In this document: positions 1 through 64,000 of the stretch, piece by piece
Position numbering within the stretch: the first letter of the stretch is position 1
Layout: each line of letters opens with the position of its first letter
Notes under the pieces: model-generated
Databases searched by the model: none
The model's input: the letters and a program-made list of their open reading frames with translations, nothing else
Told to the model about the DNA's origin: nothing
Made by a program: the position numbers and the translations under genes
Assembly (NCBI RefSeq): GCF_041909095.1
Contig: NZ_JAYREB010000003.1
Location: 136,826 to 200,825 of the forward strand
Direction of reading: 5' to 3'
Length of the DNA: 64,000 nucleotides
Source of the DNA: Azonexus sp.
GTDB taxonomy: Bacteria > Pseudomonadota > Gammaproteobacteria > Burkholderiales > Rhodocyclaceae

Positions 1-659
1 GCGATTACGCGGAAAACGCCTGGCGCCGGGTTGATGACCGGCCTTTCGGTGGCGGTCCGGGCATGCTGATGCAGGCGGCGCCGCTGGAAAAGGCGATCGC
101 TGCGGCGAAGGCGGCTCAGGCTGCGGCAGGTTTCCCGGCGAGCCGGGTGATCTACCTGTCGCCGCAAGGTGCACCGCTGACCCATGAGCGGGTGATGCGC
201 CTGGTGAGCGGTGGCGAAGGGCTGATCCTGCTCTGCGGCCGTTACGAAGGTATTGACGAGCGTCTGATCGAGCGCTGTGTCGATGAAGAAATATCGATCG
301 GGGATTTCGTGCTCTCCGGTGGCGAGTTGCCGGCGATGGTGCTGATCGATGCCGTCGTCCGCCAGTTGCCGGGGGTGCTTGGTGATGCCGCCTCGGCGGT
401 GGAAGATTCGTTTGTCGATGGTCTGCTGGATTGTCCGCACTACACCCGTCCCGAGGTTTACGAGGGAATGCCGGTGCCCGAGGTGCTGGTTTCCGGTGAT
501 CACAAGAGAATTCGTCGCTGGCGGCTAAAGCAGTCGCTGGCGCGGACCCGGAAGCGCCGTCCGGAGCTGTTTGCCGAATGGCTGGCGCAACGCAGTCTGA
601 CTGCGGAAGAGACGCAACTCCTCGCGGAAATTTCCGGTGCGGAGCAATGCGGTGAGTAA
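1..659 (+). CDS. trmD: tRNA (guanine37-N1)-methyltransferase TrmD, 5'-truncated by the window edge
   Basis: The frame stays open from nt 3 ([23 protein letters not shown]...). Typical TrmD C-terminal half ([39 protein letters not shown]). Followed by rplS as in the conserved rpsP-rimM-trmD-rplS operon. Confidence 0.95.
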
Positions 660-681
660 TGTTTTACAAAAAGGATCTCAC

Positions 682-1053
682 ATGAACCTGATTCAACAGC
701 TGGAACAAGAAGAAATCGCCCGCCTGGGCAAGACCATTCCCGAATTTGCCCCGGGCGACACCGTCGTCGTCCAGGTCAAGGTCAAGGAAGGTAACCGCGA
801 GCGTCTGCAGGCTTACGAAGGCGTCGTCATCGCCAAGCGTAACCGTGGCCTGAACTCGTCCTTCATCGTCCGCAAGATTTCTTCCGGCGAAGGCGTCGAG
901 CGTACCTTCCAGACCTATTCGCCGCTGGTCGCCTCGATCGAGCTGAAGCGTCGCGGCGATGTCCGTCGCGCCAAGCTGTACTACCTGCGCGAGCGTTCGG
1001 GCAAGTCGGCACGCATCAAGGAAAAGCTGCCGGCGAAGAAGGCTTCCGCCTGA
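682..1053 (+). CDS. rplS: 50S ribosomal protein L19
   Basis: [12 protein letters not shown]...[48 protein letters not shown] is canonical L19. I chose the ATG at 682 inside the 637..1053 ORF. AAAGGA lies upstream. Confidence 0.97.
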
Positions 1054-1080
1054 TCGACGGTTCGCAGCAATATCTGAAAA

Positions 1081-1102
1081 GGGGCTTCGGCCCCTTTTTT
1101 TG
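1081..1102 (+). terminator. Rho-independent terminator after rplS
   Basis: GGGGC-TTCG-GCCCC hairpin (1081-1094) followed by a T7 run. Confidence 0.7.
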
Positions 1103-1116
1103 TTGACTGCGAACGA

Positions 1117-1137
1117 TAAAAAAGGCGCCGCGGCGCC
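1117..1137 (-). terminator. Probable terminator of folE2 (minus strand)
   Basis: GGCGCCGCGGCGCC palindrome (1124-1137). On the minus strand it is followed by a T-run (plus-strand AAAAAA at 1118-1123), just downstream of the folE2 stop. Confidence 0.55.
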
Positions 1138-1162
1138 TTCGGGATGCTTGTCTCGGCGCGCT

Positions 1163-1957
1163 TCAGCCGGTCCGCTTGTCGCGCTCGATCAGCGCGTAGG
1201 CCGAGTGGTTGTGAATCGACTCGAAGTTTTCCGACTCGACCACGTAGCTGTCGATACGTGGCTCGGCGTTGAGGCGGGCGGCGACGTCGCGGACCATGTC
1301 TTCGACGAACTTCGGGTTGTCGTAGGCGCGCTCGGTGACGTACTTCTCGTCCGGGCGCTTCAACAGGCCGTAGAGTTCGCAGGAGGCTTCCGATTCCACT
1401 AGCTGGACCAGTTCCTCGACCCACATGAAGTCGTTGGTGCGGGCGGTGACGGTGACGTGCGAGCGCTGGTTGTGGGCGCCGCGCTCGGAAATCTTTTTCG
1501 AGCAGGGGCAGAGGCTGGTTACCGGTACGACGACCTTGACCGAGGTGACAATCTCGCCGCCACAGATGTCGCCGATGAAGGTGACGTCGTAGTCGAGCAG
1601 GCTCTGGACGCCGGAAACCGGTGCCGTCTTGTTGATGAAGTAGGGGAAGTTCATCTCGATGTGGCCGCTTTCCGCTTCCAGGCGGACGACCATGTCGCGC
1701 AGCATGGTCGGGAAGTTCTCGACCGAGATCTCGCGCTCGTGCGAGTTCAGTATCTCGACGAAGCGGGACATGTGCGTGCCCTTGAAATTGTGCGGCAGGC
1801 TGACGTACATGTTGAACACGGCGATCGTGTGCTGGATGCCTTCGGCCTTGTCCTGGACCTTGATCGGGTGGCGGATGGCCTTGATGCCGACCTTGTTGAT
1901 CGCGATCTGGCGCGTGTCGGCGGAGCTTTGTACGTCGGGGATGGAAGTTGGGGTCAT
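1163..1957 (-). CDS. folE2: GTP cyclohydrolase I type 2 (GCYH-IB, FolE2)
   Basis: [26 protein letters not shown]..., [23 protein letters not shown] and the C-terminal [10 protein letters not shown] are FolE2/DUF198 hallmarks. ATG at 1957; the upstream part of the 325-aa ORF overlaps dxs and I discarded it. Confidence 0.9.
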
Positions 1958-1973
1958 GGGGCTGTTCTGTCCG

Positions 1974-3830
1974 TTAGAGCGGGTTGTCGAGGCGTTCGCG
2001 CACGCGGTGCACGATGCCTTCCTTGTCGAGGCCAAGCTCGGCGAGGAGCTGGCCTTGTTCGCCGTGATCCACGAACTGGTCGGGAAGACCGAGGCGCAGC
2101 ACGGCAGCGTTACTGCCAAGTTCGCCGAGCAGGCGTTCAATTTCCGAGCCGGCGCCGCCGATCACGGCATTTTCTTCGATGCTGACCAGCAGCGAATGGT
2201 TCCCGGCGAGTTCGCCGATCAGCGCGTTGTCGAGCGGTTTGATGAACCGCATGTTCACCACCGTTGCATCGAGCGCCTCACCGGCGGCGAGCGCCGCCGG
2301 TACCAGGCTGCCGAAGGCGAGCAGGGCGACCTTGCTGCCGCGACGCAGGACTTCGGCCTTGCCCAGCGGCAAGGTGTCGAGCTCGGACGCCGCTTTCTGG
2401 CCGGTGCCGCCCCCGCGCGGGTAGCGGACCAGCGTCGGGCCGTCGTGGGCGAAGGCGGTCGACAGCATGCGCCGGCATTCCGCTTCGTCGGCCGGCGCCA
2501 TGATCGTCAGGTTGGGGATGCAGGCGGCGAAGGAGAGGTCGAAGCTACCGTGGTGGGTTGGCCCGTCGGCGCCGACCAGGCCGCCGCGGTCGACGGCGAA
2601 GACGACCGGCAGCTTCTGCAGCGCGACGTCGTGGATCAGCTGGTCGTAGGCGCGCTGCAGGAAGGTCGAGTAGATGGCGACCACCGGCTTCAGGCCTTCG
2701 CAGGCCAGGCCGGCGGCGAAGGTCACGGCGTGCTGTTCGGCGATGCCGACATCGTAGTAGCGGCCGGGGAATTCCTGGGCAAAGCGGACCAGGCCGGAGC
2801 CTTCGCGCATCGCCGGGGTGATCGCCACCAGGCGCGGGTCGGCGCGTGCCTGATCGCACAGCCAGTCGCCGAAGACCTGGGTGTAGGTCAGCTTGCCGCC
2901 GCCCTTGCCGGACTGGATGCCTTCGCCGGGCGCGAACTTGCCGACGCCGTGGTAAAGGATGGGGTCGCTCTCGGCGAGCTTGTAGCCCTGGCCCTTCTTG
3001 GTGATCACGTGGAGGAACTTCGGTCCCTTGATGCCCTTGAGGTTTTCCAGGGTCGGGATCAGCGCGTCGAGGTCGTGGCCGTCGATCGGTCCGTAGTAGT
3101 GGAAACCGAATTCCTCGAACAGTGTGCCCGGGGCGATCATGCCCTTGACGTGCTCCTCGGCGCGGCGTGCCAGTTCAAGCAGCGGTGGGGCGAAGCCGAG
3201 CATGTGGCGACCGGCGGAGCGGGCAGCGTTGAAGGTCTTGCTCGAAGTTAGCCGGGTCAGGATGTTGTTGAGCGCGCCGACCGGCGGCGAGATCGACATC
3301 TCGTTGTCGTTGAGGATGACCAGCATGTCGGCGTCGGCGACGCCGGCGTTGTTCAGTGCCTCGAAGGCCATGCCGGCGGACATCGCGCCGTCGCCGATGA
3401 TGGCGATCACCTGGCGCGCCTCGCCCTTCTGCTTGGCGGCCAGCGCCATGCCCAGCGCCGCCGAGATCGAGGTCGACGAATGGCCGACGCCGAAGGTGTC
3501 GTATTCGCTCTCGCAGCGCTTGGGGAAACCGGCGATGCCGTGGCGCATGCGCAGCTTGTTCATGCCGGCGCGGCGCCCGGTCAACACCTTGTGTGGGTAG
3601 CACTGGTGGCCGACGTCCCAGACCAGGCGGTCTTCCGGCGTGTTGAAGACGTAGTGCAGGGCGATCGTCAACTCGACGGTGCCGAGGTTGGACGACAGGT
3701 GGCCGCCGGTGCCGGACACCGATTCGATCAGGAAGTCGCGCAGTTCGCCGGCCACCTGGCCGAGTTGCTTGCGCTCCAGGGCGCGCAGGTCGGCAGGGCG
3801 GTCGATGGTTTGCAGCAGCGGGTAAGTCAT
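1974..3830 (-). CDS. dxs: 1-deoxy-D-xylulose-5-phosphate synthase
   Basis: 618 aa. [37 protein letters not shown], the [15 protein letters not shown] ThDP motif, and a transketolase-like C-terminus. Confidence 0.97.
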
Positions 3831-3832
3831 GT

Positions 3833-4717
3833 TCAGAATAGCCTGTGGCAGATGAAGTCGGCGAGCTGGATCAGCCGGTCGGCGCGCTGGCCGAAACAGG
3901 CGAGCGCTGCCAGCGCGTCGCTACGCAGTTCGTCGGCGTAGGCGCGGGCGCGTTCGAGGCCGAGCAGGGCGACATAGGTCGGTTTGTCGGCGGCTTCATC
4001 CTTGCCGGCGGTCTTGCCAAGGGTGGCGGTGCTCGCCGTGCAGTCGAGGATGTCGTCGACGACCTGGAAGAGCAGGCCGGCGCGCTTGGCGAAGCGGTCG
4101 AGCTGCAGCCGTTCGTTGTCGCTCAGGGGGGCGCCGGCCAGCGCGCCAAGCAACACGGCGGCGCGGATCAGGGCGCCGGTCTTCAGCGCGTGCATCAGTT
4201 CCAGTTCGACCTGTTCGAGCGGCTTGCCGACCGAGGCGAGGTCGATCGCCTGACCGCCGGCCATGCCGCGCGAGCCGCTGGCATGGGCGAGGAGGGTGAT
4301 CATTTCCAGTTGGCGCTCGCCGAGCGGTTGGCTGGCGAGCAGTTCGAAGGCCAGCGTCTGCAGGCTGTCGCCGACGAGCAGCGCGGTTGGCTCGTCGTAT
4401 TCGACGTGGCAGGTGGGCCGGCCGCGGCGCAGGACGTCGTCGTCCATGCATGGCAGGTCGTCGTGTACCAGCGAATAGGCGTGGATCAGTTCGACCGCGC
4501 AGGCGGCGACGTCAAGGCGGCCGGCATCGGCGCCGGCCAGTTCGCCGGCAGCGAAGACCAGCAGCGGGCGGACGCGCTTGCCGCCGCCCAGCGTGGCGTA
4601 GCGCATGGCGTCGTGCAGGCGTTGCGGAATCGTTTCGGCGGCGGGCAGGAAGCGCGCCAGCGCAGCTTCGGTACGGCCCTGCGTGGCGGCCATCCAGTCG
4701 GCAAAGGAAAGGCTCAC
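3833..4717 (-). CDS. ispA: (2E,6E)-farnesyl diphosphate synthase / geranyltranstransferase
   Basis: Both polyprenyl synthase aspartate-rich motifs are present ([12 protein letters not shown] and FQVVDDILD). I propose a GTG start at 4717 overlapping the xseB stop (GTGA). ATG at 4693 is the alternative. Confidence 0.88.
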
Positions 4718-4953
4718 TGGGCCTCCAGGGTGTTGCGATCGACGTCGCGGGCGACGCCGTTCTCGATGATGCGCACTTCTTCTTCGGCTTTCGCCAGCAG
4801 GTTCTGGCAATGCTGGATCAGCGCCATGCCGCGCCGATGCGCGGCAATCGATTCTGCCAGTTCGAACTGGCCGTTTTCCATGCTGGCGACGGTGGCTTCC
4901 AGTTCGGCCAGGGCGACCTCGAATTTCATCTCGGCTATCGGGGTGGGATCCAT
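4714..4953 (-). CDS. xseB: Exodeoxyribonuclease VII small subunit
   Basis: 79 aa. FEVALAELEATVASMENGQFELAESIAAHRRGMALIQHCQNLL matches the XseB helical hairpin. xseB-ispA-dxs order is conserved. Confidence 0.9.
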   Translation of the reverse strand: MDPTPIAEMKFEVALAELEATVASMENGQFELAESIAAHRRGMALIQHCQNLLAKAEEEVRIIENGVARDVDRNTLEAQ

Positions 4954-5056
4954 GACTTGGTCGTTCAGGAAACATATGAAAATACTCCATGCGGGGTATT
5001 TCGGTCAAATTCAGGATAAAATCGACATCCTTTTTTTAACCCGCTGGAGGCTAGGA

Positions 5057-6193
5057 ATGTCCGACATGGCGACTTCGTCCCGGTTGGCCCCTGCAGTTTC
5101 CCAACTGCCGGTGGACTGGTATTTCGATGAACGGATTCATGCGCTGGAGAAGAAGCTCATCTTCGATGCCGGTCCGGGCTACGTCGGTCACCAGTTGATG
5201 GTGCCCGAAGCGGGGAATTACCGTACCCAGGAATGGAAAGACCACGGCCAGATGCTGCTCAACGGCGGCGCGGTCGGGCCGAATGCCGGCATCTGGCAGA
5301 TGTCCAACGTCTGCCGCCATCGCCAGGCGATCATGCTGCAGGGCGCTGGCAAGCTCGACGGGCCGGTGGTCTGCCCGATTCACCGCTGGACCTATGAGCC
5401 GTCCGGCGAACTGATCGGCGCCCCGCATTTTCCGCAGAATCCCTGCCTCAACCTCGACAAGGTCAAGCTGGAGAACTGGAACGGCCTGCTCTTCAAGGGG
5501 CCGCGTTCGGCCAACGTCGATCTGGCCGGCATGCTGACCGCGCGTGATTTCGATTTTTCCGGCTACAAGCTCGACCACGTCGAGATGCACGAGTGCAACT
5601 ACAACTGGAAGACCTTCATCGAGGTCTATCTGGAGGACTACCACGTCGTGCCCTACCACCCGGGGCTGGGCAACTTCGTCACCTGCGACGACCTGAGCTG
5701 GCAGTTCGGCGACTGGTACTCGGTGCAGAAGGTCGGCATCACCTCGCTGCTCAAGGAATCCACTTCCGGCGTCTATAACCGCTGGCAGAAGGTGGTCCGC
5801 GAATATTACGGCGACCGTGGGCAGACGCCGCCACAGGGCGCGGTATGGTTGACCTACTACCCGAACATCATGGTCGAGTGGTATCCGCACGTGCTGGTCG
5901 TGTCGACGCTGATCCCGCAGGGTGTGGACAAGACGATGAACGTCGTCGAGTTCTACTACCCCGAGGAAATCGTCGATTTCGAGCGCGAGTTCATCGAAGC
6001 CGAGCGCGCCGCCTACATGGAGACGGCGATCGAGGACGACGACATCGGCGAGCGCATGGACCGCGGCCGCAAGGCGCTGCTGGCCGACGGCAGGAACGAG
6101 GTCGGCCCCTACCAGAGCCCGATGGAGGACGGCATGCAGCACTTCCACGAGTTCTACCGGCGCATCATGCAGAAGGAAATCGAAGGCCGCTGA
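5057..6193 (+). CDS. Rieske [2Fe-2S] domain protein, ring-hydroxylating oxygenase alpha-subunit-like
   Basis: Rieske ligands CRHR...(17 aa)...CPIHRW. GGAGG lies 6 nt upstream of ATG 5057. Only the 3' part of the 782-aa ORF is coding; its 5' part is antisense to ispA/xseB. Confidence 0.75.
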   Translation: MSDMATSSRLAPAVSQLPVDWYFDERIHALEKKLIFDAGPGYVGHQLMVPEAGNYRTQEWKDHGQMLLNGGAVGPNAGIWQMSNVCRHRQAIMLQGAGKLDGPVVCPIHRWTYEPSGELIGAPHFPQNPCLNLDKVKLENWNGLLFKGPRSANVDLAGMLTARDFDFSGYKLDHVEMHECNYNWKTFIEVYLEDYHVVPYHPGLGNFVTCDDLSWQFGDWYSVQKVGITSLLKESTSGVYNRWQKVVREYYGDRGQTPPQGAVWLTYYPNIMVEWYPHVLVVSTLIPQGVDKTMNVVEFYYPEEIVDFEREFIEAERAAYMETAIEDDDIGERMDRGRKALLADGRNEVGPYQSPMEDGMQHFHEFYRRIMQKEIEGR

Positions 6194-6313
6194 GCGGATT
6201 TTTCAGCCGCTTCCGCGGTCGACCGGGGCGTCGGGTAGAATCCGGCGCCCTTTTTCATTGTCTTTGCCGGTCGTGGCCCGAAGCCTGGCTGCGCCGTCCG
6301 AGTCGAGTCACGC

Positions 6314-7165
6314 ATGCAATCCCTGTGGATGATCGCCGCCAGTTTCCTGTTCGCCTGCATGGGCGTTTGCGTCAAGCTGGCGGCGCAGACCCATTCGGCG
6401 GTCGAAATCACCTTCTACCGCAGTTTCATCGCCCTGCTGCTGATGTTCGGGCTGGTTCGCCTGCGCGGCGTCCGGCTGGCGACGCCGCACTGGCGCTGGC
6501 AGATCACTCGCGGTCTGGTCGGCTTCTCCGCCCTGTTCGCCTATTTCTACGCGATCACCCTGCTGCCGCTGGCGACCGCGGTGACGCTCAACTACACCTC
6601 GGCGATCTTCCTCGCGCTCTACCTGGCGCTCGCCGGCTGGCAGGTGCGACGCGGCATGCTCGGTGCGCTGGCGCTCGGTCTGGCCGGCGTCATTCTCTTG
6701 CTCAAGCCGACCTTTCAGGCCGAGCAGCTGGTCGGTGGTCTGGTCGGCCTCGCCTCCGGCGTGATGGCCGGGATGGCCTACTTCAGCGTGCGCGAACTGG
6801 GGGCGCGCGGTGAATCGGAAATCCGCACCGTCTTTTATTTCTCGCTCGTCGCCAGCGTCTGTGCCGCCGTCTGGCTCGCCTTCGGCGAGATCCACCCGGT
6901 CGACGCCGACAGCGGCCTGCTGCTGTTCGGTGTCGCCGGTTTCGCGACGCTCGCCCAGCTGGCGATGACGCGCGCCTATTCGCGCGGCAAGACCCTGCTG
7001 TCGGCAGCGCTGGCCTACTCCACGGTGATCTTTTCCAGCCTCGCCGGCATGCTGTTCTGGGGCGAAGTGCTGCCGGCGTCGGCGTGGGCGGCGATCGGCC
7101 TGATCCTCCTGTCGGGCATCGCGGCGACGCATTTTTCCCGTGCCAGCCCGGTGGAGCAGGATTAA
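6314..7165 (+). CDS. DMT superfamily (EamA/RhaT-like) transporter
   Basis: 283 aa with about 10 hydrophobic segments and a two-EamA-repeat organisation. Confidence 0.8.
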   Translation: MQSLWMIAASFLFACMGVCVKLAAQTHSAVEITFYRSFIALLLMFGLVRLRGVRLATPHWRWQITRGLVGFSALFAYFYAITLLPLATAVTLNYTSAIFLALYLALAGWQVRRGMLGALALGLAGVILLLKPTFQAEQLVGGLVGLASGVMAGMAYFSVRELGARGESEIRTVFYFSLVASVCAAVWLAFGEIHPVDADSGLLLFGVAGFATLAQLAMTRAYSRGKTLLSAALAYSTVIFSSLAGMLFWGEVLPASAWAAIGLILLSGIAATHFSRASPVEQD

Positions 7166-7195
7166 ACTGGGGCCACAACAACAACGGAGCAAACC

Positions 7196-7546
7196 ATGAT
7201 CGTCATCGACCACAAGGCCCACCGGGTCAATGTTTCGGTGTTCGGCGAATTCACGCTGGCCGACTATCGTGAATTCGAGGAAGTCGTCAATTACAAGATC
7301 AAGTTCGAAGGTCCGGTCGACCTGTTCTTCGACCTGACCAAGATGGGCACGCTGACGCTCGACGTCGCCTGGGAGGAAGTCAAGTTCTCGCGCGCCCATG
7401 CCAACGATTTCAATCGCGTCGCGGTGGTCACCGACAGCGAGTGGGTGACCTGGAGCGCCTGGATTTCGCAGACCTTCGTCAATGCCGACGTGCAGGTTTT
7501 CGACGATCCCGCCGCCGCCGACGAGTGGCTGGAAGGCGAGGCTTGA
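7196..7546 (+). CDS. STAS/SpoIIAA-like small protein (DUF3478-like)
   Basis: 116 aa. The pattern V.VFGEFT..DY.EFE...FDLT.M...T...AWEE resembles SpoIIAA-like STAS proteins. I could not confirm the family name. Confidence 0.5.
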   Translation: MIVIDHKAHRVNVSVFGEFTLADYREFEEVVNYKIKFEGPVDLFFDLTKMGTLTLDVAWEEVKFSRAHANDFNRVAVVTDSEWVTWSAWISQTFVNADVQVFDDPAAADEWLEGEA

Positions 7547-8382
7547 GCTTTGGTCCGCTGATCCGTCCGGCGCAGTTGCAGGCGCAGCTCGGCGAGCCCG
7601 GTTGCTGCATCGTCGATGTCCGCCATCAGCTGGCCGATGTCGGCTACGGCGAGCGGGCTTACAACGAAGCGCACCTGCCCGGCGCCTTCTTCCTGCATTG
7701 CGACCGTGACCTGTCGGGGCCGCTGAACGGCCGCAACGGGCGCCATCCGCTGCCCGATCCCGAGGTGCTGGCCGGCAAGCTGGCGGCGCTCGGCATCGGC
7801 AGGCAGACTCGGGTGGTCGCTTACGACGACGGCAACGGCATGATCGCCGGCCGTCTCTGGTGGCTGTTGCGCTGGCTCGGCCACGATGCCGTCGCTGTGC
7901 TCGATGGCGGCTGGGCGGCGTGGTGCCAGGCTGGCGGGGCTTTGAGTACGGCACGACCGAGTGCCGTGCCGGGCGACTTCCAGCCGCGTTTGCGCCCGTG
8001 GACGGTCGCTGTTGACGATGTCCTGGCCGGGTTGGGGGCGGCGGACCGGCGTTTGATCGACGCGCGAGCCGCCGACCGCTTTCGCGGCGAGAACGAAACC
8101 ATCGATCCGGTGGCCGGCCATATTCCCGGTGCGAGCAATCGCTTCTTCGGCGACAACCTCGGCGCTGACGGCTTCTTCAAGCCGGCGGCCGAACTGGCCG
8201 CCGAATGGCGCGTGCTGCTTGCCGGCGATGCGCCGTCGGCGGTCGTTCATTACTGTGGTTCGGGTGTTTCCGCGTGCCAGAACATCCTCGCCATGGAAAT
8301 TGCCGGCCTGCCCGGTTCGCGGCTCTACGGCGGCTCGTGGAGCGAGTGGTGCGCCGAGCCGGCGCGGCCGGTCGAGCGCTGA
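7543..8382 (+). CDS. Rhodanese-domain sulfurtransferase (thiosulfate/3-mercaptopyruvate sulfurtransferase-like)
   Basis: Tandem rhodanese domains with the active-site loop HYCGSGVSACQN and C-terminal YGGSWSEW. Putative TTG start at 7543 overlapping the upstream stop (TTGA). Confidence 0.85.
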   Translation: MSFGPLIRPAQLQAQLGEPGCCIVDVRHQLADVGYGERAYNEAHLPGAFFLHCDRDLSGPLNGRNGRHPLPDPEVLAGKLAALGIGRQTRVVAYDDGNGMIAGRLWWLLRWLGHDAVAVLDGGWAAWCQAGGALSTARPSAVPGDFQPRLRPWTVAVDDVLAGLGAADRRLIDARAADRFRGENETIDPVAGHIPGASNRFFGDNLGADGFFKPAAELAAEWRVLLAGDAPSAVVHYCGSGVSACQNILAMEIAGLPGSRLYGGSWSEWCAEPARPVER

Positions 8383-8391
8383 GCTTCTCGT

Positions 8392-9654
8392 TCAGGCCTG
8401 TTCGAAGAAGTGGTGGCGAACCCTGTCGTCGAGCAATCGGCGGCAGCCGGCTTCGTCGCAACATTGCAGCCGGGTGTGCAGCGTTTCGGCGATGTTCAGG
8501 AAGATGGCGGCGAGTGTCGGGTCGAAGTGGCTGCCGCTGTCCTGGCGAATGATCTCGATGGCGGCGGCGAACGGCATCGCCTCCTTGTACGGGCGGCGCG
8601 AGACCAGCGCATCGAAGACATCGGCAATGGCGAAGATGCGCGCCGCCAGGGGAATGTTTTCGCCACTCAGAGCGCGCGGGTAACCTTTGCCGTCCCATTT
8701 TTCGTGGTGGCCGGCAACCACGGCGGCCGCCTCGTCCAGCCAGCCGATGCCGGCGACGATCGCCTCGCCTTGCGCGACGTGGGTGCGCATGATCGTCATT
8801 TCCTCGGCGTCCAGCCGCCCGGGCTTGAGCAGGATGGCGTCGGGGATGCCGATCTTGCCGACATCGTGCAGGAAGCTGCCGACGATCAAGGCCTGCATTG
8901 CCGCTCGTTCCAGTCCCAGTGCTTCGCCGATGCAGGCGGCGATCCAGGCCACCCGGTAGTTGTGGGCGCCGGTGTCGGAATCGCGACGGGCGACGGCGCG
9001 GCCCAGCGCTTCCATCATCGACAGGTGCGATTCGAGCAGCGCTTCCGCCCGCCGCGAGTTTTCCGCCGACAGATGGACGACGAAGGGATAGATGGTCAGG
9101 CCGCAGAGCAAGGAGGCGGCGGCAACGATCAGAGCCATGGTTAGTGCGCCGCGCATCAGTTCTTCCTTCTGCCATTCCGGGACGATGCGCACGCCCTCGA
9201 AAAAGCCCGCCGGGCGCTTGGTATCACGCCCTTCCAGGGGGACGAAGATGCGCAGTATCCAGCCATGTTCGGGCAGCTTCAGGCTTTGATAACTGGGTGT
9301 CCGGTAATTCGGCCGGCCATGTTTGGGCAGCAGCGATTCGACGGCTTCGCCCGCCGGTGTTGTGGCCTCGGCCAGCTTGCGGCCGTCGGCATCGTAGATT
9401 TCGGCGATATCGAACAGGCCGCCGGTGATCGCCAGCGCCGCCTCGTCGGCACGCAGCGGCAACTGCTGTTCGGCGGGGAGGGCGAAGCTGTCGCGGTCGC
9501 CCAGGATGTGCCGGGATTCCTCCATGGCCAGGGAGACCATGTTTTCCTCGGCGATCTCGCGCGAAATCAGCCAGGCGAGGGGGGCGCTGATCAATGCGAG
9601 CAAGATGCTGATGGCGGCAATGCGGCGGGCGGCGCGTTGTTTGAAGGTGTTCAT
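8392..9654 (-). CDS. Membrane-anchored HD-GYP domain protein (c-di-GMP phosphodiesterase family)
   Basis: HDVGKIGIP...HHEKWDGKGYP...ADVFDAL is the HD-GYP signature. N-terminal TM helix plus an extracytoplasmic region plus a second TM helix. Confidence 0.85.
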   Translation of the reverse strand: MNTFKQRAARRIAAISILLALISAPLAWLISREIAEENMVSLAMEESRHILGDRDSFALPAEQQLPLRADEAALAITGGLFDIAEIYDADGRKLAEATTPAGEAVESLLPKHGRPNYRTPSYQSLKLPEHGWILRIFVPLEGRDTKRPAGFFEGVRIVPEWQKEELMRGALTMALIVAAASLLCGLTIYPFVVHLSAENSRRAEALLESHLSMMEALGRAVARRDSDTGAHNYRVAWIAACIGEALGLERAAMQALIVGSFLHDVGKIGIPDAILLKPGRLDAEEMTIMRTHVAQGEAIVAGIGWLDEAAAVVAGHHEKWDGKGYPRALSGENIPLAARIFAIADVFDALVSRRPYKEAMPFAAAIEIIRQDSGSHFDPTLAAIFLNIAETLHTRLQCCDEAGCRRLLDDRVRHHFFEQA

Positions 9655-9737
9655 CGGAAGTTGGCGGCAGGCGAGCCCGGAAACGTTATCCGGTGATTAC
9701 AGCACGCCAGCCTGAAAGGAAGATGAATGCGCCCAAG

Positions 9738-10790
9738 TCAGCCGCCGCTGCCGAGGCGTTCGAGGGCCCAGGCGACATGCTCGCGCACCAGCGCCGAATC
9801 ATCGTCGGCGCGGGTGCGCAGGGTGGTGATCGCCTCGGCCGCGGCCGGGCCGTTGCCGAGCCCGACGGCGATGTTGCGCAGCCAGCGTTCGTGGCCGATG
9901 CGGCGGATCGGGTTGCCGGCCAGGCGGTCGTTGAATTGTTGTTCGCTCCAGGCGAACAATTCGATCAGCGTGGCCGAATCCAGACCGTGGCGCGGCGCGA
10001 ATTCCGGGTCGCCGAGTTGGGCGAAACGGTTCCATGGGCAGCAGGTCTGGCAATCGTCGCAGCCGTAGATGCGGTTGCCGAGCAGCGGTCGGAATTCCTC
10101 GGGGATGGCGCCGGCCAGTTCAATCGTTAGGTAGGAAATGCAGCGCCGTGCATCGACCACGTAGGGGGCAACGATGGCGCCGGTCGGGCAGGCATCTAGG
10201 CAGGCGCGGCAGCTGCCGCAGTGCTCGTCGACCGGGGTGTCGGGCGGCAGCGGCAGGTCGCAGTAGATTTCGCCGAGAAAGCGCCAAGACCCCCGTTTCG
10301 ACAACAGCAGGGTGTGCTTGCCGCGCCAGCCGAGGCCGGCCTGGCTGGCGTATTCGACTTCCATCACCGGTGCCGAATCGGAAAACACGCGGTAGCCGAA
10401 GGGGCCGGCGATTTCGCCGATGGCGGTGGCCAGCTTCTGCAAGCGGCTGCGTACCACCTTGTGGTAATCGCGGCCCTGGGCGTAGCGGGAGATCGCCGCC
10501 TGGCCGGGATCGTCGGCCGCTTTGTCGTGCGGCAGGTAGTCGAGGGCGGCGGCAATTACCGTGATCGTGCCGGCCTCCAGTTGCTGCGGCTGGGCGCGCA
10601 GTTCAAGGTGGCGCGCCATATAATCCATCTCCCCGTGCATGCCGGCGGCCAGCCATGCACGCAGCCGGTCGACGGCGGCGCCCGGTTCGGCGCGGGCCAC
10701 GCCGATTTCGGCAAAACCCAGTTCCCGGCCGAGTTCGCGGATGCGTGCCTTGAGGGCGACGTAGTCCAGTTTGGAGTCCTGATCATGCAT
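9738..10790 (-). CDS. queG: Epoxyqueuosine reductase
   Basis: CGSCRACLDACPTGA and YGCDDCQTCCPWNRFA 4Fe-4S motifs, plus a C-terminal HEAT-like tail. ATG at 10790 (MHDQDSKLDY...). Confidence 0.9.
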   Translation of the reverse strand: MHDQDSKLDYVALKARIRELGRELGFAEIGVARAEPGAAVDRLRAWLAAGMHGEMDYMARHLELRAQPQQLEAGTITVIAAALDYLPHDKAADDPGQAAISRYAQGRDYHKVVRSRLQKLATAIGEIAGPFGYRVFSDSAPVMEVEYASQAGLGWRGKHTLLLSKRGSWRFLGEIYCDLPLPPDTPVDEHCGSCRACLDACPTGAIVAPYVVDARRCISYLTIELAGAIPEEFRPLLGNRIYGCDDCQTCCPWNRFAQLGDPEFAPRHGLDSATLIELFAWSEQQFNDRLAGNPIRRIGHERWLRNIAVGLGNGPAAAEAITTLRTRADDDSALVREHVAWALERLGSGG

Positions 10791-11300
10791 GGCACGGATG
10801 TTACCGCCGTTTTCGATCTGCCCGACGAGGCGGCGACCCAGCGCCTCGGCGCCGACCTGGCGCAGGCGCTGCAGCCAGGCCTGGTGATTTACCTCGACGG
10901 CGACCTCGGCGCCGGCAAGACGACGCTGGCGCGGGCGCTGATCCGGGCGCTTGGCCACAGCGGTCCGGTGAAGAGTCCGACCTATGCTTTGGTTGAAGTT
11001 TACGTAGTTTCGAGTTTATACTTGTATCACTTTGATTTTTATCGCTTCGAGTCACCAGAGGAATTCCTCGATGCGGGGTTTGGCGAATATTTCAACGAAG
11101 CAAGCGTTTGTCTGGTCGAGTGGCCCGACAAGGCGGCTGGCTGCGTTCCTTCGTCCGACCTGCGCATTCGCCTGCAACACGCTGGTGACGGACGGATTGC
11201 CGAACTCGCAGCCAACTCGGAAAGGGGGGCCTCGTGCGTAAGAACCATCGCCTCGATCCGCGCCGCCGGCAACTCCTGCGCTACGCCGGAACCGCGCTAG
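10785..11300 (+). CDS. tsaE: tRNA t6A37 biosynthesis ATPase TsaE (YjeE)
   Basis: LDGDLGAGKTTLARALIRALG (P-loop), VKSPTYALVEVY, HFDFYRF and VCLVEWP are TsaE motifs. ATG 10785. The 3' end overlaps amiC by 67 nt. Confidence 0.85.
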   Translation: MHGTDVTAVFDLPDEAATQRLGADLAQALQPGLVIYLDGDLGAGKTTLARALIRALGHSGPVKSPTYALVEVYVVSSLYLYHFDFYRFESPEEFLDAGFGEYFNEASVCLVEWPDKAAGCVPSSDLRIRLQHAGDGRIAELAANSERGASCVRTIASIRAAGNSCATPEPR

Positions 11301-12550
11301 TCCTTTCGGTGACGCCGCTGTCCGGCCGGGCAGCCAGTCGGCCGGCGATCGTCGCCGTACGCATCTGGCCGGCCGCCGACTATACCCGGGTGACGCTGGA
11401 GCATGACGCGCCGCTCAAGTTCACCCATTTCACCGTTGAAAATCCGGATCGCCTGGTCGTCGATATCGAGGGGGTCGAGTTCAACGGTGTGCTCGAGAGC
11501 CTCGCCGGCAAGGTTGCGGGCGACGACCCCTACATCCGCTTGCTGCGTGCCGGGCGTTTCAAGCCCGGTGTCGTCCGTCTGGTGATGGAGTTGAAGACGC
11601 GGGTCGCGCCGCAGGTCTTTTCGCTGACGCCGGTTGGCGAGTATGGCCACCGCCTGGTGCTCGACGTCTATCCGGAAACGCCGCTCGATCCGTTGATGTC
11701 GCTGCTGGAAGGGCGCCAGGAGGCAGTCGAGCCGCTCAAGCCGGGGCAGGATCTTGCCGGCAGGGAGCAGAAGCCGGTCGAGGTTGTCGAAAGCCAGCCG
11801 GCGAAACGTTCTGGCAAGGCTGTCGTGGATCGGCTGGTGACGATCATGCTCGACCCCGGCCATGGCGGCGAGGATCCCGGTGCCGTCGGCAAGCGCGGCA
11901 CCCATGAAAAGAACGTGACGCTGGCCATTGCCCGCCGTCTCAAGGCGCGCATCGACGCCGAACCGAACATGCGCGCCGTGCTCACCCGCGACGGCGATTT
12001 CTTCGTGCCGCTGCAGGTGCGCGTGCAGAAGGCGCGGCGCATCCAGTCCGACCTCTTCCTGTCGATCCACGCCGATGCCTGGATCAAGCCCGACGCGCGC
12101 GGTTCCTCGGTCTTCGTCCTGTCCGAGAAGGGGGCGTCGAGCACCCAGGCCCGCCTGCTGGCGCAGAAAGAAAACAGCGCCGACCTGATCGGCGGCGTCA
12201 ATCTGGCGAAGACCAAGGACGTTTTCCTCGCCCGCACCCTGCTCGATCTGTCGCAGACGGCGACCATCAACGACAGCCTGAAGCTCGGCAAGTACCTGCT
12301 CGGCGAACTTGGTTCGATCAACCACCTGCACAAGACCAGTGTCGAGCAGGCGGGATTCGCCGTCCTCAAGGCGCCGGACATCCCGTCGGCGCTGATCGAG
12401 ACCGCCTTCATCTCCAATCCGGAAGAAGAGCTGCGCTTGAAGGACGACGCCTATCAGGAGCAGATGGCCGACGCCATCATGCGCGGCATCCGCCAGTACT
12501 TCATCAAGCATCCGCCGGGACCGAAGGCGAGGATTGCCAGGGTTGGCTGA
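11234..12550 (+). CDS. amiC: N-acetylmuramoyl-L-alanine amidase (AmiC-type, Tat-exported, AMIN domain)
   Basis: Twin-arginine leader (DPRRRQLLRY), an AMIN-like N-domain and Amidase_3 motifs (IMLDPGHGGEDPGA, FLSIHADA, LIETAFISNPEEE). GTG start at 11234. Confidence 0.9.
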   Translation: MRKNHRLDPRRRQLLRYAGTALVLSVTPLSGRAASRPAIVAVRIWPAADYTRVTLEHDAPLKFTHFTVENPDRLVVDIEGVEFNGVLESLAGKVAGDDPYIRLLRAGRFKPGVVRLVMELKTRVAPQVFSLTPVGEYGHRLVLDVYPETPLDPLMSLLEGRQEAVEPLKPGQDLAGREQKPVEVVESQPAKRSGKAVVDRLVTIMLDPGHGGEDPGAVGKRGTHEKNVTLAIARRLKARIDAEPNMRAVLTRDGDFFVPLQVRVQKARRIQSDLFLSIHADAWIKPDARGSSVFVLSEKGASSTQARLLAQKENSADLIGGVNLAKTKDVFLARTLLDLSQTATINDSLKLGKYLLGELGSINHLHKTSVEQAGFAVLKAPDIPSALIETAFISNPEEELRLKDDAYQEQMADAIMRGIRQYFIKHPPGPKARIARVG

Positions 12551-13257
12551 TGCAGCCCGCGCTGTTCGCTGAACTGCGGCGTCTCTACGCGGCTGCCGAT
12601 GTTGCTGGCGACGCCGTGCAGCTGCCGCTGCTTGACGCCACTGCCACGGCCCGGGCCTTGCTCATCGAATTCCCGCAGGCCAGCGACTGGCCGAGCGTTG
12701 GTGCAACCCTGAGTTATCTCGCCGACGAACTGGCCCTGCCACGGCCGGCCCTGTCGGTCTCTGCTGGCGGCGCGTTCACGCTCTGGCTGGCTTTCGCATC
12801 ACCGCGGCCGCTGCCGCAGCTGGCGGCGTTTTTCGATGGTCTGCGGGTGGCCTGCCTGAGCGATCTGCCGGCTGACCGACTGCGCTGTCATCCCTTGAGC
12901 GGGCTTGCAACCGTGCCGGTGGTGCCCGCTTTTGACGCCGTGGTCGAGCGCTGGTCGGCCTTCATCGATCCCGGCATGGGCAGCATGTTCATCAGCGAGC
13001 CGGGCCTGGAGTTTCCGCCGAATTCGGAACGACAGGCCGAAATGCTGGCCGCTCTGCGGGCGATCGACGACCGCCAGTTTGCCAGGGTCATGGCCCAACT
13101 GCCGACGCCACCCCAGGCGGCTATGGACGCTTTGCCCTTGGCCGGGCATTTCACCGACCCGGCGGCTTTCCTGCTGGCGGTGATGAACGACGCAGCGGTG
13201 CCTATCGGCGAGCGGATCAACGCGGCCAGCGCCTTGCTTGTGGCAGGCCGACGCTGA
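12550..13257 (+). CDS. Hypothetical protein, translationally coupled to amiC
   Basis: 235-aa Ala/Leu/Pro-rich ORF with no recognisable motif. Its ATG overlaps the amiC stop (ATGA). Codon usage looks consistent with neighbouring genes. Confidence 0.5.
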   Translation: MQPALFAELRRLYAAADVAGDAVQLPLLDATATARALLIEFPQASDWPSVGATLSYLADELALPRPALSVSAGGAFTLWLAFASPRPLPQLAAFFDGLRVACLSDLPADRLRCHPLSGLATVPVVPAFDAVVERWSAFIDPGMGSMFISEPGLEFPPNSERQAEMLAALRAIDDRQFARVMAQLPTPPQAAMDALPLAGHFTDPAAFLLAVMNDAAVPIGERINAASALLVAGRR

Positions 13258-13261
13258 CGCC

Positions 13262-14308
13262 TTAGAACAGTTCGATCTCGCCCTTGGCGATTTCACGCGC
13301 AGCGAGGCGCCCGTCTTCAATCAGCTGTTCGTAGCAGGCGACCTGGTTGCGGCCGTTGCGCTTGACGTAGTAAAGGGCCTCGTCGGCGCGTTCGATGACG
13401 TCGCTTGGCGTGTCGCTGATCAGCAGGCGGCTGAAGCCGATGCTGACGGTGACGTGGCCGACGCGACTGAAAACGGTTTGCTCGACGTCGTGCCGGAAAC
13501 GTTCCAGGCTCGCTGCTGCCGACTCGCGGTTGGTTGGCTGCAGCAACGCGATGAATTCCTCGCCGCCGAAGCGGAACAACTGGTCGTCGAAGCGGAAGCT
13601 CTGGCGCATCACCTGCGACACCATGATCAGCACCTCGTCGCCGATCAGGTGGCCGTGGGTATCGTTGACCCGCTTGAAATGGTCGATATCGCAAACCGCC
13701 AGCCAGTGGTTGCTATCCGCTTGTGCTTGGCGACGGGCCGGTTGCGGCGCGTTGCCGAGTCGGCGGTCGGTGCTGGCCTGACCGAGCAGTTCGAACAGGT
13801 GCTTGTCGAAGGTCTTGCGGCTGGACAGCCCGGTCAGCGTGTCGGTTTCGCCGTAGTCGAGAAGGCCGATGTGATTGCCGAAATATTCGATCAGTCCCAT
13901 CAGCGTGACGCGCAGGTCGGCGGAAAAATCTTCAGCCATCTCCAGATCGATGAAATAGATCGGGTCGTCGAGACGCATGATGGGAAAGATCACCCGGTGC
14001 GAGCCATCGTCCAGGTGTTCGAGAACGGCGGAGAGTTCGCGTCGGCAGCGCAGTAGCAGGGGGTCGCGTTCGATCGGCTGGCTGAATTGTGCTTCGGGCA
14101 GGTAGGCGTTGCGCAGGAACTGGCCTTGCGGCCCGAAGCCGGCACAGGAGAAGACGACAGTCTTGCGTTTGCTGGCGTAGCAGCGGTAAATGCTCACCCG
14201 GCGTGGTGCAAACAATTCGGTCAGCGCATCAACCATGGCCGAATTGATTTCGGTGCGGTCGCGGCGCGCCGAAATGCGAAGGACATGGTTGATCAGGTTG
14301 AGCATCAT
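13262..14308 (-). CDS. Diguanylate cyclase (GGDEF domain) with an N-terminal GAF/PAS-like sensor
   Basis: LTGLSSRKTFD, DIDHFKRVNDTHGHLIGDEVL, active site RFGGEEF, ADEALYYVKRNGRNQV. Confidence 0.85.
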   Translation of the reverse strand: MMLNLINHVLRISARRDRTEINSAMVDALTELFAPRRVSIYRCYASKRKTVVFSCAGFGPQGQFLRNAYLPEAQFSQPIERDPLLLRCRRELSAVLEHLDDGSHRVIFPIMRLDDPIYFIDLEMAEDFSADLRVTLMGLIEYFGNHIGLLDYGETDTLTGLSSRKTFDKHLFELLGQASTDRRLGNAPQPARRQAQADSNHWLAVCDIDHFKRVNDTHGHLIGDEVLIMVSQVMRQSFRFDDQLFRFGGEEFIALLQPTNRESAAASLERFRHDVEQTVFSRVGHVTVSIGFSRLLISDTPSDVIERADEALYYVKRNGRNQVACYEQLIEDGRLAAREIAKGEIELF

Positions 14309-14435
14309 CGGAAGAGGCCTGGCGGTTTTGCCGGATTATAGCGATGGCAGATCGGGCAAGGGGCTGTTTTTCCGTTGTTTTGTCGGCATTCAGGGGGCTA
14401 GCCGGTATAATCGCGGTTTTTTCCGCCAGCCTTCG

Positions 14436-15371
14436 ATGCGCGTTTTTCGCGGTTATTCCCGTCCTGTTCCGGCACCCGTTGCACTGGCCATCGGCAATTT
14501 CGATGGCGTGCATCTCGGCCATGCGGCCCTGGTTGCCCGCCTGGTCGAGGTTGCCCGACAAGGCGGCGTGGTGCCGACGGTGCTCAGCTTCGAGCCGCAT
14601 CCGCGCGAGTTTTTTGCCCCCGACTCAGCGCCGGCCCGGCTCAGCACCTTCCGCGAAAAACTCGAACTGCTGGCCGACAGCGGTATCGCCCAGGCGATGA
14701 TCTGCCCTTTCAACCGCGCCTTCGCTGCGCTCAGCGCCGAGCAATTCATCGAAGCGGTGCTGGTGCGCGGGCTACAGGTCCGGCATCTGGTGATCGGTGA
14801 CGATTTCCGCTTCGGCAAGGGGCGGGTCGGTGATTTCGCCTTGCTGCAGGCCGCTGGCGAACGTCACGGTTTCACGGTCGAAGCGATGGGCAGTGTCGTT
14901 GTCGACGGCGAGCGCGTCTCCAGTTCCGGCGTGCGCCAGGCGCTGGCGGCTGGCGACATGGCGCACGCGGCGAAGCTGCTTGGCCGCCCCTACATGATGG
15001 ACGGTCAGGTCGCGCACGGCCAGAAGCTCGGCCGTCAGCTCGGTTTCGCGACCGCCAACCTGCGCATCAAGCACAATCCGCTGCCGATGACCGGCGTCTT
15101 CGCGGTCGAGGTTGCCGGCCTGGGGCCGACACCTTTGCCCGGCGTCGCCAACCTCGGCGTCCGGCCCACCGTCGGCGGCACGCGGCCGCTGCTCGAAGTG
15201 CATCTGTTCGATTTCGACCGCGACATCTACGGCGCCCACATTTCGGTGCGCTTCGTGCACAAGCTGCGCGACGAGCAACGTTTTCCCAATTTCGACGCCC
15301 TCAAGGCGCAGATCGCGGCCGATGCCGCGGCGGCGCGGGCTTTTTTTACCGCAAAGACGCAAAGGCGCTAA
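14436..15371 (+). CDS. ribF: Bifunctional riboflavin kinase / FMN adenylyltransferase
   Basis: ALAIGNFDGVHLGHAAL, VLSFEPHPREFF, GFATANL, and the LLEVHLFDF...YG kinase domain. ATG 14436. Confidence 0.93.
   Translation: MRVFRGYSRPVPAPVALAIGNFDGVHLGHAALVARLVEVARQGGVVPTVLSFEPHPREFFAPDSAPARLSTFREKLELLADSGIAQAMICPFNRAFAALSAEQFIEAVLVRGLQVRHLVIGDDFRFGKGRVGDFALLQAAGERHGFTVEAMGSVVVDGERVSSSGVRQALAAGDMAHAAKLLGRPYMMDGQVAHGQKLGRQLGFATANLRIKHNPLPMTGVFAVEVAGLGPTPLPGVANLGVRPTVGGTRPLLEVHLFDFDRDIYGAHISVRFVHKLRDEQRFPNFDALKAQIAADAAAARAFFTAKTQRR
15348..15368. repeat. Left arm of the imperfect inverted repeat bracketing the GxxExxY ORF
   Basis: ACCGCAAAGACGCAAAGGCGC. Its reverse complement matches 15790-15810 at 19 of 21 positions. 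It overlaps the last codons of ribF. Confidence 0.7.
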
Positions 15372-15372
15372 G

Positions 15373-15771
15373 TTGACGCAAAGATTTTTTGGCGATGCGC
15401 TGGATGAATTGAGCAAGCAGGTGATTGGTGCCGCGATTGAAGTGCATCGTCATCTGGGGCCGGGCTTGCTTGAAAGTGCCTATGCGGACTGCCTGATCGT
15501 TGAACTCGCGGAGCGCGGGATGGCGTCTGAGAAAGAGGTTCTGTTGCCCCTGCACTATAAATCTGTGGTGGTAAACAAGGCCTACCGAATTGATTTGCTG
15601 GTTGAGCAGTCGCTGATCGTCGAACTGAAAGCGTGTGATCAACTGTTGCCTGTACACTCCGCCCAACTTCTGACCTATCTCAAGCTGACAGGGTTGCAGT
15701 TGGGCTTGCTGATGAACTTCAATCACGGGCTGATGCATCAAGGGATCAAGCGCGTGGTCAATGGATTTTGA
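15373..15771 (+). CDS. GxxExxY family protein (PD-(D/E)XK nuclease-fold superfamily)
   Basis: VIGAAIEVHRHLGPGLLESAYADCLIVEL...YRIDLLVEQSLIVELKA...QLLTYLKLTGLQLGLLMNF is the typical GxxExxY family pattern. The only nearby in-frame start is TTG 15373. Confidence 0.75.
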   Translation: MTQRFFGDALDELSKQVIGAAIEVHRHLGPGLLESAYADCLIVELAERGMASEKEVLLPLHYKSVVVNKAYRIDLLVEQSLIVELKACDQLLPVHSAQLLTYLKLTGLQLGLLMNFNHGLMHQGIKRVVNGF

Positions 15772-15789
15772 AAACTTTGCGTAAACTTT

Positions 15790-15810
15790 GCGCCTTCGCG
15801 CCTTTGCGGT
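15790..15810. repeat. Right arm of the inverted repeat bracketing the GxxExxY ORF
   Basis: GCGCCTTCGCGCCTTTGCGGT. Preceded by further CTTTGCG units (15775-15789) that mirror the CGCAAAG units at 15351-15383. Confidence 0.7.
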
Positions 15811-15822
15811 GGATGTTAAAAA

Positions 15823-18636
15823 ATGGCTGATTACAAAGACACCCTGAACCTTCCCGATACCCCGTTCCCGATGCGTGGCGACCTGCCCAAGCGCGAGCCG
15901 CAATGGGTCGCCCAGTGGCAGGAGAAGCAGTTCTACCGGAAGATCCGCGAGATTTCTGCCGGCCGGCCGAAGTTCATCCTCCACGACGGCCCGCCGTATG
16001 CCAACGGCGACATCCACATCGGCCACGCGGTGAACAAGGTGCTGAAGGACATCATCGTCCGCTCGAAGACGCTGGCCGGTTTCGACGCGCCCTATGTGCC
16101 GGGCTGGGACTGCCACGGCATGCCGATCGAGATCCAGATCGAGAAGACGCACGGCAAGGCCATCCCGCGCGAGCAGGTGCAGAAGCTGGCGCGTGCTTAC
16201 GCTACCGAGCAGATCGAACGGCAGAAGAAGGACTTCATCCGCCTTGGCGTGCTCGGCGAGTGGGATAACCCGTACAAGACGATGAACTTCAAGACCGAAG
16301 CCGACGAGATCCGCGCCCTTGGCGCGATGGTCAAGCGCGGTTTCGTCTATCGCGGCCTGAAGCCGGTGAACTGGTGTTTCGACTGCGGCTCGGCGCTGGC
16401 CGAAGCGGAAGTCGAATACCAGGACAAGAAGTCGCCGGCCATCGACGTGGCCTTCGCCGCCGCCGAGCGCGACAAGCTGGCGGCCGCCTTCGGCCTGGCG
16501 GCCCTGCCGGCCGGTGAAGCCTATGCGGTGATCTGGACGACGACGCCATGGACCATCCCCGGCAACCAGGCGCTCAACGCGCACCCGGAAATCACCTATC
16601 ACCTGGTGCAGACCGAAAGGGGTTGCCTGATCCTCGCCGCCGATCTGCAGGAAGCTTGTCTCGCCCGCTACGGCTTGACCGGTACCACCGTTGCCGCCTG
16701 TAAGGGCGCGGCGCTGGAACGCATCGCCTTCCGCCATCCGCTCTACGACCGCCTGTCGCCGGTCTTCCTCGGCGACTACGTGACCCTCGACGCCGGCACC
16801 GGCATCGTCCATTCGGCGCCGGCCTACGGTCTGGAAGACTTCCAGTCGTGCAAGAACTACGGCATGCACAACGAGCAGATCCTGACCCCGGTGCAGGGCG
16901 ATGGGACGTTTGCCGCCGACCTGCCGTTCTTCGGCGGCATGAACGTTTGGAAGGCCAACCCGGTGATCGTCGACAAGCTGGCCGAAGTCGGTGCGCTGCT
17001 GAAGCACGCCACCATCGAGCACAGCTACATGCACTGCTGGCGCCACAAGACGCCGCTGATCTACCGCGCCACCAGCCAGTGGTTCGTGCGCATGGATGCG
17101 CCGGACGTCGACAGCCAGGGCGTCGCCGCCACCGAGCCGGCCGGCCACACGCTGCGCGAAGCCGCGCTGCAGGGCGTCGAGGACACCGCCTTCTATCCCG
17201 CCTGGGGCAAGAACCGCCTGCATGCGATGATCGCCAACCGCCCGGACTGGTGCATCTCGCGCCAGCGCAACTGGGGCGTGCCGCTGCCCTTCTTCACCCA
17301 CAAGGCGACCGGCGAACTGCATCCGAACACGCTGGAACTGATGGAAGCCGTGGCCAAGCGCGTCGAGCAGGGCGGTATCGAAGCGTGGACGCAACTCGAC
17401 GCGGCCGAACTGCTCGGCAATGACGCCGTCGACTACGTCAAGACCACCGACATCCTCGACGTCTGGTTCGATTCCGGCACCACCCACATGAGCGTGATGC
17501 GCGGCTCGCACGCCGAGCTGGGCTGGCCGGCCGACCTCTACCTGGAAGGCTCCGATCAGCATCGCGGCTGGTTCCATTCCTCGCTGCTGACCGGCGCCGC
17601 GATCGACGGCCGCGCCCCGTACAAGGCACTGCTGACGCACGGGTTCGTCGTCGACGGCAAGGGCCACAAGATGTCGAAGTCCAAGGGCAACGTCATCGCG
17701 CCGCAGCAGGTTTCGGACAAGATGGGCGCCGACATCCTGCGCCTGTGGGTGGCCTCGACCGATTACTCGGGCGAGCTGACCATCTCCGACGAAATCTTGA
17801 AGCGCGTCGTCGAAGGCTATCGCCGCATCCGCAACACGCTGCGCTTCCTGCTCGCCAACGTTTCCGATTTCGACGCCGCCGCCGACATGCTGCCGGCCGA
17901 CCAGTGGCTGGAGATCGACCGCTACGCGTTGGCGCTGACCCGCCAGTTGCAGCAGTCCTGCCAGGGCGATTACGAGCGTTTCGAGTTCCACCGCGTGGTC
18001 CAGGCGCTGCAGGGCTTCTGCTCGGAAGACCTCGGCGGCTTCTACCTCGACATCCTCAAGGACCGCCTCTACACGACGGCACCCAAGTCGCTCGCCCGCC
18101 GCTCGGCGCAGTCGGCGTTGTGGCACATTACCCAGGCCTTCGTCCGCCTGCTGGCACCGATCACTGCCTTCACCGCCGAGGAAGTCTGGGCGGTGCTGAC
18201 CGGCAATGCCGACGACTCGGTGATGTTCCAGCAATGGCATCAACTGCCGGAACAGACCGGCGAGAGCGAGCTGCTGGCGAAATGGGCGATCGTCCGCGAA
18301 GTGCGCAACGACGTGACCAAGGCGCTGGAGGCTCGCCGCGAGGCCGGCGAGATCGGCGCTGCGCTGCAGGCCGCGGTCGAAATCCGCTGCTCCGGCGACA
18401 AGTTCGCCGCGCTCTCGGCGCTCGGCGACGACCTGAAGTTCGTCTTCATCTGCTCGGCGACCTCGCTGATCGAGTCTGCCGAGGAATCGGTCACCGCCAC
18501 GCCGCTGACGCACGCCAAGTGCGAACGCTGCTGGCACGTGCGCGAGGATGTCGGCGCCGATCCGGCACATCCCGGCCTGTGCGGGCGCTGCGTCAGCAAC
18601 CTGCACGGCGACGGCGAGGTGCGCACGCATGCGTGA
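15823..18636 (+). CDS. ileS: Isoleucine--tRNA ligase
   Basis: 937 aa. HIGH motif ([14 protein letters not shown]), KMSKS, and the C-terminal zinc-binding CERCW...CGRC. Confidence 0.98.
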
Positions 18637-19108
18637 AGCCCGGCACTGGTACGCGCTGGCCGGCCTGATCGTCGTCCTCGACCAGATCAGCAAGTGGATT
18701 GTGCTCGGTACCATCGGGCCGGGTGAGGTCATCTACGTCGCACCTTTCTGGAACTGGGTGCTGGCCTTCAACCCGGGCGCTGCGTTCAGCTTCCTCGCCG
18801 ACCAGCCGGGCTGGCAGCGCTGGTTCTTCACCGTGTTGGCGCTCGGTGTGTCCGGCTGGATTGCGCTTGAACTGCAGAAGCACCCGGAGCATAAGCTGAT
18901 GGCGCTGGCGCTGACCCTGGTCATGGGCGGCGCGCTCGGCAACGTGATCGACCGCGTGCGCTTTGGTGCCGTCGTCGATTTCATCCAGTGGCACGCCGCC
19001 GGTTTCTACTGGCCGGCCTTCAATATCGCCGATTCGGCGATCACCGTCGGCGCCGTGCTGTTGATCGTCGCTTCGCTGACCCACAAAGAACAGAAAGAAA
19101 ACGCATGA
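18629..19108 (+). CDS. lspA: Lipoprotein signal peptidase (signal peptidase II)
   Basis: [31 protein letters not shown] and FNIADSAI motifs. ATG 18629 overlaps the ileS stop. Confidence 0.93.
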
Positions 19109-19536
19109 GCACCACCGTCCGCCCCGACAGCTACCTGACCCTGCATTACCGCGTCACCGCCCTCGATGGCGAGGAATTCCTGTCCACCTTCGACATGAGC
19201 CCGGCGACGCTGCAGATGGGCAGCGGCCAGCTCGCCGAAAACCTCGAAAGCGTCCTGCTTGGCCTGAATGCCGGCGAGCATTACGTGTTCGAGCTGGAAC
19301 CGGAACAGGCCTTCGGTGTGCACAACGAACGCCTGGTCGAGCGCATCGCCCGCAGCGGCTTGCCTGCCGGCATGGAACTCAAGGAGAATTCCGTCGTCGA
19401 ATTCACCGCGCCCAATGGCGCGACCTTCGCCGGTTTCCTGCGCGAGCTTGATGAAACCAGCGCCCTGTTCGACTTCAACCACCCGATGGCGGGCAAGACG
19501 ATCCGCTTCGAGGTGAAAATCATCGGAATCATGTAA
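19105..19536 (+). CDS. fkpB: FKBP-type peptidyl-prolyl cis-trans isomerase (SlpA/FkpB-like)
   Basis: LHYRV...DGEEF.ST....P.T..MG.G.L...LE..L.GL..GE FKBP core with an insert-in-flap region. Its position between lspA and ispH matches E. coli. ATGA overlap with lspA. Confidence 0.85.
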
Positions 19537-20456
19537 TGCAGGTCATCCTTGCCAATCCCCGAGGCTTCTGTGCCGGTGTCGAACGCGCCATCACCATCGT
19601 CGAACGGGCACTGGAAAAGTTCGGTGCGCCGATCTACGTCCGCCACGAGGTGGTGCATAACAAGTTCGTCTGCGACGACCTGCGCGCCAAGGGCGCTGTT
19701 TTCATCGAGGAACTGGCTGAGGCCCCGGCCGGTAGCACGGTCATCTTCAGCGCCCACGGCGTTTCGCGCGCGGTGCGCGACGAGGCAGAACAGCGCGGCC
19801 TCAAGGTCTTCGACGCGACCTGTCCGCTGGTCACCAAGGTGCACCTGGAAGTCGGCCGCATGCGCAAGGGTGAGCGCGAGATCGTCATGATCGGCCACAA
19901 GGGCCACCCCGAGGTCGAAGGGACGATGGGGCAGAGCGATGGCGGCATGTATCTGGTCGAGACCGTCGATGATGTCGCGCAGCTGCAGGTCCGCCTGCCC
20001 GAACAGCTTTCCTACGTGACCCAGACGACGCTGTCGATGGATGACGCCCGTCGCGTCATCGACGCGCTACGCCAGCGTTTCCCGGCGATCCAGGGGCCGA
20101 AAAAGGACGACATCTGCTACGCCACGCAGAACCGCCAGGACGCGGTCAAGGCTTTGGCCGAACAATGCGATCTGGTCGTCGTCGTCGGCAGCCCGAACAG
20201 TTCGAACTCGCGCCGCCTGAAGGAAGTCGCCGCCGGCCGCGGCATCGACGCTTACCTGATCGACAGTGCCGTCGAGATCGAAGAAGCCTGGCTGGTCGGC
20301 AAGCAACGCATCGGCGTCACCGCTGGCGCCTCGGCGCCGGAAATCCTGGTCCAGCAGGTGGTTGATCGGCTCCGCGAGCTGACTGCTGCTGAAGTCGGGC
20401 AGTTGCCCGGCGGTGATGAAGGGGTTGCCTTCGCTTTGCCCAGGGAACTGGCCTGA
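19536..20456 (+). CDS. ispH: 4-hydroxy-3-methylbut-2-enyl diphosphate reductase
   Basis: [56 protein letters not shown] overlap with fkpB. Confidence 0.97.
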
Positions 20457-20461
20457 AATCC

Positions 20462-20485
20462 GGGCGCCGGCATCAGCCGGCGCCC
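20462..20485. terminator. GC-rich stem-loop between convergent ispH and pilE
   Basis: GGGCGCCGGC-ATCA-GCCGGCGCCC perfect 10-bp stem. There is no clear U-tract, so the terminator role is tentative. Confidence 0.4.
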
Positions 20486-20496
20486 AAAGCACCCCA

Positions 20497-20889
20497 TTAC
20501 CAGCAATTTGCCGGCGTTTTGGCGCCAGTCTGATTAATGGTCAGGGTATCCTTGTTGCAGCCTTTCCCGCTGAGCTGATCACCAAGCGGTGTGGCCTGCA
20601 GGGCAAAAGTCGTGACGGTTGGAGCGGCACTGAATACAACGTTGTAAGAAGCTGCCGCAGTGCCCTGACAAGCTGGAGCTGGTGCTCCGACATAGGTCAT
20701 GTTGGGCGTCTTGTAGCGTTCCATCTGTTGCGCATGTTCCATCAGGCAGGACTGGATCGCTGCCCGCCGTGACGTGCGTGTGTGCTCGTTGTAGGCGGGC
20801 AGGGCAATCGACGCCAGGATGCCGATGATTGCCACGACGATCATGATTTCCACCAAAGTGAAGCCCTTGTTTTGCTGTTTCATGTTCAA
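20497..20889 (-). CDS. pilE: Type IV pilin-like protein PilE (minor/fimbrial pilin)
   Basis: Prepilin leader and N-methylation site KG|[25 protein letters not shown]-terminal Cys pair (GCNKD...ANCW). Confidence 0.85.
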
Positions 20890-23800
20890 TCAATCCCTGA
20901 TGATTTCGCGCCAGGAGAGGCGACCGCGCGGCTGGACGCCGGTGTTGACCCGCTGATGTCCCATGGTGGCACCATCCTGACTGTTCGTCTTGCCGCTGCC
21001 GCCGACAACGAGTTGGCCGGTTGAGGAGTCGCCGGTAAAGATCGCTGCCTGACTGACCATGCCGATATCCATGTCGAGCGAGCCGATCGCCGTACTACCG
21101 CTGTAGCTGCTGAAGAGGAAGAAGCTTTCGCTCAGGCTGCCGCCGGTGAAGGCATTGATCGCGTTCAGATAACCTGTACCGCCGGGCTGGCAGGGGTCGT
21201 CGGCGACCGGGACGTTGGAACTGACCAGCAGCACCGGTTCGGTGAAGCGATAGAAGGCGGATGGGGTAGTGATGCGTTCGCCTTGTGCCGTATTGGCGGG
21301 AGGCGTCAGCCAGTCGATGTACCAACCCTTCCAACCTGCCATGTCGTGCGATATGACATTGCCGTTGGTGTCGAACTGGATCACGGCAGGCTTGAAGCTG
21401 CGCACCGTCTTGCCTTCGACCGTGAAGACCGAATTCAGACCGCGTGGTTTCAAAAAGTTGCGACCGGCAATCGTCGTGCCTTCGTCAATGATTGCGTACC
21501 AGCTTTGCACCGCCTTGTCGGTGGGGTCGCCGTTGCGGAAATAGGCGCCGGTGCCGAAGAAGAGGAACAGCTTGCCAAGGTTGGGGTCGGTCCGCAGATA
21601 ATTTTTCGCCATCGTGATCTGCGACGTGATCGGTTGCAGATTGCCGGCGGCATCCTTGGCGACGAACATGGGGGCGCCGTTGTGGGCGACCTTCCACTGA
21701 TTGTCGTTGCTGCTGGTGACGTCGAATTTCCAGACATTGCCCTTGAGGTCGCCGGCGTAGATGTAGTCGACATAACCGTCGGCATTGGCATCGTAGACGC
21801 CGGGAGTTGCCAGGCCGTTGTCACCGGCAATGCCGGTACTGATCTTGCGGACGGCACCGGTTTCCAGATTGATGATGTAGAGAACCGCCTTGCCGTCGGT
21901 GCTGTTGTAGCCGTTGCCGACGATGGCGACGGTGGTGTCGTCGTTCATCTGAGCAATGATCGGCTTGCCGAGCATGTAACCGAGATCCTTGTCCGTCGTG
22001 CTGACGTATTCCCAGATAACATTGCCGGTGCCGAAGCTGGCCGGGGTCGTGATGTCGAGCGCGAACAAGCCCTTGCCGCCGCGACCCAGCGTGGCGACGG
22101 CGTAGGTCTTGTTCAGGAAGGTCTGCGATTTTTCACCGATGGCGATCTCGCCATCGACGAAGAACTTGTGACCATAGGTGGTCTGACTCAATTGCTCCAG
22201 CTTGCTGAGCATGGGGCTGGGGATGTAGGCGAACAATTCGACGCCGGTGTCAGCGCTGAAACCGTGCAGCATGCCGTCGTTCGCGCCAACCAGGACCAGT
22301 TTGCTGTCCTTCGAGTAATTTGGTGAGGAGTGAACGATGTCGCCAAGCAGCGAACCGCGGTTGCGCATGGTGCCGCCGTTCTGGACTTCCTTGCTGCGGT
22401 CGCCTCGAACGAAGGCGACGACGTCGCTGCTGACGAGTGCAGTTTGGTCGGTGGGGCTGAGGTTGCTCCAGAGGAACTCCTTGGCCGCGCTCCCGGATGT
22501 CGTGAAAATCTTGCGCAGGTTGTGGGCCGGGATTTTTTCCGAGGACTTCCAGGTGGGGGTAGTGGCAACGCCGCTGTCAGTAACCGCGTAGGCTTCCAGC
22601 TCGCCGGTCCACTTGTTGGTGTTGAAGTTGGCGCCGAAGACCAGCGAAGATGTCGTCAGCTTCGTGCTGTTGGTAGCCACCGATGCGGAAGAGCTCTTGC
22701 GGTTCACGATGTCGTTCAGCATGTCGGTCAGCGCATCGGCAAATTCCACCGGGTTCTGGGCGCTGAAGAAGGCGCCCCGGCTATTGACCGCCGCATGCAG
22801 CAGGTCGTCAATCTTGCCTGGGTTGCTGCTGGCGGGGTTGTTGGGCCAGGTGATGTTCTGCGCCGGATTGCCGATGGCATTGAAGGCAGTATCCGGATCG
22901 ACGCTGCCTTGCACCCCGAGGCCGACACCGAAAGTCACCATGTGCTGCCAGAAGGCCGGGTCACGGGTCGTGGTCGGCACGGCATTGACGAGACCGGTCG
23001 CCCCTGTGGATAGATCGTTTTTCCAGTAATAGGCGGCAACATCGGCCAGGGTGTCGGAATAGCCGTCGGTGAAAGGCGATTCACTGATGAACTGACCACT
23101 CTGGCCGTTCGGGCCGGTGTGCAGCGGTCCGTCGCTGTTATCCTGGTTGCCGGTTGCCGTATTCGCGGCAGCATCGTTCCAGTAGCCGTCGGTCATCAGG
23201 ATGGTGTAGCTCTGGCGGCAGGCGAGGCTCGTGCCGCCGGTGCTTCCCGGTGTTGAACTCCATGGTCCCCGGTCATCGTTCCAGCTGTAGTACTGTCCGA
23301 CATCGTCAAGTGCCCGGCGCAGCGGGGTGCCCTGGGCCGGAATGTTGTGGCTGTACAGATTGTTGAAAAAATTATTCCGATCGGTGCCGGAAAACTGACG
23401 TACCCCACTGATGATCGTCCGCCAGTTTGCGCCGTCAACCGCAGTGCTGGCTTTGTTGATTGCGCCGAAACCGACGCGCAATCCCGTTCCCTGACTGAAG
23501 AAGGCCTTGCCGATACCGGCGCGGGCGGTCAGGACGCGCGAGCGGTAATAGGTGTACCAGTTGGCAAAATTCTGGATTTCCTGGTTGTAAGTGCAGACGC
23601 CATTGGTACAGTCGGTGCGCTTGTCGCGCCCCTCACCGGAATAGGTTGCGGTGGCGGGCTGTATCGTTACCTGGGTGTAGTTGTTGATGTTCCAGATGCC
23701 GCCACCGTTGTAGCGGAAGTAGGTGGCAGGCCAGAAATTCCGGTTATTTGTATCAAAATTACAATTGTTCGCCGCGGTGCAGCTGATCCAGCTGTTGCCA

Positions 23801-24351
23801 TTGAAATTGGTGTTATTGACCGTCAGATTGCGGCAAAAGGCAGCGCCTACCCCGCTTCTCATCGGGTTGTGCAACGCGCAGGTTGTTGAAGCCGGGCCAA
23901 AAACCTGGGTGCCGTTAGGGCTCCATGGGGTATAGGTCACCGACGGGTTGTAGTAGACCGAGTTGATTTGTGGGGAACGCGCCAGTCGGGCATAGGGGTT
24001 GTTCCAGTCGACGGTGACGACGGCATTGGTGTAGTCACTTGGTCCGTAAACGTTGTCAGCACGCGGGAAAACGTAATAGGCGGTGCCGCCAGCCCAGACC
24101 CATCCCACATTATTGACCCAGACCCACTGGCCTTGGGCAGTCAGTGTGTACTCGTCTGGCATGATTTCAAAATGCATCGAACCCGAGTCGTCAAGGATCA
24201 TCATGACGTTCGGGTCGGCTGAGGTGCCGGTCTGCAGTGGCGTGTCCGGAATGTTGAGGGCGGCGTGGCCGAGCGAGAACGTGGCCAGGGTGAGCCCGGT
24301 CAGCGAGAGTCTGCGCAGGCTGCGGATCAAGTCGGTGCGGCGTTGGTTCAT
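20890..24351 (-). CDS. pilY1: Type IV pilus tip-associated adhesin/biogenesis factor PilY1 (PilC family)
   Basis: 1153 aa with a signal peptide. N-terminal vWA-like region with a MIDAS-type DDSGSM. C-terminal beta-propeller with the PilY1 calcium-loop-like DANADGYVD followed by GDLKGNVWKFD. Confidence 0.9.
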   Translation of the reverse strand: MNQRRTDLIRSLRRLSLTGLTLATFSLGHAALNIPDTPLQTGTSADPNVMMILDDSGSMHFEIMPDEYTLTAQGQWVWVNNVGWVWAGGTAYYVFPRADNVYGPSDYTNAVVTVDWNNPYARLARSPQINSVYYNPSVTYTPWSPNGTQVFGPASTTCALHNPMRSGVGAAFCRNLTVNNTNFNGNSWISCTAANNCNFDTNNRNFWPATYFRYNGGGIWNINNYTQVTIQPATATYSGEGRDKRTDCTNGVCTYNQEIQNFANWYTYYRSRVLTARAGIGKAFFSQGTGLRVGFGAINKASTAVDGANWRTIISGVRQFSGTDRNNFFNNLYSHNIPAQGTPLRRALDDVGQYYSWNDDRGPWSSTPGSTGGTSLACRQSYTILMTDGYWNDAAANTATGNQDNSDGPLHTGPNGQSGQFISESPFTDGYSDTLADVAAYYWKNDLSTGATGLVNAVPTTTRDPAFWQHMVTFGVGLGVQGSVDPDTAFNAIGNPAQNITWPNNPASSNPGKIDDLLHAAVNSRGAFFSAQNPVEFADALTDMLNDIVNRKSSSASVATNSTKLTTSSLVFGANFNTNKWTGELEAYAVTDSGVATTPTWKSSEKIPAHNLRKIFTTSGSAAKEFLWSNLSPTDQTALVSSDVVAFVRGDRSKEVQNGGTMRNRGSLLGDIVHSSPNYSKDSKLVLVGANDGMLHGFSADTGVELFAYIPSPMLSKLEQLSQTTYGHKFFVDGEIAIGEKSQTFLNKTYAVATLGRGGKGLFALDITTPASFGTGNVIWEYVSTTDKDLGYMLGKPIIAQMNDDTTVAIVGNGYNSTDGKAVLYIINLETGAVRKISTGIAGDNGLATPGVYDANADGYVDYIYAGDLKGNVWKFDVTSSNDNQWKVAHNGAPMFVAKDAAGNLQPITSQITMAKNYLRTDPNLGKLFLFFGTGAYFRNGDPTDKAVQSWYAIIDEGTTIAGRNFLKPRGLNSVFTVEGKTVRSFKPAVIQFDTNGNVISHDMAGWKGWYIDWLTPPANTAQGERITTPSAFYRFTEPVLLVSSNVPVADDPCQPGGTGYLNAINAFTGGSLSESFFLFSSYSGSTAIGSLDMDIGMVSQAAIFTGDSSTGQLVVGGSGKTNSQDGATMGHQRVNTGVQPRGRLSWREIIRD

Positions 24352-24381
24352 GATGGTTTCCTCGGTACTGGCACGTTGGAA

Positions 24382-24981
24382 TCAGCGTGTGAAGAAGACG
24401 GACTGGAGAATGACGTTGGCGCGACCGTCGCCAGGGTTGCTGATGCCGGTGACGCGGAAGCGATGGCAGGAACAGTCCTGTTCGACTGCGGTACAGGAAT
24501 CGTACTTCTTGTCAGGATTGAGCCCGGGATAGCAGGGGGCATCGCCACCCAGGTATTCGATCAGAAAGCGCGGGGCGTTGCCGGCCACGGTGCCCAGGTT
24601 GGTCGCCAGCGGTGTCGCAGCGGCCATCAGCGTGCTCATGTCGACATCGGCAGCCCAGTTGGGAGGGCAGTTGCGACTGGGGGTCGGAATATAGCCGGCC
24701 TGGGCAGCGGCGAGCGGTGCGCAGGGAATGTCCGCCGGTTCGCTACCGGGGGCCAGCGAGATGGCTGCCTGTTCGCCGGCACGCAGGGCGGCCTCGGCAG
24801 CCTGGAAGGCCAGGCTCTGGTCATAGGCGATGGTGCTCATTTTCTCTTCGAGGGCGATCCCGCGGATGCCGGAAATTCCTAGAATGCTCATGAGCACGAG
24901 CATGATCAGGGCGACGAAGAGGACGATGCCGCGTTGTCTGGCCGGCGGCATTTGCGAAACTGGCTTGAACTTGGTCTTCAT
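24382..24981 (-). CDS. pilX: Type IV pilus minor pilin PilX
   Basis: PilX N-terminal pattern RQRGIVLFVALIMLVLMSILGISG...EEKMS. Positioned between pilW and pilY1. Confidence 0.75.
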   Translation of the reverse strand: MKTKFKPVSQMPPARQRGIVLFVALIMLVLMSILGISGIRGIALEEKMSTIAYDQSLAFQAAEAALRAGEQAAISLAPGSEPADIPCAPLAAAQAGYIPTPSRNCPPNWAADVDMSTLMAAATPLATNLGTVAGNAPRFLIEYLGGDAPCYPGLNPDKKYDSCTAVEQDCSCHRFRVTGISNPGDGRANVILQSVFFTR

Positions 24982-26009
24982 AGGACTTCCCGCGAGCGAA
25001 TCTGAACGATGCTGGAAACCTGGCGCTCAATGGTGTTTGCCGGGCAGACGGTGACTGGGCCGGGGTTCTGGATGGTGCCGGGGCCGCACAGGGTGAGGGT
25101 GACTTCGACGGCAGCCACCGGATCGTTGTCGGTGATCAGCCATTCGGCGTCGGTCGGCATGGCGGCCACGGAACTGGCGGCCAGGGCGTTGCTGATGCGG
25201 TTGCGGCGCAGATAGCGCAGTTGCATGTCGTAGACGTTGTCGACCATTTCGACATCGGCAACCGGGATTTCCGACAGGGCGCGGCGATACAAGGAACGGC
25301 CGCCGCGCGGGTTGGTGCCGATGAACCAGAAACCGCTTTCGCTCGAGGCCAGCGACCCGCCGTCGAAATTCTTGTAAACGTCCTTGCCGACGCAAGGTGT
25401 GTCGGTATAACCCAGCCCCTTGGTGCAGTTGCCCGGCGCGCCGGTTCCCGTGTTGTGCACGACGGTGGAGTTGCCGTCCTGCAGGTTGGTGATCTGGAGC
25501 ACTGCAGCATTCTCCTTGCCGCAGGCCAGCACGATGTCTCCTGCGGCAAGGCTGTGGGGAACCGTGATCTTGAACTGGGCAGATTTGGGGTTGTGTCCAT
25601 AAATGCCCAAGGTCTCGTCACCGCTGCGGGTCAGCAGCAAGGCGTCGGTATTGGCCACCCGGTTCGCCGGATTGCCACCGATCAGCGTCGCCGCCTGGGC
25701 GCCATCGTAACCACGGATCGGCGTATTCCAATAGAGGCCGACGCTTGCCGCCGCCGGGTTTACCGTGCTGACCAGCGGCAGGGCACCACAGGGATTGCTG
25801 CCGACTTCGCGGATTTCGCGTGCCAGCAGATCGACCGAGATGCGGGCGCCTTTCTGGATGTCGGCAAGGCTTTCGGTGCTCCGGAAAGTGTGCTGGTTGG
25901 AGAGCAGGATGCCGGCTGCGCCGAGCATCAGGATCAGGCCGACGGCCATGGAGACCATCAGCTCGATCAGGGAAAGGCCTTTTTGCGGGTGGGTGGCGGT
26001 TGTTCTCAT
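24978..26009 (-). CDS. pilW: Type IV pilus minor pilin PilW
   Basis: KGLSLIELMVSMAVGLILM prepilin-type N-terminus; 343 aa. ATGA overlaps on both sides. Confidence 0.85.
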   Translation of the reverse strand: MRTTATHPQKGLSLIELMVSMAVGLILMLGAAGILLSNQHTFRSTESLADIQKGARISVDLLAREIREVGSNPCGALPLVSTVNPAAASVGLYWNTPIRGYDGAQAATLIGGNPANRVANTDALLLTRSGDETLGIYGHNPKSAQFKITVPHSLAAGDIVLACGKENAAVLQITNLQDGNSTVVHNTGTGAPGNCTKGLGYTDTPCVGKDVYKNFDGGSLASSESGFWFIGTNPRGGRSLYRRALSEIPVADVEMVDNVYDMQLRYLRRNRISNALAASSVAAMPTDAEWLITDNDPVAAVEVTLTLCGPGTIQNPGPVTVCPANTIERQVSSIVQIRSREVL

Positions 26010-26464
26010 AGCCGGCTGCTCGTGGCGAGGGTTTCGGTAGCGCTGCCGCCGGCGCTGGTGTCATCCCAGCGTACCGATACGGTGCACAGTGTGTCGGTGC
26101 CGGTAGGGGCGCAGGCGATCTGTCCGCAGGTGGTAGCGGCGTTGCCGAGGGCGTTCTTCAGTCCTTGTATCCAGTCGCGTTGAGCATTGGCCATTCGGCT
26201 ACCGCCATTCGGGACGGCGCAGGTCATGGCCATCGAGTAGTTGGCGGCGTTCTGACGGTCTGCCCGGATGGCGTCAAACATGTAGTTGCTCATGATCACC
26301 GCCTGGCTGCGTTGCACGCTGCTCTGGCCGCCCTTGAGCGCCCGCATCTGCAGTCCGGCCATGCCGAGTGCGCCGATGGCCAGGACGACCACGGCAACCA
26401 GGACTTCAATCAGGCTGATGCCGCCCTGTCGTCTGAAGCTTGTTTTGTTGTGGGGAAGATTCAT
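26006..26464 (-). CDS. pilV: Type IV pilus minor pilin PilV
   Basis: GGISLIEVLVAVVVLAIGALGMAGLQ is the typical PilV N-terminus; 152 aa. Confidence 0.85.
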   Translation of the reverse strand: MNLPHNKTSFRRQGGISLIEVLVAVVVLAIGALGMAGLQMRALKGGQSSVQRSQAVIMSNYMFDAIRADRQNAANYSMAMTCAVPNGGSRMANAQRDWIQGLKNALGNAATTCGQIACAPTGTDTLCTVSVRWDDTSAGGSATETLATSSRL

Positions 26465-26473
26465 CGCTGGAGC

Positions 26474-26953
26474 TCACTGGTTGATGAGAATGACCTTGCC
26501 ACTGCCCAGGATTTCTATCTTGCGTGTCGTGGTCGAGTAGGCAGTGGACTTGATCTCGATGGCCTTGCTGGTCGTTGTTTCTCCGAGCTTGCCGTCGGGC
26601 TGGAAACGGAGGTTGGTGAAGGTGCTGGTGACGGCTACTTTGGCGTCGGTGCCAAGCAGTGCCGAGACCACGACGTTGGCGCTGTCGCTGGTTGGGGCGA
26701 CGCTCCAGCGCTGACCGTCGGTCACGCTGGTGATGGTGATGCTGACCGGGACCTGACGGTTCCTGGCTTCTGCTTGGGCGATGGAGAGCAGTTCGAGGAT
26801 TTCGTTGGTGGCGGCACTTACCCGGTTGCCAGCGATCATGCCCTGATAGGCTGGCGCGGCAAGGCTGGCCAGAATGGCCAGAATGGCAACGGCGACCATC
26901 ATCTCGATCAAGGTGAAGCCTGATGCTCGCTGGCGATGGAGAGTGATGTTCAA
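26474..26953 (-). CDS. fimU: GspH/FimT/FimU-family minor pilin
   Basis: SGFTLIEMMVAVAILAILASLAAPAY plus a GspH-like beta domain. There is no in-frame ATG, so I chose TTG at 26953 with GAGAGG upstream. First gene of the fimU-pilVWXY1E-type operon. Confidence 0.75.
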   Translation of the reverse strand: MNITLHRQRASGFTLIEMMVAVAILAILASLAAPAYQGMIAGNRVSAATNEILELLSIAQAEARNRQVPVSITITSVTDGQRWSVAPTSDSANVVVSALLGTDAKVAVTSTFTNLRFQPDGKLGETTTSKAIEIKSTAYSTTTRKIEILGSGKVILINQ

Positions 26954-27081
26954 GATGGCCTCTCGGTGAATCGGATTATGACAGACGGAGTGTAGTTGCG
27001 AGTTTTCGTGCCGAGAAGAACCAGGTGGCGAAAGGTTGTTGTGGGCGGATAAGCGGTAATTGCTGAAGATTTCCGTTGCGC

Positions 27082-27109
27082 TTGCATGTGTCGGTTTTTG
27101 TGTTAAAAT
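27082..27109 (+). promoter_or_regulatory. Putative sigma70 promoter of rpsT
   Basis: TTGCAT (27082-27087), 16-nt spacer, TAAAAT (27104-27109), about 38 nt upstream of the rpsT ATG. Confidence 0.5.
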
Positions 27110-27146
27110 CGCCGGCTTTAGTTCATTACTTACCTGGATTCCATTC

Positions 27147-27422
27147 ATGGCCAACAGCGCACAAGCCCGCAAGCGCGCCCGTCAAGCTGACAAGCAGCGC
27201 GCCCACAACGCAAGCCTGCGTTCGACCCTGCGTACCGCGATCAAGAGCGTGCGCAAGGCGATCCTCGCCGGCGACAAAGCCGCCGCACAAGGCGTTTTCC
27301 AGCAGTCCGTGTCGGTCATCGACCGCATTGCCGACAAGAAGATCGTGCACAAGAACGCAGTTTCCCGCACCAAGAGCCGCCTCTCGGCTCAGATCAAGGC
27401 GATGGGCGTTGCCGTTGCCTGA
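27147..27422 (+). CDS. rpsT: 30S ribosomal protein S20
   Basis: [33 protein letters not shown]... is canonical S20. ATG at 27147 within ORF 27060..27422. Confidence 0.95.
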
Positions 27423-27438
27423 TTGACGCGTCCTGCTC

Positions 27439-27473
27439 AATGAAAATGGCGCCTGCGGGCGCCATTTTCATTG
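27439..27473. terminator. Bidirectional terminator between rpsT and the downstream minus-strand ORF
   Basis: AATGAAAATGGCGCC-TGCG-GGCGCCATTTTCATT: perfect 15-bp arms with A/T-rich flanks on both sides. Confidence 0.75.
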
Positions 27474-27485
27474 CTCTGCCAGTTT

Positions 27486-27785
27486 CTATTTCTTGCCGTC
27501 CAGCGGGCAGACGCCGTCGATGATCTGCAGATCGTTGTCCTGGGCGAAGTTGAGCATGAAGCGGTAGGCCATCGGCTCAATCTCGCCGAGGCGGCCATCG
27601 ACGAAGACAGCCTTGTCGCCGTTGTAGTCACCGGGCCCGACATACGGCGAGTAACGCATCTTGCGTTCGGCGCCGAACGCCGACATGACGCCACAGAGGC
27701 GTTCGGCCCAGTCGCTGGGCCGGAATTTCCTGCCATCCTTGGTCACGCCGACGATGACGAAGGTGGTCGATTCTTGAGTTGTCAT
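27486..27785 (-). CDS. Conserved small protein (DUF3579-like, name recalled from memory)
   Basis: 99-aa ORF with good coding character (MTTQESTTFVIVGVTKDGRKFRPSDWAERLCG...). I recall betaproteobacterial small proteins of this type next to rpsT, but could not verify the family name. Confidence 0.45.
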   Translation of the reverse strand: MTTQESTTFVIVGVTKDGRKFRPSDWAERLCGVMSAFGAERKMRYSPYVGPGDYNGDKAVFVDGRLGEIEPMAYRFMLNFAQDNDLQIIDGVCPLDGKK

Positions 27786-27926
27786 TGTGTACTCTGCTTA
27801 TAGGGGATGCGACCTTGCGTGTCCGCGCATTCTAGCAGAAGCGGGTGGTCTTACCATATCTGCGGGCCCCGGCCGGTGAGCCGCCAAGGCGCCCGGGGCG
27901 GGCGTTTGCGCTGGAAGCGCGGATGC

Positions 27927-27962
27927 AAAAAGGCCCATCGACCGCAGTCGATGGGCCTTTTT
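27927..27962. terminator. Terminator downstream of nrdJ (works on both strands)
   Basis: AAAA-AGGCCCATCGAC-CGCA-GTCGATGGGCCT-TTTT: 12-bp stem flanked by A and T runs. Confidence 0.75.
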
Positions 27963-27984
27963 GCTGCTGCTTTGCGCTATCCGT

Positions 27985-30873
27985 TCAGCCGCAGGTGCCG
28001 ACCGCGCCGCAGGCGGTGCAGAAGTCGCAGCCGTCCTTGCGGATCATCGTGTGGTTGCCGCATTCGCTGCACAGCTTGCCCTGGGTCGGCAGCACCTTGT
28101 TGCTGGTGGTGTCTTCCGGTGCTTCGAGGATGCCCATCTGCTGCAGCGGGAAGCCTGCTTCGTCGAGCACGCCGAGCATGGCGTAGCGGTGGATGATCAA
28201 CTGGGCAATATAGGCGACGGTGGACGGCCAGGTCTGCTGCTTGCGCGAGCCGGGAACGAAGGCCATGAAATCGCCGAGCGGCTCGGAGTAGTCGAGCAGC
28301 TTCCTGAGCTTCATGCCGATCCAGGCCGGGTCGATGACGCGCATGTCGAGCGAGAGGAGCTTGCACAGGCCGTCGAGGGAGCGTGGGTAGTTGCCGGACA
28401 GCCACATCGAGTAGGGGCGGGTGACGCCGTCGGGCAGGGTGATTTCCTTGAGGCCGAGGACGAAATCCTCGCCGGTCGACGGGTTGTTGACATCAACCGT
28501 CCAGGACAGCGTGCCGTCGGTGCCGGTCTTCGGCTCCTTGGTCGAGAACAGGGCGTCCTTGACCGGCGTCGGGCCGTCGTGGCCGAGGGCGCCGAGCTGG
28601 TTGACGCGCCAGTGAATGACCTGGGCCATGGCCGAGACAACGGACGGCATGCGCTTCTTCTCGCCGTGCGGCGGCATGTGCATTTCGAAGGCGTCGCCCG
28701 GCGTCTTGGCCAGGGCTTCCAGCTTCATCTCCAGCCAGCCGTGGTCGTTGGCGCGCATGTCCATCGACAGGGTCTTGGCGACGGCGCCCAGACCGCGCGG
28801 TTCGGCCGGACCGTTGGCCCAGACTTCGAACGGCCAGGCATGGCCTTCCTGTTCGACGTGGCCGACGAAGAGGGCGAACTTGCCGATCGGCGAATCGACC
28901 ATGTAGGTCCAGCACAGGTTGCCTTCCGGCAGGTTCGGGCGGCCCGGCCAGCGCAGGCTGGAGAGCACCGGTGCCGGCAGGTTCTTGATCGACAGGCGGC
29001 GGTTGGCGTCGGTGACGAAATCCTGCGGCGACTTGTCGTCGTCGGCTTCGGTCTTGGCCGGTTCGACCGACAGGACGGAACCGAGCACGCTGTTCGGACG
29101 ATAAGTGGCGAGGCCCTTGAGGCCGGCCTTCCAGGCTTGCATGTAGAGATCCTGGAAGTCTTCGTAGGGGTAGTCGCCGGGAACGTTGACCGTCTTCGAG
29201 ATCGATGTGTCGATGAACGGGGCGACGGCGGCGACCATGTCGGCGTGCGCCTTGGCGGAAATTTCCAGCGCCGTGACGAAGTATTCCGGCAGCTTGGTCA
29301 CGTCGCCGCCCTGGTGCTTGTATAGGCGCCAGGCGTAGTCCTCGACCGAGTATTCCTTGATCGTGCCGTCCTGCATCCGCTTCTTGCGGTTGTAGGTCCA
29401 GGAGAACGGCGGCTCGATGCCGTTCGACGCGTTGTCGGCGAAGGCCAGAGAAATCGTGCCGGTCGGCGCGATCGACAGGAGGTGCGAGTTGCGCAGACCG
29501 TGCTTGCGGATTTCGGCCTTGACGTCGGCCGGCAGGCGCGAGGCGAAGTTGCCGCCGGAAAGATACAGTTCGGCGTTGAACAGCGGGAAGGCGCCGCGTT
29601 CTTTAGCTAGCTCGACCGAGGTCAGGTAGGTCGTGTCGCGCATGAATTCGCTGATGCGGGCGGCCATCGCACGGGCTTCCGACTTGTCGTAGCGCAGGCG
29701 CAGCATGGCCAGCGTGTCGCCGAGACCAGTGAAGCCGAGGCCGACGCGGCGCTTGTTGGCGGCTTCCTGCTGCTGGCGTTCGAGCGGCCAGTGGGTGGCG
29801 TCGAGGACGTTGTCGAGCATGCGGGTGGACACGCGGCAGACCTCGGCGAAGGCGTCGAAGTCGAACTCGGCCTTGCTCGAGAAGGCGTCGCGCACGAACA
29901 GGGTCAGGTTGATCGAACCCAGGCAGCAGCAGCCGTAAGGCGGCAGCGGCTGTTCGGCGCAAGGATTGGTGGCCTCGATCACTTCGCAGTAATTGAGGTT
30001 GTTGTCCTTGTTCATCCGGTCGAGGAACAGGATGCCCGGCTCGGCGTGGTCGTAGGTCGATTTCATCACCTGGTCCCACAGCTCGCGGGCGCGCAGCTTG
30101 CGATAGACCCAGGTGCCGTCGTCGCGCTGGTAGGCGCCGGCCGCCTTCATGTCGGCGTTCGGTTCGGCGCGATGGGCCAGCTCGACATCGCCGTCAACAT
30201 CGACGGCCTGCATGAAGGCATCGGTGACGCCGATCGAGATGTTGAAGTTGGTCAGGTCGCCCTTGTCCTTGGCGTGGATGAATTCCTCGATGTCCGGATG
30301 GTCGCAGCGCAGCACGCCCATCTGGGCGCCGCGGCGGGCGCCGGCGGATTCGACGGTTTCGCAGGAGCGGTCGAAGACGCGCATGTAGGAGACCGGGCCG
30401 GAAGCGCGCGACTGCGTGCCCTTGACGCGGGCGCCCTGCGGACGGATCGACGAGAAGTCGTAACCGACGCCGCCGCCGCGGCGCATGGTCTCGGCGGCCT
30501 GGGCGAGCGCGGTGTAGATGCCGGGGCGGCCGTCGACGTTTTCGACGATGGAGTCGCCAACCGGCTGCACGAAGCAGTTGATCAGCGTCGCCTGCAGGTC
30601 GGTGCCGGCGGCGGAATTGATGCGGCCGGCCGGGATGAAACCGTTTTCCTGGGCCCACAGGAAGCGCCCTTCCCAGTGCGCACGGTCGGCTTCCTGCTCG
30701 ACCTGGGCGAGCGCCCAGGCGACGCGCTTGCGCACGTCGTGGACGTTGGTTTCCTTGCCCTTGGCGTACTTTTCGATGAGCACCTCGCCGGAGATTTCCT
30801 GCTCGGGCAGCGGCGCGAATTGCGGCGGTGCAGGAATGTCGGTCAACGACAACTGCTCGGCGATTTTGCTCAT
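27985..30873 (-). CDS. nrdJ: Adenosylcobalamin-dependent (class II) ribonucleoside-diphosphate reductase
   Basis: 962 aa. [47 protein letters not shown], and a C-terminal Cys-rich tail CSECGNH...CDFCTACG. Confidence 0.95.
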
Positions 30874-30921
30874 TGAAAGCTCCTCTCGGTAGGTGTTGTT
30901 TGGTTTGGAATGGCCGACAAT

Positions 30922-30937
30922 CTACTAGATATAGTGC
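30922..30937. promoter_or_regulatory. Candidate NrdR box upstream of nrdJ
   Basis: On the minus strand it reads GCACTATATCTAGTAG. The core CACTATATcTAGT is one mismatch from the NrdR-box core CACTATATATAGT as I recall it. About 50 nt upstream of the nrdJ ATG. I found no convincing second box. Confidence 0.4.
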
Positions 30938-31040
30938 TATCGAGCAACACGTTGACTAAATGCGGTATTTTCTGCATTAGCCGCAGGTGCTGCCGTCATC
31001 GCCGGAAAAAGCCCGAAAAAACAAGGCGTGGGCGGTAGCA

Positions 31041-31049
31041 GGGGGGGGG
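31041..31049 (+). repeat. Homopolymeric G9 tract (nrdJ / vWA divergent intergenic region)
   Basis: Read directly from the sequence: aGGGGGGGGGt. Confidence 0.9.
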
Positions 31050-31104
31050 TCACCAGAGCGCCAGAAATACTTTGCGGCGGAGCACTGTTTCTTGCTGGAA
31101 GTGA

Positions 31105-31112
31105 GGGGGGGG
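31105..31112 (+). repeat. Homopolymeric G8 tract (same intergenic region)
   Basis: Read directly from the sequence: gtgaGGGGGGGGc. Confidence 0.9.
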
Positions 31113-31220
31113 CGAACGAAAATATGCACTTGCCCTGCCGCTTCATGGCAATATCATGGACTGCTTATCTAGATTGACTTGAGTGCTGGCGCGTTTCACG
31201 CCGCATCGACCTGCTTCTTC

Positions 31221-32360
31221 ATGACTTCGTCCCTGCCGGATCAACACGAAACCCTGCGTCGCTGGCGCCTGATCCTCGGCCGCTATGCCGAGGCGCCGAT
31301 GTCTTCCTGCACCAGTTTTTCCGGCCAGGACTGGCAACTCGATCAAACCCTCGATTTCCTTTACGGGCGCGAATACGAAGGGCGCGGCCTGGTGCGCGGC
31401 GGGGGGGGGGCGCTTGATCCGAGTCAGATTCAGGCGGTCGACTGGCTGAACCGCTCGCGCAAGCTGTTTCCCCGGGATGTCTACGAGCGCATGCAGACGC
31501 AGGCCGTCGAGCGTTACCAGATGACCGAATTGCTCAGCGACCCGGCCCTGCTCGAAGCGCTCGAACCGACACCGGCGCTGACCAAGGCCTTGATTTCGAT
31601 GCGCGGACGTCTTTCCGGGCAGATGCGGGATGCGGTGCGGCAGATCATCCGGCGCACCGTCGACGAGATCACCCGGCGCCTGCGCCAGGACTTCGTCAAT
31701 GCCCTCAGCGGCCGGCGTAACCGGCAGCGGCGCTCGTCGCTCAAGGATTCGCGCAATTTCGATGCGCGGGCAACCATCCTCGCCAACCTCAGGCACTTCG
31801 ATGTTGGGAGCAAACGCCTGCTGATCGAGCGCCCCTTGTTCAACGCCCGCGTCAAGCGCCATCTGCCCTGGGACGTCATCCTCTGCGTCGACCAGAGCGG
31901 CTCGATGCTCGACTCGGTCATCTACAGCGCCGTCCTCGCCGGCATCATGGCCAGCCTGCCGGCCGTCCGGGTCAAGCTCGTGCTGTTCGACACCAGTGTC
32001 GTCGACCTGACGCATCTCGCGCACGATCCGGTGGAAGTACTGCTCACCGTGCAACTGGGCGGCGGCACCGATATCGGTCGCGCTCTGCGCTATTGCGAAA
32101 CCCTGGTCGACCAGCCACAACGGACGGTTCTGGTGCTGATCAGTGACTTCGAGGAAGGGGCGCCGCCCCTGCATCTTCTTGCTGCCGTGAAGCGCCTCGC
32201 CGAATCCCGCGTCACCCTGCTCGGCCTGGCCGCGCTCGACGATGCCGCGACCCCCATTTACGACCGGCTGATGGCGCAGCGACTGGCCGATCGCGGCATG
32301 CAGATCGCCGCCCTGACGCCGCCCCATTTTGCCGAGTGGCTTGCGGAAGTCATGCAGTAG
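31221..32360 (+). CDS. CoxE-like von Willebrand factor A (vWA) domain protein, YehP-like
   Basis: N-terminal RWRLILGRY..., MIDAS motif ILCVDQSGSM with downstream GGGTDIG and LISDFEEG. I chose ATG 31221 over the TTG at 31179. Confidence 0.85.
   Translation: MTSSLPDQHETLRRWRLILGRYAEAPMSSCTSFSGQDWQLDQTLDFLYGREYEGRGLVRGGGGALDPSQIQAVDWLNRSRKLFPRDVYERMQTQAVERYQMTELLSDPALLEALEPTPALTKALISMRGRLSGQMRDAVRQIIRRTVDEITRRLRQDFVNALSGRRNRQRRSSLKDSRNFDARATILANLRHFDVGSKRLLIERPLFNARVKRHLPWDVILCVDQSGSMLDSVIYSAVLAGIMASLPAVRVKLVLFDTSVVDLTHLAHDPVEVLLTVQLGGGTDIGRALRYCETLVDQPQRTVLVLISDFEEGAPPLHLLAAVKRLAESRVTLLGLAALDDAATPIYDRLMAQRLADRGMQIAALTPPHFAEWLAEVMQ
31401..31410 (+). repeat. Homopolymeric G10 tract inside the vWA coding sequence
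   Basis: ggc GGG GGG GGG Gcg encodes RGGGGA at roughly codons 59-64 of the vWA gene. It is the longest mononucleotide run I found in the window. Confidence 0.9.
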
Positions 32361-32421
32361 ATGCTCGCCTGCCAATCATTGATATTTCAATCAAGGGACG
32401 CATCGCTTTGCTGCGTTCTGC

Positions 32422-35349
32422 ATGAGGAATGATGTGTCTCTTATAGACCAAGGAAATCTGGCTGCGCTTTTTTACAGCACCAAGGAAATGAAACGGCGGG
32501 CGCTCAAACGCGTGTCGATTGGCACGATGAATGTGACCAGCGGCAACATCGTTGCCTGCGATCCCATCGTGCAGCCTGACGGCGAGCCGTTTGCGCGCCA
32601 GGTGGCACCGGGTAGTTATGCCGTCGAGTACGTCGAAGGCAATTCACGTCCGGCTTTGCTGGTGCTGTGGCTACGCAAGCGCCAGGCAATCGATCCGGCG
32701 AAGATCACCTGGGAGATGGCCCTCCTCGCCGACCAGAATGCTGCCGATTTGGGCGAAGACGAATACTACGGTTACCCGGTCGACGCCGGTTGGGGATGCT
32801 TCATGGACGCCGATGCCGGGCGCGCCATGGCCGAACGGGAGGAACGCGCCAAAGCGGAAGACCCCGATTTCGACAACTACTACGAGGCCTTCCTGGCGGA
32901 AAAGACCGAGGATTGCGACGCCTTTGTCCATTGCCCATCGGGCGGGCAGGATGCAAGCAACATCATGCTGTGCACGTCTGGCTGGGGCGACGGCTACTAT
33001 CCCAGTTACTGGGCATTGGACAAGCAGGGCGAGGCGGTCGCGCTCGTTACTGATTTCGGCGTCATCACCAACGGCGATGCACGCAGCTCAGAAGACATCG
33101 CCGATGAAGCCTATCTGGCCAGCCTGTCGCCCGAGAAACTGGCGGCGCTGGAGGCCATGACGGCCGCGATTGAGGCCGGCGATGCCGACACGGCAGCAGC
33201 GCTGTGCGCCAGCGGCCTGGTCAGCGCCAACCAAATCATTCCGTCCACCGGCGACACCGCCATCCTGGATGCCATCCGCCTTGATCAGCAGGCCGTCCTC
33301 GCCGCATTGCTCGACGGCAAGCCGTGTCCGGATGTGCCGGGCAAACTCAAGCCCAACCCGCCCGATTACTTCAACTACGCCACGCGCTTGGGGCGTTTTT
33401 ATCAAAAGAAACGCAAACCCCGCACGCCGGAGTCGCTGGATATCCTGCGTCGGAACGCCGGGCTGGCCGAAAAGCCAGGTCGGCAGGTGAGCGCCGCTTC
33501 CGCTGCGGCCTTGCTCGCTTCAAGCGACATCCGCCTCGTCCCGACCGGCGAACTGCTGACGCGTTACTCGCTGTACCGTCTGCCTGGCTACGCCGAAGCT
33601 AACAAGCAGTCACCGCAGCCGTTGATCGCCGTGTGTGACGGCAACCTGACGCTGGATAGCCTGGACCTTGATTTCCCCGACGACGTTTCCGCAAGCCCGG
33701 CCGTCGGTTTCCTGGTCACCGGGAAGCTGACGGTCACCGGCAACATCACCAGCCAGAACAGCAAGGCGCGCAGCCTCGTCGTTCTCGGCGACCTGCATGC
33801 CGGCAATGTCGCCACCAGCGGTGCCGCCCTGCTCGTGCGCGGCAACGTGGTCGTCGATGGCGTCTGGTGCGGGAGCGGGGTGGGGGAATCCTGTATCGAC
33901 GGCGACTTCGTTGCCCGCCTGCTGATCGCCGATCATCACCGCTTTGCAATCGGCGGCGCGACGCGCGCGCCCAGGGCTGCACCGGAAAACACCGGTGCAC
34001 CGGTCCATTGGTCGCAGGCGCTCAAGGAGCCCAAAGGCGACGTGCCGATCCATTTTGTCCTGAACGAAGAATGCCTGGACGACCAGGCCTGGCCGTTCAA
34101 TTTCGCTGTTTTCCTTCAACGCCTGCAGGCCGGCTTGCCGGTACTTCATCCCGACTGCTGCGAAGGCTCGCCGAAACTGGCGCGGTGGCGCAAGGGCAAG
34201 GATTTTTTCACGGATGCCGAAGCGGACTACTACCGCGCTCACTACGAACGCGCCGCAAAGGCTTACAAGCAGGCCGAAGCAGCCGGCTGTCCGACCGCGC
34301 TCTGCCGCTACAAACGCGCCCTGAGCCATTTCAAGGACAAGGAACCGAAACAGGCGATCCCGCTGTTCTCCTGGTGCATCGACAACAATGCCTATCTCGG
34401 CGAGTCTCTGGTCAAGCGGGCTGCAGCGCAAATCATGCTTGTCCGTCAGGGGGAGCATGACGATGAAGCAGCGGCCTGCGCTGCCGCGCGGGCCGACTGC
34501 GCGCGCGTCATCGAAGCCGAAGGTTTTGGCCGTGAACGCAGCCTGCTCGACGCCCTGACCACACTCGGCGACGCGCTGTATCAGGCAGACGAGTTCGAGG
34601 CAGCCCTGGCACCGCTGACCCGAGCCCTGGAAATCGACAGCGCCGACCACGCAGCCAACAGCAACATGGGCAACTGCCTGTGGCATCTCGATCGCAGGAG
34701 CGAAGCCTTGCCCTATCTGGACAAAGCCATCGCAGCCGATCCAGATGAAGATTACGCCCACCTGATCAAGGCTTATTGCCACCTGGAACTCGAAGACTTC
34801 GCCGCCGCCGCGCAGAGCCTTTTCAACTATCTGGAGCGCAGGCCGGATAACCCGTCCGCCCGCGAACATCTGATCCGCTGCCTGGTCATCCTGGACCGCC
34901 TGACCGACGCCCAGGCCCAGGCTTTTGAAATGGACGAGCGCCATCCCGATCACTACCTGGTGAACGCCGACGGCATCATGGCCGACGCGTTGCGCAATGT
35001 GGGACGACATGAGGAAGCACTCAAGCACGCCGAGTTGTCGGCCAGGGCGAACCCGACGCCCGGTCATCATTTCTACATCAAGGGGCTTTGTCACTACGAC
35101 CTGCAGGACATCGACGGCGCGCTCGCCAGCTGGCATGCCCTGGCTGAAGTCGAACCGGACAACGTTTATGTCCTGAACCGGCTGGCCATCGGCTATCTGT
35201 CGAAAAATCCGGACACCGCGCTGAGCTATCTCGACAAATCCCTGGCAATAGACCCCGACTTCGCGCTAACGCTCAAATTGCGGGAGGCGTTCGTCAAAGC
35301 ACAGCCATCGCTGGCCTCGCGCCTGCGCGGCATGTTCAGCCGGAAGTAA
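32422..35349 (+). CDS. Large multidomain protein: N-terminal DUF4241-like domain, central beta-helix-like segment, C-terminal TPR repeats
   Basis: The N-terminus has the DUF4241-type pattern (VTSGNIVACDP...YGYPVDAGWGCFMD...CTSGWGDGYYPSYW). The central part has repetitive V/G-rich strands (GKLTVTGNITSQ..LVVLGDLHAGNVATSG..LLVRGNVVVDG). The C-terminus has several TPR-like units (e.g. ALEIDSADHAANSNMGNCLWHLDRRSEALPYLDKAIAADP). Confidence 0.6.
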   Translation: MRNDVSLIDQGNLAALFYSTKEMKRRALKRVSIGTMNVTSGNIVACDPIVQPDGEPFARQVAPGSYAVEYVEGNSRPALLVLWLRKRQAIDPAKITWEMALLADQNAADLGEDEYYGYPVDAGWGCFMDADAGRAMAEREERAKAEDPDFDNYYEAFLAEKTEDCDAFVHCPSGGQDASNIMLCTSGWGDGYYPSYWALDKQGEAVALVTDFGVITNGDARSSEDIADEAYLASLSPEKLAALEAMTAAIEAGDADTAAALCASGLVSANQIIPSTGDTAILDAIRLDQQAVLAALLDGKPCPDVPGKLKPNPPDYFNYATRLGRFYQKKRKPRTPESLDILRRNAGLAEKPGRQVSAASAAALLASSDIRLVPTGELLTRYSLYRLPGYAEANKQSPQPLIAVCDGNLTLDSLDLDFPDDVSASPAVGFLVTGKLTVTGNITSQNSKARSLVVLGDLHAGNVATSGAALLVRGNVVVDGVWCGSGVGESCIDGDFVARLLIADHHRFAIGGATRAPRAAPENTGAPVHWSQALKEPKGDVPIHFVLNEECLDDQAWPFNFAVFLQRLQAGLPVLHPDCCEGSPKLARWRKGKDFFTDAEADYYRAHYERAAKAYKQAEAAGCPTALCRYKRALSHFKDKEPKQAIPLFSWCIDNNAYLGESLVKRAAAQIMLVRQGEHDDEAAACAAARADCARVIEAEGFGRERSLLDALTTLGDALYQADEFEAALAPLTRALEIDSADHAANSNMGNCLWHLDRRSEALPYLDKAIAADPDEDYAHLIKAYCHLELEDFAAAAQSLFNYLERRPDNPSAREHLIRCLVILDRLTDAQAQAFEMDERHPDHYLVNADGIMADALRNVGRHEEALKHAELSARANPTPGHHFYIKGLCHYDLQDIDGALASWHALAEVEPDNVYVLNRLAIGYLSKNPDTALSYLDKSLAIDPDFALTLKLREAFVKAQPSLASRLRGMFSRK

Positions 35350-35744
35350 TGCCCATGTCGCGATCTGATCAATACTGCCCTGTCAAACTGGGCGATTCGT
35401 GGCCGGATGCCCAGGCGGCACTCGATACGACAGCAGCCTTGGAACCCTATTTCAACGATCCGGCGGTGCAGTCGGGCTGGCACATCAATCTGTTCGAGCG
35501 AGGGATCTGGCTCTTTCTCGATGACGCGTTGCGGATACGCACGCTGCGTTTCGATGCCCCGTTTGCTGGCGCGATAGATGGCGTGCGTATCGGCGACACA
35601 AGCCGGCAGGTCCGTCAGATAAAAGGCAAGTTCGATCGCAAATGGCCGGTCAATGATGGCCGGAAAACCTGGTTGTACGACTCGCCGTTCGTCAGGTTTG
35701 ATTTCAACGTCGCCAGCGATACGGTTGAGACGATCTTCTTGTGA
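35349..35744 (+). CDS. Hypothetical 131-aa protein, translationally coupled (TAATG) to the upstream gene
   Basis: ORF with overlapping stop/start. No recognisable motif. Confidence 0.4.
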   Translation: MPMSRSDQYCPVKLGDSWPDAQAALDTTAALEPYFNDPAVQSGWHINLFERGIWLFLDDALRIRTLRFDAPFAGAIDGVRIGDTSRQVRQIKGKFDRKWPVNDGRKTWLYDSPFVRFDFNVASDTVETIFL

Positions 35745-35798
35745 TTGATCGATTCTTCCCGATGGCGGCAAGCCATGCGCCGGGCAAAAATCGGCCGG

Positions 35799-35815
35799 TT
35801 TTCCGGTTGACCGTG
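35799..35815. repeat. Copy A of the 17-nt motif TTTTCCGGTTGACCGTG
   Basis: Identical to 50582-50598, the right arm of the terminal hairpin. Lies in the 84-nt gap before the SWIM gene. Confidence 0.8.
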
Positions 35816-35828
35816 GAGTCTTGCTGAA

Positions 35829-37880
35829 ATGCACTGGATTGTCGCCTGTCGCGCCTACGACGACGAGACCCTGGCCACGCTCGCCAATCCGGGGCTGCTG
35901 CGGCGCGCCTACAAGGATGTCGAAGCGGGCAAGCTGCGCTGGCTGGAAGAGGGCGCGCAAGGCGGCGTCATCGAAGCCGATGGCCAGCGCGTCAAGCTCG
36001 ACGCTCAGGGACCGCAAAAGGCGAGCTGCGATTGTCCGGCACCCGGCGTGTGCAAACACATCCTGGCCGCCGTGCTGTGGTTGCGTGCACAGCCCGTCGC
36101 CGACCAAAACGCCGTTGCCGGCGGGAGCGACGAGGTCGCCAGCGCACCGGACCCCCTCGCCGATCTGCTCGCCAGCCCGGGCGACCTGGTGCTCAAGGCC
36201 GCTGGCGTTGGTGCCGTGCGCCGGGCGGCCGAGATGCCCGTGATCGAGGCCGAATGGCACGTCCAGGGCGGGGCGCTGGTGATCACCCTGCCTGAACTGG
36301 GGGCCAGTTGTCGCTGGATCGTCGGCGCCGGCTTTGCCGGCATGGTGTCGGAAATCGCTGCCAGGGAACGCAAGCTCTTCCATCTGCTGGCCGTTGCCGC
36401 CGTGCGCCGCGCCGCCGGTCTGCCGGCCTTGTGGGTCGCCTCGCTGCCGGTTTTCGACACCGCCGCGTTGAGTGGGCGCGAGCGGGCTTTCCTGGCACAG
36501 CTGCGGGGAACGCTCGACGAGTTGATTCGGGCCGGACTTTCCCATGTCGGTCGGCAAACCTCGGCGCGTCTGCTGGCGCTCAACATGTCGGCGCGCGCCG
36601 AAGGCCTGCCGCGCCTGGCCGCCCTGTTGCGCAACCTGGGCGGGATGGTCGGCGGGCTGGCTGGCCGCGACCATCGCGTCGAAGAACATGATGTCCTGCG
36701 CCTGATCGCCCAACTCCACGCCTTGAGTGAGGCCCTGCTCGCGATCGGCGAGCTGCGTGACGCAGCGACGGCAGCCCGCATGCAGGCACTGCGCGGACGC
36801 TTGCAACGCAATTATGCGGCTGGCGGCGCGCTCGACGTGCTGCCGCTCGGCGCCTGGTGGTGGCAGACCGACGGCGGCGCCCGCGGCCTGACGCTGGCGA
36901 TGTGGGATATCGCTGCGGCGCGTGCCGTGCAAGCGGTGCTGGCACGGCCGGATGGCAGCGATCGCGGATTTGACCGTCAGCGGGCGTGGTCGCAGATGAT
37001 CCTGTGGGACGGGGCCGGCAGCGCCGAAAGCATCGGCAGCATGCCGTGGCATCTGGAAGCAGTGCGCATGGCGGAAGACGGACGTCTTGCGGTCGGCGGT
37101 GCGACGCAGGCCACGGCGCTGTCGCCCTGGTCGGCCGACGATGCGCGCCTGGCCGCTATCGGCTGCCGCGACTGGACCGACGTCGGTGACGCGCTGCGTG
37201 CCGCAGGCGGCCTGGCCGGGCAGGGCGCCGATCTGATCCTGCTGCGCCCGGCCAGCGTCGGCGAGCCGTGGCTTGATGAGGCGGCACAGCGGATCGAGTG
37301 GCAACTGCTCGATCATGCCGGACGTGCATTGACCCTGCTGCTGCCCTGCGAGGAGCGCACCCGGCAACGGATGCTCAACCTCGAACGCCTGCACGCCCGG
37401 CGGGCGCCGGTGCACGGCGTGCTGGTGCGGGTCGGCGACGCAGCGCGCGGCGAGCTGGAAGTGCTGACGGTCCTGAGCGCCGACCCGCAGGGCATGCTGC
37501 AAACGATTTCCCTCGATTACGCGCATGAAGCTGCGCCGCCCAAGGCCGGGCTGGGGCAGCGCATCCTTCGTCTGCTCGAGAAACGGCGTCAGCAAAAAGC
37601 GCCACCAACACTGTCCACGCCCTCCGCTCTGGCGCGTCTCCTGACGCCCCTGCTGGCTTTCCTGGAAACCCAGGCGGCCCTGGGGCGACTGGTGCTGAGC
37701 GTTGCCGACAGCGAACGCCTGCAGGCCACGGCCGCCGCGCTTGGCGCCGTCGGTCTGGAAAGCCTGCGCCGCAGCCTGCTGGCGCATGCGGCGGCGCCGA
37801 CGGCGGGCAGTCTGCTGCAGCTTTATTACCTAGGACAGCGCCTTCTGGCGATGGAAGGCCTGAGCAGCAGCGAGTTCTAG
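35829..37880 (+). CDS. SWIM zinc-finger protein, YehQ-like
   Basis: CxCx5CxH signature near the N-terminus (ASCDCPAPGVCKHILAAVLWL). The remaining ~600 aa are Ala/Leu/Arg-rich and look helical. Confidence 0.75.
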   Translation: MHWIVACRAYDDETLATLANPGLLRRAYKDVEAGKLRWLEEGAQGGVIEADGQRVKLDAQGPQKASCDCPAPGVCKHILAAVLWLRAQPVADQNAVAGGSDEVASAPDPLADLLASPGDLVLKAAGVGAVRRAAEMPVIEAEWHVQGGALVITLPELGASCRWIVGAGFAGMVSEIAARERKLFHLLAVAAVRRAAGLPALWVASLPVFDTAALSGRERAFLAQLRGTLDELIRAGLSHVGRQTSARLLALNMSARAEGLPRLAALLRNLGGMVGGLAGRDHRVEEHDVLRLIAQLHALSEALLAIGELRDAATAARMQALRGRLQRNYAAGGALDVLPLGAWWWQTDGGARGLTLAMWDIAAARAVQAVLARPDGSDRGFDRQRAWSQMILWDGAGSAESIGSMPWHLEAVRMAEDGRLAVGGATQATALSPWSADDARLAAIGCRDWTDVGDALRAAGGLAGQGADLILLRPASVGEPWLDEAAQRIEWQLLDHAGRALTLLLPCEERTRQRMLNLERLHARRAPVHGVLVRVGDAARGELEVLTVLSADPQGMLQTISLDYAHEAAPPKAGLGQRILRLLEKRRQQKAPPTLSTPSALARLLTPLLAFLETQAALGRLVLSVADSERLQATAAALGAVGLESLRRSLLAHAAAPTAGSLLQLYYLGQRLLAMEGLSSSEF

Positions 37881-37948
37881 TGGTTTATTGCGTGCCCCTG
37901 GCGGGGCGAAATCCGGATGTGCTGATCAAAAACAAGGAGGTCAAGGAG

Positions 37949-40900
37949 ATGAGTTTGTTACAGAAGATGAGGGACGTTTTTTCCGACAAGAAGCAGAGCG
38001 ATGGCCTGAGCAGCGCCCAGCAGAAGTTGCTGAGCGAGGCCTTCGCCTCGCTGGCACCGGCCGGCAAGAACCTGCCGGCGAAAGCCATGCGCTACCTGCT
38101 CGAAGGCGTCGATGAAGACGTCCTGCTCGATCTCCAGAACGCCGGTTCGCCACATCCCGGCATCCTGCTGGGCGAGCCGGGGCGGCTGCGCTCCTCCTTC
38201 TCGGGCTATGACAACAAGGTCGAGGAAAAGAACGGAGAAAGCAGCCTGAAAGCCCGTTCGGCCTTCTACGCCACGCTTGAAGCAGCAACGATGCCGCACG
38301 CCCTGATGGTTCGCCTCGGCAAGCTGCTGCAGTCGGCCGATGGCCGCAAGTCGCTGGAGCCGATGGGTTCCCAGGTGCCGGACTGGTGTGATTACCTGGT
38401 CAACGACGCCTTGTACGCCAGTTTCAACCGTAGCTGGCTTTCCTCTGACGACAAGAAAGCCTTCCCTCACGACCGGCGCGCCTTCACCGTGCCCAATCTG
38501 GCCATCATGCTCGAGCTTGAAGGGGTGCCGGACTGGCAAGTCCTGCAACTGGCCTTCGAGCGCAATGGGCTGGACAACTACTATCAGGACCGGTTGGACT
38601 TCCTGATCAGCAATCCGGCGACATTCGACTTCATGCTGAGCAAGCCTGAACTGGTGAAGTACCTGCCGAGCAATCTGAGCGCACTGGGGCGGACCAAGCT
38701 GGCCGAGTGTCTGGGCGCCAGGCCGGCCGAGAACGAGCTGTTGTCGGTGATACTGGTGCTGCTCGCGGTCGATGGCGCCAAGGCCGTCCGGGCCGAGGCC
38801 GCCAGCCATCTCGAAGGGGTGCCGGAGCGCCTGCGTCTGGGCTGTCTCGCCGGCTTCCTGCTGCAGGGTGACAGCGGGCAACGCCAGTACGCTGCCGAAT
38901 TGTTTGCCCGCTGGCCCAGCGCCGAGGTCAAGGCAACACTGGAAGCTGCGCTGGCCCAGGAAAAAGGCAAGAGCGTTCAGCAGGCCATTCGCGGCGCCTT
39001 GAGCCGGATCGATGCGGTCGACGAAGCGGCGGCCCAGGATCTGCCGCCGCTGCCCGCGTGGACACCGCTGCCCGACGAGCCACTGGGGCCGGAATTCGAG
39101 AAAATACTGCTGGCCAACCGGGTTGAATTGCTGGAAAGCCTGCGCCAGGACGCCGAAGAGGAAAAAAAGGAAAATGCCACCAGCACCAGTAGATGGAAAT
39201 CATCCTGGCGGCAAGATATCTACAAGGAATACATGCAGCTGACCGACGCGCACTTGCGTGTCGCCGTGCAGGTGATGAACGGTCAGCCCGCCAGCAAGCA
39301 ACTGGTCGGAAAAATCAAGGCGCAGGTCTGGAAGACCCTGGACCATCAGGATAAATTCCTGGAGTTGCCCGGTCTGAGCGGCGTGCATCTGATCCGCTGG
39401 CTCAACTACGCGGACGCCGAAGGCGATTTCTGGCGCCACGAGGAGTTCCAGCAATGGCTCACCCAGCAGGAAGCCGGGACGGTCGACCTGCGCGCCATTG
39501 CCGACGTGGTGCAACGCAACGGCGGCGCTCTCACCGCAGTCGCCAGCGCCGCCCTGGTCGATTACTGGCGCGCGCCCACTGCCACTGAATTTCTGCCGCC
39601 GGACTGCGTCTGGCCGTTTTTTGCCGAGCATCCCGAGTTTATCGACATCGCCCTCGAGATCGCCGCACCCGCCGAGTTCGAAAGCTACCGTGGCACCCCG
39701 CGCCTGGGCGCGACCTTGCGTACTCTGGAAATTTTCCCCGTCATCCCCGGGCGCTGGTTGCCGCGCCTGATGGAAATCGCGCTGGGCGAAACCCGGGCCT
39801 ACCGGGGAGATGCCCAGAAAGTGCTCGCCCGCGTGCCCGAGATCGGCAAGCAGGTGCTTGAATTCCTGACCCACTCGAAGAGCGAAATGCGCATCGAAGC
39901 TGCTCGCTGGCTGGCCGATCTGCAATATCAGCCGGCGGTCGAAGCGATCAGGAAGGCGCTGGTCAAGGAAAGCCGGGAGGCCGTGCGCGCTGCCTTCCTG
40001 ACCACGCTGGAAGCGCTGGGCGCAGACATCGCCGCCTACATTGCCCCGGACGTCCTGCTCGCCGAAGCGAAGAAGGGGCTGAAAGCCAAGCTGCCGGCCG
40101 GCCTCGACTGGTTCAATCTGGATGCGCTGCCGGCCTGCCAATGGGCGGACGGAACGCCGGTCGAGGCGGAATGCATCAAATGGTGGGTGGTCTTCGCCTG
40201 CAAGCTCAAGGAGCCGGGCGGCAACGCGCTGCTCACGCGCTACCTCGGCCTGCTCGACGCCGCCAGCCGCGAAGCGCTGGGCCGCCACATCCTCCACCAG
40301 TTCATCGCCCAGGATATCCGCCATCCCAGCGAAGCCGAATGCATCGCCCACGCCGACGCCACGGCTCCTCGCCGCTGGCAGCAGTGGCAGACCTATTACC
40401 AGCGCAACAAGGACGAGTTCTACAACCGCAGCCAGGAACAGATCTACGCTGAATGCAAGGCCAGCAAGGCTGCCGAATACCTCGGCAGTGCCATCGGCGA
40501 AAAAGGCATCCTCGCCTTGTCCGCCTACGCGCCCGGCCACGAAGCCGTCAACTTGCTGCGCCAGTACATGCGTGATCACTACCCCCGGCGGGCGCAGATC
40601 GAAGCCATGCTCGAAGGACTGGCACCTGGCAACGATCCTTTCGTCATCCAGCTCCTGCTCGGCCTCTCCCGCCGCTATCGCACCGCCTCGGTGCAGGAGA
40701 AGGCGCGCCTGCTGGTGCAGCAGATCGCCGACCGCAACGGCTGGTCAGCCGATCAGCTCGCCGACCGCACCATCCCCACCGCCGGCTTCGACGACAGCGG
40801 CAAGCTCGAACTGCATTATGGCGACCGCCTGTTCACCGTCACCCTCGACGCGGCGATGAAACCCGAACTGCGCAACGCCGAAGGCAAGGTCATCAAGGCC

Positions 40901-41746
40901 CTGCCCGAACCCCGGCAGACCGACGATCCGGACAGCATCAAGGAAGCCAAGGGGCAATTCTCGGGCTGCAAGAAGGAACTCAAGCAGGTCATCGAATTGC
41001 AGACCGCCCGCCTCTACGAAGCCCTTTGCGTCAGTCGCCTCTGGCCGCAGGCCGAGTGGCGCGAATACCTCCTGCAGCATCCGGTGGTCGGGCGCCTGAT
41101 CCAGCGCCTGATCTGGCTGGAAACCGACGCCCAGGGCCAGCCGCTGCAAAGCTTCCGGCCGACCGAGGACGGCACGCTGATCAACACCGACGATGACGAA
41201 ATCACGCTCGGCGAAGGCAGCCTGATCCGCCTCGCCCACGCCTCGCTCGTTACGCCGGACAGCGCCAAAGCCTGGCAGGCGCATTTCAAGGACTACAAGC
41301 TCAGCCCGCTCTTCGCGCAGATGACCCGGCCCTTGCCCGAGATCGCGATGACCGATGCTGAAGGCAAGCCGGTTCAGGAAATCGCCGATCGCCAGGGCTG
41401 GCTGAGCGACACCTTCACCCTGCGCGGTGCCTTCAACAAGCTGGGCTACCAGCGCGCCGCCGCCGAGGATGGCGGCTTCTTCGATCATTACTTCAAGGAG
41501 TTCGGTGCCGCCGGCATCCGCGTGGTGGTCGAATTCACCGGCAACTGCCTGCCCGAGGAAAACGTCGTGGCGGCGCTGCGCGTCCTGCGTTTCGAAGATA
41601 TGCGTGGTGGCCGCTGGCGGGCTGAGACGCTGGACCTTGCAGCCGTGCCGGTGGTCCTGCTGGCCGAGGCCTATGCCGACTATCTGGCGGTAGCCAATGT
41701 CTGTTCCGGTTTCGACCCGGAATGGGAAAAGAAAAGTCCGTGGTGA
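37949..41746 (+). CDS. Giant HEAT-repeat / DUF4132-like protein, paralog A (YehI/MolR-like)
   Basis: 1265 aa from ATG 37949 (AAGGAGG 8 nt upstream). HEAT/PBS-lyase-like unit SEMRIEAARWLADLQYQPAVEAIRKAL. The C-terminal ~450 aa match my recollection of the DUF4132 region of E. coli YehI/MolR. Context: next to MoxR, vWA and SWIM genes. Confidence 0.7.
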   Translation: MSLLQKMRDVFSDKKQSDGLSSAQQKLLSEAFASLAPAGKNLPAKAMRYLLEGVDEDVLLDLQNAGSPHPGILLGEPGRLRSSFSGYDNKVEEKNGESSLKARSAFYATLEAATMPHALMVRLGKLLQSADGRKSLEPMGSQVPDWCDYLVNDALYASFNRSWLSSDDKKAFPHDRRAFTVPNLAIMLELEGVPDWQVLQLAFERNGLDNYYQDRLDFLISNPATFDFMLSKPELVKYLPSNLSALGRTKLAECLGARPAENELLSVILVLLAVDGAKAVRAEAASHLEGVPERLRLGCLAGFLLQGDSGQRQYAAELFARWPSAEVKATLEAALAQEKGKSVQQAIRGALSRIDAVDEAAAQDLPPLPAWTPLPDEPLGPEFEKILLANRVELLESLRQDAEEEKKENATSTSRWKSSWRQDIYKEYMQLTDAHLRVAVQVMNGQPASKQLVGKIKAQVWKTLDHQDKFLELPGLSGVHLIRWLNYADAEGDFWRHEEFQQWLTQQEAGTVDLRAIADVVQRNGGALTAVASAALVDYWRAPTATEFLPPDCVWPFFAEHPEFIDIALEIAAPAEFESYRGTPRLGATLRTLEIFPVIPGRWLPRLMEIALGETRAYRGDAQKVLARVPEIGKQVLEFLTHSKSEMRIEAARWLADLQYQPAVEAIRKALVKESREAVRAAFLTTLEALGADIAAYIAPDVLLAEAKKGLKAKLPAGLDWFNLDALPACQWADGTPVEAECIKWWVVFACKLKEPGGNALLTRYLGLLDAASREALGRHILHQFIAQDIRHPSEAECIAHADATAPRRWQQWQTYYQRNKDEFYNRSQEQIYAECKASKAAEYLGSAIGEKGILALSAYAPGHEAVNLLRQYMRDHYPRRAQIEAMLEGLAPGNDPFVIQLLLGLSRRYRTASVQEKARLLVQQIADRNGWSADQLADRTIPTAGFDDSGKLELHYGDRLFTVTLDAAMKPELRNAEGKVIKALPEPRQTDDPDSIKEAKGQFSGCKKELKQVIELQTARLYEALCVSRLWPQAEWREYLLQHPVVGRLIQRLIWLETDAQGQPLQSFRPTEDGTLINTDDDEITLGEGSLIRLAHASLVTPDSAKAWQAHFKDYKLSPLFAQMTRPLPEIAMTDAEGKPVQEIADRQGWLSDTFTLRGAFNKLGYQRAAAEDGGFFDHYFKEFGAAGIRVVVEFTGNCLPEENVVAALRVLRFEDMRGGRWRAETLDLAAVPVVLLAEAYADYLAVANVCSGFDPEWEKKSPW
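39735..41745 (+). repeat. Dispersed direct repeat, copy 1 (3' third of paralog A)
   Basis: Aligns colinearly with 44901-46911 at a constant offset of 5166 nt. By eye, identity is about 85-90% up to about 40405. It is then perfect from 40411 to 41166. After that there are scattered mismatches. Confidence 0.9.
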
Positions 41747-41806
41747 CCGGGTAATTTCTGCCTTGAGCCTGCCCTTCCTCCCTTTTCCAAATTCCTGGGA
41801 AATACG

Positions 41807-43000
41807 ATGCCTGACGAGCTTTACGACCAATACAGCGACGAAATTTTCTATGCCAACACCCTCGCCGGCGCGCAGCCTGACAAGGTGCGGGCGATCTACA
41901 TCAGCTACGAACCTGGCGATTGCATTTCGCTCAAATTCCCCGAGTTGCGCTACCTGAGCTATTGCCAAGCCACGCCGGACTGGGGGGGCATAACTCGGCT
42001 GAAAAAACTGGTGCATTTCAGCTGCAAAGGCGCCTACGGCAAAATTCCGCAAGCGCTGCACGAACTGCTGCAAGGAAACACCGGGCTGATCGAACTGGAG
42101 ATCGACAATACGGGACTGCATCTGGACGACCGCCTTGCTGGCATCGGAACCTTCAAAAACCTGCGCGCGCTCGAACTCAACAACATCGAGCTGCCAGCTT
42201 TCCCAGCCGGCATCGGCCAACTCGGCGAACTGCGCCGACTTTCTCTCGCCAATAGCGGATTGAGAAATTTCCCGGACGTACTCTGCGAACTGCACCATCT
42301 TGAAGAGCTTGATCTTTCCGGCAATCCGATCAGCGAACTGCCCGAAGCCATCGGCCAACTGCATAAATTGAGAAAACTGGACATCACCCAATGCGCCCTG
42401 AGCAGCCTGCCCGAATCGCTTGCCGACCTGCCCGATCTCGAATCCGTGCTCGCCACGGGCAACACCTTCACGCAACTCCCGTTCGGCCTGAAAAAACTCA
42501 AGTCGAAGCTGGTCGTGGAACTTAAATACCGCGCGCTCTACGACGAAGTTGCCCGCAAAAAACACCACCGTCTCGGACAAAAGCCGGCGATTTTCAAGGA
42601 TTTCGGGTTCAAGCTGATGGTTATCCAGAAGCTGATGTACGACGAAAAAGTGCTTCGCCCCATCTTCGACGTCTACGACTTTGCAGCAAACCACTCCGCC
42701 CGAAAAATCGACCTCGAAGGCGCGGAAGCCTACGGCGTCATCCCTGAGGTGCGCGACCATTTCCTGAACCTGGAAATCCCGCTGGCCCTGCTCGAAGACA
42801 TCAAAACGCTCTACGCCGACGGCGGTGACGAAATCTACGCCCAACTCGCTCCGCGCTGGGGCGGCGAAGACGACTTTTTCAATGTTAACTCAGCCGCCGA
42901 CGCCAAACTGCTGCCTAACCTGAAGGAAGTCACCTCTCCTTTCTTGTCCGGCAAAGCCATCAAGCAACTTGAAAAACTGGCGATTGAGGTCGATTGCTGA
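41807..43000 (+). CDS. Leucine-rich repeat (LRR) protein with an uncharacterised C-terminal domain
   Basis: Consecutive LxxLxLxxNxL units (LRALELNNIELPAFPAGIGQLGELRRLSLANSGLRNFPDVLCELHHLEELDLSGNPISELPEAIGQLHKLRKLDITQCALSSLPESLADLPDLESVLATGNTFTQLP). About 50% GC in sampled 60-nt lines, against 65-75% in flanking genes. Confidence 0.85.
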   Translation: MPDELYDQYSDEIFYANTLAGAQPDKVRAIYISYEPGDCISLKFPELRYLSYCQATPDWGGITRLKKLVHFSCKGAYGKIPQALHELLQGNTGLIELEIDNTGLHLDDRLAGIGTFKNLRALELNNIELPAFPAGIGQLGELRRLSLANSGLRNFPDVLCELHHLEELDLSGNPISELPEAIGQLHKLRKLDITQCALSSLPESLADLPDLESVLATGNTFTQLPFGLKKLKSKLVVELKYRALYDEVARKKHHRLGQKPAIFKDFGFKLMVIQKLMYDEKVLRPIFDVYDFAANHSARKIDLEGAEAYGVIPEVRDHFLNLEIPLALLEDIKTLYADGGDEIYAQLAPRWGGEDDFFNVNSAADAKLLPNLKEVTSPFLSGKAIKQLEKLAIEVDC

Positions 43001-43026
43001 ACGAAGCGGACGACCAAGTGCGTTGT

Positions 43027-43046
43027 CACGGTCAACCCGAAAATCG
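43027..43046. repeat. Copy B (degenerate, opposite orientation) of the shared motif
   Basis: CACGGTCAACCCGAAAATCG versus the left hairpin arm CACGGTCAACCGGAAAAAACG at 50556-50576. Lies in the 126-nt gap after the LRR gene. Confidence 0.6.
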
Positions 43047-43126
43047 TTGATTTTTGGCATTGGCGACCAAAGTGCCTCGACTGAGTTGAGGCATTAAAAC
43101 CGAAAGAATGTTAAACGGAGCATGTT

Positions 43127-46100
43127 ATGGATTTGATGAGCAAAATCAGGGAATACGTCGCCAGCCTGGCAGGCAAGCAGCCGCCTGCCGTGCCTCGCGA
43201 TTTGAGCAAGGAACAACAAAAGTGGCTTGAACAGGCTTTCGCGCCGCTCGCCTGTGCCGACAAGGGGATGCCGGACAAGGTGCTGAACTATGTTTTAACG
43301 GGTGGGAACGAGGCTGTTCTGCATGAGCTGCGGCAATCGAAGGAACTTGGCTCCCAATTGGGGCAGCCGGGCCGTCTGCACGGCAGTTACCACGGCGGCG
43401 GAAAGCTAACCGAAAAGAGCATGGCGGCACGCGCCAGGTTTTATGCCAGTCTGGATGCCGATGCGCCGCCTCTTGGTGTGATGGTCCGCTTGGGCAAGGT
43501 GCTGACCATGGCGGATGCCGGCGAGTCGCTTGAGGATCCGGGGGCGCCGGTGCCGACATGGTGCCAGTACCTGGTCAATGACGCCATGTTCGCCAGTCTG
43601 AACCATTACTACGTGAGCAGTGACATGAAGGCGCTCCTGGAGAGCAAGCGGGGTGCGTTCTCGCTCCCCAATCTCCTGGCGATGCTCAAAAGCGAGGAGG
43701 AGGAGGGCAACAAAGTCCCTTCGGAACTCACTGTGCTGCAATTGGTGTTTGAGCGCCAAGGGCTGACCAATCCCGACAACGACGCCCTCGAGGTGATTGT
43801 CGATCACCCCGCAACGCTGCAATTCATGCGCGATTACCCGCAACTGGTGGCAGTGCTGCCGCGCGTTCTCGCTGCTGCCGGGCGTGTGCTTCTGGCGAAT
43901 TTTCTCGGGCGGCACAAGGAGCTCGCCGCCGAATGCAAGGAATTCGGCGTGGCGCTGGTGGCGCTGGCCGTCGATAGTGGCAAGACCGTGCGTGCCGCAG
44001 CCACGCCCCATCTGGACGGCTTGCCGGAAGAGTTGCGGATGGGACTGCTGGCCTTCTTCCTGCAACGGGGCGAGGGCACGGTGCGACAGTACGCGGCTGA
44101 CTTGCTGGTCCGCTGGCCGTCTCCCGAGGTTCGGGCAACGCTGGAAGCTGCGCTGGCAGAAGAGAGCAGCAAGAGCGTTCAGCACAGCATTCGCGGCGCC
44201 CTGGGCCGGCTTGACGTGGCCGACGACTCCGACGGCCAGGATTTTCCCCCGTTGCCAGACTGGACGCCGTTGCCGGATGAGCCGCTGGGGCCTGAGGTCG
44301 AGAGCCTCCTTTTGGCCAATCGGCGTGAATTGCTGGAAAACTATCGCCTGGAAGCCGAAGAGGAGAAGCGGAAAAACGCCGCCCAGAAGGGGCGGGATCA
44401 CACCTGGCGACAACGTCAGTACAAGGAGTTCATGGCGCTCACTGACGACGATTTGCGCCTTGCGCTAAAGGTGATCAACGGTCAGTCAACCGACAAGGAG
44501 TTGAGCACCGAACTCGGCGCCGATCTCAGGGAAATCCTGGAACATGAGGGAAAAATCTTTGCATTGCCCGCTTTTGGGGGGGCGCATCACATCCGTTGGC
44601 GGAGCTACTTTGACGAGGATGGCGATTTCTGGCCGTTTGATGAATTTCATCAATGGCTCTTGAAACAGCCGGTCGGTTCGGTCGATCTGCGCGCCCTTGC
44701 CGATGTCGTGCAACGTTCCGGATATTCGTTGGAAACAGTGGCTCGTGCATCACTGGTCGATTTCTGGCGTAATCCTCCCGCATTTGAAGTTCTCCCGCCG
44801 GAATGTGTCTGGCCTTTCTTTGCCGAGCACCCTGAATTCATCGATGCCGGCCTGAACACTTCCGCCCGGTTGGACGCCACGATACGGACCATCGGTACCT
44901 TTCCGGTGATTCCCGGTCGCTGGTTGCCGCGTCTGATGGAAATTGCGCTGGGCGAGGCCTGGGAATGCAGGGCCGAGGCCCAGAAGGTTCTTGGCATCGT
45001 CCCGGATATTGGTAAATATGTACTGGAGACGCTGACCCATTCGAAGAGCGAGATGCGTATTGAAGCCGCCTGCTGGCTGGCCAATCTGCAATATCAGCCG
45101 GCGGTCGAAGCGATCAGGAAAGCTTTGGTCAAGGAAAGCCGTGAAGCCGTGCGCGCCGCTTTCCTGACCGCGCTGGAAGAGTTGGGCGCAGATATTGCCG
45201 CCTACATTGCCCCGGACGTCCTGCTCGCCGAAGCCAGGAAGGGGCTGAAAGCCAGGCTGCCGGCCGGCTTCGACTGGTTCAATCTGGATGCGCTGCCGGC
45301 CTGCCACTGGGCGGACGGCACGCCGGTCGAGGCGGACTGCATCAAATGGTGGGTGGTCTTCGCCTGCAAGCTCAAGTGGCCGGGCGGTAACCCGCTGCTC
45401 CGGCGCTACCTCGGCCTGCTCGACGCCGCCAGCCGCGAAGCGCTGGGCCGCCACATCCTCCACCAGTTCATCGCCCAGGACACCCGCCACCCCAGCGAAG
45501 CCGAATGCATCGCCTACGCCGACGCCTACGCTCCCGGTCGCTGGCAACAATTCCAGGGTAACTACAGGCGGACCAAGGACGAGTTCTACAACCGCAGCCA
45601 GGAACAGATCTACGCTGAATGCAAGGCCAGCAAGGCTGCCGAATACCTCGGCAGTGCCATCGGCGAAAAAGGCATCCTCGCCTTGTCCGCCTACGCGCCC
45701 GGCCACGAAGCCGTCAACTTGCTGCGCCAGTACATGCGTGATCACTACCCCCGGCGGGCGCAGATCGAAGCCATGCTCGAAGGACTGGCACCTGGCAACG
45801 ATCCTTTCGTCATCCAGCTCCTGCTCGGCCTCTCCCGCCGCTATCGCACCGCCTCGGTGCAGGAGAAGGCGCGCCTGCTGGTGCAGCAGATCGCCGACCG
45901 CAACGGCTGGTCAGCCGATCAGCTCGCCGACCGCACCATCCCCACCGCCGGCTTCGACGACAGCGGCAAGCTCGAACTGCATTATGGCGACCGCCTGTTC
46001 ACCGTCACCCTCGACGCGGCGATGAAACCCGAACTGCGCAACGCCGAAGGCAAGGTCATCAAGGCCCTGCCCGAACCCCGGCAGACCGACGATCCGGACA

Positions 46101-46915
46101 GCATCAAGGAAGCCAAGGGGCAATTCTCGGGCTGCAAGAAGGAACTCAAGCAGGTCATCGAATTGCAGACCGCCCGCCTCTACGAAGCCCTTTGCGTCAG
46201 TCGCCTCTGGCCGCAGGCCGAGTGGCGCGAATACCTCCTGCAGCATCCGGTGGTCGGGCGCCTGATCCAGCGCCTGATCTGGCTGGAAACCGACGCCCAG
46301 GGCCAGCCGCTGCAAAGCTTCCGGCCGACCGAAGACGGCACGCTGATCAACACCGACGATGACGAAATCACGCTGAACGAAGGCAGCCTGATCCGCCTCG
46401 CCCACGCCTCGCTCGTTACGCCGGACAGCGCCAAAGCCTGGCAGGCGCATTTCAAGGACTACAAGCTGACGCCGCTCTTCGCGCAGATGACCCGGCCCTT
46501 GCCCGAGATCGCGATGACCGATGCTGAAGGCAAGCCGGTTCAGGAAATCGCCGATCGCCAGGGCTGGCTGAGCGACACCTTCACCCTGCGCGGCGCCTTC
46601 AACAAGCTGGGCTACCAGCGCGCCGCAGCCGAGGATGGCGGCTACTTCAATCATTACTTCAAGGAGTTCGGTGCCGCCGGCATTCGCGTGGTGGTGGAAT
46701 TCACCGGTAACTGCCTGCCCGAGGAAAACGTGGCGGCAGCGCTGCGCGTCCTGCGTTTCGAAGATACGCGGGGTAGCCGCTGGCAGTCGAATAACCTGGA
46801 TCTCGCCAGCGTGCCGGTGGTTCTGCTGGCCGAGGCCTATGCCGACTATCTGGCGGTAGCCAATGTCTGTTCCGGCTTCGATCCGGAGTGGGAAAAGAAA
46901 AGTCCGTGGTATTGA
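43127..46915 (+). CDS. Giant HEAT-repeat / DUF4132-like protein, paralog B (YehI/MolR-like)
   Basis: 1262 aa. ACGGAG lies 6 nt upstream of ATG 43127. Colinear with paralog A over its full length. The N-terminal ~640 aa are only about half identical, and the C-terminal ~440 aa are nearly identical. Confidence 0.7.
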   Translation: MDLMSKIREYVASLAGKQPPAVPRDLSKEQQKWLEQAFAPLACADKGMPDKVLNYVLTGGNEAVLHELRQSKELGSQLGQPGRLHGSYHGGGKLTEKSMAARARFYASLDADAPPLGVMVRLGKVLTMADAGESLEDPGAPVPTWCQYLVNDAMFASLNHYYVSSDMKALLESKRGAFSLPNLLAMLKSEEEEGNKVPSELTVLQLVFERQGLTNPDNDALEVIVDHPATLQFMRDYPQLVAVLPRVLAAAGRVLLANFLGRHKELAAECKEFGVALVALAVDSGKTVRAAATPHLDGLPEELRMGLLAFFLQRGEGTVRQYAADLLVRWPSPEVRATLEAALAEESSKSVQHSIRGALGRLDVADDSDGQDFPPLPDWTPLPDEPLGPEVESLLLANRRELLENYRLEAEEEKRKNAAQKGRDHTWRQRQYKEFMALTDDDLRLALKVINGQSTDKELSTELGADLREILEHEGKIFALPAFGGAHHIRWRSYFDEDGDFWPFDEFHQWLLKQPVGSVDLRALADVVQRSGYSLETVARASLVDFWRNPPAFEVLPPECVWPFFAEHPEFIDAGLNTSARLDATIRTIGTFPVIPGRWLPRLMEIALGEAWECRAEAQKVLGIVPDIGKYVLETLTHSKSEMRIEAACWLANLQYQPAVEAIRKALVKESREAVRAAFLTALEELGADIAAYIAPDVLLAEARKGLKARLPAGFDWFNLDALPACHWADGTPVEADCIKWWVVFACKLKWPGGNPLLRRYLGLLDAASREALGRHILHQFIAQDTRHPSEAECIAYADAYAPGRWQQFQGNYRRTKDEFYNRSQEQIYAECKASKAAEYLGSAIGEKGILALSAYAPGHEAVNLLRQYMRDHYPRRAQIEAMLEGLAPGNDPFVIQLLLGLSRRYRTASVQEKARLLVQQIADRNGWSADQLADRTIPTAGFDDSGKLELHYGDRLFTVTLDAAMKPELRNAEGKVIKALPEPRQTDDPDSIKEAKGQFSGCKKELKQVIELQTARLYEALCVSRLWPQAEWREYLLQHPVVGRLIQRLIWLETDAQGQPLQSFRPTEDGTLINTDDDEITLNEGSLIRLAHASLVTPDSAKAWQAHFKDYKLTPLFAQMTRPLPEIAMTDAEGKPVQEIADRQGWLSDTFTLRGAFNKLGYQRAAAEDGGYFNHYFKEFGAAGIRVVVEFTGNCLPEENVAAALRVLRFEDTRGSRWQSNNLDLASVPVVLLAEAYADYLAVANVCSGFDPEWEKKSPWY
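44901..46911 (+). repeat. Dispersed direct repeat, copy 2 (3' third of paralog B)
   Basis: Partner of 39735-41745. The perfect block 45577-46332 equals 40411-41166. Confidence 0.9.
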
Positions 46916-46942
46916 TCGCGATGTGTTCTTGACAGGTTAAAG

Positions 46943-48049
46943 ATGAGCAAAACAACTTCTTCTCCTTCGCAGGCCGTGCGCCTGCCGCCGGAGCAACGTT
47001 ACGCCGATGAACTGGCGCGGCTCGCCGAACATGATGGCGAGCCGCGCCCGGCCGGCTGGAAACTGTCGCCCAAGGCGGTGCGCCGCTTCATCATCGGCGA
47101 TGAAAAACTGGGCGTGACGCGCAAGTTCTACGGCGACGATCCGCTGGTCGACCGCGCCATCGTCACCTTGATGGGCCATCAGGGCCTGATGCTGGTCGGC
47201 GAGCCGGGGACCGCCAAATCGCTGTTGTCGGAGTTGCTGTCCACCGCCATCAGCGGCGATTCCGGCCTGACTGTGCAAGGGACGGCCGGCACCACCGAGG
47301 ATCACCTGAAATACAGTTGGAACTACGCGCTGCTGCTCGCCGAGGGGCCGAGCCAGCGGGCGCTGGTGCCGTCGCCGTTGTATCAGGGCATGCGCCAGGG
47401 CAAGATCGTCCGCTTCGAGGAAATCACCCGCTGTCCGCCGGAAATCCAGGACGTGATGATTTCCCTGCTCAGCGACAAGCAGTTGATGGTGCCGGAACTG
47501 GGCGACGACGCCCGCCTGCATGCGCAACGTGGCTTCAACGTCATCGCCACCGCCAACCTGCGTGACCGGGGCGTGCATGAGATGTCCTCAGCCTTGAAGC
47601 GGCGTTTCAATTTCGAGACGGTGCGGCCGATTCGCGACCATGCCTTCGAGGTCGAACTGGTCACCGCACAGGTGCAGCGCGAAATGGTCGGCAGCGGCGC
47701 GGCGGTGGCCTTGCCGCAGGATGTCGTGGCGCTGCTGGTGACGACCTTCCAGGAATTGCGCGCCAGCCAGACCAAGGACGGCGTGGCGCTGAAGAGTCTG
47801 GATACGGTGATGTCCACCGCCGAGGCGGTCAACGTGGTCTATGCGGCGGCGCTGGAGGCGCAGCATTTCAACGGTGGCAAGCTGACGGCGCGCGAGATTG
47901 CCGGGCAGTTGCAGGGCGTCGTCCTCAAGGACAGCCTCGACGACGCCAAGCGCGTGCGCCACTATTTCGAGACCGTGGTGCGCGAGCGCGGCAAGCGCGA
48001 CGGCAACTGGAAGGCCTTTCACGACGCGGCGCGGGCACTGTGGCAATAG
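46943..48049 (+). CDS. MoxR-class AAA+ ATPase (AAA_5-type), YehL-like
   Basis: Walker A LVGEPGTAKS, Walker B-like IVRFEEI, VIATANLRDRG...SSALKRRF. The 368-aa single-AAA architecture is typical of MoxR-family partners of vWA proteins. Confidence 0.88.
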   Translation: MSKTTSSPSQAVRLPPEQRYADELARLAEHDGEPRPAGWKLSPKAVRRFIIGDEKLGVTRKFYGDDPLVDRAIVTLMGHQGLMLVGEPGTAKSLLSELLSTAISGDSGLTVQGTAGTTEDHLKYSWNYALLLAEGPSQRALVPSPLYQGMRQGKIVRFEEITRCPPEIQDVMISLLSDKQLMVPELGDDARLHAQRGFNVIATANLRDRGVHEMSSALKRRFNFETVRPIRDHAFEVELVTAQVQREMVGSGAAVALPQDVVALLVTTFQELRASQTKDGVALKSLDTVMSTAEAVNVVYAAALEAQHFNGGKLTAREIAGQLQGVVLKDSLDDAKRVRHYFETVVRERGKRDGNWKAFHDAARALWQ

Positions 48050-50550
48050 AAACAAGCGAATTGCCGCGCGAACTACGGGCCGCGCAGGCCGAACTGGCCG
48101 GGTGCGATGGCCTGTATTTCGCGCCGGTGCGGCATCACAGCCCGGCCTGTACGCTGGCCTTGCGGCATTTGCTGCACGAGGTGCGGCCGAGCGTCGTCCT
48201 GGTCGAGGGACCGGACGATCTCGATCACCTGCTGCCCCTGTTGCAGGACGAGCGCACCCGGGCGCCGGTCGCCTGGTTGTGCCAGAGCGGGCAGGCGGCG
48301 GCCGGCCGCGACGAAGCAGCAACGGAGGACGGAGATGATGCCGGCGACGACGAGACCGAACGGCCGGCGATGCGCACCTCCTTCTTCCCGTTCTGCGATT
48401 ACAGCCCGGAATGGCTGGCCATCCGCGAGGGGGCGGCGCTCGGCGCGCAGGTCGCGCTGATCGATCTGCCCTGGGCGCACAAGGCCTGGCAGGCCGAGCA
48501 CGACGCCGCCGGCCTGAGCCTGATGCATGAGCGGCATTACGCACACAGCCGCTATCTCAAGGCGATGGCTGCTCGCCTGGGCTGCGTCGACCATCACGAA
48601 CTGTGGGACCGCCTGTTCGAACTGCGTTCGCCGGCCGCGCTGGCCGACTGGCGGGGATTCTTTGCCGACGTCTTCGCCTGGTCGGCGATGGCGCGCCAGG
48701 ACTACGAGCCGGAAGTGCTCGAAGCCGAACTCAGCCTGCCGCGCGAACGCCAGATGGCGGCGCATATCCGCGCCTGGCGGGAAAAGTGCACCGGCAACAT
48801 CGTCGTCGTCACCGGCGGTTTCCATACCCAGGAGCTGATTTCCCGCTGGCGTCAGGCTGGCCGGCCGGAGAAACTGCCGGCCAGCGCGTCGGCGGAAGGG
48901 GGCGCCTGGCTGATCCGCTATGCCTTCGAGAGCCTGGATGCCTTGAACGGCTATTCGGCAGGGATGCCTTCGCCGGCCTATTACCAGCAGCTCTGGGAAG
49001 CCTTGCAGACTGCCGATGACGATCCCTGGCAGCGCATCGCGGTCGATCTCCTGAGCCGCTTCGCCCGCCAGCAACGCGACGTAGACCAGGCCGACGCCGC
49101 GTCGACCGCGCTGGTCCAGGAGGCCGTGTTGCAGGCCACGCGGCTGGCCCAGTTGCGCGGCAACGCCGGGCCGGGACGGCAGGATGTGCAGGACGCCATC
49201 CGTTCCTGTTTCGTCAAGGGGGCGGATGACGATGGTACGCGCGGCATGCTTGGCGACTTGCGCCGCTTTCTGGCCGGGACGCGCATCGGCGACGTGCCGC
49301 CCGGCGCCGGATCGCCGCCGCTGGTCGAGGATGTTCGCCGCCAGGCGAGGTCGCTCGGCTTGCAGCTTGACGACAGTGTGCCGCGCAAGGTCCGTCTCGA
49401 CCTTTATCGCAAGCCGTCACATCGTCTGCGCAGCCGCTTCTTCCACGCGATGCGTTATCTCGAATGCCCGCTGGTCCGCCATCTGAGCGGCCCGGATTTT
49501 TACGGCAACGCCCAGTTGCACCTGCTGTTCGAAGAATGGGAGGTGGCCTGGTCGCCGCTGGTCGATGCGCGCCTGATCGAACTGAGCAGCGCTGGCGCCA
49601 GCCTTGAAGCGGTGTGCCTGCAACGCCTGGAGGACGATGCCCGCGCCCTCGAAACGGCGGGCGCGACGCGCAGTGCCAGCGCCGCCGTCGGCCTCCTGCT
49701 GCGCGCCTGCCTGATCGGTTTGCACAGGCGTCTGCCGCAGCTGTTCGAACTGCTGTCGACGCAGCTTGACGAAGATGCCTCGCTGGCCTCGGTGGTCGAT
49801 TGCGGTCATCGTCTGCTCACCCTCTGGCGCGCCCGCGAACCGCTCGGTGTCCAGGCGCATCCGTTGCTCGGCAGCCTGCTCGGCCGGGTCTGGCCGGCGG
49901 CGATGTTCCTGCTTTCGGAAATCGTCTGGAGCGATCCGGACACGGCAGACGAGCGTATCGGTCAGCTGCTTGCCCTGCGCGAACTGGGGAAGCTGCTCGA
50001 AAATACGGAATTCCACGGGCAAGCGGAAAAATTGATCGATTTTGCCATCCTCCACGCCCGGCTCGTGGCTCTGCTCGCCGATCCAGCCACGGCGCCAGGC
50101 ATCGCCGGCGCGGCCGCCGCCATGCTGTTTCTCGACGGTCTCGGCGACGAAGCGCGGCTCGAGCAGCAGCTTCTGCTGCATTTTTCGCCCGGCGTGCCCG
50201 AACACCACGCCGTGCGTTTTCTCGGTGGTTTGATGCAGGCAGCGCCGGAACTGCTCCTGCGCCTGCCGTCCATGCTGCAGCGGCTGGACCGCTTGATCGC
50301 GGCCTGGGAGGGCGAGGATTTCATCGCCCATCTGCCCGATCTGCGCTTTGCCTTCACCCGCCTGAAGCCGCAGGAAAGCGCCCGGCTGGCGGAAACGATC
50401 GTGGCGTTGCATGGTCACGGGCCGGAAGCCGCCGCCAGCTTGTTGCCCTGGCATGGCGAAGTCAGCGAGGCCGATCTGATGGCGGGCAGTCGCCTGCAGC
50501 AGGTGCTGGCGCATGAGTTGAACCGGGACGGCCTGGGGGCCTGGATTTAG
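48040..50550 (+). CDS. Large uncharacterised protein, DUF5682/YehM-like
   Basis: 836 aa. GTG 48040 overlaps the AAA+ stop by 10 nt. The assignment rests mainly on its position directly downstream of the YehL-like ATPase and its size. I saw no catalytic motif. Confidence 0.5.
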   Translation: MAIETSELPRELRAAQAELAGCDGLYFAPVRHHSPACTLALRHLLHEVRPSVVLVEGPDDLDHLLPLLQDERTRAPVAWLCQSGQAAAGRDEAATEDGDDAGDDETERPAMRTSFFPFCDYSPEWLAIREGAALGAQVALIDLPWAHKAWQAEHDAAGLSLMHERHYAHSRYLKAMAARLGCVDHHELWDRLFELRSPAALADWRGFFADVFAWSAMARQDYEPEVLEAELSLPRERQMAAHIRAWREKCTGNIVVVTGGFHTQELISRWRQAGRPEKLPASASAEGGAWLIRYAFESLDALNGYSAGMPSPAYYQQLWEALQTADDDPWQRIAVDLLSRFARQQRDVDQADAASTALVQEAVLQATRLAQLRGNAGPGRQDVQDAIRSCFVKGADDDGTRGMLGDLRRFLAGTRIGDVPPGAGSPPLVEDVRRQARSLGLQLDDSVPRKVRLDLYRKPSHRLRSRFFHAMRYLECPLVRHLSGPDFYGNAQLHLLFEEWEVAWSPLVDARLIELSSAGASLEAVCLQRLEDDARALETAGATRSASAAVGLLLRACLIGLHRRLPQLFELLSTQLDEDASLASVVDCGHRLLTLWRAREPLGVQAHPLLGSLLGRVWPAAMFLLSEIVWSDPDTADERIGQLLALRELGKLLENTEFHGQAEKLIDFAILHARLVALLADPATAPGIAGAAAAMLFLDGLGDEARLEQQLLLHFSPGVPEHHAVRFLGGLMQAAPELLLRLPSMLQRLDRLIAAWEGEDFIAHLPDLRFAFTRLKPQESARLAETIVALHGHGPEAAASLLPWHGEVSEADLMAGSRLQQVLAHELNRDGLGAWI

Positions 50551-50555
50551 GCTGC

Positions 50556-50598
50556 CACGGTCAACCGGAAAAAACGCCGTTTTTTCCGGTTGACCGTG
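50556..50598. terminator. Perfect 21-nt-arm palindrome closing the cluster, between convergent yehM-like and ackA genes
   Basis: CACGGTCAACCGGAAAAAACG-C-CGTTTTTTCCGGTTGACCGTG. The internal A6/T6 runs make it a plausible bidirectional terminator. Its arms recur at 35799-35815 and 43027-43046. Confidence 0.65.
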
Positions 50599-50610
50599 CG
50601 AGTACTCGAG

Positions 50611-51792
50611 TTACAAGGCGAGCAGCGTCTGCGCGTGGTGCGCCATCATCCATTCTTCGTTGGTCGGGATGACCAGCACGTCGACACTGCTGGTGCCGGC
50701 GCTGATGTGCAGGTCATGGCGGGCGTTGGCTTCCGGGTTGAGCAGGATGCCCAGCCACTGCGATTGTAGGCAGACGCGGCGGCGCACTTCGGCGGCGTGT
50801 TCGCCGATGCCGCCGGTGAACACCAGCGCATCGAGGCCACCGGCTGCTGCGGCCAGCGAACCGAGTTCGCGGGCGATGCGGTAGCAGAAGAGATCGACGG
50901 CTTCCTGCGCTTCCGGCTTGTCGCTGGCGAGCAGGGTGCGCATGTCCTGGCTGATGCCGGAGACGCCGAGCAGGCCGGATTCCTTGTAGAGCATTTTGGT
51001 CATGTCCTTGACCGACAGGTTCTTGGTTTCCATCAGATGCAGCACGACGCCGGGGTCGAGATTGCCGCAGCGCGTGCCCATGACCAGACCGTCGATGGTC
51101 GAGAAACCGAGCGTCGTGGCGACGCACTTGCGATTGACCATGGCCGCCATGCTGGCGCCGTTGCCGAGGTGGGCGACGACGACGCGGCCGGTGGCGCGGC
51201 TGGAGTGCTGGGGCAGGGCGCGGGCGATGAACTCGTAGGACAGGCCGTGGAAGCCGTAGCGCTTGATGCCTTCGGCGGTGATGCTGCGCGGCAGGCCGAA
51301 GGTCTGGGCGACTTCCGGCTGGCTGCGGTGGAAGGCGGTGTCGAAACAGGCAACTTGCGGCACGCTGGGGAGCAGGGCTTGCAGGGCGATGATGCCGGCG
51401 ACGTTGTGTGGTTCGTGCAGCGGGGCGAGGGGAATGAAGCTGGTCAGGTGGGCGAGGACGGTGTCGTCGATGATGGTCGGCTGCGAGTAACGCTCACCGC
51501 CATGCACGACGCGATGGCCGACGGCGACGATCTGCCAGTTGGCGTGGCTGGCGGTGAACCACTTGAGCAGGGCATCGAAGGCCTGGGCATGGCTGACCTT
51601 GCTGCCTTCCAGCGTCTGGTCGGCGATATGTTTGCCGGCGCGATTCCTGGCCAGCATTTTGGTGGATTCGGCGCCGATGCCGTCGATCTGGCCGGAGACT
51701 TCGGCGTCGGGCGAAATGGGATGATCGAGCGAAAAGAGCGCGAACTTGATCGACGACGATCCGGCATTGATCGTCAGGATGCCTTTTTTCAT
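50611..51792 (-). CDS. ackA: Acetate (propionate) kinase
   Basis: [46 protein letters not shown]. Confidence 0.95.
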   Translation of the reverse strand: MKKGILTINAGSSSIKFALFSLDHPISPDAEVSGQIDGIGAESTKMLARNRAGKHIADQTLEGSKVSHAQAFDALLKWFTASHANWQIVAVGHRVVHGGERYSQPTIIDDTVLAHLTSFIPLAPLHEPHNVAGIIALQALLPSVPQVACFDTAFHRSQPEVAQTFGLPRSITAEGIKRYGFHGLSYEFIARALPQHSSRATGRVVVAHLGNGASMAAMVNRKCVATTLGFSTIDGLVMGTRCGNLDPGVVLHLMETKNLSVKDMTKMLYKESGLLGVSGISQDMRTLLASDKPEAQEAVDLFCYRIARELGSLAAAAGGLDALVFTGGIGEHAAEVRRRVCLQSQWLGILLNPEANARHDLHISAGTSSVDVLVIPTNEEWMMAHHAQTLLAL

Positions 51793-51794
51793 GT

Positions 51795-53204
51795 TCAGAG
51801 AGTTCCCTTGTTGCGGTTGGCGTGGGCGAGCAGGGCAGCGATCACGCAGGACGCGGTACGCGTCTCCGCCGTGTCGGCGCGGCTGGTGAGGACGATGGGG
51901 ACTTTGGTGCCGAGCACGATGCCGGCGGTCAGCGCGTTGGCCAGGTATTCGAGCTGCTTGGCCACCATGTTGCCGGATTCGAGGTCGGGGACGACAAGGA
52001 TTTCGGCATGGCCGGCCACCGCCGACTTGATGCCCTTGGTGCGGGCGGCGACGAGGGAAATGGCATTGTCGAAGGCGAGCGGGCCGTCCAGCAGGCCGCC
52101 CTTGATCTGGCCGCGGTCAGCCATCTTGCACAGGGCGGCGGCGTCGAGGGTGGACTGGATTTTCGGGTTGACCGTCTCGACCGCCGAGAGGATCGCCACC
52201 TTGGGTTCGGGGATGTCGAGGATGTGGGCGAGGTCGATCGCGTTGCGGATGATGTCGGCCTTTTCCTCCAGCGTCGGCGCGATGTTGATCGCCGCGTCGG
52301 TGATCAGCAGGGGGCGGTGGTAGGTCGGCACGTCCATGACGAAGACGTGGCTGATGCGGCGGTTGGTACGCAGGCCGTTGGCGCGGGCGACGACTTCGCT
52401 CATCAGTTCGTCGGTATGCAGGCTGCCCTTCATCAGGGCTTCGGCGTCGCCGGTCTTGACCAGCGATACGGCAAGCGCCGCCGAATCGTGGCTGTGTGCG
52501 GCGTTGACGATGCGGATGCCGGAGAGGTCGATGGCGAATTCCTCGGCGATGGCGCGGATCTTGTTTTCCGGGCCGACCAGGATGGGTTCGATGATGCCGG
52601 CCTGGAAGGCGATCACCGGCCCGCGCAGCGATTCGTGGTCGCAGGGGTGAGCGACCGCGGTCGGAATCGGCTCCAGCCCCTTCACTCGCGACAGCAACTG
52701 GGTGTAACGGGCGTGCTTGTCGTCGATGTGGATTTCCGGCGCCTGCATTTCCTGCAGGCGCGACACCTTTTCGCTCGGTGCCAGCACTTCCGCCGTGCCT
52801 CTGACCACCGGCAGACCTTCCTGATTGGAGCAGACACAGTCGAAGAGGATGTGCCGGTTGTGGTCGAACTTTTGCCTCACCGTGACGGTGATGACGATGC
52901 GGTCGCCGATCGTCACCGGCCGTGCGAAATGCAGTGCCTGGTCGACCAGGATCGTGCCCGGCCCGGGAAACTGGGTGGCCAGCACGGTCGAGATCAAGGA
53001 GCCGCTCCACATGCCGTGGGCGATCGCCTCGCGGAACATGCCGCTTTCCGAATACTTGGGATCAATCGTCGCCGGGTTGATGTCGCCGGTCAGGATGGCG
53101 AACAGCTTGACGTCTTCCGGCATCAAGGTGCGGGTCAGGCTGGCGCTGTCGCCGACCGCGATTTCGTCGTAGGTCTTGTTGCTCAGGTAACGGGCTTCGG
53201 GCAT
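51795..53204 (-). CDS. pta: Bifunctional MaoC-like enoyl-CoA hydratase / phosphate acetyl(butyryl)transferase
   Basis: N-terminal hot-dog/MaoC fold (TGDINPATIDPKY...AHGMWSGSLIS) fused to a PTA_PTB domain (EALMKGSLHTDELM, LITDAAIN, LDGPLAFDNA, ILVVPDLESGN). ATG 53204. Confidence 0.9.
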   Translation of the reverse strand: MPEARYLSNKTYDEIAVGDSASLTRTLMPEDVKLFAILTGDINPATIDPKYSESGMFREAIAHGMWSGSLISTVLATQFPGPGTILVDQALHFARPVTIGDRIVITVTVRQKFDHNRHILFDCVCSNQEGLPVVRGTAEVLAPSEKVSRLQEMQAPEIHIDDKHARYTQLLSRVKGLEPIPTAVAHPCDHESLRGPVIAFQAGIIEPILVGPENKIRAIAEEFAIDLSGIRIVNAAHSHDSAALAVSLVKTGDAEALMKGSLHTDELMSEVVARANGLRTNRRISHVFVMDVPTYHRPLLITDAAINIAPTLEEKADIIRNAIDLAHILDIPEPKVAILSAVETVNPKIQSTLDAAALCKMADRGQIKGGLLDGPLAFDNAISLVAARTKGIKSAVAGHAEILVVPDLESGNMVAKQLEYLANALTAGIVLGTKVPIVLTSRADTAETRTASCVIAALLAHANRNKGTL

Positions 53205-53226
53205 CTTGCTGCTCCAGCGGTCAGGT

Positions 53227-53709
53227 TCAGGCGCGCGCGCTGGTGCGCCGTTCGCGGGCGGCCAGCGGCGACGGAATGTCGATTGCCATGCCCGGGTGCA
53301 GCGCCTGCAGGCTGTCGACCACCCAGAGATTGGCTTCGTAGGTAAATTCGCGGGCTTCCAGCGGGGCGCCGGTGGCGGCCTCGACGAACAGTGCGACTGC
53401 GGCCGAGCGGCTGACGCCATATTCGCAATGGACCATCATCGACATCTCGAACGGCGCGCCGTGAATCTCGCGCACGAACTCGTCGACGCGGCGCGCCATG
53501 GTCCGGTCGAAGAGGCCGGGCAGCGGCGGCATGTATTCGTCAGCCGGCACCGCGTCGAAGAAGGAGAGGCGCAGCACGTGGCGGAACAGCGGGTCGAGCC
53601 GGGCTTGCGGCGTCGTCGGGTCGGTGATCGAGATCACCGCCATGTAGGGGTTGCCGGAAAGCGATTCGGCGAGCTTGCGCGAGGTGTAAAAGACGCGGTT
53701 GATGGTCAT
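53227..53709 (-). CDS. Small Cys-based phosphatase-like protein (HCX5R signature)
   Basis: MMVHCEYGVSRSAAVALFV contains the H-C-x5-R-S P-loop of the protein-tyrosine/dual-specificity phosphatase superfamily; 160 aa. Confidence 0.5.
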   Translation of the reverse strand: MTINRVFYTSRKLAESLSGNPYMAVISITDPTTPQARLDPLFRHVLRLSFFDAVPADEYMPPLPGLFDRTMARRVDEFVREIHGAPFEMSMMVHCEYGVSRSAAVALFVEAATGAPLEAREFTYEANLWVVDSLQALHPGMAIDIPSPLAARERRTSARA

Positions 53710-53740
53710 CGTGGGCCTGTTCCGGGAAAAAGGCGAAAGG

Positions 53741-54319
53741 TCATTCCATGAAGACGGGGTCGGAGAAGACCAGCGTGCCGTCCTTGCGCATCATCAGGTT
53801 GTCCGCCTTGATCAGGTCGGGCAGGGCGCCGTACTCGCCGGAAAAGGTCTCCAGTGCCTGCAGCGACTCGCGTACCGTATCGGCCCAGCCCATCGGCGTT
53901 GCGCTCAGGTGGTGCAGCGCGATGCGGCCCATGTCCTGGGCCAGGTTGCGCCACATCATGCAGGCATCGAAATAGGCGGTCGAAATCTTGGTCGCTACCT
54001 CGGCCGTCTCGCCGCTGCCGGGCAGCGGATAGAGCCGCTCCACCTCGACGATGTGGAAAGGGAAGCCGCGACTCGACTTGCCGGCGGTGCCATGGTCGGC
54101 GTAGACGATAGGGAAGTGGCAGCCGGTCGGCCGGTCGGGCGCCGTGCAGTAGGCGTAGTCGGTCGGCGAGGAGAGGATCTTGTACACCCTTTCCTGGCCG
54201 TCGACGGTATCCGCCTCGACGACGATGGTACTTTCGCCGCGACCGATTTCCTTCCTGCCCTTGAGCAGGGGATGGTCGGGAACGGGGTCGGGAATGATCG
54301 GGGTTGTCGGTTCGCTCAT
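53741..54319 (-). CDS. Hypothetical protein with a weak protein-kinase-like pattern
   Basis: GRGESTIVVEA (Gly-rich loop-like), VYKIL (VAIK-like Lys), LPDLIKADNLMMRKDGTLVFSDP (catalytic-loop D..K..N plus a DFG-position SDP). The start is uncertain: ATG 54319 chosen, the ORF extends to 54367. Confidence 0.3.
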   Translation of the reverse strand: MSEPTTPIIPDPVPDHPLLKGRKEIGRGESTIVVEADTVDGQERVYKILSSPTDYAYCTAPDRPTGCHFPIVYADHGTAGKSSRGFPFHIVEVERLYPLPGSGETAEVATKISTAYFDACMMWRNLAQDMGRIALHHLSATPMGWADTVRESLQALETFSGEYGALPDLIKADNLMMRKDGTLVFSDPVFME

Positions 54320-54389
54320 GTCGTATCCGCCGTTTGGGGCAGGCATCAGCATAGCGCAGGACGACACCAGCCGTCCTGCGCTGCTGGCA

Positions 54390-55178
54390 TCAGGCGACGA
54401 TATGGGCGCCGGCGTCCACGTAGATGGTCTGCCCGGTCATGCCCGACGATCCCGAGGTGCACAGGAAGGCGGTCAGGGCGCCGACTTCGTCGATGGTCAC
54501 GGTGCGGCCGAGCGGCGCCTTCTGGGCGTCGGAGTCGAGCAGGTTGTTGAAGTTGGCGATGCCGGAAGCGGCACGCGTCATGATCGGGCCGGGCGACACG
54601 GCGAAGACGCGGATGCCCTTCGGACCCAGATCGTAGGCCATGTAGCGGACGGCCGATTCGAGCGCTGCCTTGATGATGCCCATCACGCCGTAGTTGCGCA
54701 CCACGCGCTCGGCGCCGAGGTAGGACATGGTAATCAGCGAACCGCCGTGCGCCATCAGCGGCTCCAGTGCCTTGGCCATGCGCAGGAAGCTGTGGCAGGA
54801 AACGTTCATCGCCGCATCGAAGCCGGCTTCGGAAGCGTCGATGACGCGGCCGTGCAGGTCGTCGGCGTTGCAGAAGGCCATCGAGTGGATGGCGAAGTCG
54901 ATTTCGCCGAAGGCTTCGCCACATTCGGCGATGACGCCTTCGAGGCAGCCCGGCTCGGCAACGTCGAGCTTGAGGAAGCGCTTGGCGCCGAGGGCTTCAG
55001 CCAGCGGCTGGGTGTATTTGGCGGTCTTCTCGTTCTGGTAGGTGATGGCGATTTCGCCACCGAGATCGACGATGGCACGGGCCACCGCGTAGGCGATCGA
55101 CTTGTCGTTGGCGATGCCGGTGACGATGCCCTTCTTGCCGGCCAGGGGCAGGGCGGTGGTGGTATTGCTGGAACTCAT
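54390..55178 (-). CDS. fabI: Enoyl-[acyl-carrier-protein] reductase (NADH)
   Basis: GKKGIVTGIANDKSIAY, SMAF, Y...K catalytic pair (YGVMGIIKAALE), SPGPIMT, GQTIYVDAG. Confidence 0.93.
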   Translation of the reverse strand: MSSSNTTTALPLAGKKGIVTGIANDKSIAYAVARAIVDLGGEIAITYQNEKTAKYTQPLAEALGAKRFLKLDVAEPGCLEGVIAECGEAFGEIDFAIHSMAFCNADDLHGRVIDASEAGFDAAMNVSCHSFLRMAKALEPLMAHGGSLITMSYLGAERVVRNYGVMGIIKAALESAVRYMAYDLGPKGIRVFAVSPGPIMTRAASGIANFNNLLDSDAQKAPLGRTVTIDEVGALTAFLCTSGSSGMTGQTIYVDAGAHIVA

Positions 55179-55445
55179 GGCTTGCCTCGCGGAGGGGTTG
55201 TCGTGAAAGCATTGGTGCGCATGTTGCGCTGCACCATGCGGCGCAGATTAGCACGTTTTGTCGCAAGCAAATGTGACGGGCTCCTGCGACTTTGTTGCAG
55301 CAAGGGAATTGGCGTTTCGCCATAAGCCAGGGCGAGGCTCGGCAAGTCGCCGGCGGCCCGGGGAAACGCAGCCCGGCAGCAGCGCGTGGCAGATGCTGCG
55401 CCGCGATGAAAAATTACTTCGGCATTGCCTGTTCTGCTGGAAAAG

Positions 55446-55459
55446 CTGATCTATATCAG
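55446..55459. promoter_or_regulatory. Candidate CRP/FNR-family operator upstream of hoxF
   Basis: CTGAT-CTAT-ATCAG: perfect 5-nt inverted half-sites with a 4-nt spacer, compared with the FNR consensus TTGAT-N4-ATCAA. Ends 114 nt upstream of the hoxF ATG. Confidence 0.35.
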
Positions 55460-55572
55460 TGGATTACGAAATTGTGACGGGGAATTTCCGGCGCTGACCT
55501 CGCGGTTTTTTGATCCAGCGCAAATCTGCGCCGGGACAAAGCACTAGAGTGTTGTGGTCTGTTTCCCTGGGG

Positions 55573-57378
55573 ATGCCTACCGTGTCTGTCTCAGCCGAGA
55601 TTTCCCGTCTGATCGAGCCGATCCTGCAGCGCCACGCGCGGCGACCGGACCGCCTCGTCCAGATTCTTCGCGAAGTCCAGGAAGCACTGGACTTCATTTC
55701 CGACGAAACCGCCGCCCATCTCGCCGAGGCCCTGCAGATGTCGTACGCCCAGGTGCAGAGTACGCGCGATTTCTACGCCTTCTTCTACCGCGAGAACCGT
55801 GGCCGCTACCGGGTTCTGTTCTCGGACAACATCACCGACCGCATGGCCGGCAACCAGGCGCTGTTCGAGCACATGCAGAAGCGCCTCAAGCTCGAAGCGG
55901 GCAAGGTTTCGGACGACGGGCTGGTGAGCATCGACTATTGCTCCTGCACCGGCATGTGCGACCAGGGGCCGGCGATTCTGGTCAACAACCGGGCGATCAC
56001 CCGGATGACGCTGCGCCGGGTCGACGAAATCTGCGACCTGATCCGCGGCCAGGTGCCGCTCGACAAGTGGCCGGCCGAGTTCTTCCGCGTCGATGACAAC
56101 ATCCGCCGCGCCGACCTCCTGCTCGGCACGCCGCTCGAAGCCGGCAAGGCCGTCCGCGCTGCGCTGGCCCGCGGCCGCGACGGCATGCTGGCCGAGATGA
56201 AGCTGTCCAACCTGCGCGGTCGCGGCGGCGCCGGCTTCACCACCGCGGTCAAGTGGGAAGCCTGCCGCAATGCGCCGGCGACGCCGCGCTACATCGTCTG
56301 CAACGCCGACGAGGGCGAGCCCGGCACCTTCAAGGACCGCGTGCTGTTGCAATCCTACGCCGGCCGCGTCTTCGAGGGCATGGTCATTGCCGCCTGGGTA
56401 GTCGGTGCCAGCCAGGGCTTCCTCTACCTGCGCGGCGAATATCTCTACCTCTTGCCGCAACTGGAGGCCTACCTCGCCGGGATGCGCGCCGCCGGCCTGC
56501 TCGGCCGCGACATCGGCGGTGTCGCCGGTTTCGATTTCGACATCGAGATCCACCTTGGCGCCGGCGCCTACGTCTGCGGCGAGGAAACCGCGCTGATCGA
56601 ATCGCTCGAAGGCAAGGCCGGCCGCCCACGCGTCCGGCCGCCTTTCCCGGTGACGTCGGGCTACATGGGCAAGCCGACCGTGGTCAACAACGTCGAGACC
56701 CTGTGCAAGGTCACCGAGATCGCCCTGCATGGCGGCACCTGGTACGAAGCGATCGGCACCAAGCAATCGACCGGCACCAAGATCCTGTCGGTGGCCGGCG
56801 ACTGCGCGCGGCCCGGGCTCTACGAATACGCCTTCGGCGTGCGCATCGCCCAGGTGCTGGAAGACTGCGGTGCCCAGGAGGCGATCGCCGTCCAGGTCAG
56901 CGGCGCCTCCGGCGTCTGTCTGTCGGAACGCGAGTTCGGCCGCCGGATCGCCTTCGAGGATGTGCCGACCGCCGGGTCGTTCATGATCTTCGGCAAGCAG
57001 CGCGACCTGTTCGAGGTGGCGCGCAACTTCGCCCATTTCTTCGCCCATGAGTCCTGCGGCTTCTGCACGCCGTGCCGGGTCGGCACCGTGCTGATGAAGG
57101 AGATCATGGACAAGATCGCCGACGGCCGCGGCACGCAGTACGAAATGAACGAACTGCTGCGTCTGCAGGCGGTGTTGAAACCGGGCAGCCACTGCGGTCT
57201 CGGCCAGACCGCCGGCAACGCGGTCGCCGACACGGTGCAGAAGTTCCGCCCCGCCTACGAACGGCGGCTCGCCGAAACCGACTTCGTCCCGGCTTTCGAC
57301 CTCGATGCCGCCCTGTCGCGCGCCCGCGAACTCGCCGGCCGCGACGATGCCGCCGCCCACCTCGGAGAAGAAGCATGA
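55573..57378 (+). CDS. hoxF: NAD-reducing [NiFe] hydrogenase diaphorase subunit HoxF (NuoE-like + NuoF-like)
   Basis: Thioredoxin-like 2Fe-2S part (CSCTGMCDQGPA). NuoF part (GRGGAGFTTAVKW, CNADEGEPGTFKDR, ESCGFCTPCR). Confidence 0.9.
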   Translation: MPTVSVSAEISRLIEPILQRHARRPDRLVQILREVQEALDFISDETAAHLAEALQMSYAQVQSTRDFYAFFYRENRGRYRVLFSDNITDRMAGNQALFEHMQKRLKLEAGKVSDDGLVSIDYCSCTGMCDQGPAILVNNRAITRMTLRRVDEICDLIRGQVPLDKWPAEFFRVDDNIRRADLLLGTPLEAGKAVRAALARGRDGMLAEMKLSNLRGRGGAGFTTAVKWEACRNAPATPRYIVCNADEGEPGTFKDRVLLQSYAGRVFEGMVIAAWVVGASQGFLYLRGEYLYLLPQLEAYLAGMRAAGLLGRDIGGVAGFDFDIEIHLGAGAYVCGEETALIESLEGKAGRPRVRPPFPVTSGYMGKPTVVNNVETLCKVTEIALHGGTWYEAIGTKQSTGTKILSVAGDCARPGLYEYAFGVRIAQVLEDCGAQEAIAVQVSGASGVCLSEREFGRRIAFEDVPTAGSFMIFGKQRDLFEVARNFAHFFAHESCGFCTPCRVGTVLMKEIMDKIADGRGTQYEMNELLRLQAVLKPGSHCGLGQTAGNAVADTVQKFRPAYERRLAETDFVPAFDLDAALSRARELAGRDDAAAHLGEEA

Positions 57379-58136
57379 GCGACACCAGCCACGCCAACAG
57401 CTTTTCCATCGACGGCCAGCGCATTCCCTTCACGCCTGGCCAGACCATCCTGCAGGCGGCGCTCGCCGCCGGCGTCTATATCCCGCACCTGTGCCACCAC
57501 CCGGACCTGAAGCCGCACGGCAGTTGCAAGCTGTGTACGGTGATCGTCAATGGGCGCAACGGCTCCGCCTGCACGCAGATGGCGATGCCCGGCATCGAGG
57601 TCGAGAACAACACGCCGACCCTGAACGACCGCCGTCGCGTGCTGCTGCAGATGCTCTTCGTCGAAGGCAACCACTTCTGTCCGGGTTGCGAGAAGAGCGG
57701 CAACTGCCAGTTGCAGGCGCTTGCCTACGACCTGGAAATGGTTTCGCCGCACTTCCGCCATGCCTTCCCGGCGCGGCCGGTCGATACCTCGCATCCCGAC
57801 GTCTGGCTCGACCTCAACCGCTGCATCATGTGCGAGCTGTGCGTGCGCGCCAGCCGCGACATCGACGGCAAGGACGTGTTCGCCCTCGCCGGGCGCGGCG
57901 CCGAATCGCACATCGTGGTCAATTCGCCGAGCGGCCTGCTCGGCGACAGCGCGCTGAGCATCGACGATGCCGCCGCCCACGTTTGTCCGGTCGGCGCCAT
58001 CCTGGTCAAGCGCGTCGGCTACGCGGTGCCGATCGGCGAACGCCAGTTCGACGAACAGCCGATCAGCCGCCAGGTCGATTACCTGGCCCGCCGGCACATC
58101 GCCATCGTGCCGGTGGCCGAAACCGAGGAGCGCTGA
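57375..58136 (+). CDS. hoxU: NAD-reducing hydrogenase diaphorase iron-sulfur subunit HoxU (NuoG N-terminal-like)
   Basis: 2Fe-2S and 4Fe-4S motifs (HLCHHPDLKPHGSCKLC, HFCPGCEKSGNCQLQ, CIMCELCVRA). ATGA overlap with hoxF. Confidence 0.9.
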   Translation: MSDTSHANSFSIDGQRIPFTPGQTILQAALAAGVYIPHLCHHPDLKPHGSCKLCTVIVNGRNGSACTQMAMPGIEVENNTPTLNDRRRVLLQMLFVEGNHFCPGCEKSGNCQLQALAYDLEMVSPHFRHAFPARPVDTSHPDVWLDLNRCIMCELCVRASRDIDGKDVFALAGRGAESHIVVNSPSGLLGDSALSIDDAAAHVCPVGAILVKRVGYAVPIGERQFDEQPISRQVDYLARRHIAIVPVAETEER

Positions 58137-58137
58137 A

Positions 58138-58692
58138 ATGAACGCACCGATGAGCCCGCGCAAGCTGCGCGTCACCACCACCTCGCTGTCCGGCTGCTTC
58201 GGCTGCCACATGTCCTTCCTCGACATCGATGAACGATTGCTCGAACTGGCTGCGCTGGTCGAATTCGACCGCTCGCCGATCACCGACATCAAGCACTGCA
58301 GCCAGCATTGCGACCTGGCGCTGATCGAAGGCGGCGTCTGCAACGCCGAGAACGTCCATGTCCTGCGCGAGCTGCGCGCCAATTCCAAGATCCTGGTCGC
58401 CTTCGGCGCCTGTGCGGTCAATGGCGGCCTGCCGGCGCAGCGCAACCACCTCGACGTCGGCCACTGCCTGAGCCAGGTCTACCGCACGCCGGACGGCAGC
58501 GCGACGGCGATCCCCAACGATCCGGAACTGCCGCTTTTGCTCGACAAGGTCTATCCGGTCAATGAAGTGGTTCGCGTCGATTACTTCCTGCCCGGCTGTC
58601 CGCCGTCCGCCGACACCATCTGGAAATTCCTCACCGACCTGCTGACCGGCCGCACGCCGCGCATCGAGCACCCGCTGCTCAAATTCGATTGA
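58138..58692 (+). CDS. hoxY: NAD-reducing [NiFe] hydrogenase small (delta) subunit HoxY
   Basis: LSGCFGCHMSFLD, GACAVNGG, LPGCPP: the short group-3 small-subunit pattern. Confidence 0.9.
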   Translation: MNAPMSPRKLRVTTTSLSGCFGCHMSFLDIDERLLELAALVEFDRSPITDIKHCSQHCDLALIEGGVCNAENVHVLRELRANSKILVAFGACAVNGGLPAQRNHLDVGHCLSQVYRTPDGSATAIPNDPELPLLLDKVYPVNEVVRVDYFLPGCPPSADTIWKFLTDLLTGRTPRIEHPLLKFD

Positions 58693-58704
58693 TCGGAGCA
58701 CCTC

Positions 58705-60171
58705 ATGTTTGAACTGGAAACCGCCGCCCATCCCGAAACCCTGCGCCGGGTCGCGATCGACCCGGTAACGCGGGTCGAAGGCCATGGCAAGGTCACCCTG
58801 CTGCTCGACCAGGACAACAAGATTCACCAGGTCCGCCTGCACATCGTCGAGTTCCGTGGCTTCGAGGTCTTCATCGAAGGCCGCCCCTACTGGGAAGTGC
58901 CGGTCACCGTGCAGCGCCTGTGCGGCATCTGCCCGGTCAGCCACCAGCTGGCCGCGGTCAAGGCGATGGACCAGATCGCCGGCTACGGCCCGCTCACGCC
59001 AACCGCCGAGAAGCTGCGCCGCTTGCTGCATTACGGCCAGATCGTGCAGTCGCACGCGGTGCATTTCTTCCATCTGGCGTCGCCCGACCTGCTGCTCGGC
59101 TTCGACAGCGATTTCACCCGTCGCAACATCGTCGGCGTCGCGCTCGATTTCCCGGAGATCGCCAAGCAGGGCGTGCTGCTGCGCAAGTACGGCCAGGAAG
59201 TGATCCGCCACGTCGCCGGCAAGCGCGTGCATGGTACCGGCGCCATTCCGGGCGGCGTGAACAAGGCGCTGAGCGTCGCCGAGCGCGACGAGATGGCGCG
59301 CGACATCGAGCAGATGATCGCCTGGACGCAGGGCGCGATCGACATGGTGCGCCGCCTGCACGAGACCAATCCCGGCTTCTACAACGTCTTCGGCGAATCG
59401 CCCGGCAACATGATGGGGCTGATGCGCGCCGATGGCGCGCTGGACTACTACCACGGCACGCTGCGTGCCGTTGACGCGGCCGGGCAGACGATTTTCGACG
59501 GCGTCGACTACGCCGATTACCAGCAGGTGCTGCAGGAAGAGATCAAGCCGTGGAGCTACATGAAGTTCCCGCACATCAGGAGCCTGGGCGCCGACGACGG
59601 CTGGTACAAGGTCGGCCCGCTGGCCCGTGTCCAGGCGGCAAGCTTCCTGTCCACGCCGTTGGCCGAAATCGAGCGGCAGAAGATGATGGCGCTGGGCGGC
59701 GGCAAGCCGGTACACGGTACCTTGTTCTACCACTGGGCGCGGCTGGTCGAAGTGCTGAACGCCGCCGAGATGATCCGCGACCTGCTGCACGACCCCGAGA
59801 TCCTCGGCACCGACCTCATGGCCGACCGCGGCGAGCGCCGTTACGAGGCGGTCGGCGTGATCGAGGCGCCGCGCGGCACCTTGTTCCACCACTACCGCGT
59901 CAATGAGGACGACCAGGTCACCTACTGCAACCTGATCGTGTCGACGACCAACAACAACCAGGCGATGAACGAGGCGATCCGCACCGTTGCTCGCCAGTAT
60001 CTCGACGGCCGCGAGCTGACCGAAGGCCTGCTCAACCACATCGAATGCGCGATCCGCGCCTACGATCCCTGCCTGTCCTGCGCCACCCATGCGCTGGGCA
60101 AGATGCCGCTGCTCGTCGAACTGGTCGATGCCGGCGGGACCGTGCTTGACCGCCTGAGCCACGGCCTGTGA
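58705..60171 (+). CDS. hoxH: NAD-reducing [NiFe] hydrogenase large (beta) subunit HoxH
   Basis: N-terminal RVEGHG and RLCGICPVSH (L1/L2). C-terminal DPCLSCATH Ni-binding motif. Confidence 0.95.
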   Translation: MFELETAAHPETLRRVAIDPVTRVEGHGKVTLLLDQDNKIHQVRLHIVEFRGFEVFIEGRPYWEVPVTVQRLCGICPVSHQLAAVKAMDQIAGYGPLTPTAEKLRRLLHYGQIVQSHAVHFFHLASPDLLLGFDSDFTRRNIVGVALDFPEIAKQGVLLRKYGQEVIRHVAGKRVHGTGAIPGGVNKALSVAERDEMARDIEQMIAWTQGAIDMVRRLHETNPGFYNVFGESPGNMMGLMRADGALDYYHGTLRAVDAAGQTIFDGVDYADYQQVLQEEIKPWSYMKFPHIRSLGADDGWYKVGPLARVQAASFLSTPLAEIERQKMMALGGGKPVHGTLFYHWARLVEVLNAAEMIRDLLHDPEILGTDLMADRGERRYEAVGVIEAPRGTLFHHYRVNEDDQVTYCNLIVSTTNNNQAMNEAIRTVARQYLDGRELTEGLLNHIECAIRAYDPCLSCATHALGKMPLLVELVDAGGTVLDRLSHGL

Positions 60172-60656
60172 CGCCGCCGGTTGTCGTCTTCGCCGTCGGC
60201 AATCCCAGCCGCGGCGACGACGCCATCGGGCCGCTGCTCTGCGCCCGGCTCGATAGCTGGCTGCTGGCCCGCGGGCTGGCCGACGGGGTCGAGTTGATCG
60301 AGGATTTCCAGCTCAACATCGAACACGCGATCGACCTGCAGGGGCGCTCGCTCGCCTTGTTCATCGACGCCGCCGTCAATCAGGCGGCGGCGGTGCTTTT
60401 CCGGCAGATCGGGCCATCGGCGACGATCGCTCATTCCTCGCACGCCTTGCCGCCGGAAGCCGTGCTCCAGGTCTATCTGCAGACCGAAGGCGCGGCGCCG
60501 CCGCCATCCTTCGTCCTCGCCGTGCGCGGCGAAGCCTTCGCTCTCGGCGAGGCGCCCGGGACTGCCGCTGAGGCAGCGATGGACGAGGCCATGCAGAAGC
60601 TTGAGGCGCTGTTCGCCACGCCGCAACTGGCCGCCTGGCAGGCGCTCGCCGGCTGA
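60168..60656 (+). CDS. hoxW: Hydrogenase maturation endopeptidase HoxW
   Basis: VVFAVGNPSRGDDAIGP...LFIDAA...H is the typical HybD/HoxW protease pattern. GTGA overlap with hoxH. Confidence 0.85.
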   Translation: MTPPVVVFAVGNPSRGDDAIGPLLCARLDSWLLARGLADGVELIEDFQLNIEHAIDLQGRSLALFIDAAVNQAAAVLFRQIGPSATIAHSSHALPPEAVLQVYLQTEGAAPPPSFVLAVRGEAFALGEAPGTAAEAAMDEAMQKLEALFATPQLAAWQALAG

Positions 60657-60659
60657 GCT

Positions 60660-63263
60660 TCAGGCCGCCGGTCGGGCCGGGGCGACGCGTGGCAGCGTGA
60701 ACCAGAAGGTCGCCCCCTCTCCTTCGACGCTATCCACCCCGATCTCGCCGCCCATCATCTCGACCAGCTGGCGCGAGATCGACAGCCCCAGGCCGGTGCC
60801 GCCGTAACGCCGCACCGTCGAACCGTCGACCTGCGAGAAGGGCTTGAACAGACGGCTCATCTGCTGTGCCGGGATGCCGATGCCGGTATCGCGGATGACG
60901 AAACGCACCCGGTCGCCGTCTTCCGGCAGGATGTCGAGGTCGACGCGGCCACTGCTGGTGAACTTGATCGCGTTGCCGATCAGGTTGTTCAACACCTGGC
61001 GCAGTCGCCCCGGGTCGCCGCGCAGGGTTTTCGGCAGATCCGGCGACAGCTGTTGGGTGAAGGCGAGGGACTTCTCCTGGGCGAGTACCGCCAGTAGCTT
61101 GCAGGTCTGGCTGACCAGATCGGCAAGCGGGAAATCGATGCATTCGATCGGCAGCTTGCCGGCTTCGATGCGGGCGAAGTCGAGGACGTCGTTGATCACC
61201 GACAGCAGCGCGTCGGCGCTCTCGCCAATGACGTTTGCGTACTCCTTCTGTTCGGTATCGAGCGGCGTGTCGAGCAGCAGCTGGGTCATGCCGATGATGC
61301 CGTTCATCGGCGTGCGCAGTTCGTGGCTCATGTTGGCGAGGAATTCGCTCTTGGCCCGGCTTGCCTCGCCAGCGAGCGCCGCCGCATGGTGTTCGGCGGC
61401 GAGCACGCGCTCGTTGGCAATGGCCAGCGCGAACAGGTTGCCGATGTGGTGCAGCGTCTCCTGGCGGGCCGGGGCGCGCGTTGTCTCGGTCGCACCATGC
61501 AGGCAGAGGACCCCCAGGCAGCTGTCGCCAAGCAGCAGCGGAACGACGCAGCGACCGTCGGTCGTCACCGCGTCACCGACACAATGTCTGGCGACCATGA
61601 TCCGGCTCTTCGTTGCCGCCTGCTTGCACAGTCGGCCGTCCAGATTGCGCCCGCCATCGCAGCACGGAATGCTGCCGTCGGGGGCGGGCAGCAGGATGCG
61701 CGGCGGTGCTTCTTTGTTCAGGCCGGGCAATCCTTGCAGCAAGCGCAGCGCTTCGTCGAGGCGCTCGGCGATCGCGCCTGGCTGATGCAGGCAGCGGGCA
61801 ATCGCAAACTTCACTTCGGCCTCGCGGCGGGCCTCGCGTTCGGCCAGTTCGCGTTCGCGGCGCTGGCTGATGTCGGATGAAGTGCCGCGATAGCCGCGGA
61901 AGGCGCCGTCGCTGCCAAAGACCGCCACGCCGCTGCTGACGATCCAGACCGGGCGACCGTCCGGCAAGGTCAGCCGGTGTTCCAGGCGGTGGAAGGCGTG
62001 GCGTGCCTGCAGGTCGGAGGCCAGTGCCTGGCTGCGGGGATGTTCGGGGTCGTCGTCGGGAACGACGAAATCGTCGAGCCGGGTGCCGAGCAGGGCTTCC
62101 TGTGGCAGGCCGAGCAAAGCGGACACGTTGTCGGTCAGGAAGCTGAAATGCAGGCTGGCGTCGGTTTCCCAGAACCACCAGTCGGAACTGGTCGAAAACA
62201 GGTCGGCAAAGCGTTGCTCGTTTTCGGCGAGCGAGGTTTTTGCCGCCTGCTGCTCGCGTTCGATGCTGCCGGTCAGGCGGTAGAGGGCGAAGCCGAGCAG
62301 GGCCGCCAGTGCGCTGGCGGCGCCCAGCGCGAGCAGCAGCTTGCCGCCGCTGGCGGCGCGCTCGCTCGTGGTGTCGCGCAATACGGCCAGTGAGGCAACC
62401 GGCTGTTGCCGGTAATCCGGTAGCGGCAGCAGGGTCGCCGACCAGCGCCGGTCGCCGTCGCTGATCGCGAACACCTGACCGGCCTGGCCGCCGGGGTGGG
62501 CGTTCCAGGCGCTGGCCAGGGCAGTGGGCAGGGGGGTGAAATGGGGGTGAAAAACGGCGATCGCCGGCTGGTCGTCCCAGTTGCCTTCGTAACCCAAGGT
62601 CTGCTTGCCGGTGTCGAAATTGGCGCGGTCGACATGGCGCTTGTCGATCGCGCTGATCAGGGTCAGACCGAGCGTTTTTTCGATGTCGGCGAAGAAACGG
62701 TCGACCTCCAGGCCGAGTTCGATGTAGCCGAGCAGTTCGCCGCCTGCGTACCAGGGGTGAACGTGGCGCAGGGTGTAACTGCCGAGCGGGCCGAGTTCCA
62801 GACCGCGCGTCACCTTGTCGTAAGTAGCGGCGTCGACCAGGGTCTGGCGCTCGATGCGGTCGCCGCTGCGCTGTGGGGCATGGACGCGCAACAGGACGCG
62901 GCGCTCGGGGGTGATGAAGTACCAGTGGCTGATGCTGAATTCGCCGGCGATTTCGCCAAAGCGCCGCTGACTGCCGGCCAGTAGCGCGGCCGCGTCGCCG
63001 CGCCGCATCGCCGCACGCAGTTCGGGGTTGGCCATGGCTTCGCTGGCGAACCAGTCGAGGTGCTGACCGTTATCCGTCAGCCGTTGCTGCCAGGCGCGGC
63101 TAGCCTGGGCTGCGGCCTGGCGGGTCAGCTCGCTTTCCAGATGGCGCAGGTGGAGGGCGAAGGCGGCGACGAAAATCGCCACCAAGGCGCACAATGCACA
63201 GGCAACCGGGATCAGGATGCGGCGACGGTAGGGAAAGCTGGGCGGGACGGAAGCCATCTGCAT
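60660..63263 (-). CDS. Membrane sensor histidine kinase (periplasmic sensor domain, PAS, GAF-like, HisKA, HATPase_c)
   Basis: Two TM helices flank a ~270-aa extracytoplasmic domain. PAS ([21 protein letters not shown]), H-box [15 protein letters not shown] boxes ([25 protein letters not shown]). No receiver domain. Confidence 0.9.
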
Positions 63264-63336
63264 GCCGCCCGGGGCCGGGGCGATATAGGGTTGCCGGGGT
63301 GGCCCGCCGGCGCGGGAGCAGGCGGGCCGGGGAAGG

Positions 63337-63780
63337 TCAGCGATAGACCAGGACCGGAATCTTGGAGTGGGTCAGCACCTTGTTGGTTTCGCTGCCCAGC
63401 AACAGTCCGCTGATCCCGCGCCGTCCGTGCGAAGCCATGAAGATCAGGTCGCAGCCGGACTTCTCGGCGGCTTCGATGATCGCTTCGTAGGGAATGTCGC
63501 TGGTCGCCGAGGTGGTGGTGCATTCGACCCCGGCTTCGGCGCACCAGGCAGCGACTTCGTTCAGGTATTCGGCCGCCTGCTGCTCGGCCATCTGGGTGAA
63601 TTTTTCCGGCGTCGTCGGATCGATCAGCGCGCCCTCGCCGAAATAGGCGATCGGATATTCCGGCTTGGCGTAAAACACGGTGATGCGGGCGCCGGCTTCG
63701 CTGGCGAAAGTGATGGCGCGCTTGGCGGTGGCCCGGGAAAGTTCCGAACCGTCGGTGGGAACCAGGATGTTCCTGAACAT
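63337..63780 (-). CDS. Universal stress protein (UspA family)
   Basis: [15 protein letters not shown]...[35 protein letters not shown]. Confidence 0.9.
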
Positions 63781-63863
63781 GGCTTACCTCCTGAGATGGT
63801 CTGCTGGCGTTGCTTTCCGCCCTTTATGGGTTCATGCTACGCCAAGTCGGGAGGTTTTCAAAC

Positions 63864-64000
63864 ATGCGACTTGGCTTTTTCGGCGCCGCTGGCGAAGTGA
63901 CCGGTTCCTGCACCCTGGTCGATACCGGGCAAGCGCGTTTTCTGGTTGATTGCGGCATGTTCCAGGGCGGTGCCGAGGCGCGCGGCAAGAACGAGAGGGC
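63864..64000 (+). CDS. MBL-fold (beta-CASP-type) metallo-hydrolase, 3'-truncated by the window edge
   Basis: My own translation from ATG 63864 (GGGAGG upstream): [36 protein letters not shown]..., the typical N-terminus of RNA-metabolising beta-CASP MBL proteins. Not in the ORF track because it runs off the window. Confidence 0.7.

What the first reader, a model, noticed from the sequence alone, without database searches (positions are those of the whole stretch)
31221..50598. 19.4-kb MoxR AAA+ / vWA / SWIM / DUF4132 / DUF5682 gene block with TPR, LRR and HEAT repeat proteins: a functionally unassigned system
Seen in sequence: ten same-strand genes with short gaps or overlaps (TAATG at 35347-35351; GTG 48040 inside the AAA+ gene's 3' end). 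They encode the following.
- A CoxE-like vWA protein with an intact MIDAS motif (VDQSGSM).
- A 975-aa DUF4241-like/beta-helix/TPR protein.
- A 131-aa orphan.
- A SWIM zinc-finger protein (CDCPAPGVCKH).
- Two ~1,260-aa HEAT/DUF4132-like paralogs flanking an LRR protein.
- A MoxR-class AAA+ ATPase (GEPGTAKS).
- An 836-aa YehM-like protein.
Established knowledge: the same five core families make up the E. coli molR/yehI-yehL-yehM-yehP-yehQ neighbourhood, for which I know of no demonstrated biochemical role. MoxR+vWA pairs elsewhere act as remodelling or cofactor-insertion chaperones (CbbQ/O, NorQ/D, CoxD/E, RavA/ViaA). They have also been proposed computationally as cores of NTP-dependent conflict systems.
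Inference: this version carries three classes of repeat-type binding modules (TPR, LRR, HEAT), diversifying paralogs, a possible phase-variable tract and its own repeated boundary motif. That profile fits a sensing or conflict apparatus better than a dedicated housekeeping chaperone. However, I see no recognisable effector (nuclease, protease, TIR, pore-former), so the output activity is unknown.
Basis: partly seen in the sequence, partly recalled or inferred. Interest (0 to 1): 0.85.

Follow-up and report, generated by a model that had tools for sequence, protein, structure and literature searches.

The report
Elaborated YehLMPQ-type MoxR–vWA gene cluster
This is an unusually decorated copy of a widespread five-gene bacterial machine, also found in almost every E. 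coli, whose job has never been worked out; here it carries two extra sensor-like gene cassettes, and one core protein may contain a hidden enzyme domain.

Summary
The gene block is real. It has nine (not ten) co-directional genes, and Pfam supports every family call. Five genes are homologues of E. coli YehP (vWA), YehQ (SWIM), YehI (DUF4132), YehL (MoxR) and YehM (DUF5682).

In 81 related loci, 71 hold all five families; the other ten lack at least one within the fetched span, mostly at contig ends. The gene order follows three circular permutations. No conserved outside client enzyme was found.

The window's copy is exceptional in two ways:
- A DUF4241-TPR + 131-aa cassette splits the V-S junction, which is uninterrupted in all 72 other junctions.
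- An LRR-DUF6892 gene plus a second DUF4132 paralogue fill the D-M slot. In relatives this slot holds PIN, PDDEXK-like, Bax1-I, DUF6891 or DUF6932 genes.

Both cassettes have lower GC3. The two paralogues share a 759-nt identical tract but have divergent N-terminal halves. The "orphan" is a domain that elsewhere is fused to TIR, TPR/Sel1 and trypsin domains.

An AF2 model suggests a TraB/TIKI-like fold in the DUF5682 N-terminus, a candidate catalytic centre. Support is structural and motif-level only.

A conflict or surveillance role is plausible but unproven. The cluster is core in E. coli (98%), its flanks are housekeeping genes, and PADLOC finds nothing. The function is still unknown, and I class this as a new variant of a known uncharacterised kind.

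The parts
31041..31157 (+). 5' region shared with the divergent class II ribonucleotide reductase gene. It holds G9 (31041-31049), G8 (31105-31112) and a sigma-70-like site TTGCCC-16-TATCAT (31130-31157).
   Evidence: G/C runs >=8 are rare in related loci: 5 in 1.6 Mb.
31221..32360 (+). CoxE-type vWA protein (YehP homologue, 379 aa) with MIDAS DQSGS at residues 224-228. An in-frame G10 tract at 31401-31410 encodes the conserved Gly-rich linker.
32422..35349 (+). Accessory cassette 1, gene 1: DUF4241 (aa 37-210), an unassigned middle region, and TPR (aa ~700-960). An alternative start lies at 32434. GC3 is 0.75.
   Evidence: All 53 differences from a 98.9%-identical strain fall at 33240-35042.
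35349..35744 (+). Accessory cassette 1, gene 2: 131-aa (or 129-aa from 35355) stand-alone copy of an unnamed ~120-aa domain. Elsewhere this domain is fused to TIR, TPR/Sel1 and trypsin domains. GC3 is 0.69.
35786..35816 (.). Half copy of the repeated motif (TTTTCCGGTTGACCGTG), lying directly after cassette 1.
35829..37880 (+). SWIM zinc-finger protein (YehQ homologue, 683 aa; CDCPAPGVCKH at residues 67-77).
37949..41746 (+). DUF4132/HEAT protein a (YehI homologue, 1265 aa from ATG 37949).
41807..43000 (+). Accessory cassette 2: LRR + DUF6892 protein (397 aa). GC3 is 0.70.
   Evidence: Two other assemblies are 100% identical.
43024..43046 (.). Half copy of the repeated motif (CACGGTCAACCCGAAAA), lying directly after the LRR gene.
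43127..46915 (+). DUF4132/HEAT protein b (1262 aa). Its N-terminal half has lower GC3 (0.71) than that of paralogue a (0.79).
40408..41166 (+). 759-nt stretch perfectly identical to 45574-46332 in paralogue b (offset 5166). I read it as a gene-conversion tract. It covers aa ~820-1073, including the start of the DUF4132 domain.
46943..48049 (+). MoxR-class AAA+ ATPase of the YehL subfamily (368 aa). Walker A GEPGTAKS lies at residues 86-93.
   Evidence: The only PDB sequence matches at E<1e-5 are midasin.
48040..50550 (+). DUF5682 protein (YehM homologue, 836 aa). Residues ~20-320 are a predicted alpha/beta domain with invariant R31-H32-H33, E56 and G259-G260-F261-H262, TraB/TIKI-like. The C-terminal half is an alpha-solenoid.
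50556..50598 (.). Perfect 21+21-nt palindrome built from the repeated motif, between the convergent DUF5682 and acetate kinase genes. It is probably a bidirectional terminator.
   Evidence: -37.4 kcal/mol, z = -7.6

Best explanation
The block is the V-S-D-M-Y (Burkholderiales/Rhodanobacter-type) arrangement of the conserved five-gene YehP/YehQ/YehI/YehL/YehM module. Two later-acquired cassettes have been inserted into it.

Proposed mechanism (inferred):
- The MoxR hexamer (YehL-like, with midasin-like AAA_5 modules) and its MIDAS-bearing vWA adaptor form an ATP-driven remodelling engine.
- This engine acts on its own large partners, not on an outside metalloenzyme. The partners are the SWIM protein, the HEAT/DUF4132 solenoid(s) and DUF5682.
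- The solenoid proteins, with their divergent N-terminal halves, serve as ligand- or target-binding scaffolds. In this genome the added TPR and LRR proteins do the same.
- The MoxR/vWA pair sets a threshold, or gates the assembly.
- The output is carried by the TraB/TIKI-like putative metal-dependent hydrolase domain at the N-terminus of DUF5682. In relatives, genes that sit in the D-M slot (PIN, PDDEXK-like, Bax1-I and others) may add to the output.
- The most likely biological role is stress or invader surveillance (a conflict-type system), possibly tied to DNA damage, rather than cofactor insertion.

Shown: gene content, homology, co-conservation, slot variability, cassette insertion and paralogue mosaicism. 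Inferred: complex formation, gating, catalytic output and biological role.
For: - Family calls and Yeh homology.
- All five families occur together in 71 of 81 loci. The rest lack at least one family within the fetched span, mostly at contig ends (L011, L013 and L060 begin at D, with V-S expected further upstream). The orders are three circular permutations of D-M-Y-V-S.
- The M-Y, Y-V and V-S junctions overlap or nearly abut (medians +10, -9 and -3 nt). That suggests translational coupling and stoichiometric complexes.
- No conserved external client. The nearest flanks are miscellaneous: MFS, EcsC, KAS, MnmA and others.
- The D-M slot carries 0.6-5.4 kb inserts in 11 of 66 junctions, encoding PIN, a DUF1016/YhcG PDDEXK fragment, Bax1-I, DUF6891 + VanW-glycosyltransferase, or DUF6932.
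- The window's cassettes have lower GC3 (0.69-0.75) than the core (0.80-0.85). They are reproduced in independent assemblies.
- The 131-aa domain is fused to TIR in 8 of 53 multidomain relatives, and also to TPR/Sel1 and trypsin.
- LRR-DUF6892 genes sit next to DUF5724(-DUF4132) giant proteins in two unrelated contexts.
- Tandem DUF4132 paralogues occur in 19 loci. Here they are a mosaic of divergent N-halves and a 759-nt identical tract.
- For the DUF5682 N-terminal model (pLDDT 85.7, pTM 0.87), the best PDB neighbours are 383-384-residue Tetrahymena complex IV chains (prob 0.72-0.91, ~300 aligned columns). Their length matches the only ~385-aa subunit, COXTT5, which is annotated as a TraB family protein.
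- Three motifs are colinear with E. coli TraB-family YbaP at similar spacing: VRHH/GSIH, LIEG/IVEA and TGGFH/VGALH.
- The MoxR's only strong PDB sequence matches are midasin.
- Literature: molR (the WGR/DUF4132 gene heading the E. coli cluster) is listed as LexA-regulated; D. radiodurans DUF4132 and WGR genes are DdrO-regulated; yehL/yehM are de-repressed in hns/stpA mutants.
Against: - PADLOC found no defence family beyond one weak candidate-family hit on the SWIM protein: PDC-S62, E = 2e-4, over the SWIM motif only.
- The cluster is nearly universal and single-copy in E. coli (98% of 5426 complete genomes). This is unlike typical mobile defence systems.
- No integrase, transposase, restriction-modification or toxin-antitoxin family appears among the 25 most frequent of the 115 Pfam families matched by 119 nearest-flank ORFs.
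- The TraB link fails profile-profile and HMM tests: hhalign probability ~1%, aligning only the last motif. TM-scores are low (0.30-0.36).
- dN/dS between the paralogues is below 1 in every window where it could be computed.
- None of the window's accessory genes recurs in the 81 related loci, so they may be hitchhikers.
- No LexA box is present in the window.
- There is no experimental evidence of any kind for a complex, an activity or a phenotype.
Confidence: 0.4

Rival explanations
1. Housekeeping or stress maturation machine. The MoxR/vWA pair is an ordinary assembly or cofactor-insertion chaperone whose client is encoded inside the cluster. For example, it could load a metal into the His/Glu/Cys-rich DUF5682 N-terminal domain, or assemble the solenoid proteins. 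It would then resemble CoxD/E, NorQ/D, CbbQ/O or RavA/ViaA, with no role in conflict.
For: - The vWA protein is of the CoxE type.
- The cluster is core and vertically stable in E. coli.
- Flanks are housekeeping genes and PADLOC finds no defence family beyond one weak candidate-family hit over the SWIM motif.
- DUF5682 has many invariant His, Cys, Glu and Asp residues, which would suit a metal site.
- The tight M-Y and Y-V coupling fits a chaperone-client pair.
Against: - No recognised metalloenzyme lies in or beside 81 loci.
- The variable slot with nuclease- and membrane-type genes, the tandem diverging DUF4132 paralogues and the TIR-associated accessory domain are not expected for a dedicated maturation factor.
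- By sequence the MoxR is nearer to midasin than to solved CbbQ/RavA-type proteins.
Confidence: 0.3
2. DNA-damage-linked machine. The module acts on DNA or chromatin-like substrates after genotoxic stress. SWIM, and in other species WGR, would provide nucleic-acid recognition, and the AAA+/MIDAS engine would remodel a nucleoprotein complex.
For: - molR appears in the list of LexA-regulated genes with a known SOS box.
- A near-consensus box, CTGGATAAAATTACAG, lies 10 nt upstream of yehF.
- D. radiodurans DUF4132 (DRA0166) and WGR (DR2173) genes are strongly DdrO-regulated.
- PolB and YdjM, which are SOS genes in E. coli by my own knowledge, each appear twice among the nearest flanks.
- E. coli YehF is a WGR protein.
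Against: - The window has no CTGT-N8-ACAG box.
- WGR was detected next to the cluster in only one of the 81 loci.
- No nuclease, helicase or recombinase belongs to the core.
- SOS induction is also common for prophage-related and conflict functions, so it does not discriminate between the readings.
Confidence: 0.12
3. Composite locus. Only the five core genes form a system. The DUF4241-TPR + 131-aa pair and the LRR-DUF6892 gene are unrelated, horizontally acquired passengers that landed in intergenic gaps. On this reading the 19.4-kb 'system' overstates functional unity. This rival can hold together with any of the others.
For: - The accessory genes have distinctly lower GC3.
- They are absent from all 81 related loci.
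- Each cassette is followed by a copy of a local repeat or terminator-like motif.
- LRR-DUF6892 homologues mostly sit in unrelated contexts.
- The V-S junction is otherwise never interrupted.
Against: - All genes are co-directional with gaps of 60-127 nt.
- LRR-DUF6892 recurs beside DUF5724(-DUF4132) proteins in Cellulophaga and in one metagenome contig.
- A DUF6891 gene occupies the equivalent slot in L002.
- The second DUF4132 copy arrived with the LRR gene and has since been homogenised with copy a. That implies selection to keep it compatible with the core.
Confidence: 0.35

Closest known systems
E. coli K-12 yehF-yehH(molR)-yehI-yehK-yehL-yehM-yehP-yehQ cluster (YehL subfamily of MoxR AAA+ ATPases)
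   Same: It has the same five protein families, with direct sequence homology: 52% MoxR, 45% vWA, 28% DUF5682, 30% DUF4132 C-terminal part, 30% SWIM N-terminus. It also has tandem DUF4132 genes and a small gene in the D-M slot (yehK).
   Different: The gene order is rotated (V-S-D-M-Y here, D-D-K-M-Y-V-S in E. coli). The window has no WGR gene. It has extra DUF4241-TPR + 131-aa and LRR-DUF6892 cassettes, G tracts at the 5' end, and no LexA box. The function of the E. coli cluster is itself unknown.
MoxR-vWA 'ternary' conflict systems (VMAP, iSTAND, FtsH and beta-propeller types; Kaur et al. 2020, PMC7159879)
   Same: Both have a MoxR + vWA core, additional conserved partner(s), variable accessory or effector genes, and repeat-type (TPR and similar) modules. 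The concept of chaperone-based thresholding is shared.
   Different: None of the four defining third components was detected. bpMoxR scores 21.2 bits, below the 27-bit cut-off. That paper does not mention SWIM, DUF4132 or YehL. The partners here are SWIM, DUF4132 and DUF5682.
Client-specific MoxR/vWA maturation chaperones (CoxD/CoxE, NorQ/NorD, CbbQ/CbbO, RavA/ViaA)
   Same: Both have an AAA_5 ATPase plus a MIDAS-containing vWA partner, and the vWA is of the CoxE Pfam family.
   Different: No adjacent client enzyme (CODH, NOR, Rubisco, LdcI/Nuo) occurs in 81 loci. Three large conserved partners of unknown function take its place.
Midasin/Rea1 (eukaryotic ribosome-assembly AAA+ with a C-terminal MIDAS domain)
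   Same: The MoxR's only PDB sequence matches at E<1e-5 are midasin AAA modules (E = 1e-11). Both combine an AAA_5 motor, a MIDAS domain and long helical-repeat elements.
   Different: The components here are separate polypeptides. No UBL-type substrates were identified. The resemblance is an analogy of parts, not demonstrated homology of the whole system.
TraB/PrgY/GumN-TIKI-ChaN-erythromycin-esterase superfamily (for the DUF5682 N-terminal domain)
   Same: The predicted alpha/beta fold has a TraB-family protein as its best structural neighbour in the PDB. Three colinear motifs (xxHH after strand 1, E at the end of strand 2, GGFH after a late strand) parallel GSIH / VEA / GALH of E. coli YbaP.
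   Different: There is no significant sequence or profile similarity, and TM-scores are only 0.30-0.36. The domain is embedded in an 836-aa protein with an alpha-solenoid tail.

Membership tests
YehL-type MoxR five-gene module (YehI/L/M/P/Q) | MoxR AAA_5 ATPase homologous to YehL over its full length, with an intact Walker A | tested here: met
   52% identity over 351 aa, E = 1e-123. AAA_5 at 1.3e-36. GEPGTAKS present.
YehL-type MoxR five-gene module (YehI/L/M/P/Q) | CoxE-type vWA protein with MIDAS, homologous to YehP | tested here: met
   45% identity over 374 aa. VWA_CoxE at 5e-51. DQSGS present.
YehL-type MoxR five-gene module (YehI/L/M/P/Q) | DUF5682 (YehM) protein adjacent to the MoxR gene | tested here: met
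   DUF5682 at 3.7e-100. 28% identity over 785 aa to YehM. The gene overlaps the MoxR 3' end. The M-Y junction median is 10 nt across 78 loci.
YehL-type MoxR five-gene module (YehI/L/M/P/Q) | SWIM zinc-finger protein (YehQ) | tested here: met
   The CxCx8CxH motif is present. BLASTP to YehQ gives E = 1e-6 over 73 aa. Pfam SWIM scores 18.7 bits, just below the 19.6 cut-off. The syntenic position next to vWA holds in 72 loci.
YehL-type MoxR five-gene module (YehI/L/M/P/Q) | DUF4132 (YehI) protein(s), and co-occurrence of all five families in one cluster | tested here: met
   DUF4132 at 4e-34 and 1.5e-35. 30% identity to the YehI C-terminal part. 71 of 81 loci hold all five families.
MoxR-vWA ternary conflict systems (Kaur et al. 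2020) | A third core component of VMAP, inactive STAND, FtsH or vWA-fused beta-propeller type | tested here: not met
   Pfam finds none of these. bpMoxR scores 21.2 bits against a cut-off of 27. The paper does not mention SWIM, DUF4132 or YehL. No dedicated VMAP profile was available, so that single item is only indirectly tested.
Known anti-phage defence systems (PADLOC-DB v2) | Significant match of the core proteins to a defence-system HMM | tested here: not met
   The only hit is a weak one (E = 2e-4) of the SWIM motif to the candidate family PDC-S62. The other eight proteins have none.
Client-specific MoxR/vWA maturation chaperones (CoxDE, NorQD, CbbQO, RavA-ViaA) | A conserved neighbouring client enzyme | tested here: not met
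   Flanks differ between lineages. The census of 119 nearest-flank ORFs shows no recurrent metalloenzyme. The ViaA model scores 17.6 bits against a cut-off of 500.
TraB/TIKI superfamily (DUF5682 N-terminal domain) | Shared alpha/beta fold | tested here: inconclusive
   The best PDB hits are 7w5z_E, 8b6h_DQ and 8bqs_DQ (prob 0.72-0.91, E = 0.1, TM 0.30-0.36, ~300 columns). I assign these chains to the TraB-family subunit COXTT5 by length only.
TraB/TIKI superfamily (DUF5682 N-terminal domain) | Conserved GxxH ... E ... GxxH catalytic motifs (feature recalled from the literature on TIKI/TraB) | tested here: inconclusive
   Invariant H32-H33, E56 and G259-G260-F261-H262 follow predicted strands at spacings like those of YbaP (H41, E67, H252). 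hhalign aligns only the last motif.
TraB/TIKI superfamily (DUF5682 N-terminal domain) | Significant sequence or profile similarity to PF01963 members | tested here: not met
   hhalign probability is 0.7-1.3%. hmmsearch E > 0.8. Pfam gives no hit at E <= 10. The TraB profile available was narrow (enterobacterial YbaP only).
Phase-variable (contingency) locus | Homopolymer tract whose length differs between closely related genomes or reads | tested here: not met
   G9, G8 and G10 have the same lengths in the window, in L091 (100% identical) and in L090 (98.9% identical). Read-level heterogeneity could not be tested.

The most novel reading that the evidence does not exclude
The YehI/L/M/P/Q module is a widespread, so far unrecognised MoxR-vWA-gated surveillance (immune or conflict) system. 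Its DUF4132 solenoids and swap-in TPR/LRR proteins would sense targets. Its output would be a cryptic TIKI/TraB-like hydrolase in YehM, plus exchangeable effectors (PIN, PDDEXK, Bax1-I and others) in a dedicated D-M slot. The window would then show the most elaborated, multi-sensor form.
Probability: 0.25. Interest if true: 0.85.

Novelty: new variant of a known kind. Interest (0 to 1): 0.6.

Why it matters
- YehL is one of seven MoxR subfamilies, and the literature I could search describes no function for it or its partners. Its five-gene module sits in 98% of complete E. coli genomes and in at least 574 of about 186,000 species representatives. Assigning it a function would close a long-standing gap in the E. 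coli K-12 gene list.
- This analysis turns an 'unassigned block' into specific tests:
  - a fixed five-protein core with tight M-Y-V-S coupling;
  - one variable slot;
  - a candidate catalytic site (H32/H33/E56/H262 of the YehM-like protein);
  - a possible link to DNA damage.
- If the conflict reading holds, it would add a new class of chaperone-gated immunity with modular sensors.
- If the chaperone reading holds, it would define a new client class for MoxR/vWA engines.

Tried and rejected
- **Literature.** Searches for DUF4132, DUF5682, yehLMPQ, DUF4241, DUF6891/6892/6932 and YehL found nothing functional.
- **Defence and naming libraries.** PADLOC and NCBIfam give no defence family and no curated name for the core.
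- **PDB by sequence.** No hits for DUF5682, DUF4132, SWIM, vWA, DUF4241 or DUF6892.
- **Whole-protein fold search of DUF5682.** It returned only generic alpha-solenoid matches, so I re-modelled the N-terminal 325 aa alone.
- **TraB link by sequence.** hhalign and HMM searches against a YbaP-family profile were not significant. The YbaP homologue search returned only close enterobacterial sequences, which made a poor profile.
- **LexA box.** None in the window.
- **Rfam.** No hits across the block.
- **Phase variation.** Tract lengths are identical in three assemblies.
- **Positive selection between paralogues.** dN/dS is below 1 wherever it could be computed.
- **Relatives of the TPR protein.** The metagenome scan found none. 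Its exact protein is not on record because public gene calls use a later start.
- **'Beta-helix' in the 975-aa protein.** No profile support.
- **The 17-nt motif.** It does not occur in any of the 87 other loci fetched by then, so it is genome-specific and not part of the system's conserved anatomy.
- **Defence-island test.** The Pfam census of nearest flanks showed no mobile-element or defence families among the most frequent ones. It is a crude test, because my ORF calling was simple and I had no background sample.

Full report
**1. Observation check**

The region 31221-50550 carries nine co-directional ORFs on the + strand, not ten.
- VWA_CoxE (5e-51).
- DUF4241 (6e-39) plus a block of TPR families.
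- SWIM (1.2e-3, marginally below the gathering score).
- Two DUF4132 (4e-34 and 1.5e-35), each with a HEAT_2 hit.
- LRR families plus DUF6892 (4e-45).
- AAA_5 (1.3e-36).
- DUF5682 (3.7e-100).

The quoted motifs are present: GEPGTAKS, DQSGS and CDCPAPGVCKH.

Start codons were refined. The vWA gene starts at ATG 31221, which matches YehP and the public gene calls. DUF4132a starts at ATG 37949, behind an AAGGAGG site. Public calls start the TPR gene at 32434 and the small gene at 35355, so the TAATG overlap is only one possible reading.

**2. Homology to the E. coli yeh cluster**

I fetched the K-12 yeh region and compared proteins directly:

| Window protein | E. coli protein | Identity |
|---|---|---|
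| MoxR | YehL | 52% |
| vWA | YehP | 45% |
| DUF5682 | YehM | 28% over 785 aa |
| DUF4132a/b | YehI | 30% over the C-terminal 280-350 aa |
| SWIM | YehQ | 30% over the zinc-finger region |

YehL is one of seven MoxR subfamilies (PMC3893208). Searches for functional work on it or its partners found nothing.

**3. Co-conservation**

These come mostly from Proteobacteria, with some from Verrucomicrobiota and Acidobacteriota and single Clostridia and Bifidobacteriaceae MAGs. With one further contig this makes 81 loci.
- All five families lie together in 71 loci. The other ten lack at least one family within the fetched span, mostly because of contig ends. L011, L013 and L060 begin at D, so V-S would lie further upstream.
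- The orders are three circular permutations of one cycle: D-M-Y-V-S (45 loci, the E. coli type), V-S-D-M-Y (17 loci, the window's type) and M-Y-V-S-D (9 loci, Acinetobacter).

Junction statistics:

| Junction | n | Median gap | Inserts |
|---|---|---|---|
| V-S | 72 | -3 nt | none (largest gap 66 nt) |
| Y-V | 55 | -9 nt | none |
| M-Y | 78 | about 10 nt | one outlier of 790 nt (L009) |
| D-M | 66 | 28 nt | 11 inserts of 0.6-5.4 kb |

- Tandem DUF4132 genes occur in 19 loci.
- The D-M inserts encode a PIN protein, a DUF1016/YhcG PDDEXK fragment, a Bax1-I membrane protein with unknown 190-194-aa partners, DUF6891 plus a VanW-glycosyltransferase, DUF6932, and large unknown proteins.
- Flanking genes differ between lineages. 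A Pfam census of the 119 nearest flanking ORFs shows miscellaneous housekeeping families. None of the 25 most frequent families (of 115 matched) is a recurrent metalloenzyme, integrase, transposase, restriction-modification or toxin-antitoxin family.

The third, an adjacent client enzyme, was not found.

**4. What is special in this window**

None of the 81 loci has a homologue of the DUF4241-TPR protein, the 131-aa protein or the LRR-DUF6892 protein.
- *Cassette 1.* The TPR + 131-aa pair interrupts the V-S junction, which is otherwise never interrupted.
- *Cassette 2.* The LRR gene and a second DUF4132 copy occupy the D-M slot.
- *Composition.* GC3 is 0.86-0.89 in the flanking nrd, ackA and pta genes and 0.80-0.85 in the core genes. 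It is 0.75, 0.69 and 0.70 in the three accessory genes. It is 0.71 in the N-terminal half of DUF4132b, against 0.79 for paralogue a. This points to later acquisition of both cassettes.
- *Not an assembly artefact.* Independent metagenome assemblies are 100% identical over 41680-45113 and over 30634-35360.
- *Paralogue mosaic.* The N-terminal ~600 residues of the two DUF4132 paralogues are 42-68% identical with saturated dS. A 759-nt stretch (40408-41166 = 45574-46332) is perfectly identical. Overall dN/dS is 0.39. I read this as gene conversion that keeps the C-terminal (DUF4132) module uniform while the N-terminal halves stay different.
- *Localised allelic divergence.* A third assembly, 98.9% identical, differs from the window at 53 positions. 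All of them lie in the middle and TPR part of the DUF4241-TPR gene (33240-35042; 27 non-synonymous positions and 26 synonymous). None lies in the 2.7 kb to its left. This suggests localised allelic exchange.
- *G tracts.* The window's only G/C runs of 7 or more all lie in the block: G9 and G8 upstream of the vWA gene, G10 inside it, and G7 in the LRR and DUF4132b genes. Homologous vWA genes encode the same Gly-rich linker with mixed codons, and their longest G run is 6. But tract lengths are the same in all three assemblies, so phase variation is not evidenced.
- *Boundary motif.* The 17-nt motif CACGGTCAACCGGAAAA occurs six times against 0.15 expected. One half copy follows each cassette. A perfect 43-nt palindrome sits after the last gene and folds at -37.4 kcal/mol, z = -7.6. 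The motif is absent from the 87 other loci fetched by then. It looks like a genome-specific terminator or REP-like element.

**5. Protein-level leads**

- *MoxR.* Its only PDB sequence matches at E<1e-5 are midasin/Rea1 (1e-11).
- *DUF5682.* It models well (pLDDT 83, pTM 0.70). There is an N-terminal alpha/beta domain, a small middle domain and a C-terminal alpha-solenoid. Whole-protein fold search gave only solenoid matches.
- *DUF5682 N-terminal domain.* The N-terminal 325 residues were modelled alone (pLDDT 85.7, pTM 0.87).
  - Their best PDB neighbours are three 383-384-residue chains of Tetrahymena complex IV (prob 0.72, E = 0.1, TM 0.30-0.36, about 300 columns). The full-length query gave prob 0.91 for the same chain.
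  - The only complex IV subunit of that length is COXTT5, 385 aa, annotated 'TraB family protein' (PMC10060162 supplement).
  - The invariant residues of the family include R31-H32-H33 after strand 1, E56 in strand 2 and G259-G260-F261-H262 after a late strand. They are colinear with GSIH, VEA and GALH of the E. coli TraB-family protein YbaP, at similar spacing.
  - hhalign aligns only the last motif, at about 1% probability, and HMM searches fail.
  - I therefore treat a TraB/TIKI-like hydrolase domain as a lead, not a result. That TIKI is a metalloprotease and that erythromycin esterases and ChaN belong to this superfamily is my own recollection of the literature.
- *The 131-aa protein.* It belongs to an unnamed domain family with 200 representatives. 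Among 53 multidomain members, 8 carry TIR_2, 4 carry TPR, 3 carry Sel1 and 2 carry trypsin-like domains. The TPR + small-protein pair thus looks like a split version of the X-TPR-domain proteins common in conflict-type architectures.
- *LRR-DUF6892.* Homologues mostly lie in unrelated contexts. Two lie a few small genes away from DUF5724-family giant proteins: a DUF5724-DUF4132-DUF7737 protein in Cellulophaga, and a contig-truncated DUF5724 protein on a metagenome contig, L097. That is a recurrent though not obligatory link to this family of giant proteins.

**6. Biological role**

Points in favour of a conflict or surveillance role:
- The exchangeable D-M slot holds nuclease- and membrane-type genes.
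- DUF4132 genes occur as tandem, diverging paralogues.
- The accessory 131-aa domain is associated with TIR elsewhere.
- TPR and LRR modules are present.
- yehL and yehM are up-regulated in hns/stpA mutants (PMC3686432).
- There is a DNA-damage link. molR is listed among LexA-regulated genes with known SOS boxes (PMC6590174). A near-consensus box lies upstream of yehF. Deinococcus DUF4132 and WGR genes are DdrO-controlled (PMC8533742).

Points against:
- yehM is present once, on the chromosome, in 5333 of 5426 complete E. coli genomes.
- Flanks are housekeeping genes.
- PADLOC finds nothing beyond one weak candidate-family hit over the SWIM motif.
- dN/dS is below 1 wherever it could be computed.
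- The window has no LexA box.

The MoxR-vWA 'ternary systems' of Kaur et al. (PMC7159879) give the closest conceptual model, chaperone-based thresholding with variable effectors. Their defining third components are absent here, and that paper does not cover SWIM, DUF4132 or YehL.

**7. Proposed mechanism**

- *Shown.* A fixed five-gene core; tightly coupled M-Y-V-S genes; one variable slot; two later-acquired cassettes in this genome.
- *Inferred.*
  - The MoxR ring and the MIDAS adaptor remodel or gate a complex of the SWIM, DUF4132 and DUF5682 proteins.
  - The solenoid, TPR and LRR parts bind targets.
  - The DUF5682 N-terminal domain, and slot genes where present, provide the output.
- *Confidence.* I put this at 0.4. 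An internal-client maturation chaperone is at 0.3, and a DNA-damage-specific machine at 0.12. Independently of those, there is a 0.35 chance that the accessory genes are mere passengers.

**8. Novelty and score**

The core is a known, annotated but uncharacterised kind. The window is a new, elaborated variant.

What this analysis adds, to my knowledge:
- the circular-permutation synteny;
- the single variable slot;
- the conversion tract between the paralogues;
- the TIR-associated small domain;
- the TraB-like lead.

Interest is 0.6. The finding is not categorically new, but it makes a long-standing 'y-gene' question directly testable.

Noticed in passing
window 31041-31049, 31105-31112, 31401-31410, 41982-41988, 44576-44582: All five G/C homopolymer runs of 7 or more in the 64-kb window lie on the + strand inside this block (G9, G8, G10, G7, G7). 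The G10 encodes a conserved Gly-rich linker that 23 homologues write with mixed codons. The G9, G8 and G10 tracts have the same length in three assemblies.
   Followed up: partly
window 35799-35815, 43027-43043, 50556-50598 (weaker copies at 50014 and 52160): The 17-nt motif CACGGTCAACCGGAAAA is repeated (6 matches against 0.15 expected). Half copies follow each accessory cassette, and a perfect 43-nt palindrome follows the last gene (-37.4 kcal/mol). The motif is absent from the 87 other loci held at the time. It may be a genome-specific terminator or REP-like element.
   Followed up: partly
window 40408-41166 and 45574-46332: A 759-nt perfectly identical stretch lies inside two DUF4132 genes that are otherwise only 75-85% identical, or unalignable at the nucleotide level in their first ~0.8 kb. 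It looks like a recent gene-conversion tract. The repeat finder did not report it as such.
   Followed up: yes
L090 (SRR15048724) versus window 30508-35360: All 53 differences between two 98.9%-identical strains fall within 33240-35042, the middle and TPR part of the DUF4241-TPR gene. None falls in the nrd 5' end, the intergenic region, the vWA gene or the DUF4241 domain. This suggests localised recombination.
   Followed up: partly
window 35349-35744; relatives P0338-P0487: The 131-aa protein defines a ~120-aa domain family with no Pfam model. The domain is found alone, at the C-terminus of TIR, TPR/Sel1 and trypsin proteins, and repeated about 12 times in a 2112-aa protein (P0339).
   Followed up: partly
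L087 1686-11743 (Cellulophaga omnivescoria) and L097 1273-7229: A giant DUF5724-DUF4132-DUF7737 protein (contig-truncated, with only DUF5724 seen, in L097) lies within a few small unannotated genes of an LRR-DUF6892 protein. No MoxR or vWA family appears among the called genes. This may be a related but simpler DUF4132-centred locus type in Bacteroidota.
   Followed up: no
flanks of the 81 related loci (alignment A5): DNA polymerase II (PolB) and YdjM each appear twice among the nearest flanking ORFs. By my own knowledge both are SOS-regulated in E. coli. EcsC-family genes flank the Acinetobacter-type clusters (8 loci).
   Followed up: no
window 30905-30950: An AT-rich segment with palindromic character (atctactagatatagtgctatcgagcaacacg) lies just upstream of the divergent class II ribonucleotide reductase gene (27985-30873, - strand). 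From memory it resembles NrdR boxes. I did not test this.
   Followed up: no
window 15346-18732 (- strand): A 1128-aa ORF has no Pfam match at E<=1e-3. It lies next to type IV pilus genes: a PilY1-like gene at 20890-24351 and an N-methyl pilin-like gene at 24978-26009.
   Followed up: no
L061 15352-15402: A 51-nt poly-C run sits at the very end of a Verrucomicrobiota MAG contig. It is most likely an assembly or sequencing artefact.
   Followed up: no

Follow-up and report, generated by a model that had tools for sequence, protein, structure and literature searches.

Mosaic divergence and a probable shared recombination tract in tandem DUF4132/HEAT genes of a yeh-like operon in Azonexus

Two adjacent genes for large DUF4132/HEAT proteins, paralogs A and B, lie within the 64,000-nt stretch of Azonexus DNA analyzed here (the window). 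Their N-terminal parts are strongly diverged, and their 3' parts share a long block of identical DNA. How did two proteins so different at one end come to be encoded by the same nucleotides at the other? The evidence favors, with a probability of about 0.68, a pair of old tandem paralogs whose 3' third has been homogenized repeatedly by gene conversion, with an LRR gene inserted between them later and B lost in relatives.

Pfam DUF4132 matched A with an E value of 4e-34 and B with 1.5e-35, and HEAT_2 was matched in both. Together with the alignment, this bears out a previous sequence-only reading, in which the two were described as colinear DUF4132-like giants. Protein identity is 47% over residues 1-300, 58% over 301-584, 84% over 585-820, 100% over 821-1073 and 94% in the tail, in agreement with the earlier estimate of about half for the N-terminal part. 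The three N-terminal motifs singled out in that reading are present in both proteins and kept across the family consensus, and the amino-acid differences quoted for the tails are found as well. The constant offset of 5166 nt was recovered from ~39700 to 41744. Between genera, DUF4132 proteins are 40-47% identical in the N-terminus versus 64-75% in the C-terminal part, and the gradient from a variable N-terminus to a conserved C-terminus is partly family-wide. Both A and B are intact and under purifying selection.

The surrounding genes indicate an operon like E. coli yeh, with VWA, DUF4132, MoxR AAA+ and DUF5682 components and a candidate SWIM component (Table 1). Linkage of DUF4132 to this operon is kept in 15 loci of other species. 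The DUF4132 proteins share ~30% identity with YehI over the C-terminal 280-350 residues. The Pfam SWIM match (E 0.0012, 18.7 bits) is below the curated cut-off of 19.6, and the similarity to YehQ is 30% over 73 residues (E 1e-6); the position of the gene is conserved in loci L001-L012. Two segments are accessory. A 3.5-kb stretch (32355-35822) around the DUF4241-TPR gene is missing from the close relatives L019 and L016, where the blastn match jumps from 32354 to 35823. The LRR-DUF6892 gene was added later, at the final codon of A, whose TGA stop arises at the insertion junction. Homologs of this gene elsewhere do not adjoin DUF4132 genes. GC3 is 0.70 in the LRR gene and the N-terminal part of B, compared to 0.82 in the C-terminal part of B and 0.79-0.85 in resident genes.

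Table 1. Genes of the operon and segments of the A/B comparison, in window coordinates.
Feature	Position	Strand	Description
VWA_CoxE protein, YehP-like, first operon gene	31179-32360	+	Pfam VWA_CoxE E 5e-51; 45% identity to E. coli YehP
DUF4241 + TPR protein	32422-35349	+	Pfam DUF4241 E 6e-39 and TPR families; GC3 0.75
Candidate SWIM zinc finger protein, YehQ-like	35829-37880	+	683 aa; weak Pfam SWIM match
DUF4132/HEAT paralog A	37949-41746	+	1265 aa, ATG at 37949; ends in SPW and stop; Pfam match
Tier 1, deeply diverged	37949-39904	+	dS 0.8-1.2; 47-58% aa identity; breakpoint ~39905
Tier 2 left, older homogenized (putative)	39905-40407	+	dS ~0.18; holds mismatch-dense patch 40315-40407
Perfect block, A copy	40408-41166	+	aa 821-1072; longest mismatch-free run versus B
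Tier 2 right, A tail	41167-41744	+	6.2% different from B tail; holds variable loop 41605-41643
Inserted segment between paralogs	41745-43112	+	left join TGGT/GACC at 41744/41745 (junctions versus L019, L027)
LRR + DUF6892 gene	41807-43000	+	Pfam DUF6892 E 4e-45 and LRR families; GC3 0.70
DUF4132/HEAT paralog B	43127-46915	+	1262 aa; ends in SPWY and stop, as in single-copy relatives; Pfam match
Perfect block, B copy	45574-46332	+	759 nt, identical to 40408-41166; word depth
MoxR-type AAA+ ATPase (AAA_5), YehL-like	46943-48049	+	Pfam AAA_5 E 1e-36; 52% identity to YehL over 351 aa
DUF5682 protein, YehM-like, last operon gene	48040-50550	+	Pfam DUF5682 E 4e-100; YehM 28% over 785 aa, E 6e-43

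Divergence between A and B falls into three tiers, not two. Nei-Gojobori dS is 0.8-1.2 over residues 1-700, 0.18 over 701-820, 0.006 over 821-1073 and 0.15 over 1074-1264; within the perfect block itself, synonymous change is zero. The maximum chi-square method, applied to third codon positions, placed breakpoints at 39905, where third-position mismatch falls from 53% to 14%, and at 40406; on the right side it selected 41516, not the block end at 41166. The earlier figure of 85-90% DNA identity from 39735 onward was correct in its constant offset but merged two regimes, the region 39700-39900 being only ~72% identical. Synonymous sites in this region are saturated (dS 0.9 and dN 0.1 for residues 585-700), and its similarity reflects purifying selection, not homogenization. 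The mismatch-dense patch, with ~25 differences in 93 nt, directly abuts the perfect block, and its A-type and B-type versions are both found in sequencing runs X2, X3 and X5. Single-copy relatives vary in the tail loop. Private sites to the left of the block number ~18 in B and one in A. Right of it, A has some (41209-11, 41428, 41566, 41601) and B none, a pattern also predicted by a crossover origin. The B tail is closest to that of the single-copy relative L020, at 0.021.

The mismatch-free block is real and is ~3 nt longer than first described, 759 nt (40408-41166) rather than 756 nt (40411-41166). Its left flank (39735-40410) contains 93 mismatches in 676 nt and its right flank 38 in 580 nt. 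When 91 mismatches were permuted over 1854 aligned nt, a gap of at least 759 nt appeared in none of 200,000 permutations. The analytic bound is 1e-19, or 2e-10 with third codon positions only, and a chance origin is ruled out. The permutation test, together with zero synonymous change compared to a dS of 0.15-0.18 alongside, supports the proposal that the step in identity marks a tract of recombination or gene conversion, with both copies real. The sequence-only reading proposed that conversion would keep a C-terminal docking module identical. In an AlphaFold model the block starts within helical repeats and ends within an alpha/beta part, disregarding the predicted domain borders.

Other strains were compared through short-read Logan contigs, which can pop bubbles and cross repeats; runs X3, X4 and X6 look like strain mixtures. 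Both window copies carry 40618A, 40639T and 40997T, which are absent from all five close relatives. In X2 contigs, both copies carry 40997C and 41005T, at a depth of 381 compared to 212-224 in unique sequence. In X3 contigs, L016-type alleles are found in both copies, at a depth of 10.5-14 versus ~5. The identical tract has a common left end at 40408, and its right end lies at 41166 in the window, ~41487 in X2, 41709 in X5 and 41744 in X3. Since strain-private alleles are common to both copies and the tract ends vary by strain, gene conversion appears to be recurrent. In the block, the two copies of a genome resemble each other more closely than they resemble their orthologs in other strains, as seen for the other strains in short-read contigs, and the pair is an unexceptional though clear example of concerted evolution. 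Between X2 and the window, the LRR and B N-terminal stretch shows no differences (1413 and 1871 nt), whereas 41 of 2308 nt (1.8%) have changed in the N-terminal part of A. The cassette may therefore have moved horizontally, or alleles may have been exchanged in A.

It had been proposed that paralog pairs may be intrinsic to the system. The survey did not bear this out: a single DUF4132 gene is present in 15 of 15 species-level relatives and in the five close relatives. L016, L019 and L020 have one copy despite 97-98% DNA identity through SWIM and A, and their right flank is the same as in the window (AAA, DUF5682, ackA). In L027, from a sister clade, a DUF4132 3' end (SPWY and stop) is followed by a 35-nt spacer and a B-like N-terminus, with no LRR gene; this is a 2-kb contig with 2.9x coverage, one frameshift and an internal stop. 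The same junction is found in X6. The first L027 gene falls in the L017/L018 clade, with 4% divergence, and the B-like gene is 75% identical to B and 47% to A in protein sequence. B versus L027-B gave a dS of 0.58 and an omega of 0.27, compared to 0.40 and 0.24 for A versus L017 in the same region. Both B-type genes have a low GC3 (0.71-0.73). The suggestion that A and B are old paralogs is probably right, given a B-like gene directly downstream of a DUF4132 gene in L027 and X6, and the B gene is probably ancient and frequently lost.

These observations suggest a sequence of events. A duplication would have produced A and B as tandem subunit genes of a yeh-type operon, and we infer that it is old because synonymous change has reached saturation across the first ~650 codons. 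Homologous recombination between the direct copies, as non-reciprocal gene conversion, would then have homogenized the 3' third repeatedly. The perfect block is probably the most recent tract in the window genome, and an older one probably runs from ~39905 as far as 41744, where homology ends. The patch next to the block probably blocks strand exchange at the left end. The LRR-DUF6892 gene would have entered between the copies afterwards. Recombination between the direct repeats could delete B together with the LRR gene, leaving the A-type single-copy loci of close relatives. The cell probably makes two alternative large subunits for one MoxR/VWA machine, with different N-terminal solenoids and a nearly identical C-terminal part.

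Could the block instead reflect extreme purifying selection, either on this part of the protein or on a DNA or RNA element within the gene, with no recombination? Across the family, conservation is indeed highest in residues 821-1073, with 69-77% identity between genera compared to 40-47% in the N-terminus. However, all 253 third codon positions are identical in the block, versus 14-21% mismatch beside it. Selection at the protein level cannot explain the identity, because synonymous sites are homogenized (dS 0.006, versus 0.15-0.18 in adjoining segments and ~1 upstream). Nor is the block mutationally cold, since orthologs in L016-L020 differ from it: L016, L019 and L020 at 7 sites each, L017 at 67 and L018 at 69. 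Most of the L017 and L018 changes are synonymous (dS 0.35, dN 0.03). Selection alone is refuted by these synonymous-site data and has a negligible probability. An assembly or polishing artefact, in which a single copy is present or differing copies were given one consensus by the assembler, is also highly improbable. The window is apparently metagenome-derived, as activated-sludge run X1 matches it without differences; a 759-nt perfect repeat is difficult for short-read assembly; and the MAG contig of L016 ends 100 nt past the gene. However, the word depth of the block is about twice that of unique flanks (411 versus 212-224 in X2, 24.8 versus 12-16 in X5, 10.5-14 versus ~5 in X3, 145 versus ~90 in X1). 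Four independent runs, which come from different studies, all have contig breaks exactly at 40408, and contigs start there in X2, X3 and X5. An X1 contig (41680-45113) joins the A tail, the LRR gene and B, and no alternative contig was found inside the block in this run. Assembly collapse, a concern raised by the sequence-only reading, is therefore not the explanation, and both copies and their order are real on the basis of these short-read contigs.

A recent gain is the most serious competitor, although we consider it rather unlikely. In this scenario, recombination in the conserved 3' third, which could be Campbell-type or a duplication-insertion between sister chromosomes, brought a cassette of the LRR-DUF6892 gene and a divergent DUF4132 allele into a single-copy locus. 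The block would derive from the recipient and lie on either side of the crossover, the tail differences would be donor versus recipient alleles, and the cassette would then spread between strains likewise. It explains the single-copy state of L016, L019 and L020 equally well. The low GC3 of the LRR gene and the B N-terminal part, the opposite distribution of private sites on the two sides of the block, the proximity of the B tail to L020, and the cassette shared between X2 and the window despite different A N-terminal parts are all consistent with it. However, the sister clade has a B-like tandem copy with no LRR gene (L027 and X6 junction), B and L027-B have diverged to the same order as A between clades, and low GC3 characterizes the B lineage in general. 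The block alleles that are common to both copies and differ in X2 and X3 would still need conversion or repeated re-integration.

What might such a pair do? We tentatively suggest, as a doubtful but possible reading, that DUF4132/HEAT proteins give a yeh-type MoxR-VWA machine its specificity, as an exchangeable sensor or adaptor subunit. The N-terminal solenoids would be ancient allele classes shuffled between strains. Such classes are suggested by the contrast between L017 and L018, with a dS of 0.76-1.2 in residues 301-584 and only 0.10-0.24 in the C-terminus. The C-terminal part, interchangeable through conversion, would dock to a common ATPase/VWA/DUF5682/SWIM core. Two specificities could be stacked in tandem, which would have arisen independently here and in E. 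coli. If this is true, it would, together with the accessory LRR-DUF6892 and DUF4241-TPR insertions, place yeh among conflict- or defence-type systems whose target recognition is modular. We found no published function for a yeh-type system in the literature.

Concerted evolution by RecA-dependent gene conversion is established for tufA/tufB in Salmonella and E. coli and for rRNA operons. A and B share with these cases the greater likeness of copies within a genome than of orthologs, the sharp tract ends and the homogenization of synonymous sites. Unlike them, only the 3' third is homogenized in A and B, whose 5' two-thirds are too diverged to recombine (63% DNA identity), and, with the copies in tandem, one of them can be lost through the same repeats.

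Rhs and CdiA loci with orphan modules combine a constant core with an exchangeable variable end. Similar features here are a recombination-prone constant part common to neighboring copies, highly divergent variable parts, presence or absence at the strain level and an extra small gene accompanying a variable part. However, the polarity is reversed, with a variable N-terminus and a constant C-terminus, and B has its full length and a start of its own, unlike a displaced 5'-truncated fragment. Pfam and PADLOC searches detected no toxin or immunity families in the operon proteins, and we do not assign the locus to Rhs/CDI-type orphan module arrays.

MoxR-vWA ternary conflict systems encode a MoxR AAA+/vWA couple with large variable partner proteins (Kaur, Burroughs, Iyer and Aravind 2020, PMC7159879). 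Here too, such a couple is encoded with large partners. The ternary third components (VMAP, inactive STAND, FtsH, beta-propeller) had no Pfam match in the eight proteins, and bpMoxR matched below threshold (E 1.7e-4, 21 bits versus a cut-off of 27). YehL is not mentioned in PMC7159879. With no third defining component found by Pfam, we do not assign the locus to this class. PADLOC-DB 2.0 models gave no meaningful match; the SWIM protein alone reached a marginal one, with PDC-S62 (E 2e-4, 17.9 bits).

The closest known counterpart is the E. coli yeh locus (yehF-yehH(molR)-yehI-yehK-yehL-yehM-yehP-yehQ), which has the same gene set, the SWIM counterpart being a weak match. Gene order is permuted, with VWA and SWIM first here, and E. 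coli has neither the LRR-DUF6892 nor the DUF4241-TPR gene. As stated in the sequence-only reading, two DUF4132 genes are adjacent there as well, yehH (molR, a pseudogene in K-12) lying next to yehI. Unlike A and B, YehH and YehI share 37-43% protein identity and no homogenized DNA. A and B are closer to each other than either is to YehI, and the E. coli pair is thus most likely an independent duplication.

The tandem DUF4132/HEAT paralogs A and B form a mosaic that arose by homologous recombination between the two genes, which belong to a yeh-type operon. The mosaic is real and statistically extreme. The two genes are colinear at a constant 5166-nt offset from about 39700 to 41744. A perfect block claimed from the sequence alone at 40411-41166 (756 nt) is confirmed and is 3 bases longer on the left, covering 40408-41166 = 45574-46332 (759 nt). 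Mismatches occur at 93 of 676 nt to its left (39735-40410) and at 38 of 580 nt to its right (41167-41746). With 91 mismatches over 1854 aligned sites, such a gap was produced in 0 of 200,000 permutations. The analytic bound for a 759-nt gap is 1e-19, and 2e-10 with third codon positions only.

The change in identity is abrupt, as the sequence-only reading described, but it has three tiers and not two. Divergence between A and B was estimated per segment with the Nei-Gojobori method. dS is 0.8-1.2 (saturated) in aa 1-700 of A, 0.18 in aa 701-820, 0.006 in aa 821-1073 and 0.15 in aa 1074-1264. In a maximum chi-square scan of third positions, mismatch drops from 53% to 14% at an outer breakpoint near 39905 (aa 653), and the inner-left breakpoint is at 40406. 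In aa 585-650, dN is 0.1 and dS is 0.9, and the good protein match there reflects purifying selection and is no sign of homogenisation. The motif islands named earlier for the N-terminus are present, but they are part of a consensus kept across the family and are not particular to A and B. Comparisons between genera give identities of 40-47% for aa 1-584, about 64% for aa 585-820, about 75% for aa 821-1073 and about 64% for the tail. Judged from these identities, the gradient from a variable N-terminus to a conserved C-terminus is partly family-wide. Identity between A and B is far above the between-genera level only from about aa 650 on.

The operon is flanked on the left by a ribonucleotide reductase gene and on the right by ackA and pta, all on the minus strand. 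In both paralogs, Pfam DUF4132 is located towards the C-terminus and HEAT_2 at about aa 635-695. G+C content of the window is 64%. A promoter and terminator scan of 41600-43300 gave no signal over background. Upstream in the window, at 20890-26009, are a minus-strand PilY1-like gene of 1153 aa and a second gene containing a prepilin N-methylation motif. They form an ordinary cluster for type IV pili, unconnected with the A/B finding.

Genes of the operon containing A and B (window coordinates)
Feature	Position	Strand	Basis
VWA_CoxE	31179-32360	+	profile match
DUF4241 + TPR, 975 aa	32422-35349	+	profile match
683-aa protein, weak SWIM finger	35829-37880	+	weak profile match
A, DUF4132/HEAT	ORF from GTG 37880, likely ATG 37949, stop 41746	+	
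LRR + DUF6892	41807-43000	+	profile match
B, DUF4132/HEAT	43127-46915	+	long ORF
AAA_5 MoxR-type ATPase	46943-48049	+	profile match
DUF5682	48040-50550	+	profile match

The segments of B differ in their relationships to A, to three close contigs (L016, L019 and L020) and to two contigs of a sister clade (L017 and L018). The N-terminal part is at a distance of 0.37 from everything. In 39866-40408, B is about 0.10 from A and likewise from L017/L018. Its block is equal to that of A, 0.009 from the close contigs and 0.09 from the sister clade. In the tail, B is nearest to L020 (0.021) and A to L019 (0.031). Within the block, 40618A, 40639T and 40997T are found in both window copies and in 0 of the 5 relatives. 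One of the homogenised tracts is older and one younger, and their extents differ among strains.

Independent sequencing runs were analyzed as short-read Logan contigs, which are able to cross repeats. In run X2, a contig begins exactly at 40408 with a depth of 411, compared to 212-224 in unique sequence (all depths are contig means). Double depth continues up to about 41487, with 40997C, 41005T and B-type sequence at 41209-11 and 41428. Beyond this point, separate single-depth contigs correspond to the A tail and B tail of the window. X5 has a single contig at 40408-41709, with a depth of 24.8 versus 12-16. In X3, which like X4 and X6 looks like a mixture of strains, contigs 40408-40943 and 40945-41744 have depths of 14.1 and 10.5 versus about 5 and carry L016-type alleles. 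X1, from activated sludge, shows no differences from the window. Its contig 41680-45113 joins the A tail, the LRR gene and B, and its repeat depth is 145 versus about 90. Both copies are real; the tract has a common left end at 40408 and a variable right end, and alleles agree within a genome and differ between genomes. These observations indicate concerted evolution. Recombination between the paralogs had been proposed as the cause of the step, and permutations, synonymous sites, alleles common to both copies and varying tract ends all bear this out.

A 93-nt patch with about 25 mismatches (40315-40407) adjoins the left end of the block. B has the L017/L018 allele in it, and both versions persist in X2, X3 and X5. 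The patch would be expected to block strand exchange. A single simple Campbell crossover was rejected as a sufficient cause, because the block is followed on its right by a mixture of informative sites. A third copy, considered for a loose end at 40789, was also rejected, since the window lacks that sequence, which resembles an unrelated contig. The tail loop MRGGRWRAETL / TRGSRWQSNNL (41605-41643, A aa 1219-1232, and 46771-46809) is polymorphic in the population, with two alleles. Its A form is found in L016 and L019, its B or near-B form in L020, L017, L018 and L027. That tandem paralogs can evolve partly in concert is textbook knowledge, and our understanding of recombination is unchanged.

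The DUF4132 gene is single in 15 of 15 loci of other species, among them Roseateles, Ideonella, a Rhodanobacteraceae genome, Massilia and Acinetobacter, and lies in a conserved five-gene set. The 5 closer contigs are likewise single-copy. Identity to the window across SWIM and A is 97-98% for L019, L020 and L016, and 84-85% for L017 and L018. Copy number of the DUF4132 subunit thus differs between near-identical strains. Compared to L019, the window contains two additional stretches, 41745-46910 (LRR gene and B) and 32355-35822 (DUF4241-TPR). The latter, 3.5 kb, is a second strain-specific insertion in the operon. It is missing from L019 and L016, where SWIM directly follows VWA, and its GC3 is 0.75, compared to 0.80-0.85 in the operon. 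Synteny with L019 (1-6618) and L016 (1-2540) is lost where the VWA gene begins (window about 27985-31190). Upstream of VWA, L019 and L016 encode a 247-aa TPR protein, and L019 also a CheB/CheR-PAS-GGDEF-EAL protein; the window has the ribonucleotide reductase gene in place of these. L016 (MAG GCA_048222695.1, contig JBAMLB010007375.1) ends about 100 nt past its DUF4132 gene, just within the AAA gene, and these final 100 nt are B-type downstream sequence. The locus may really be single-copy, or the assembly may have crossed the repeat. Perfect repeats of 0.76-1.3 kb break short-read assemblies, and two-copy strains can appear single-copy in MAGs.

On the simplest reading of the origin of B, the tandem pair already existed when the two sub-clades separated, and the sub-clade of the window acquired the LRR gene by a later insertion. 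We give this a probability of about 0.6-0.7. Alternatively, B and the LRR gene may be a recent import, as B is missing from very close relatives. GC3 is 0.70 in the LRR gene and the B N-terminal part, 0.79 in the A N-terminal part, and 0.80-0.85 in the B C-terminal part and resident genes, which also favors import. However, low GC3 (0.73) is found as well in a B-like gene on L027, a short, low-coverage contig with errors. This contig was found through P0051, a 106-aa fragment with 73% identity to the B N-terminal part, in an exhaustive HMMER search of 50%-identity cluster representatives; the best full-length match in that search has 46% identity. Two scans of JGI metagenome contigs found no B-like N-termini. 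In L027, a DUF4132 3’ end (SPWY and stop) is followed by a 35-nt spacer, similar to the DUF4132-to-AAA spacer, and then by a B-like N-terminus with 75% identity to B and 47% to A. At 4% divergence, gene 1 of L027 falls within the L017/L018 clade. A loose end in X6 has the same LRR-less junction, and a B-like copy in tandem without the LRR gene argues against joint import. So does dS between B and its L027 counterpart, 0.58 (omega 0.27), beside 0.40 (omega 0.24) for A and L017 in the same region. Import is further favored by X2, in which the LRR gene and B N-terminal stretch equal the window (0 differences in 1413 + 1871 nt) and the A N-terminal part differs at 41 of 2308 nt. Candidate explanations for this contrast (window 41680-45113 identical, 37500-39807 divergent) are horizontal spread of the cassette and allele replacement in A.

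If the tandem pair predates the sub-clade split, deletion between homogenised direct repeats could give single-copy loci. Such a deletion would join an A-type N-terminus to B-type downstream sequence, exactly as seen in single-copy relatives. Homologs of the LRR-DUF6892 gene elsewhere (75% and 47% identity; contigs L022 and L023-L026) are located in unrelated islands of small hypothetical ORFs, next to genes of the HigB-toxin and DMP19 families. They are not adjacent to DUF4132 genes, which supports the LRR gene being an independent insertion. Homology between the 3’ ends of A and B stops after TGGT. A reads TGG TGA CCGGG, but TGG TAT TGA TCG stands in B and all relatives, so the stop codon of A was made by the insertion junction. 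The LRR part has sub-threshold matches to the Xanthomonas effector families XopAC, XopL and XopAE.

Both genes are intact, with dN/dS of 0.1-0.45 throughout, and both are probably functional. Positive selection behind the N-terminal divergence was rejected, because dN/dS is in this range everywhere and dS itself is raised. Between the single-copy contigs L017 and L018, from one study, dS is 0.76-1.2 in aa 301-584 (window equivalent 38849-39700) and 0.10-0.24 in the C-terminus. As these single-copy loci carry very old N-terminal/middle alleles, N-terminal allele diversity is a family property in this population. In the middle region, alleles seem to fall into ancient classes that recombination exchanges. 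An AlphaFold model of aa 640-1265 (pLDDT 84.5) contains helical repeats to about aa 940, followed by mixed alpha/beta domains. A Foldseek search of this model against the PDB found no match below E 0.1, only generic solenoid and small YugN-like matches. The block (aa 821-1072) does not end at predicted domain borders, and on this model mechanism, rather than selection, appears to set its limits.

Sequence searches of PADLOC, NCBIfam and the PDB offered no clue to the function of the DUF4132 proteins, and the one marginal PADLOC match was to the SWIM protein. The four papers found to mention DUF4132 do not address function; yeh genes occur in gene lists only, and no published function of the operon was found. 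The conservation gradient is compatible with the C-terminal third docking to MoxR, VWA, DUF5682 and SWIM and the N-terminus recognising different targets. On a more novel and less likely reading, the subunit would be an exchangeable, modular specificity factor for a MoxR-VWA machine of the conflict type. Its N-terminal two-thirds are fast-diverging and allele-swapping, its C-terminal third is slow and recombination-homogenised, and the operon accepts accessory gene insertions (LRR-DUF6892 and DUF4241-TPR). This contrast, the variable copy number and the insertions provide testable handles on a putative specificity-bearing subunit.

E. coli K-12 has the same set, consisting of yehF, yehH (a pseudogene), yehI, yehK, yehL, yehM, yehP and yehQ. 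Identity of the window proteins is 52% to YehL, 45% to YehP, 28% to YehM and about 30% to YehI (C-terminus). Unlike A and B, YehH and YehI have 37-43% identity and no homogenised DNA, and the pair looks like an independent duplication. The suggestion that paralog pairs are intrinsic to the system is not supported: pairs recur, but the E. coli pair looks independent and relatives are single-copy. The analysis dissects a widespread operon that is present in E. coli too, as yehI and yehLMPQ.
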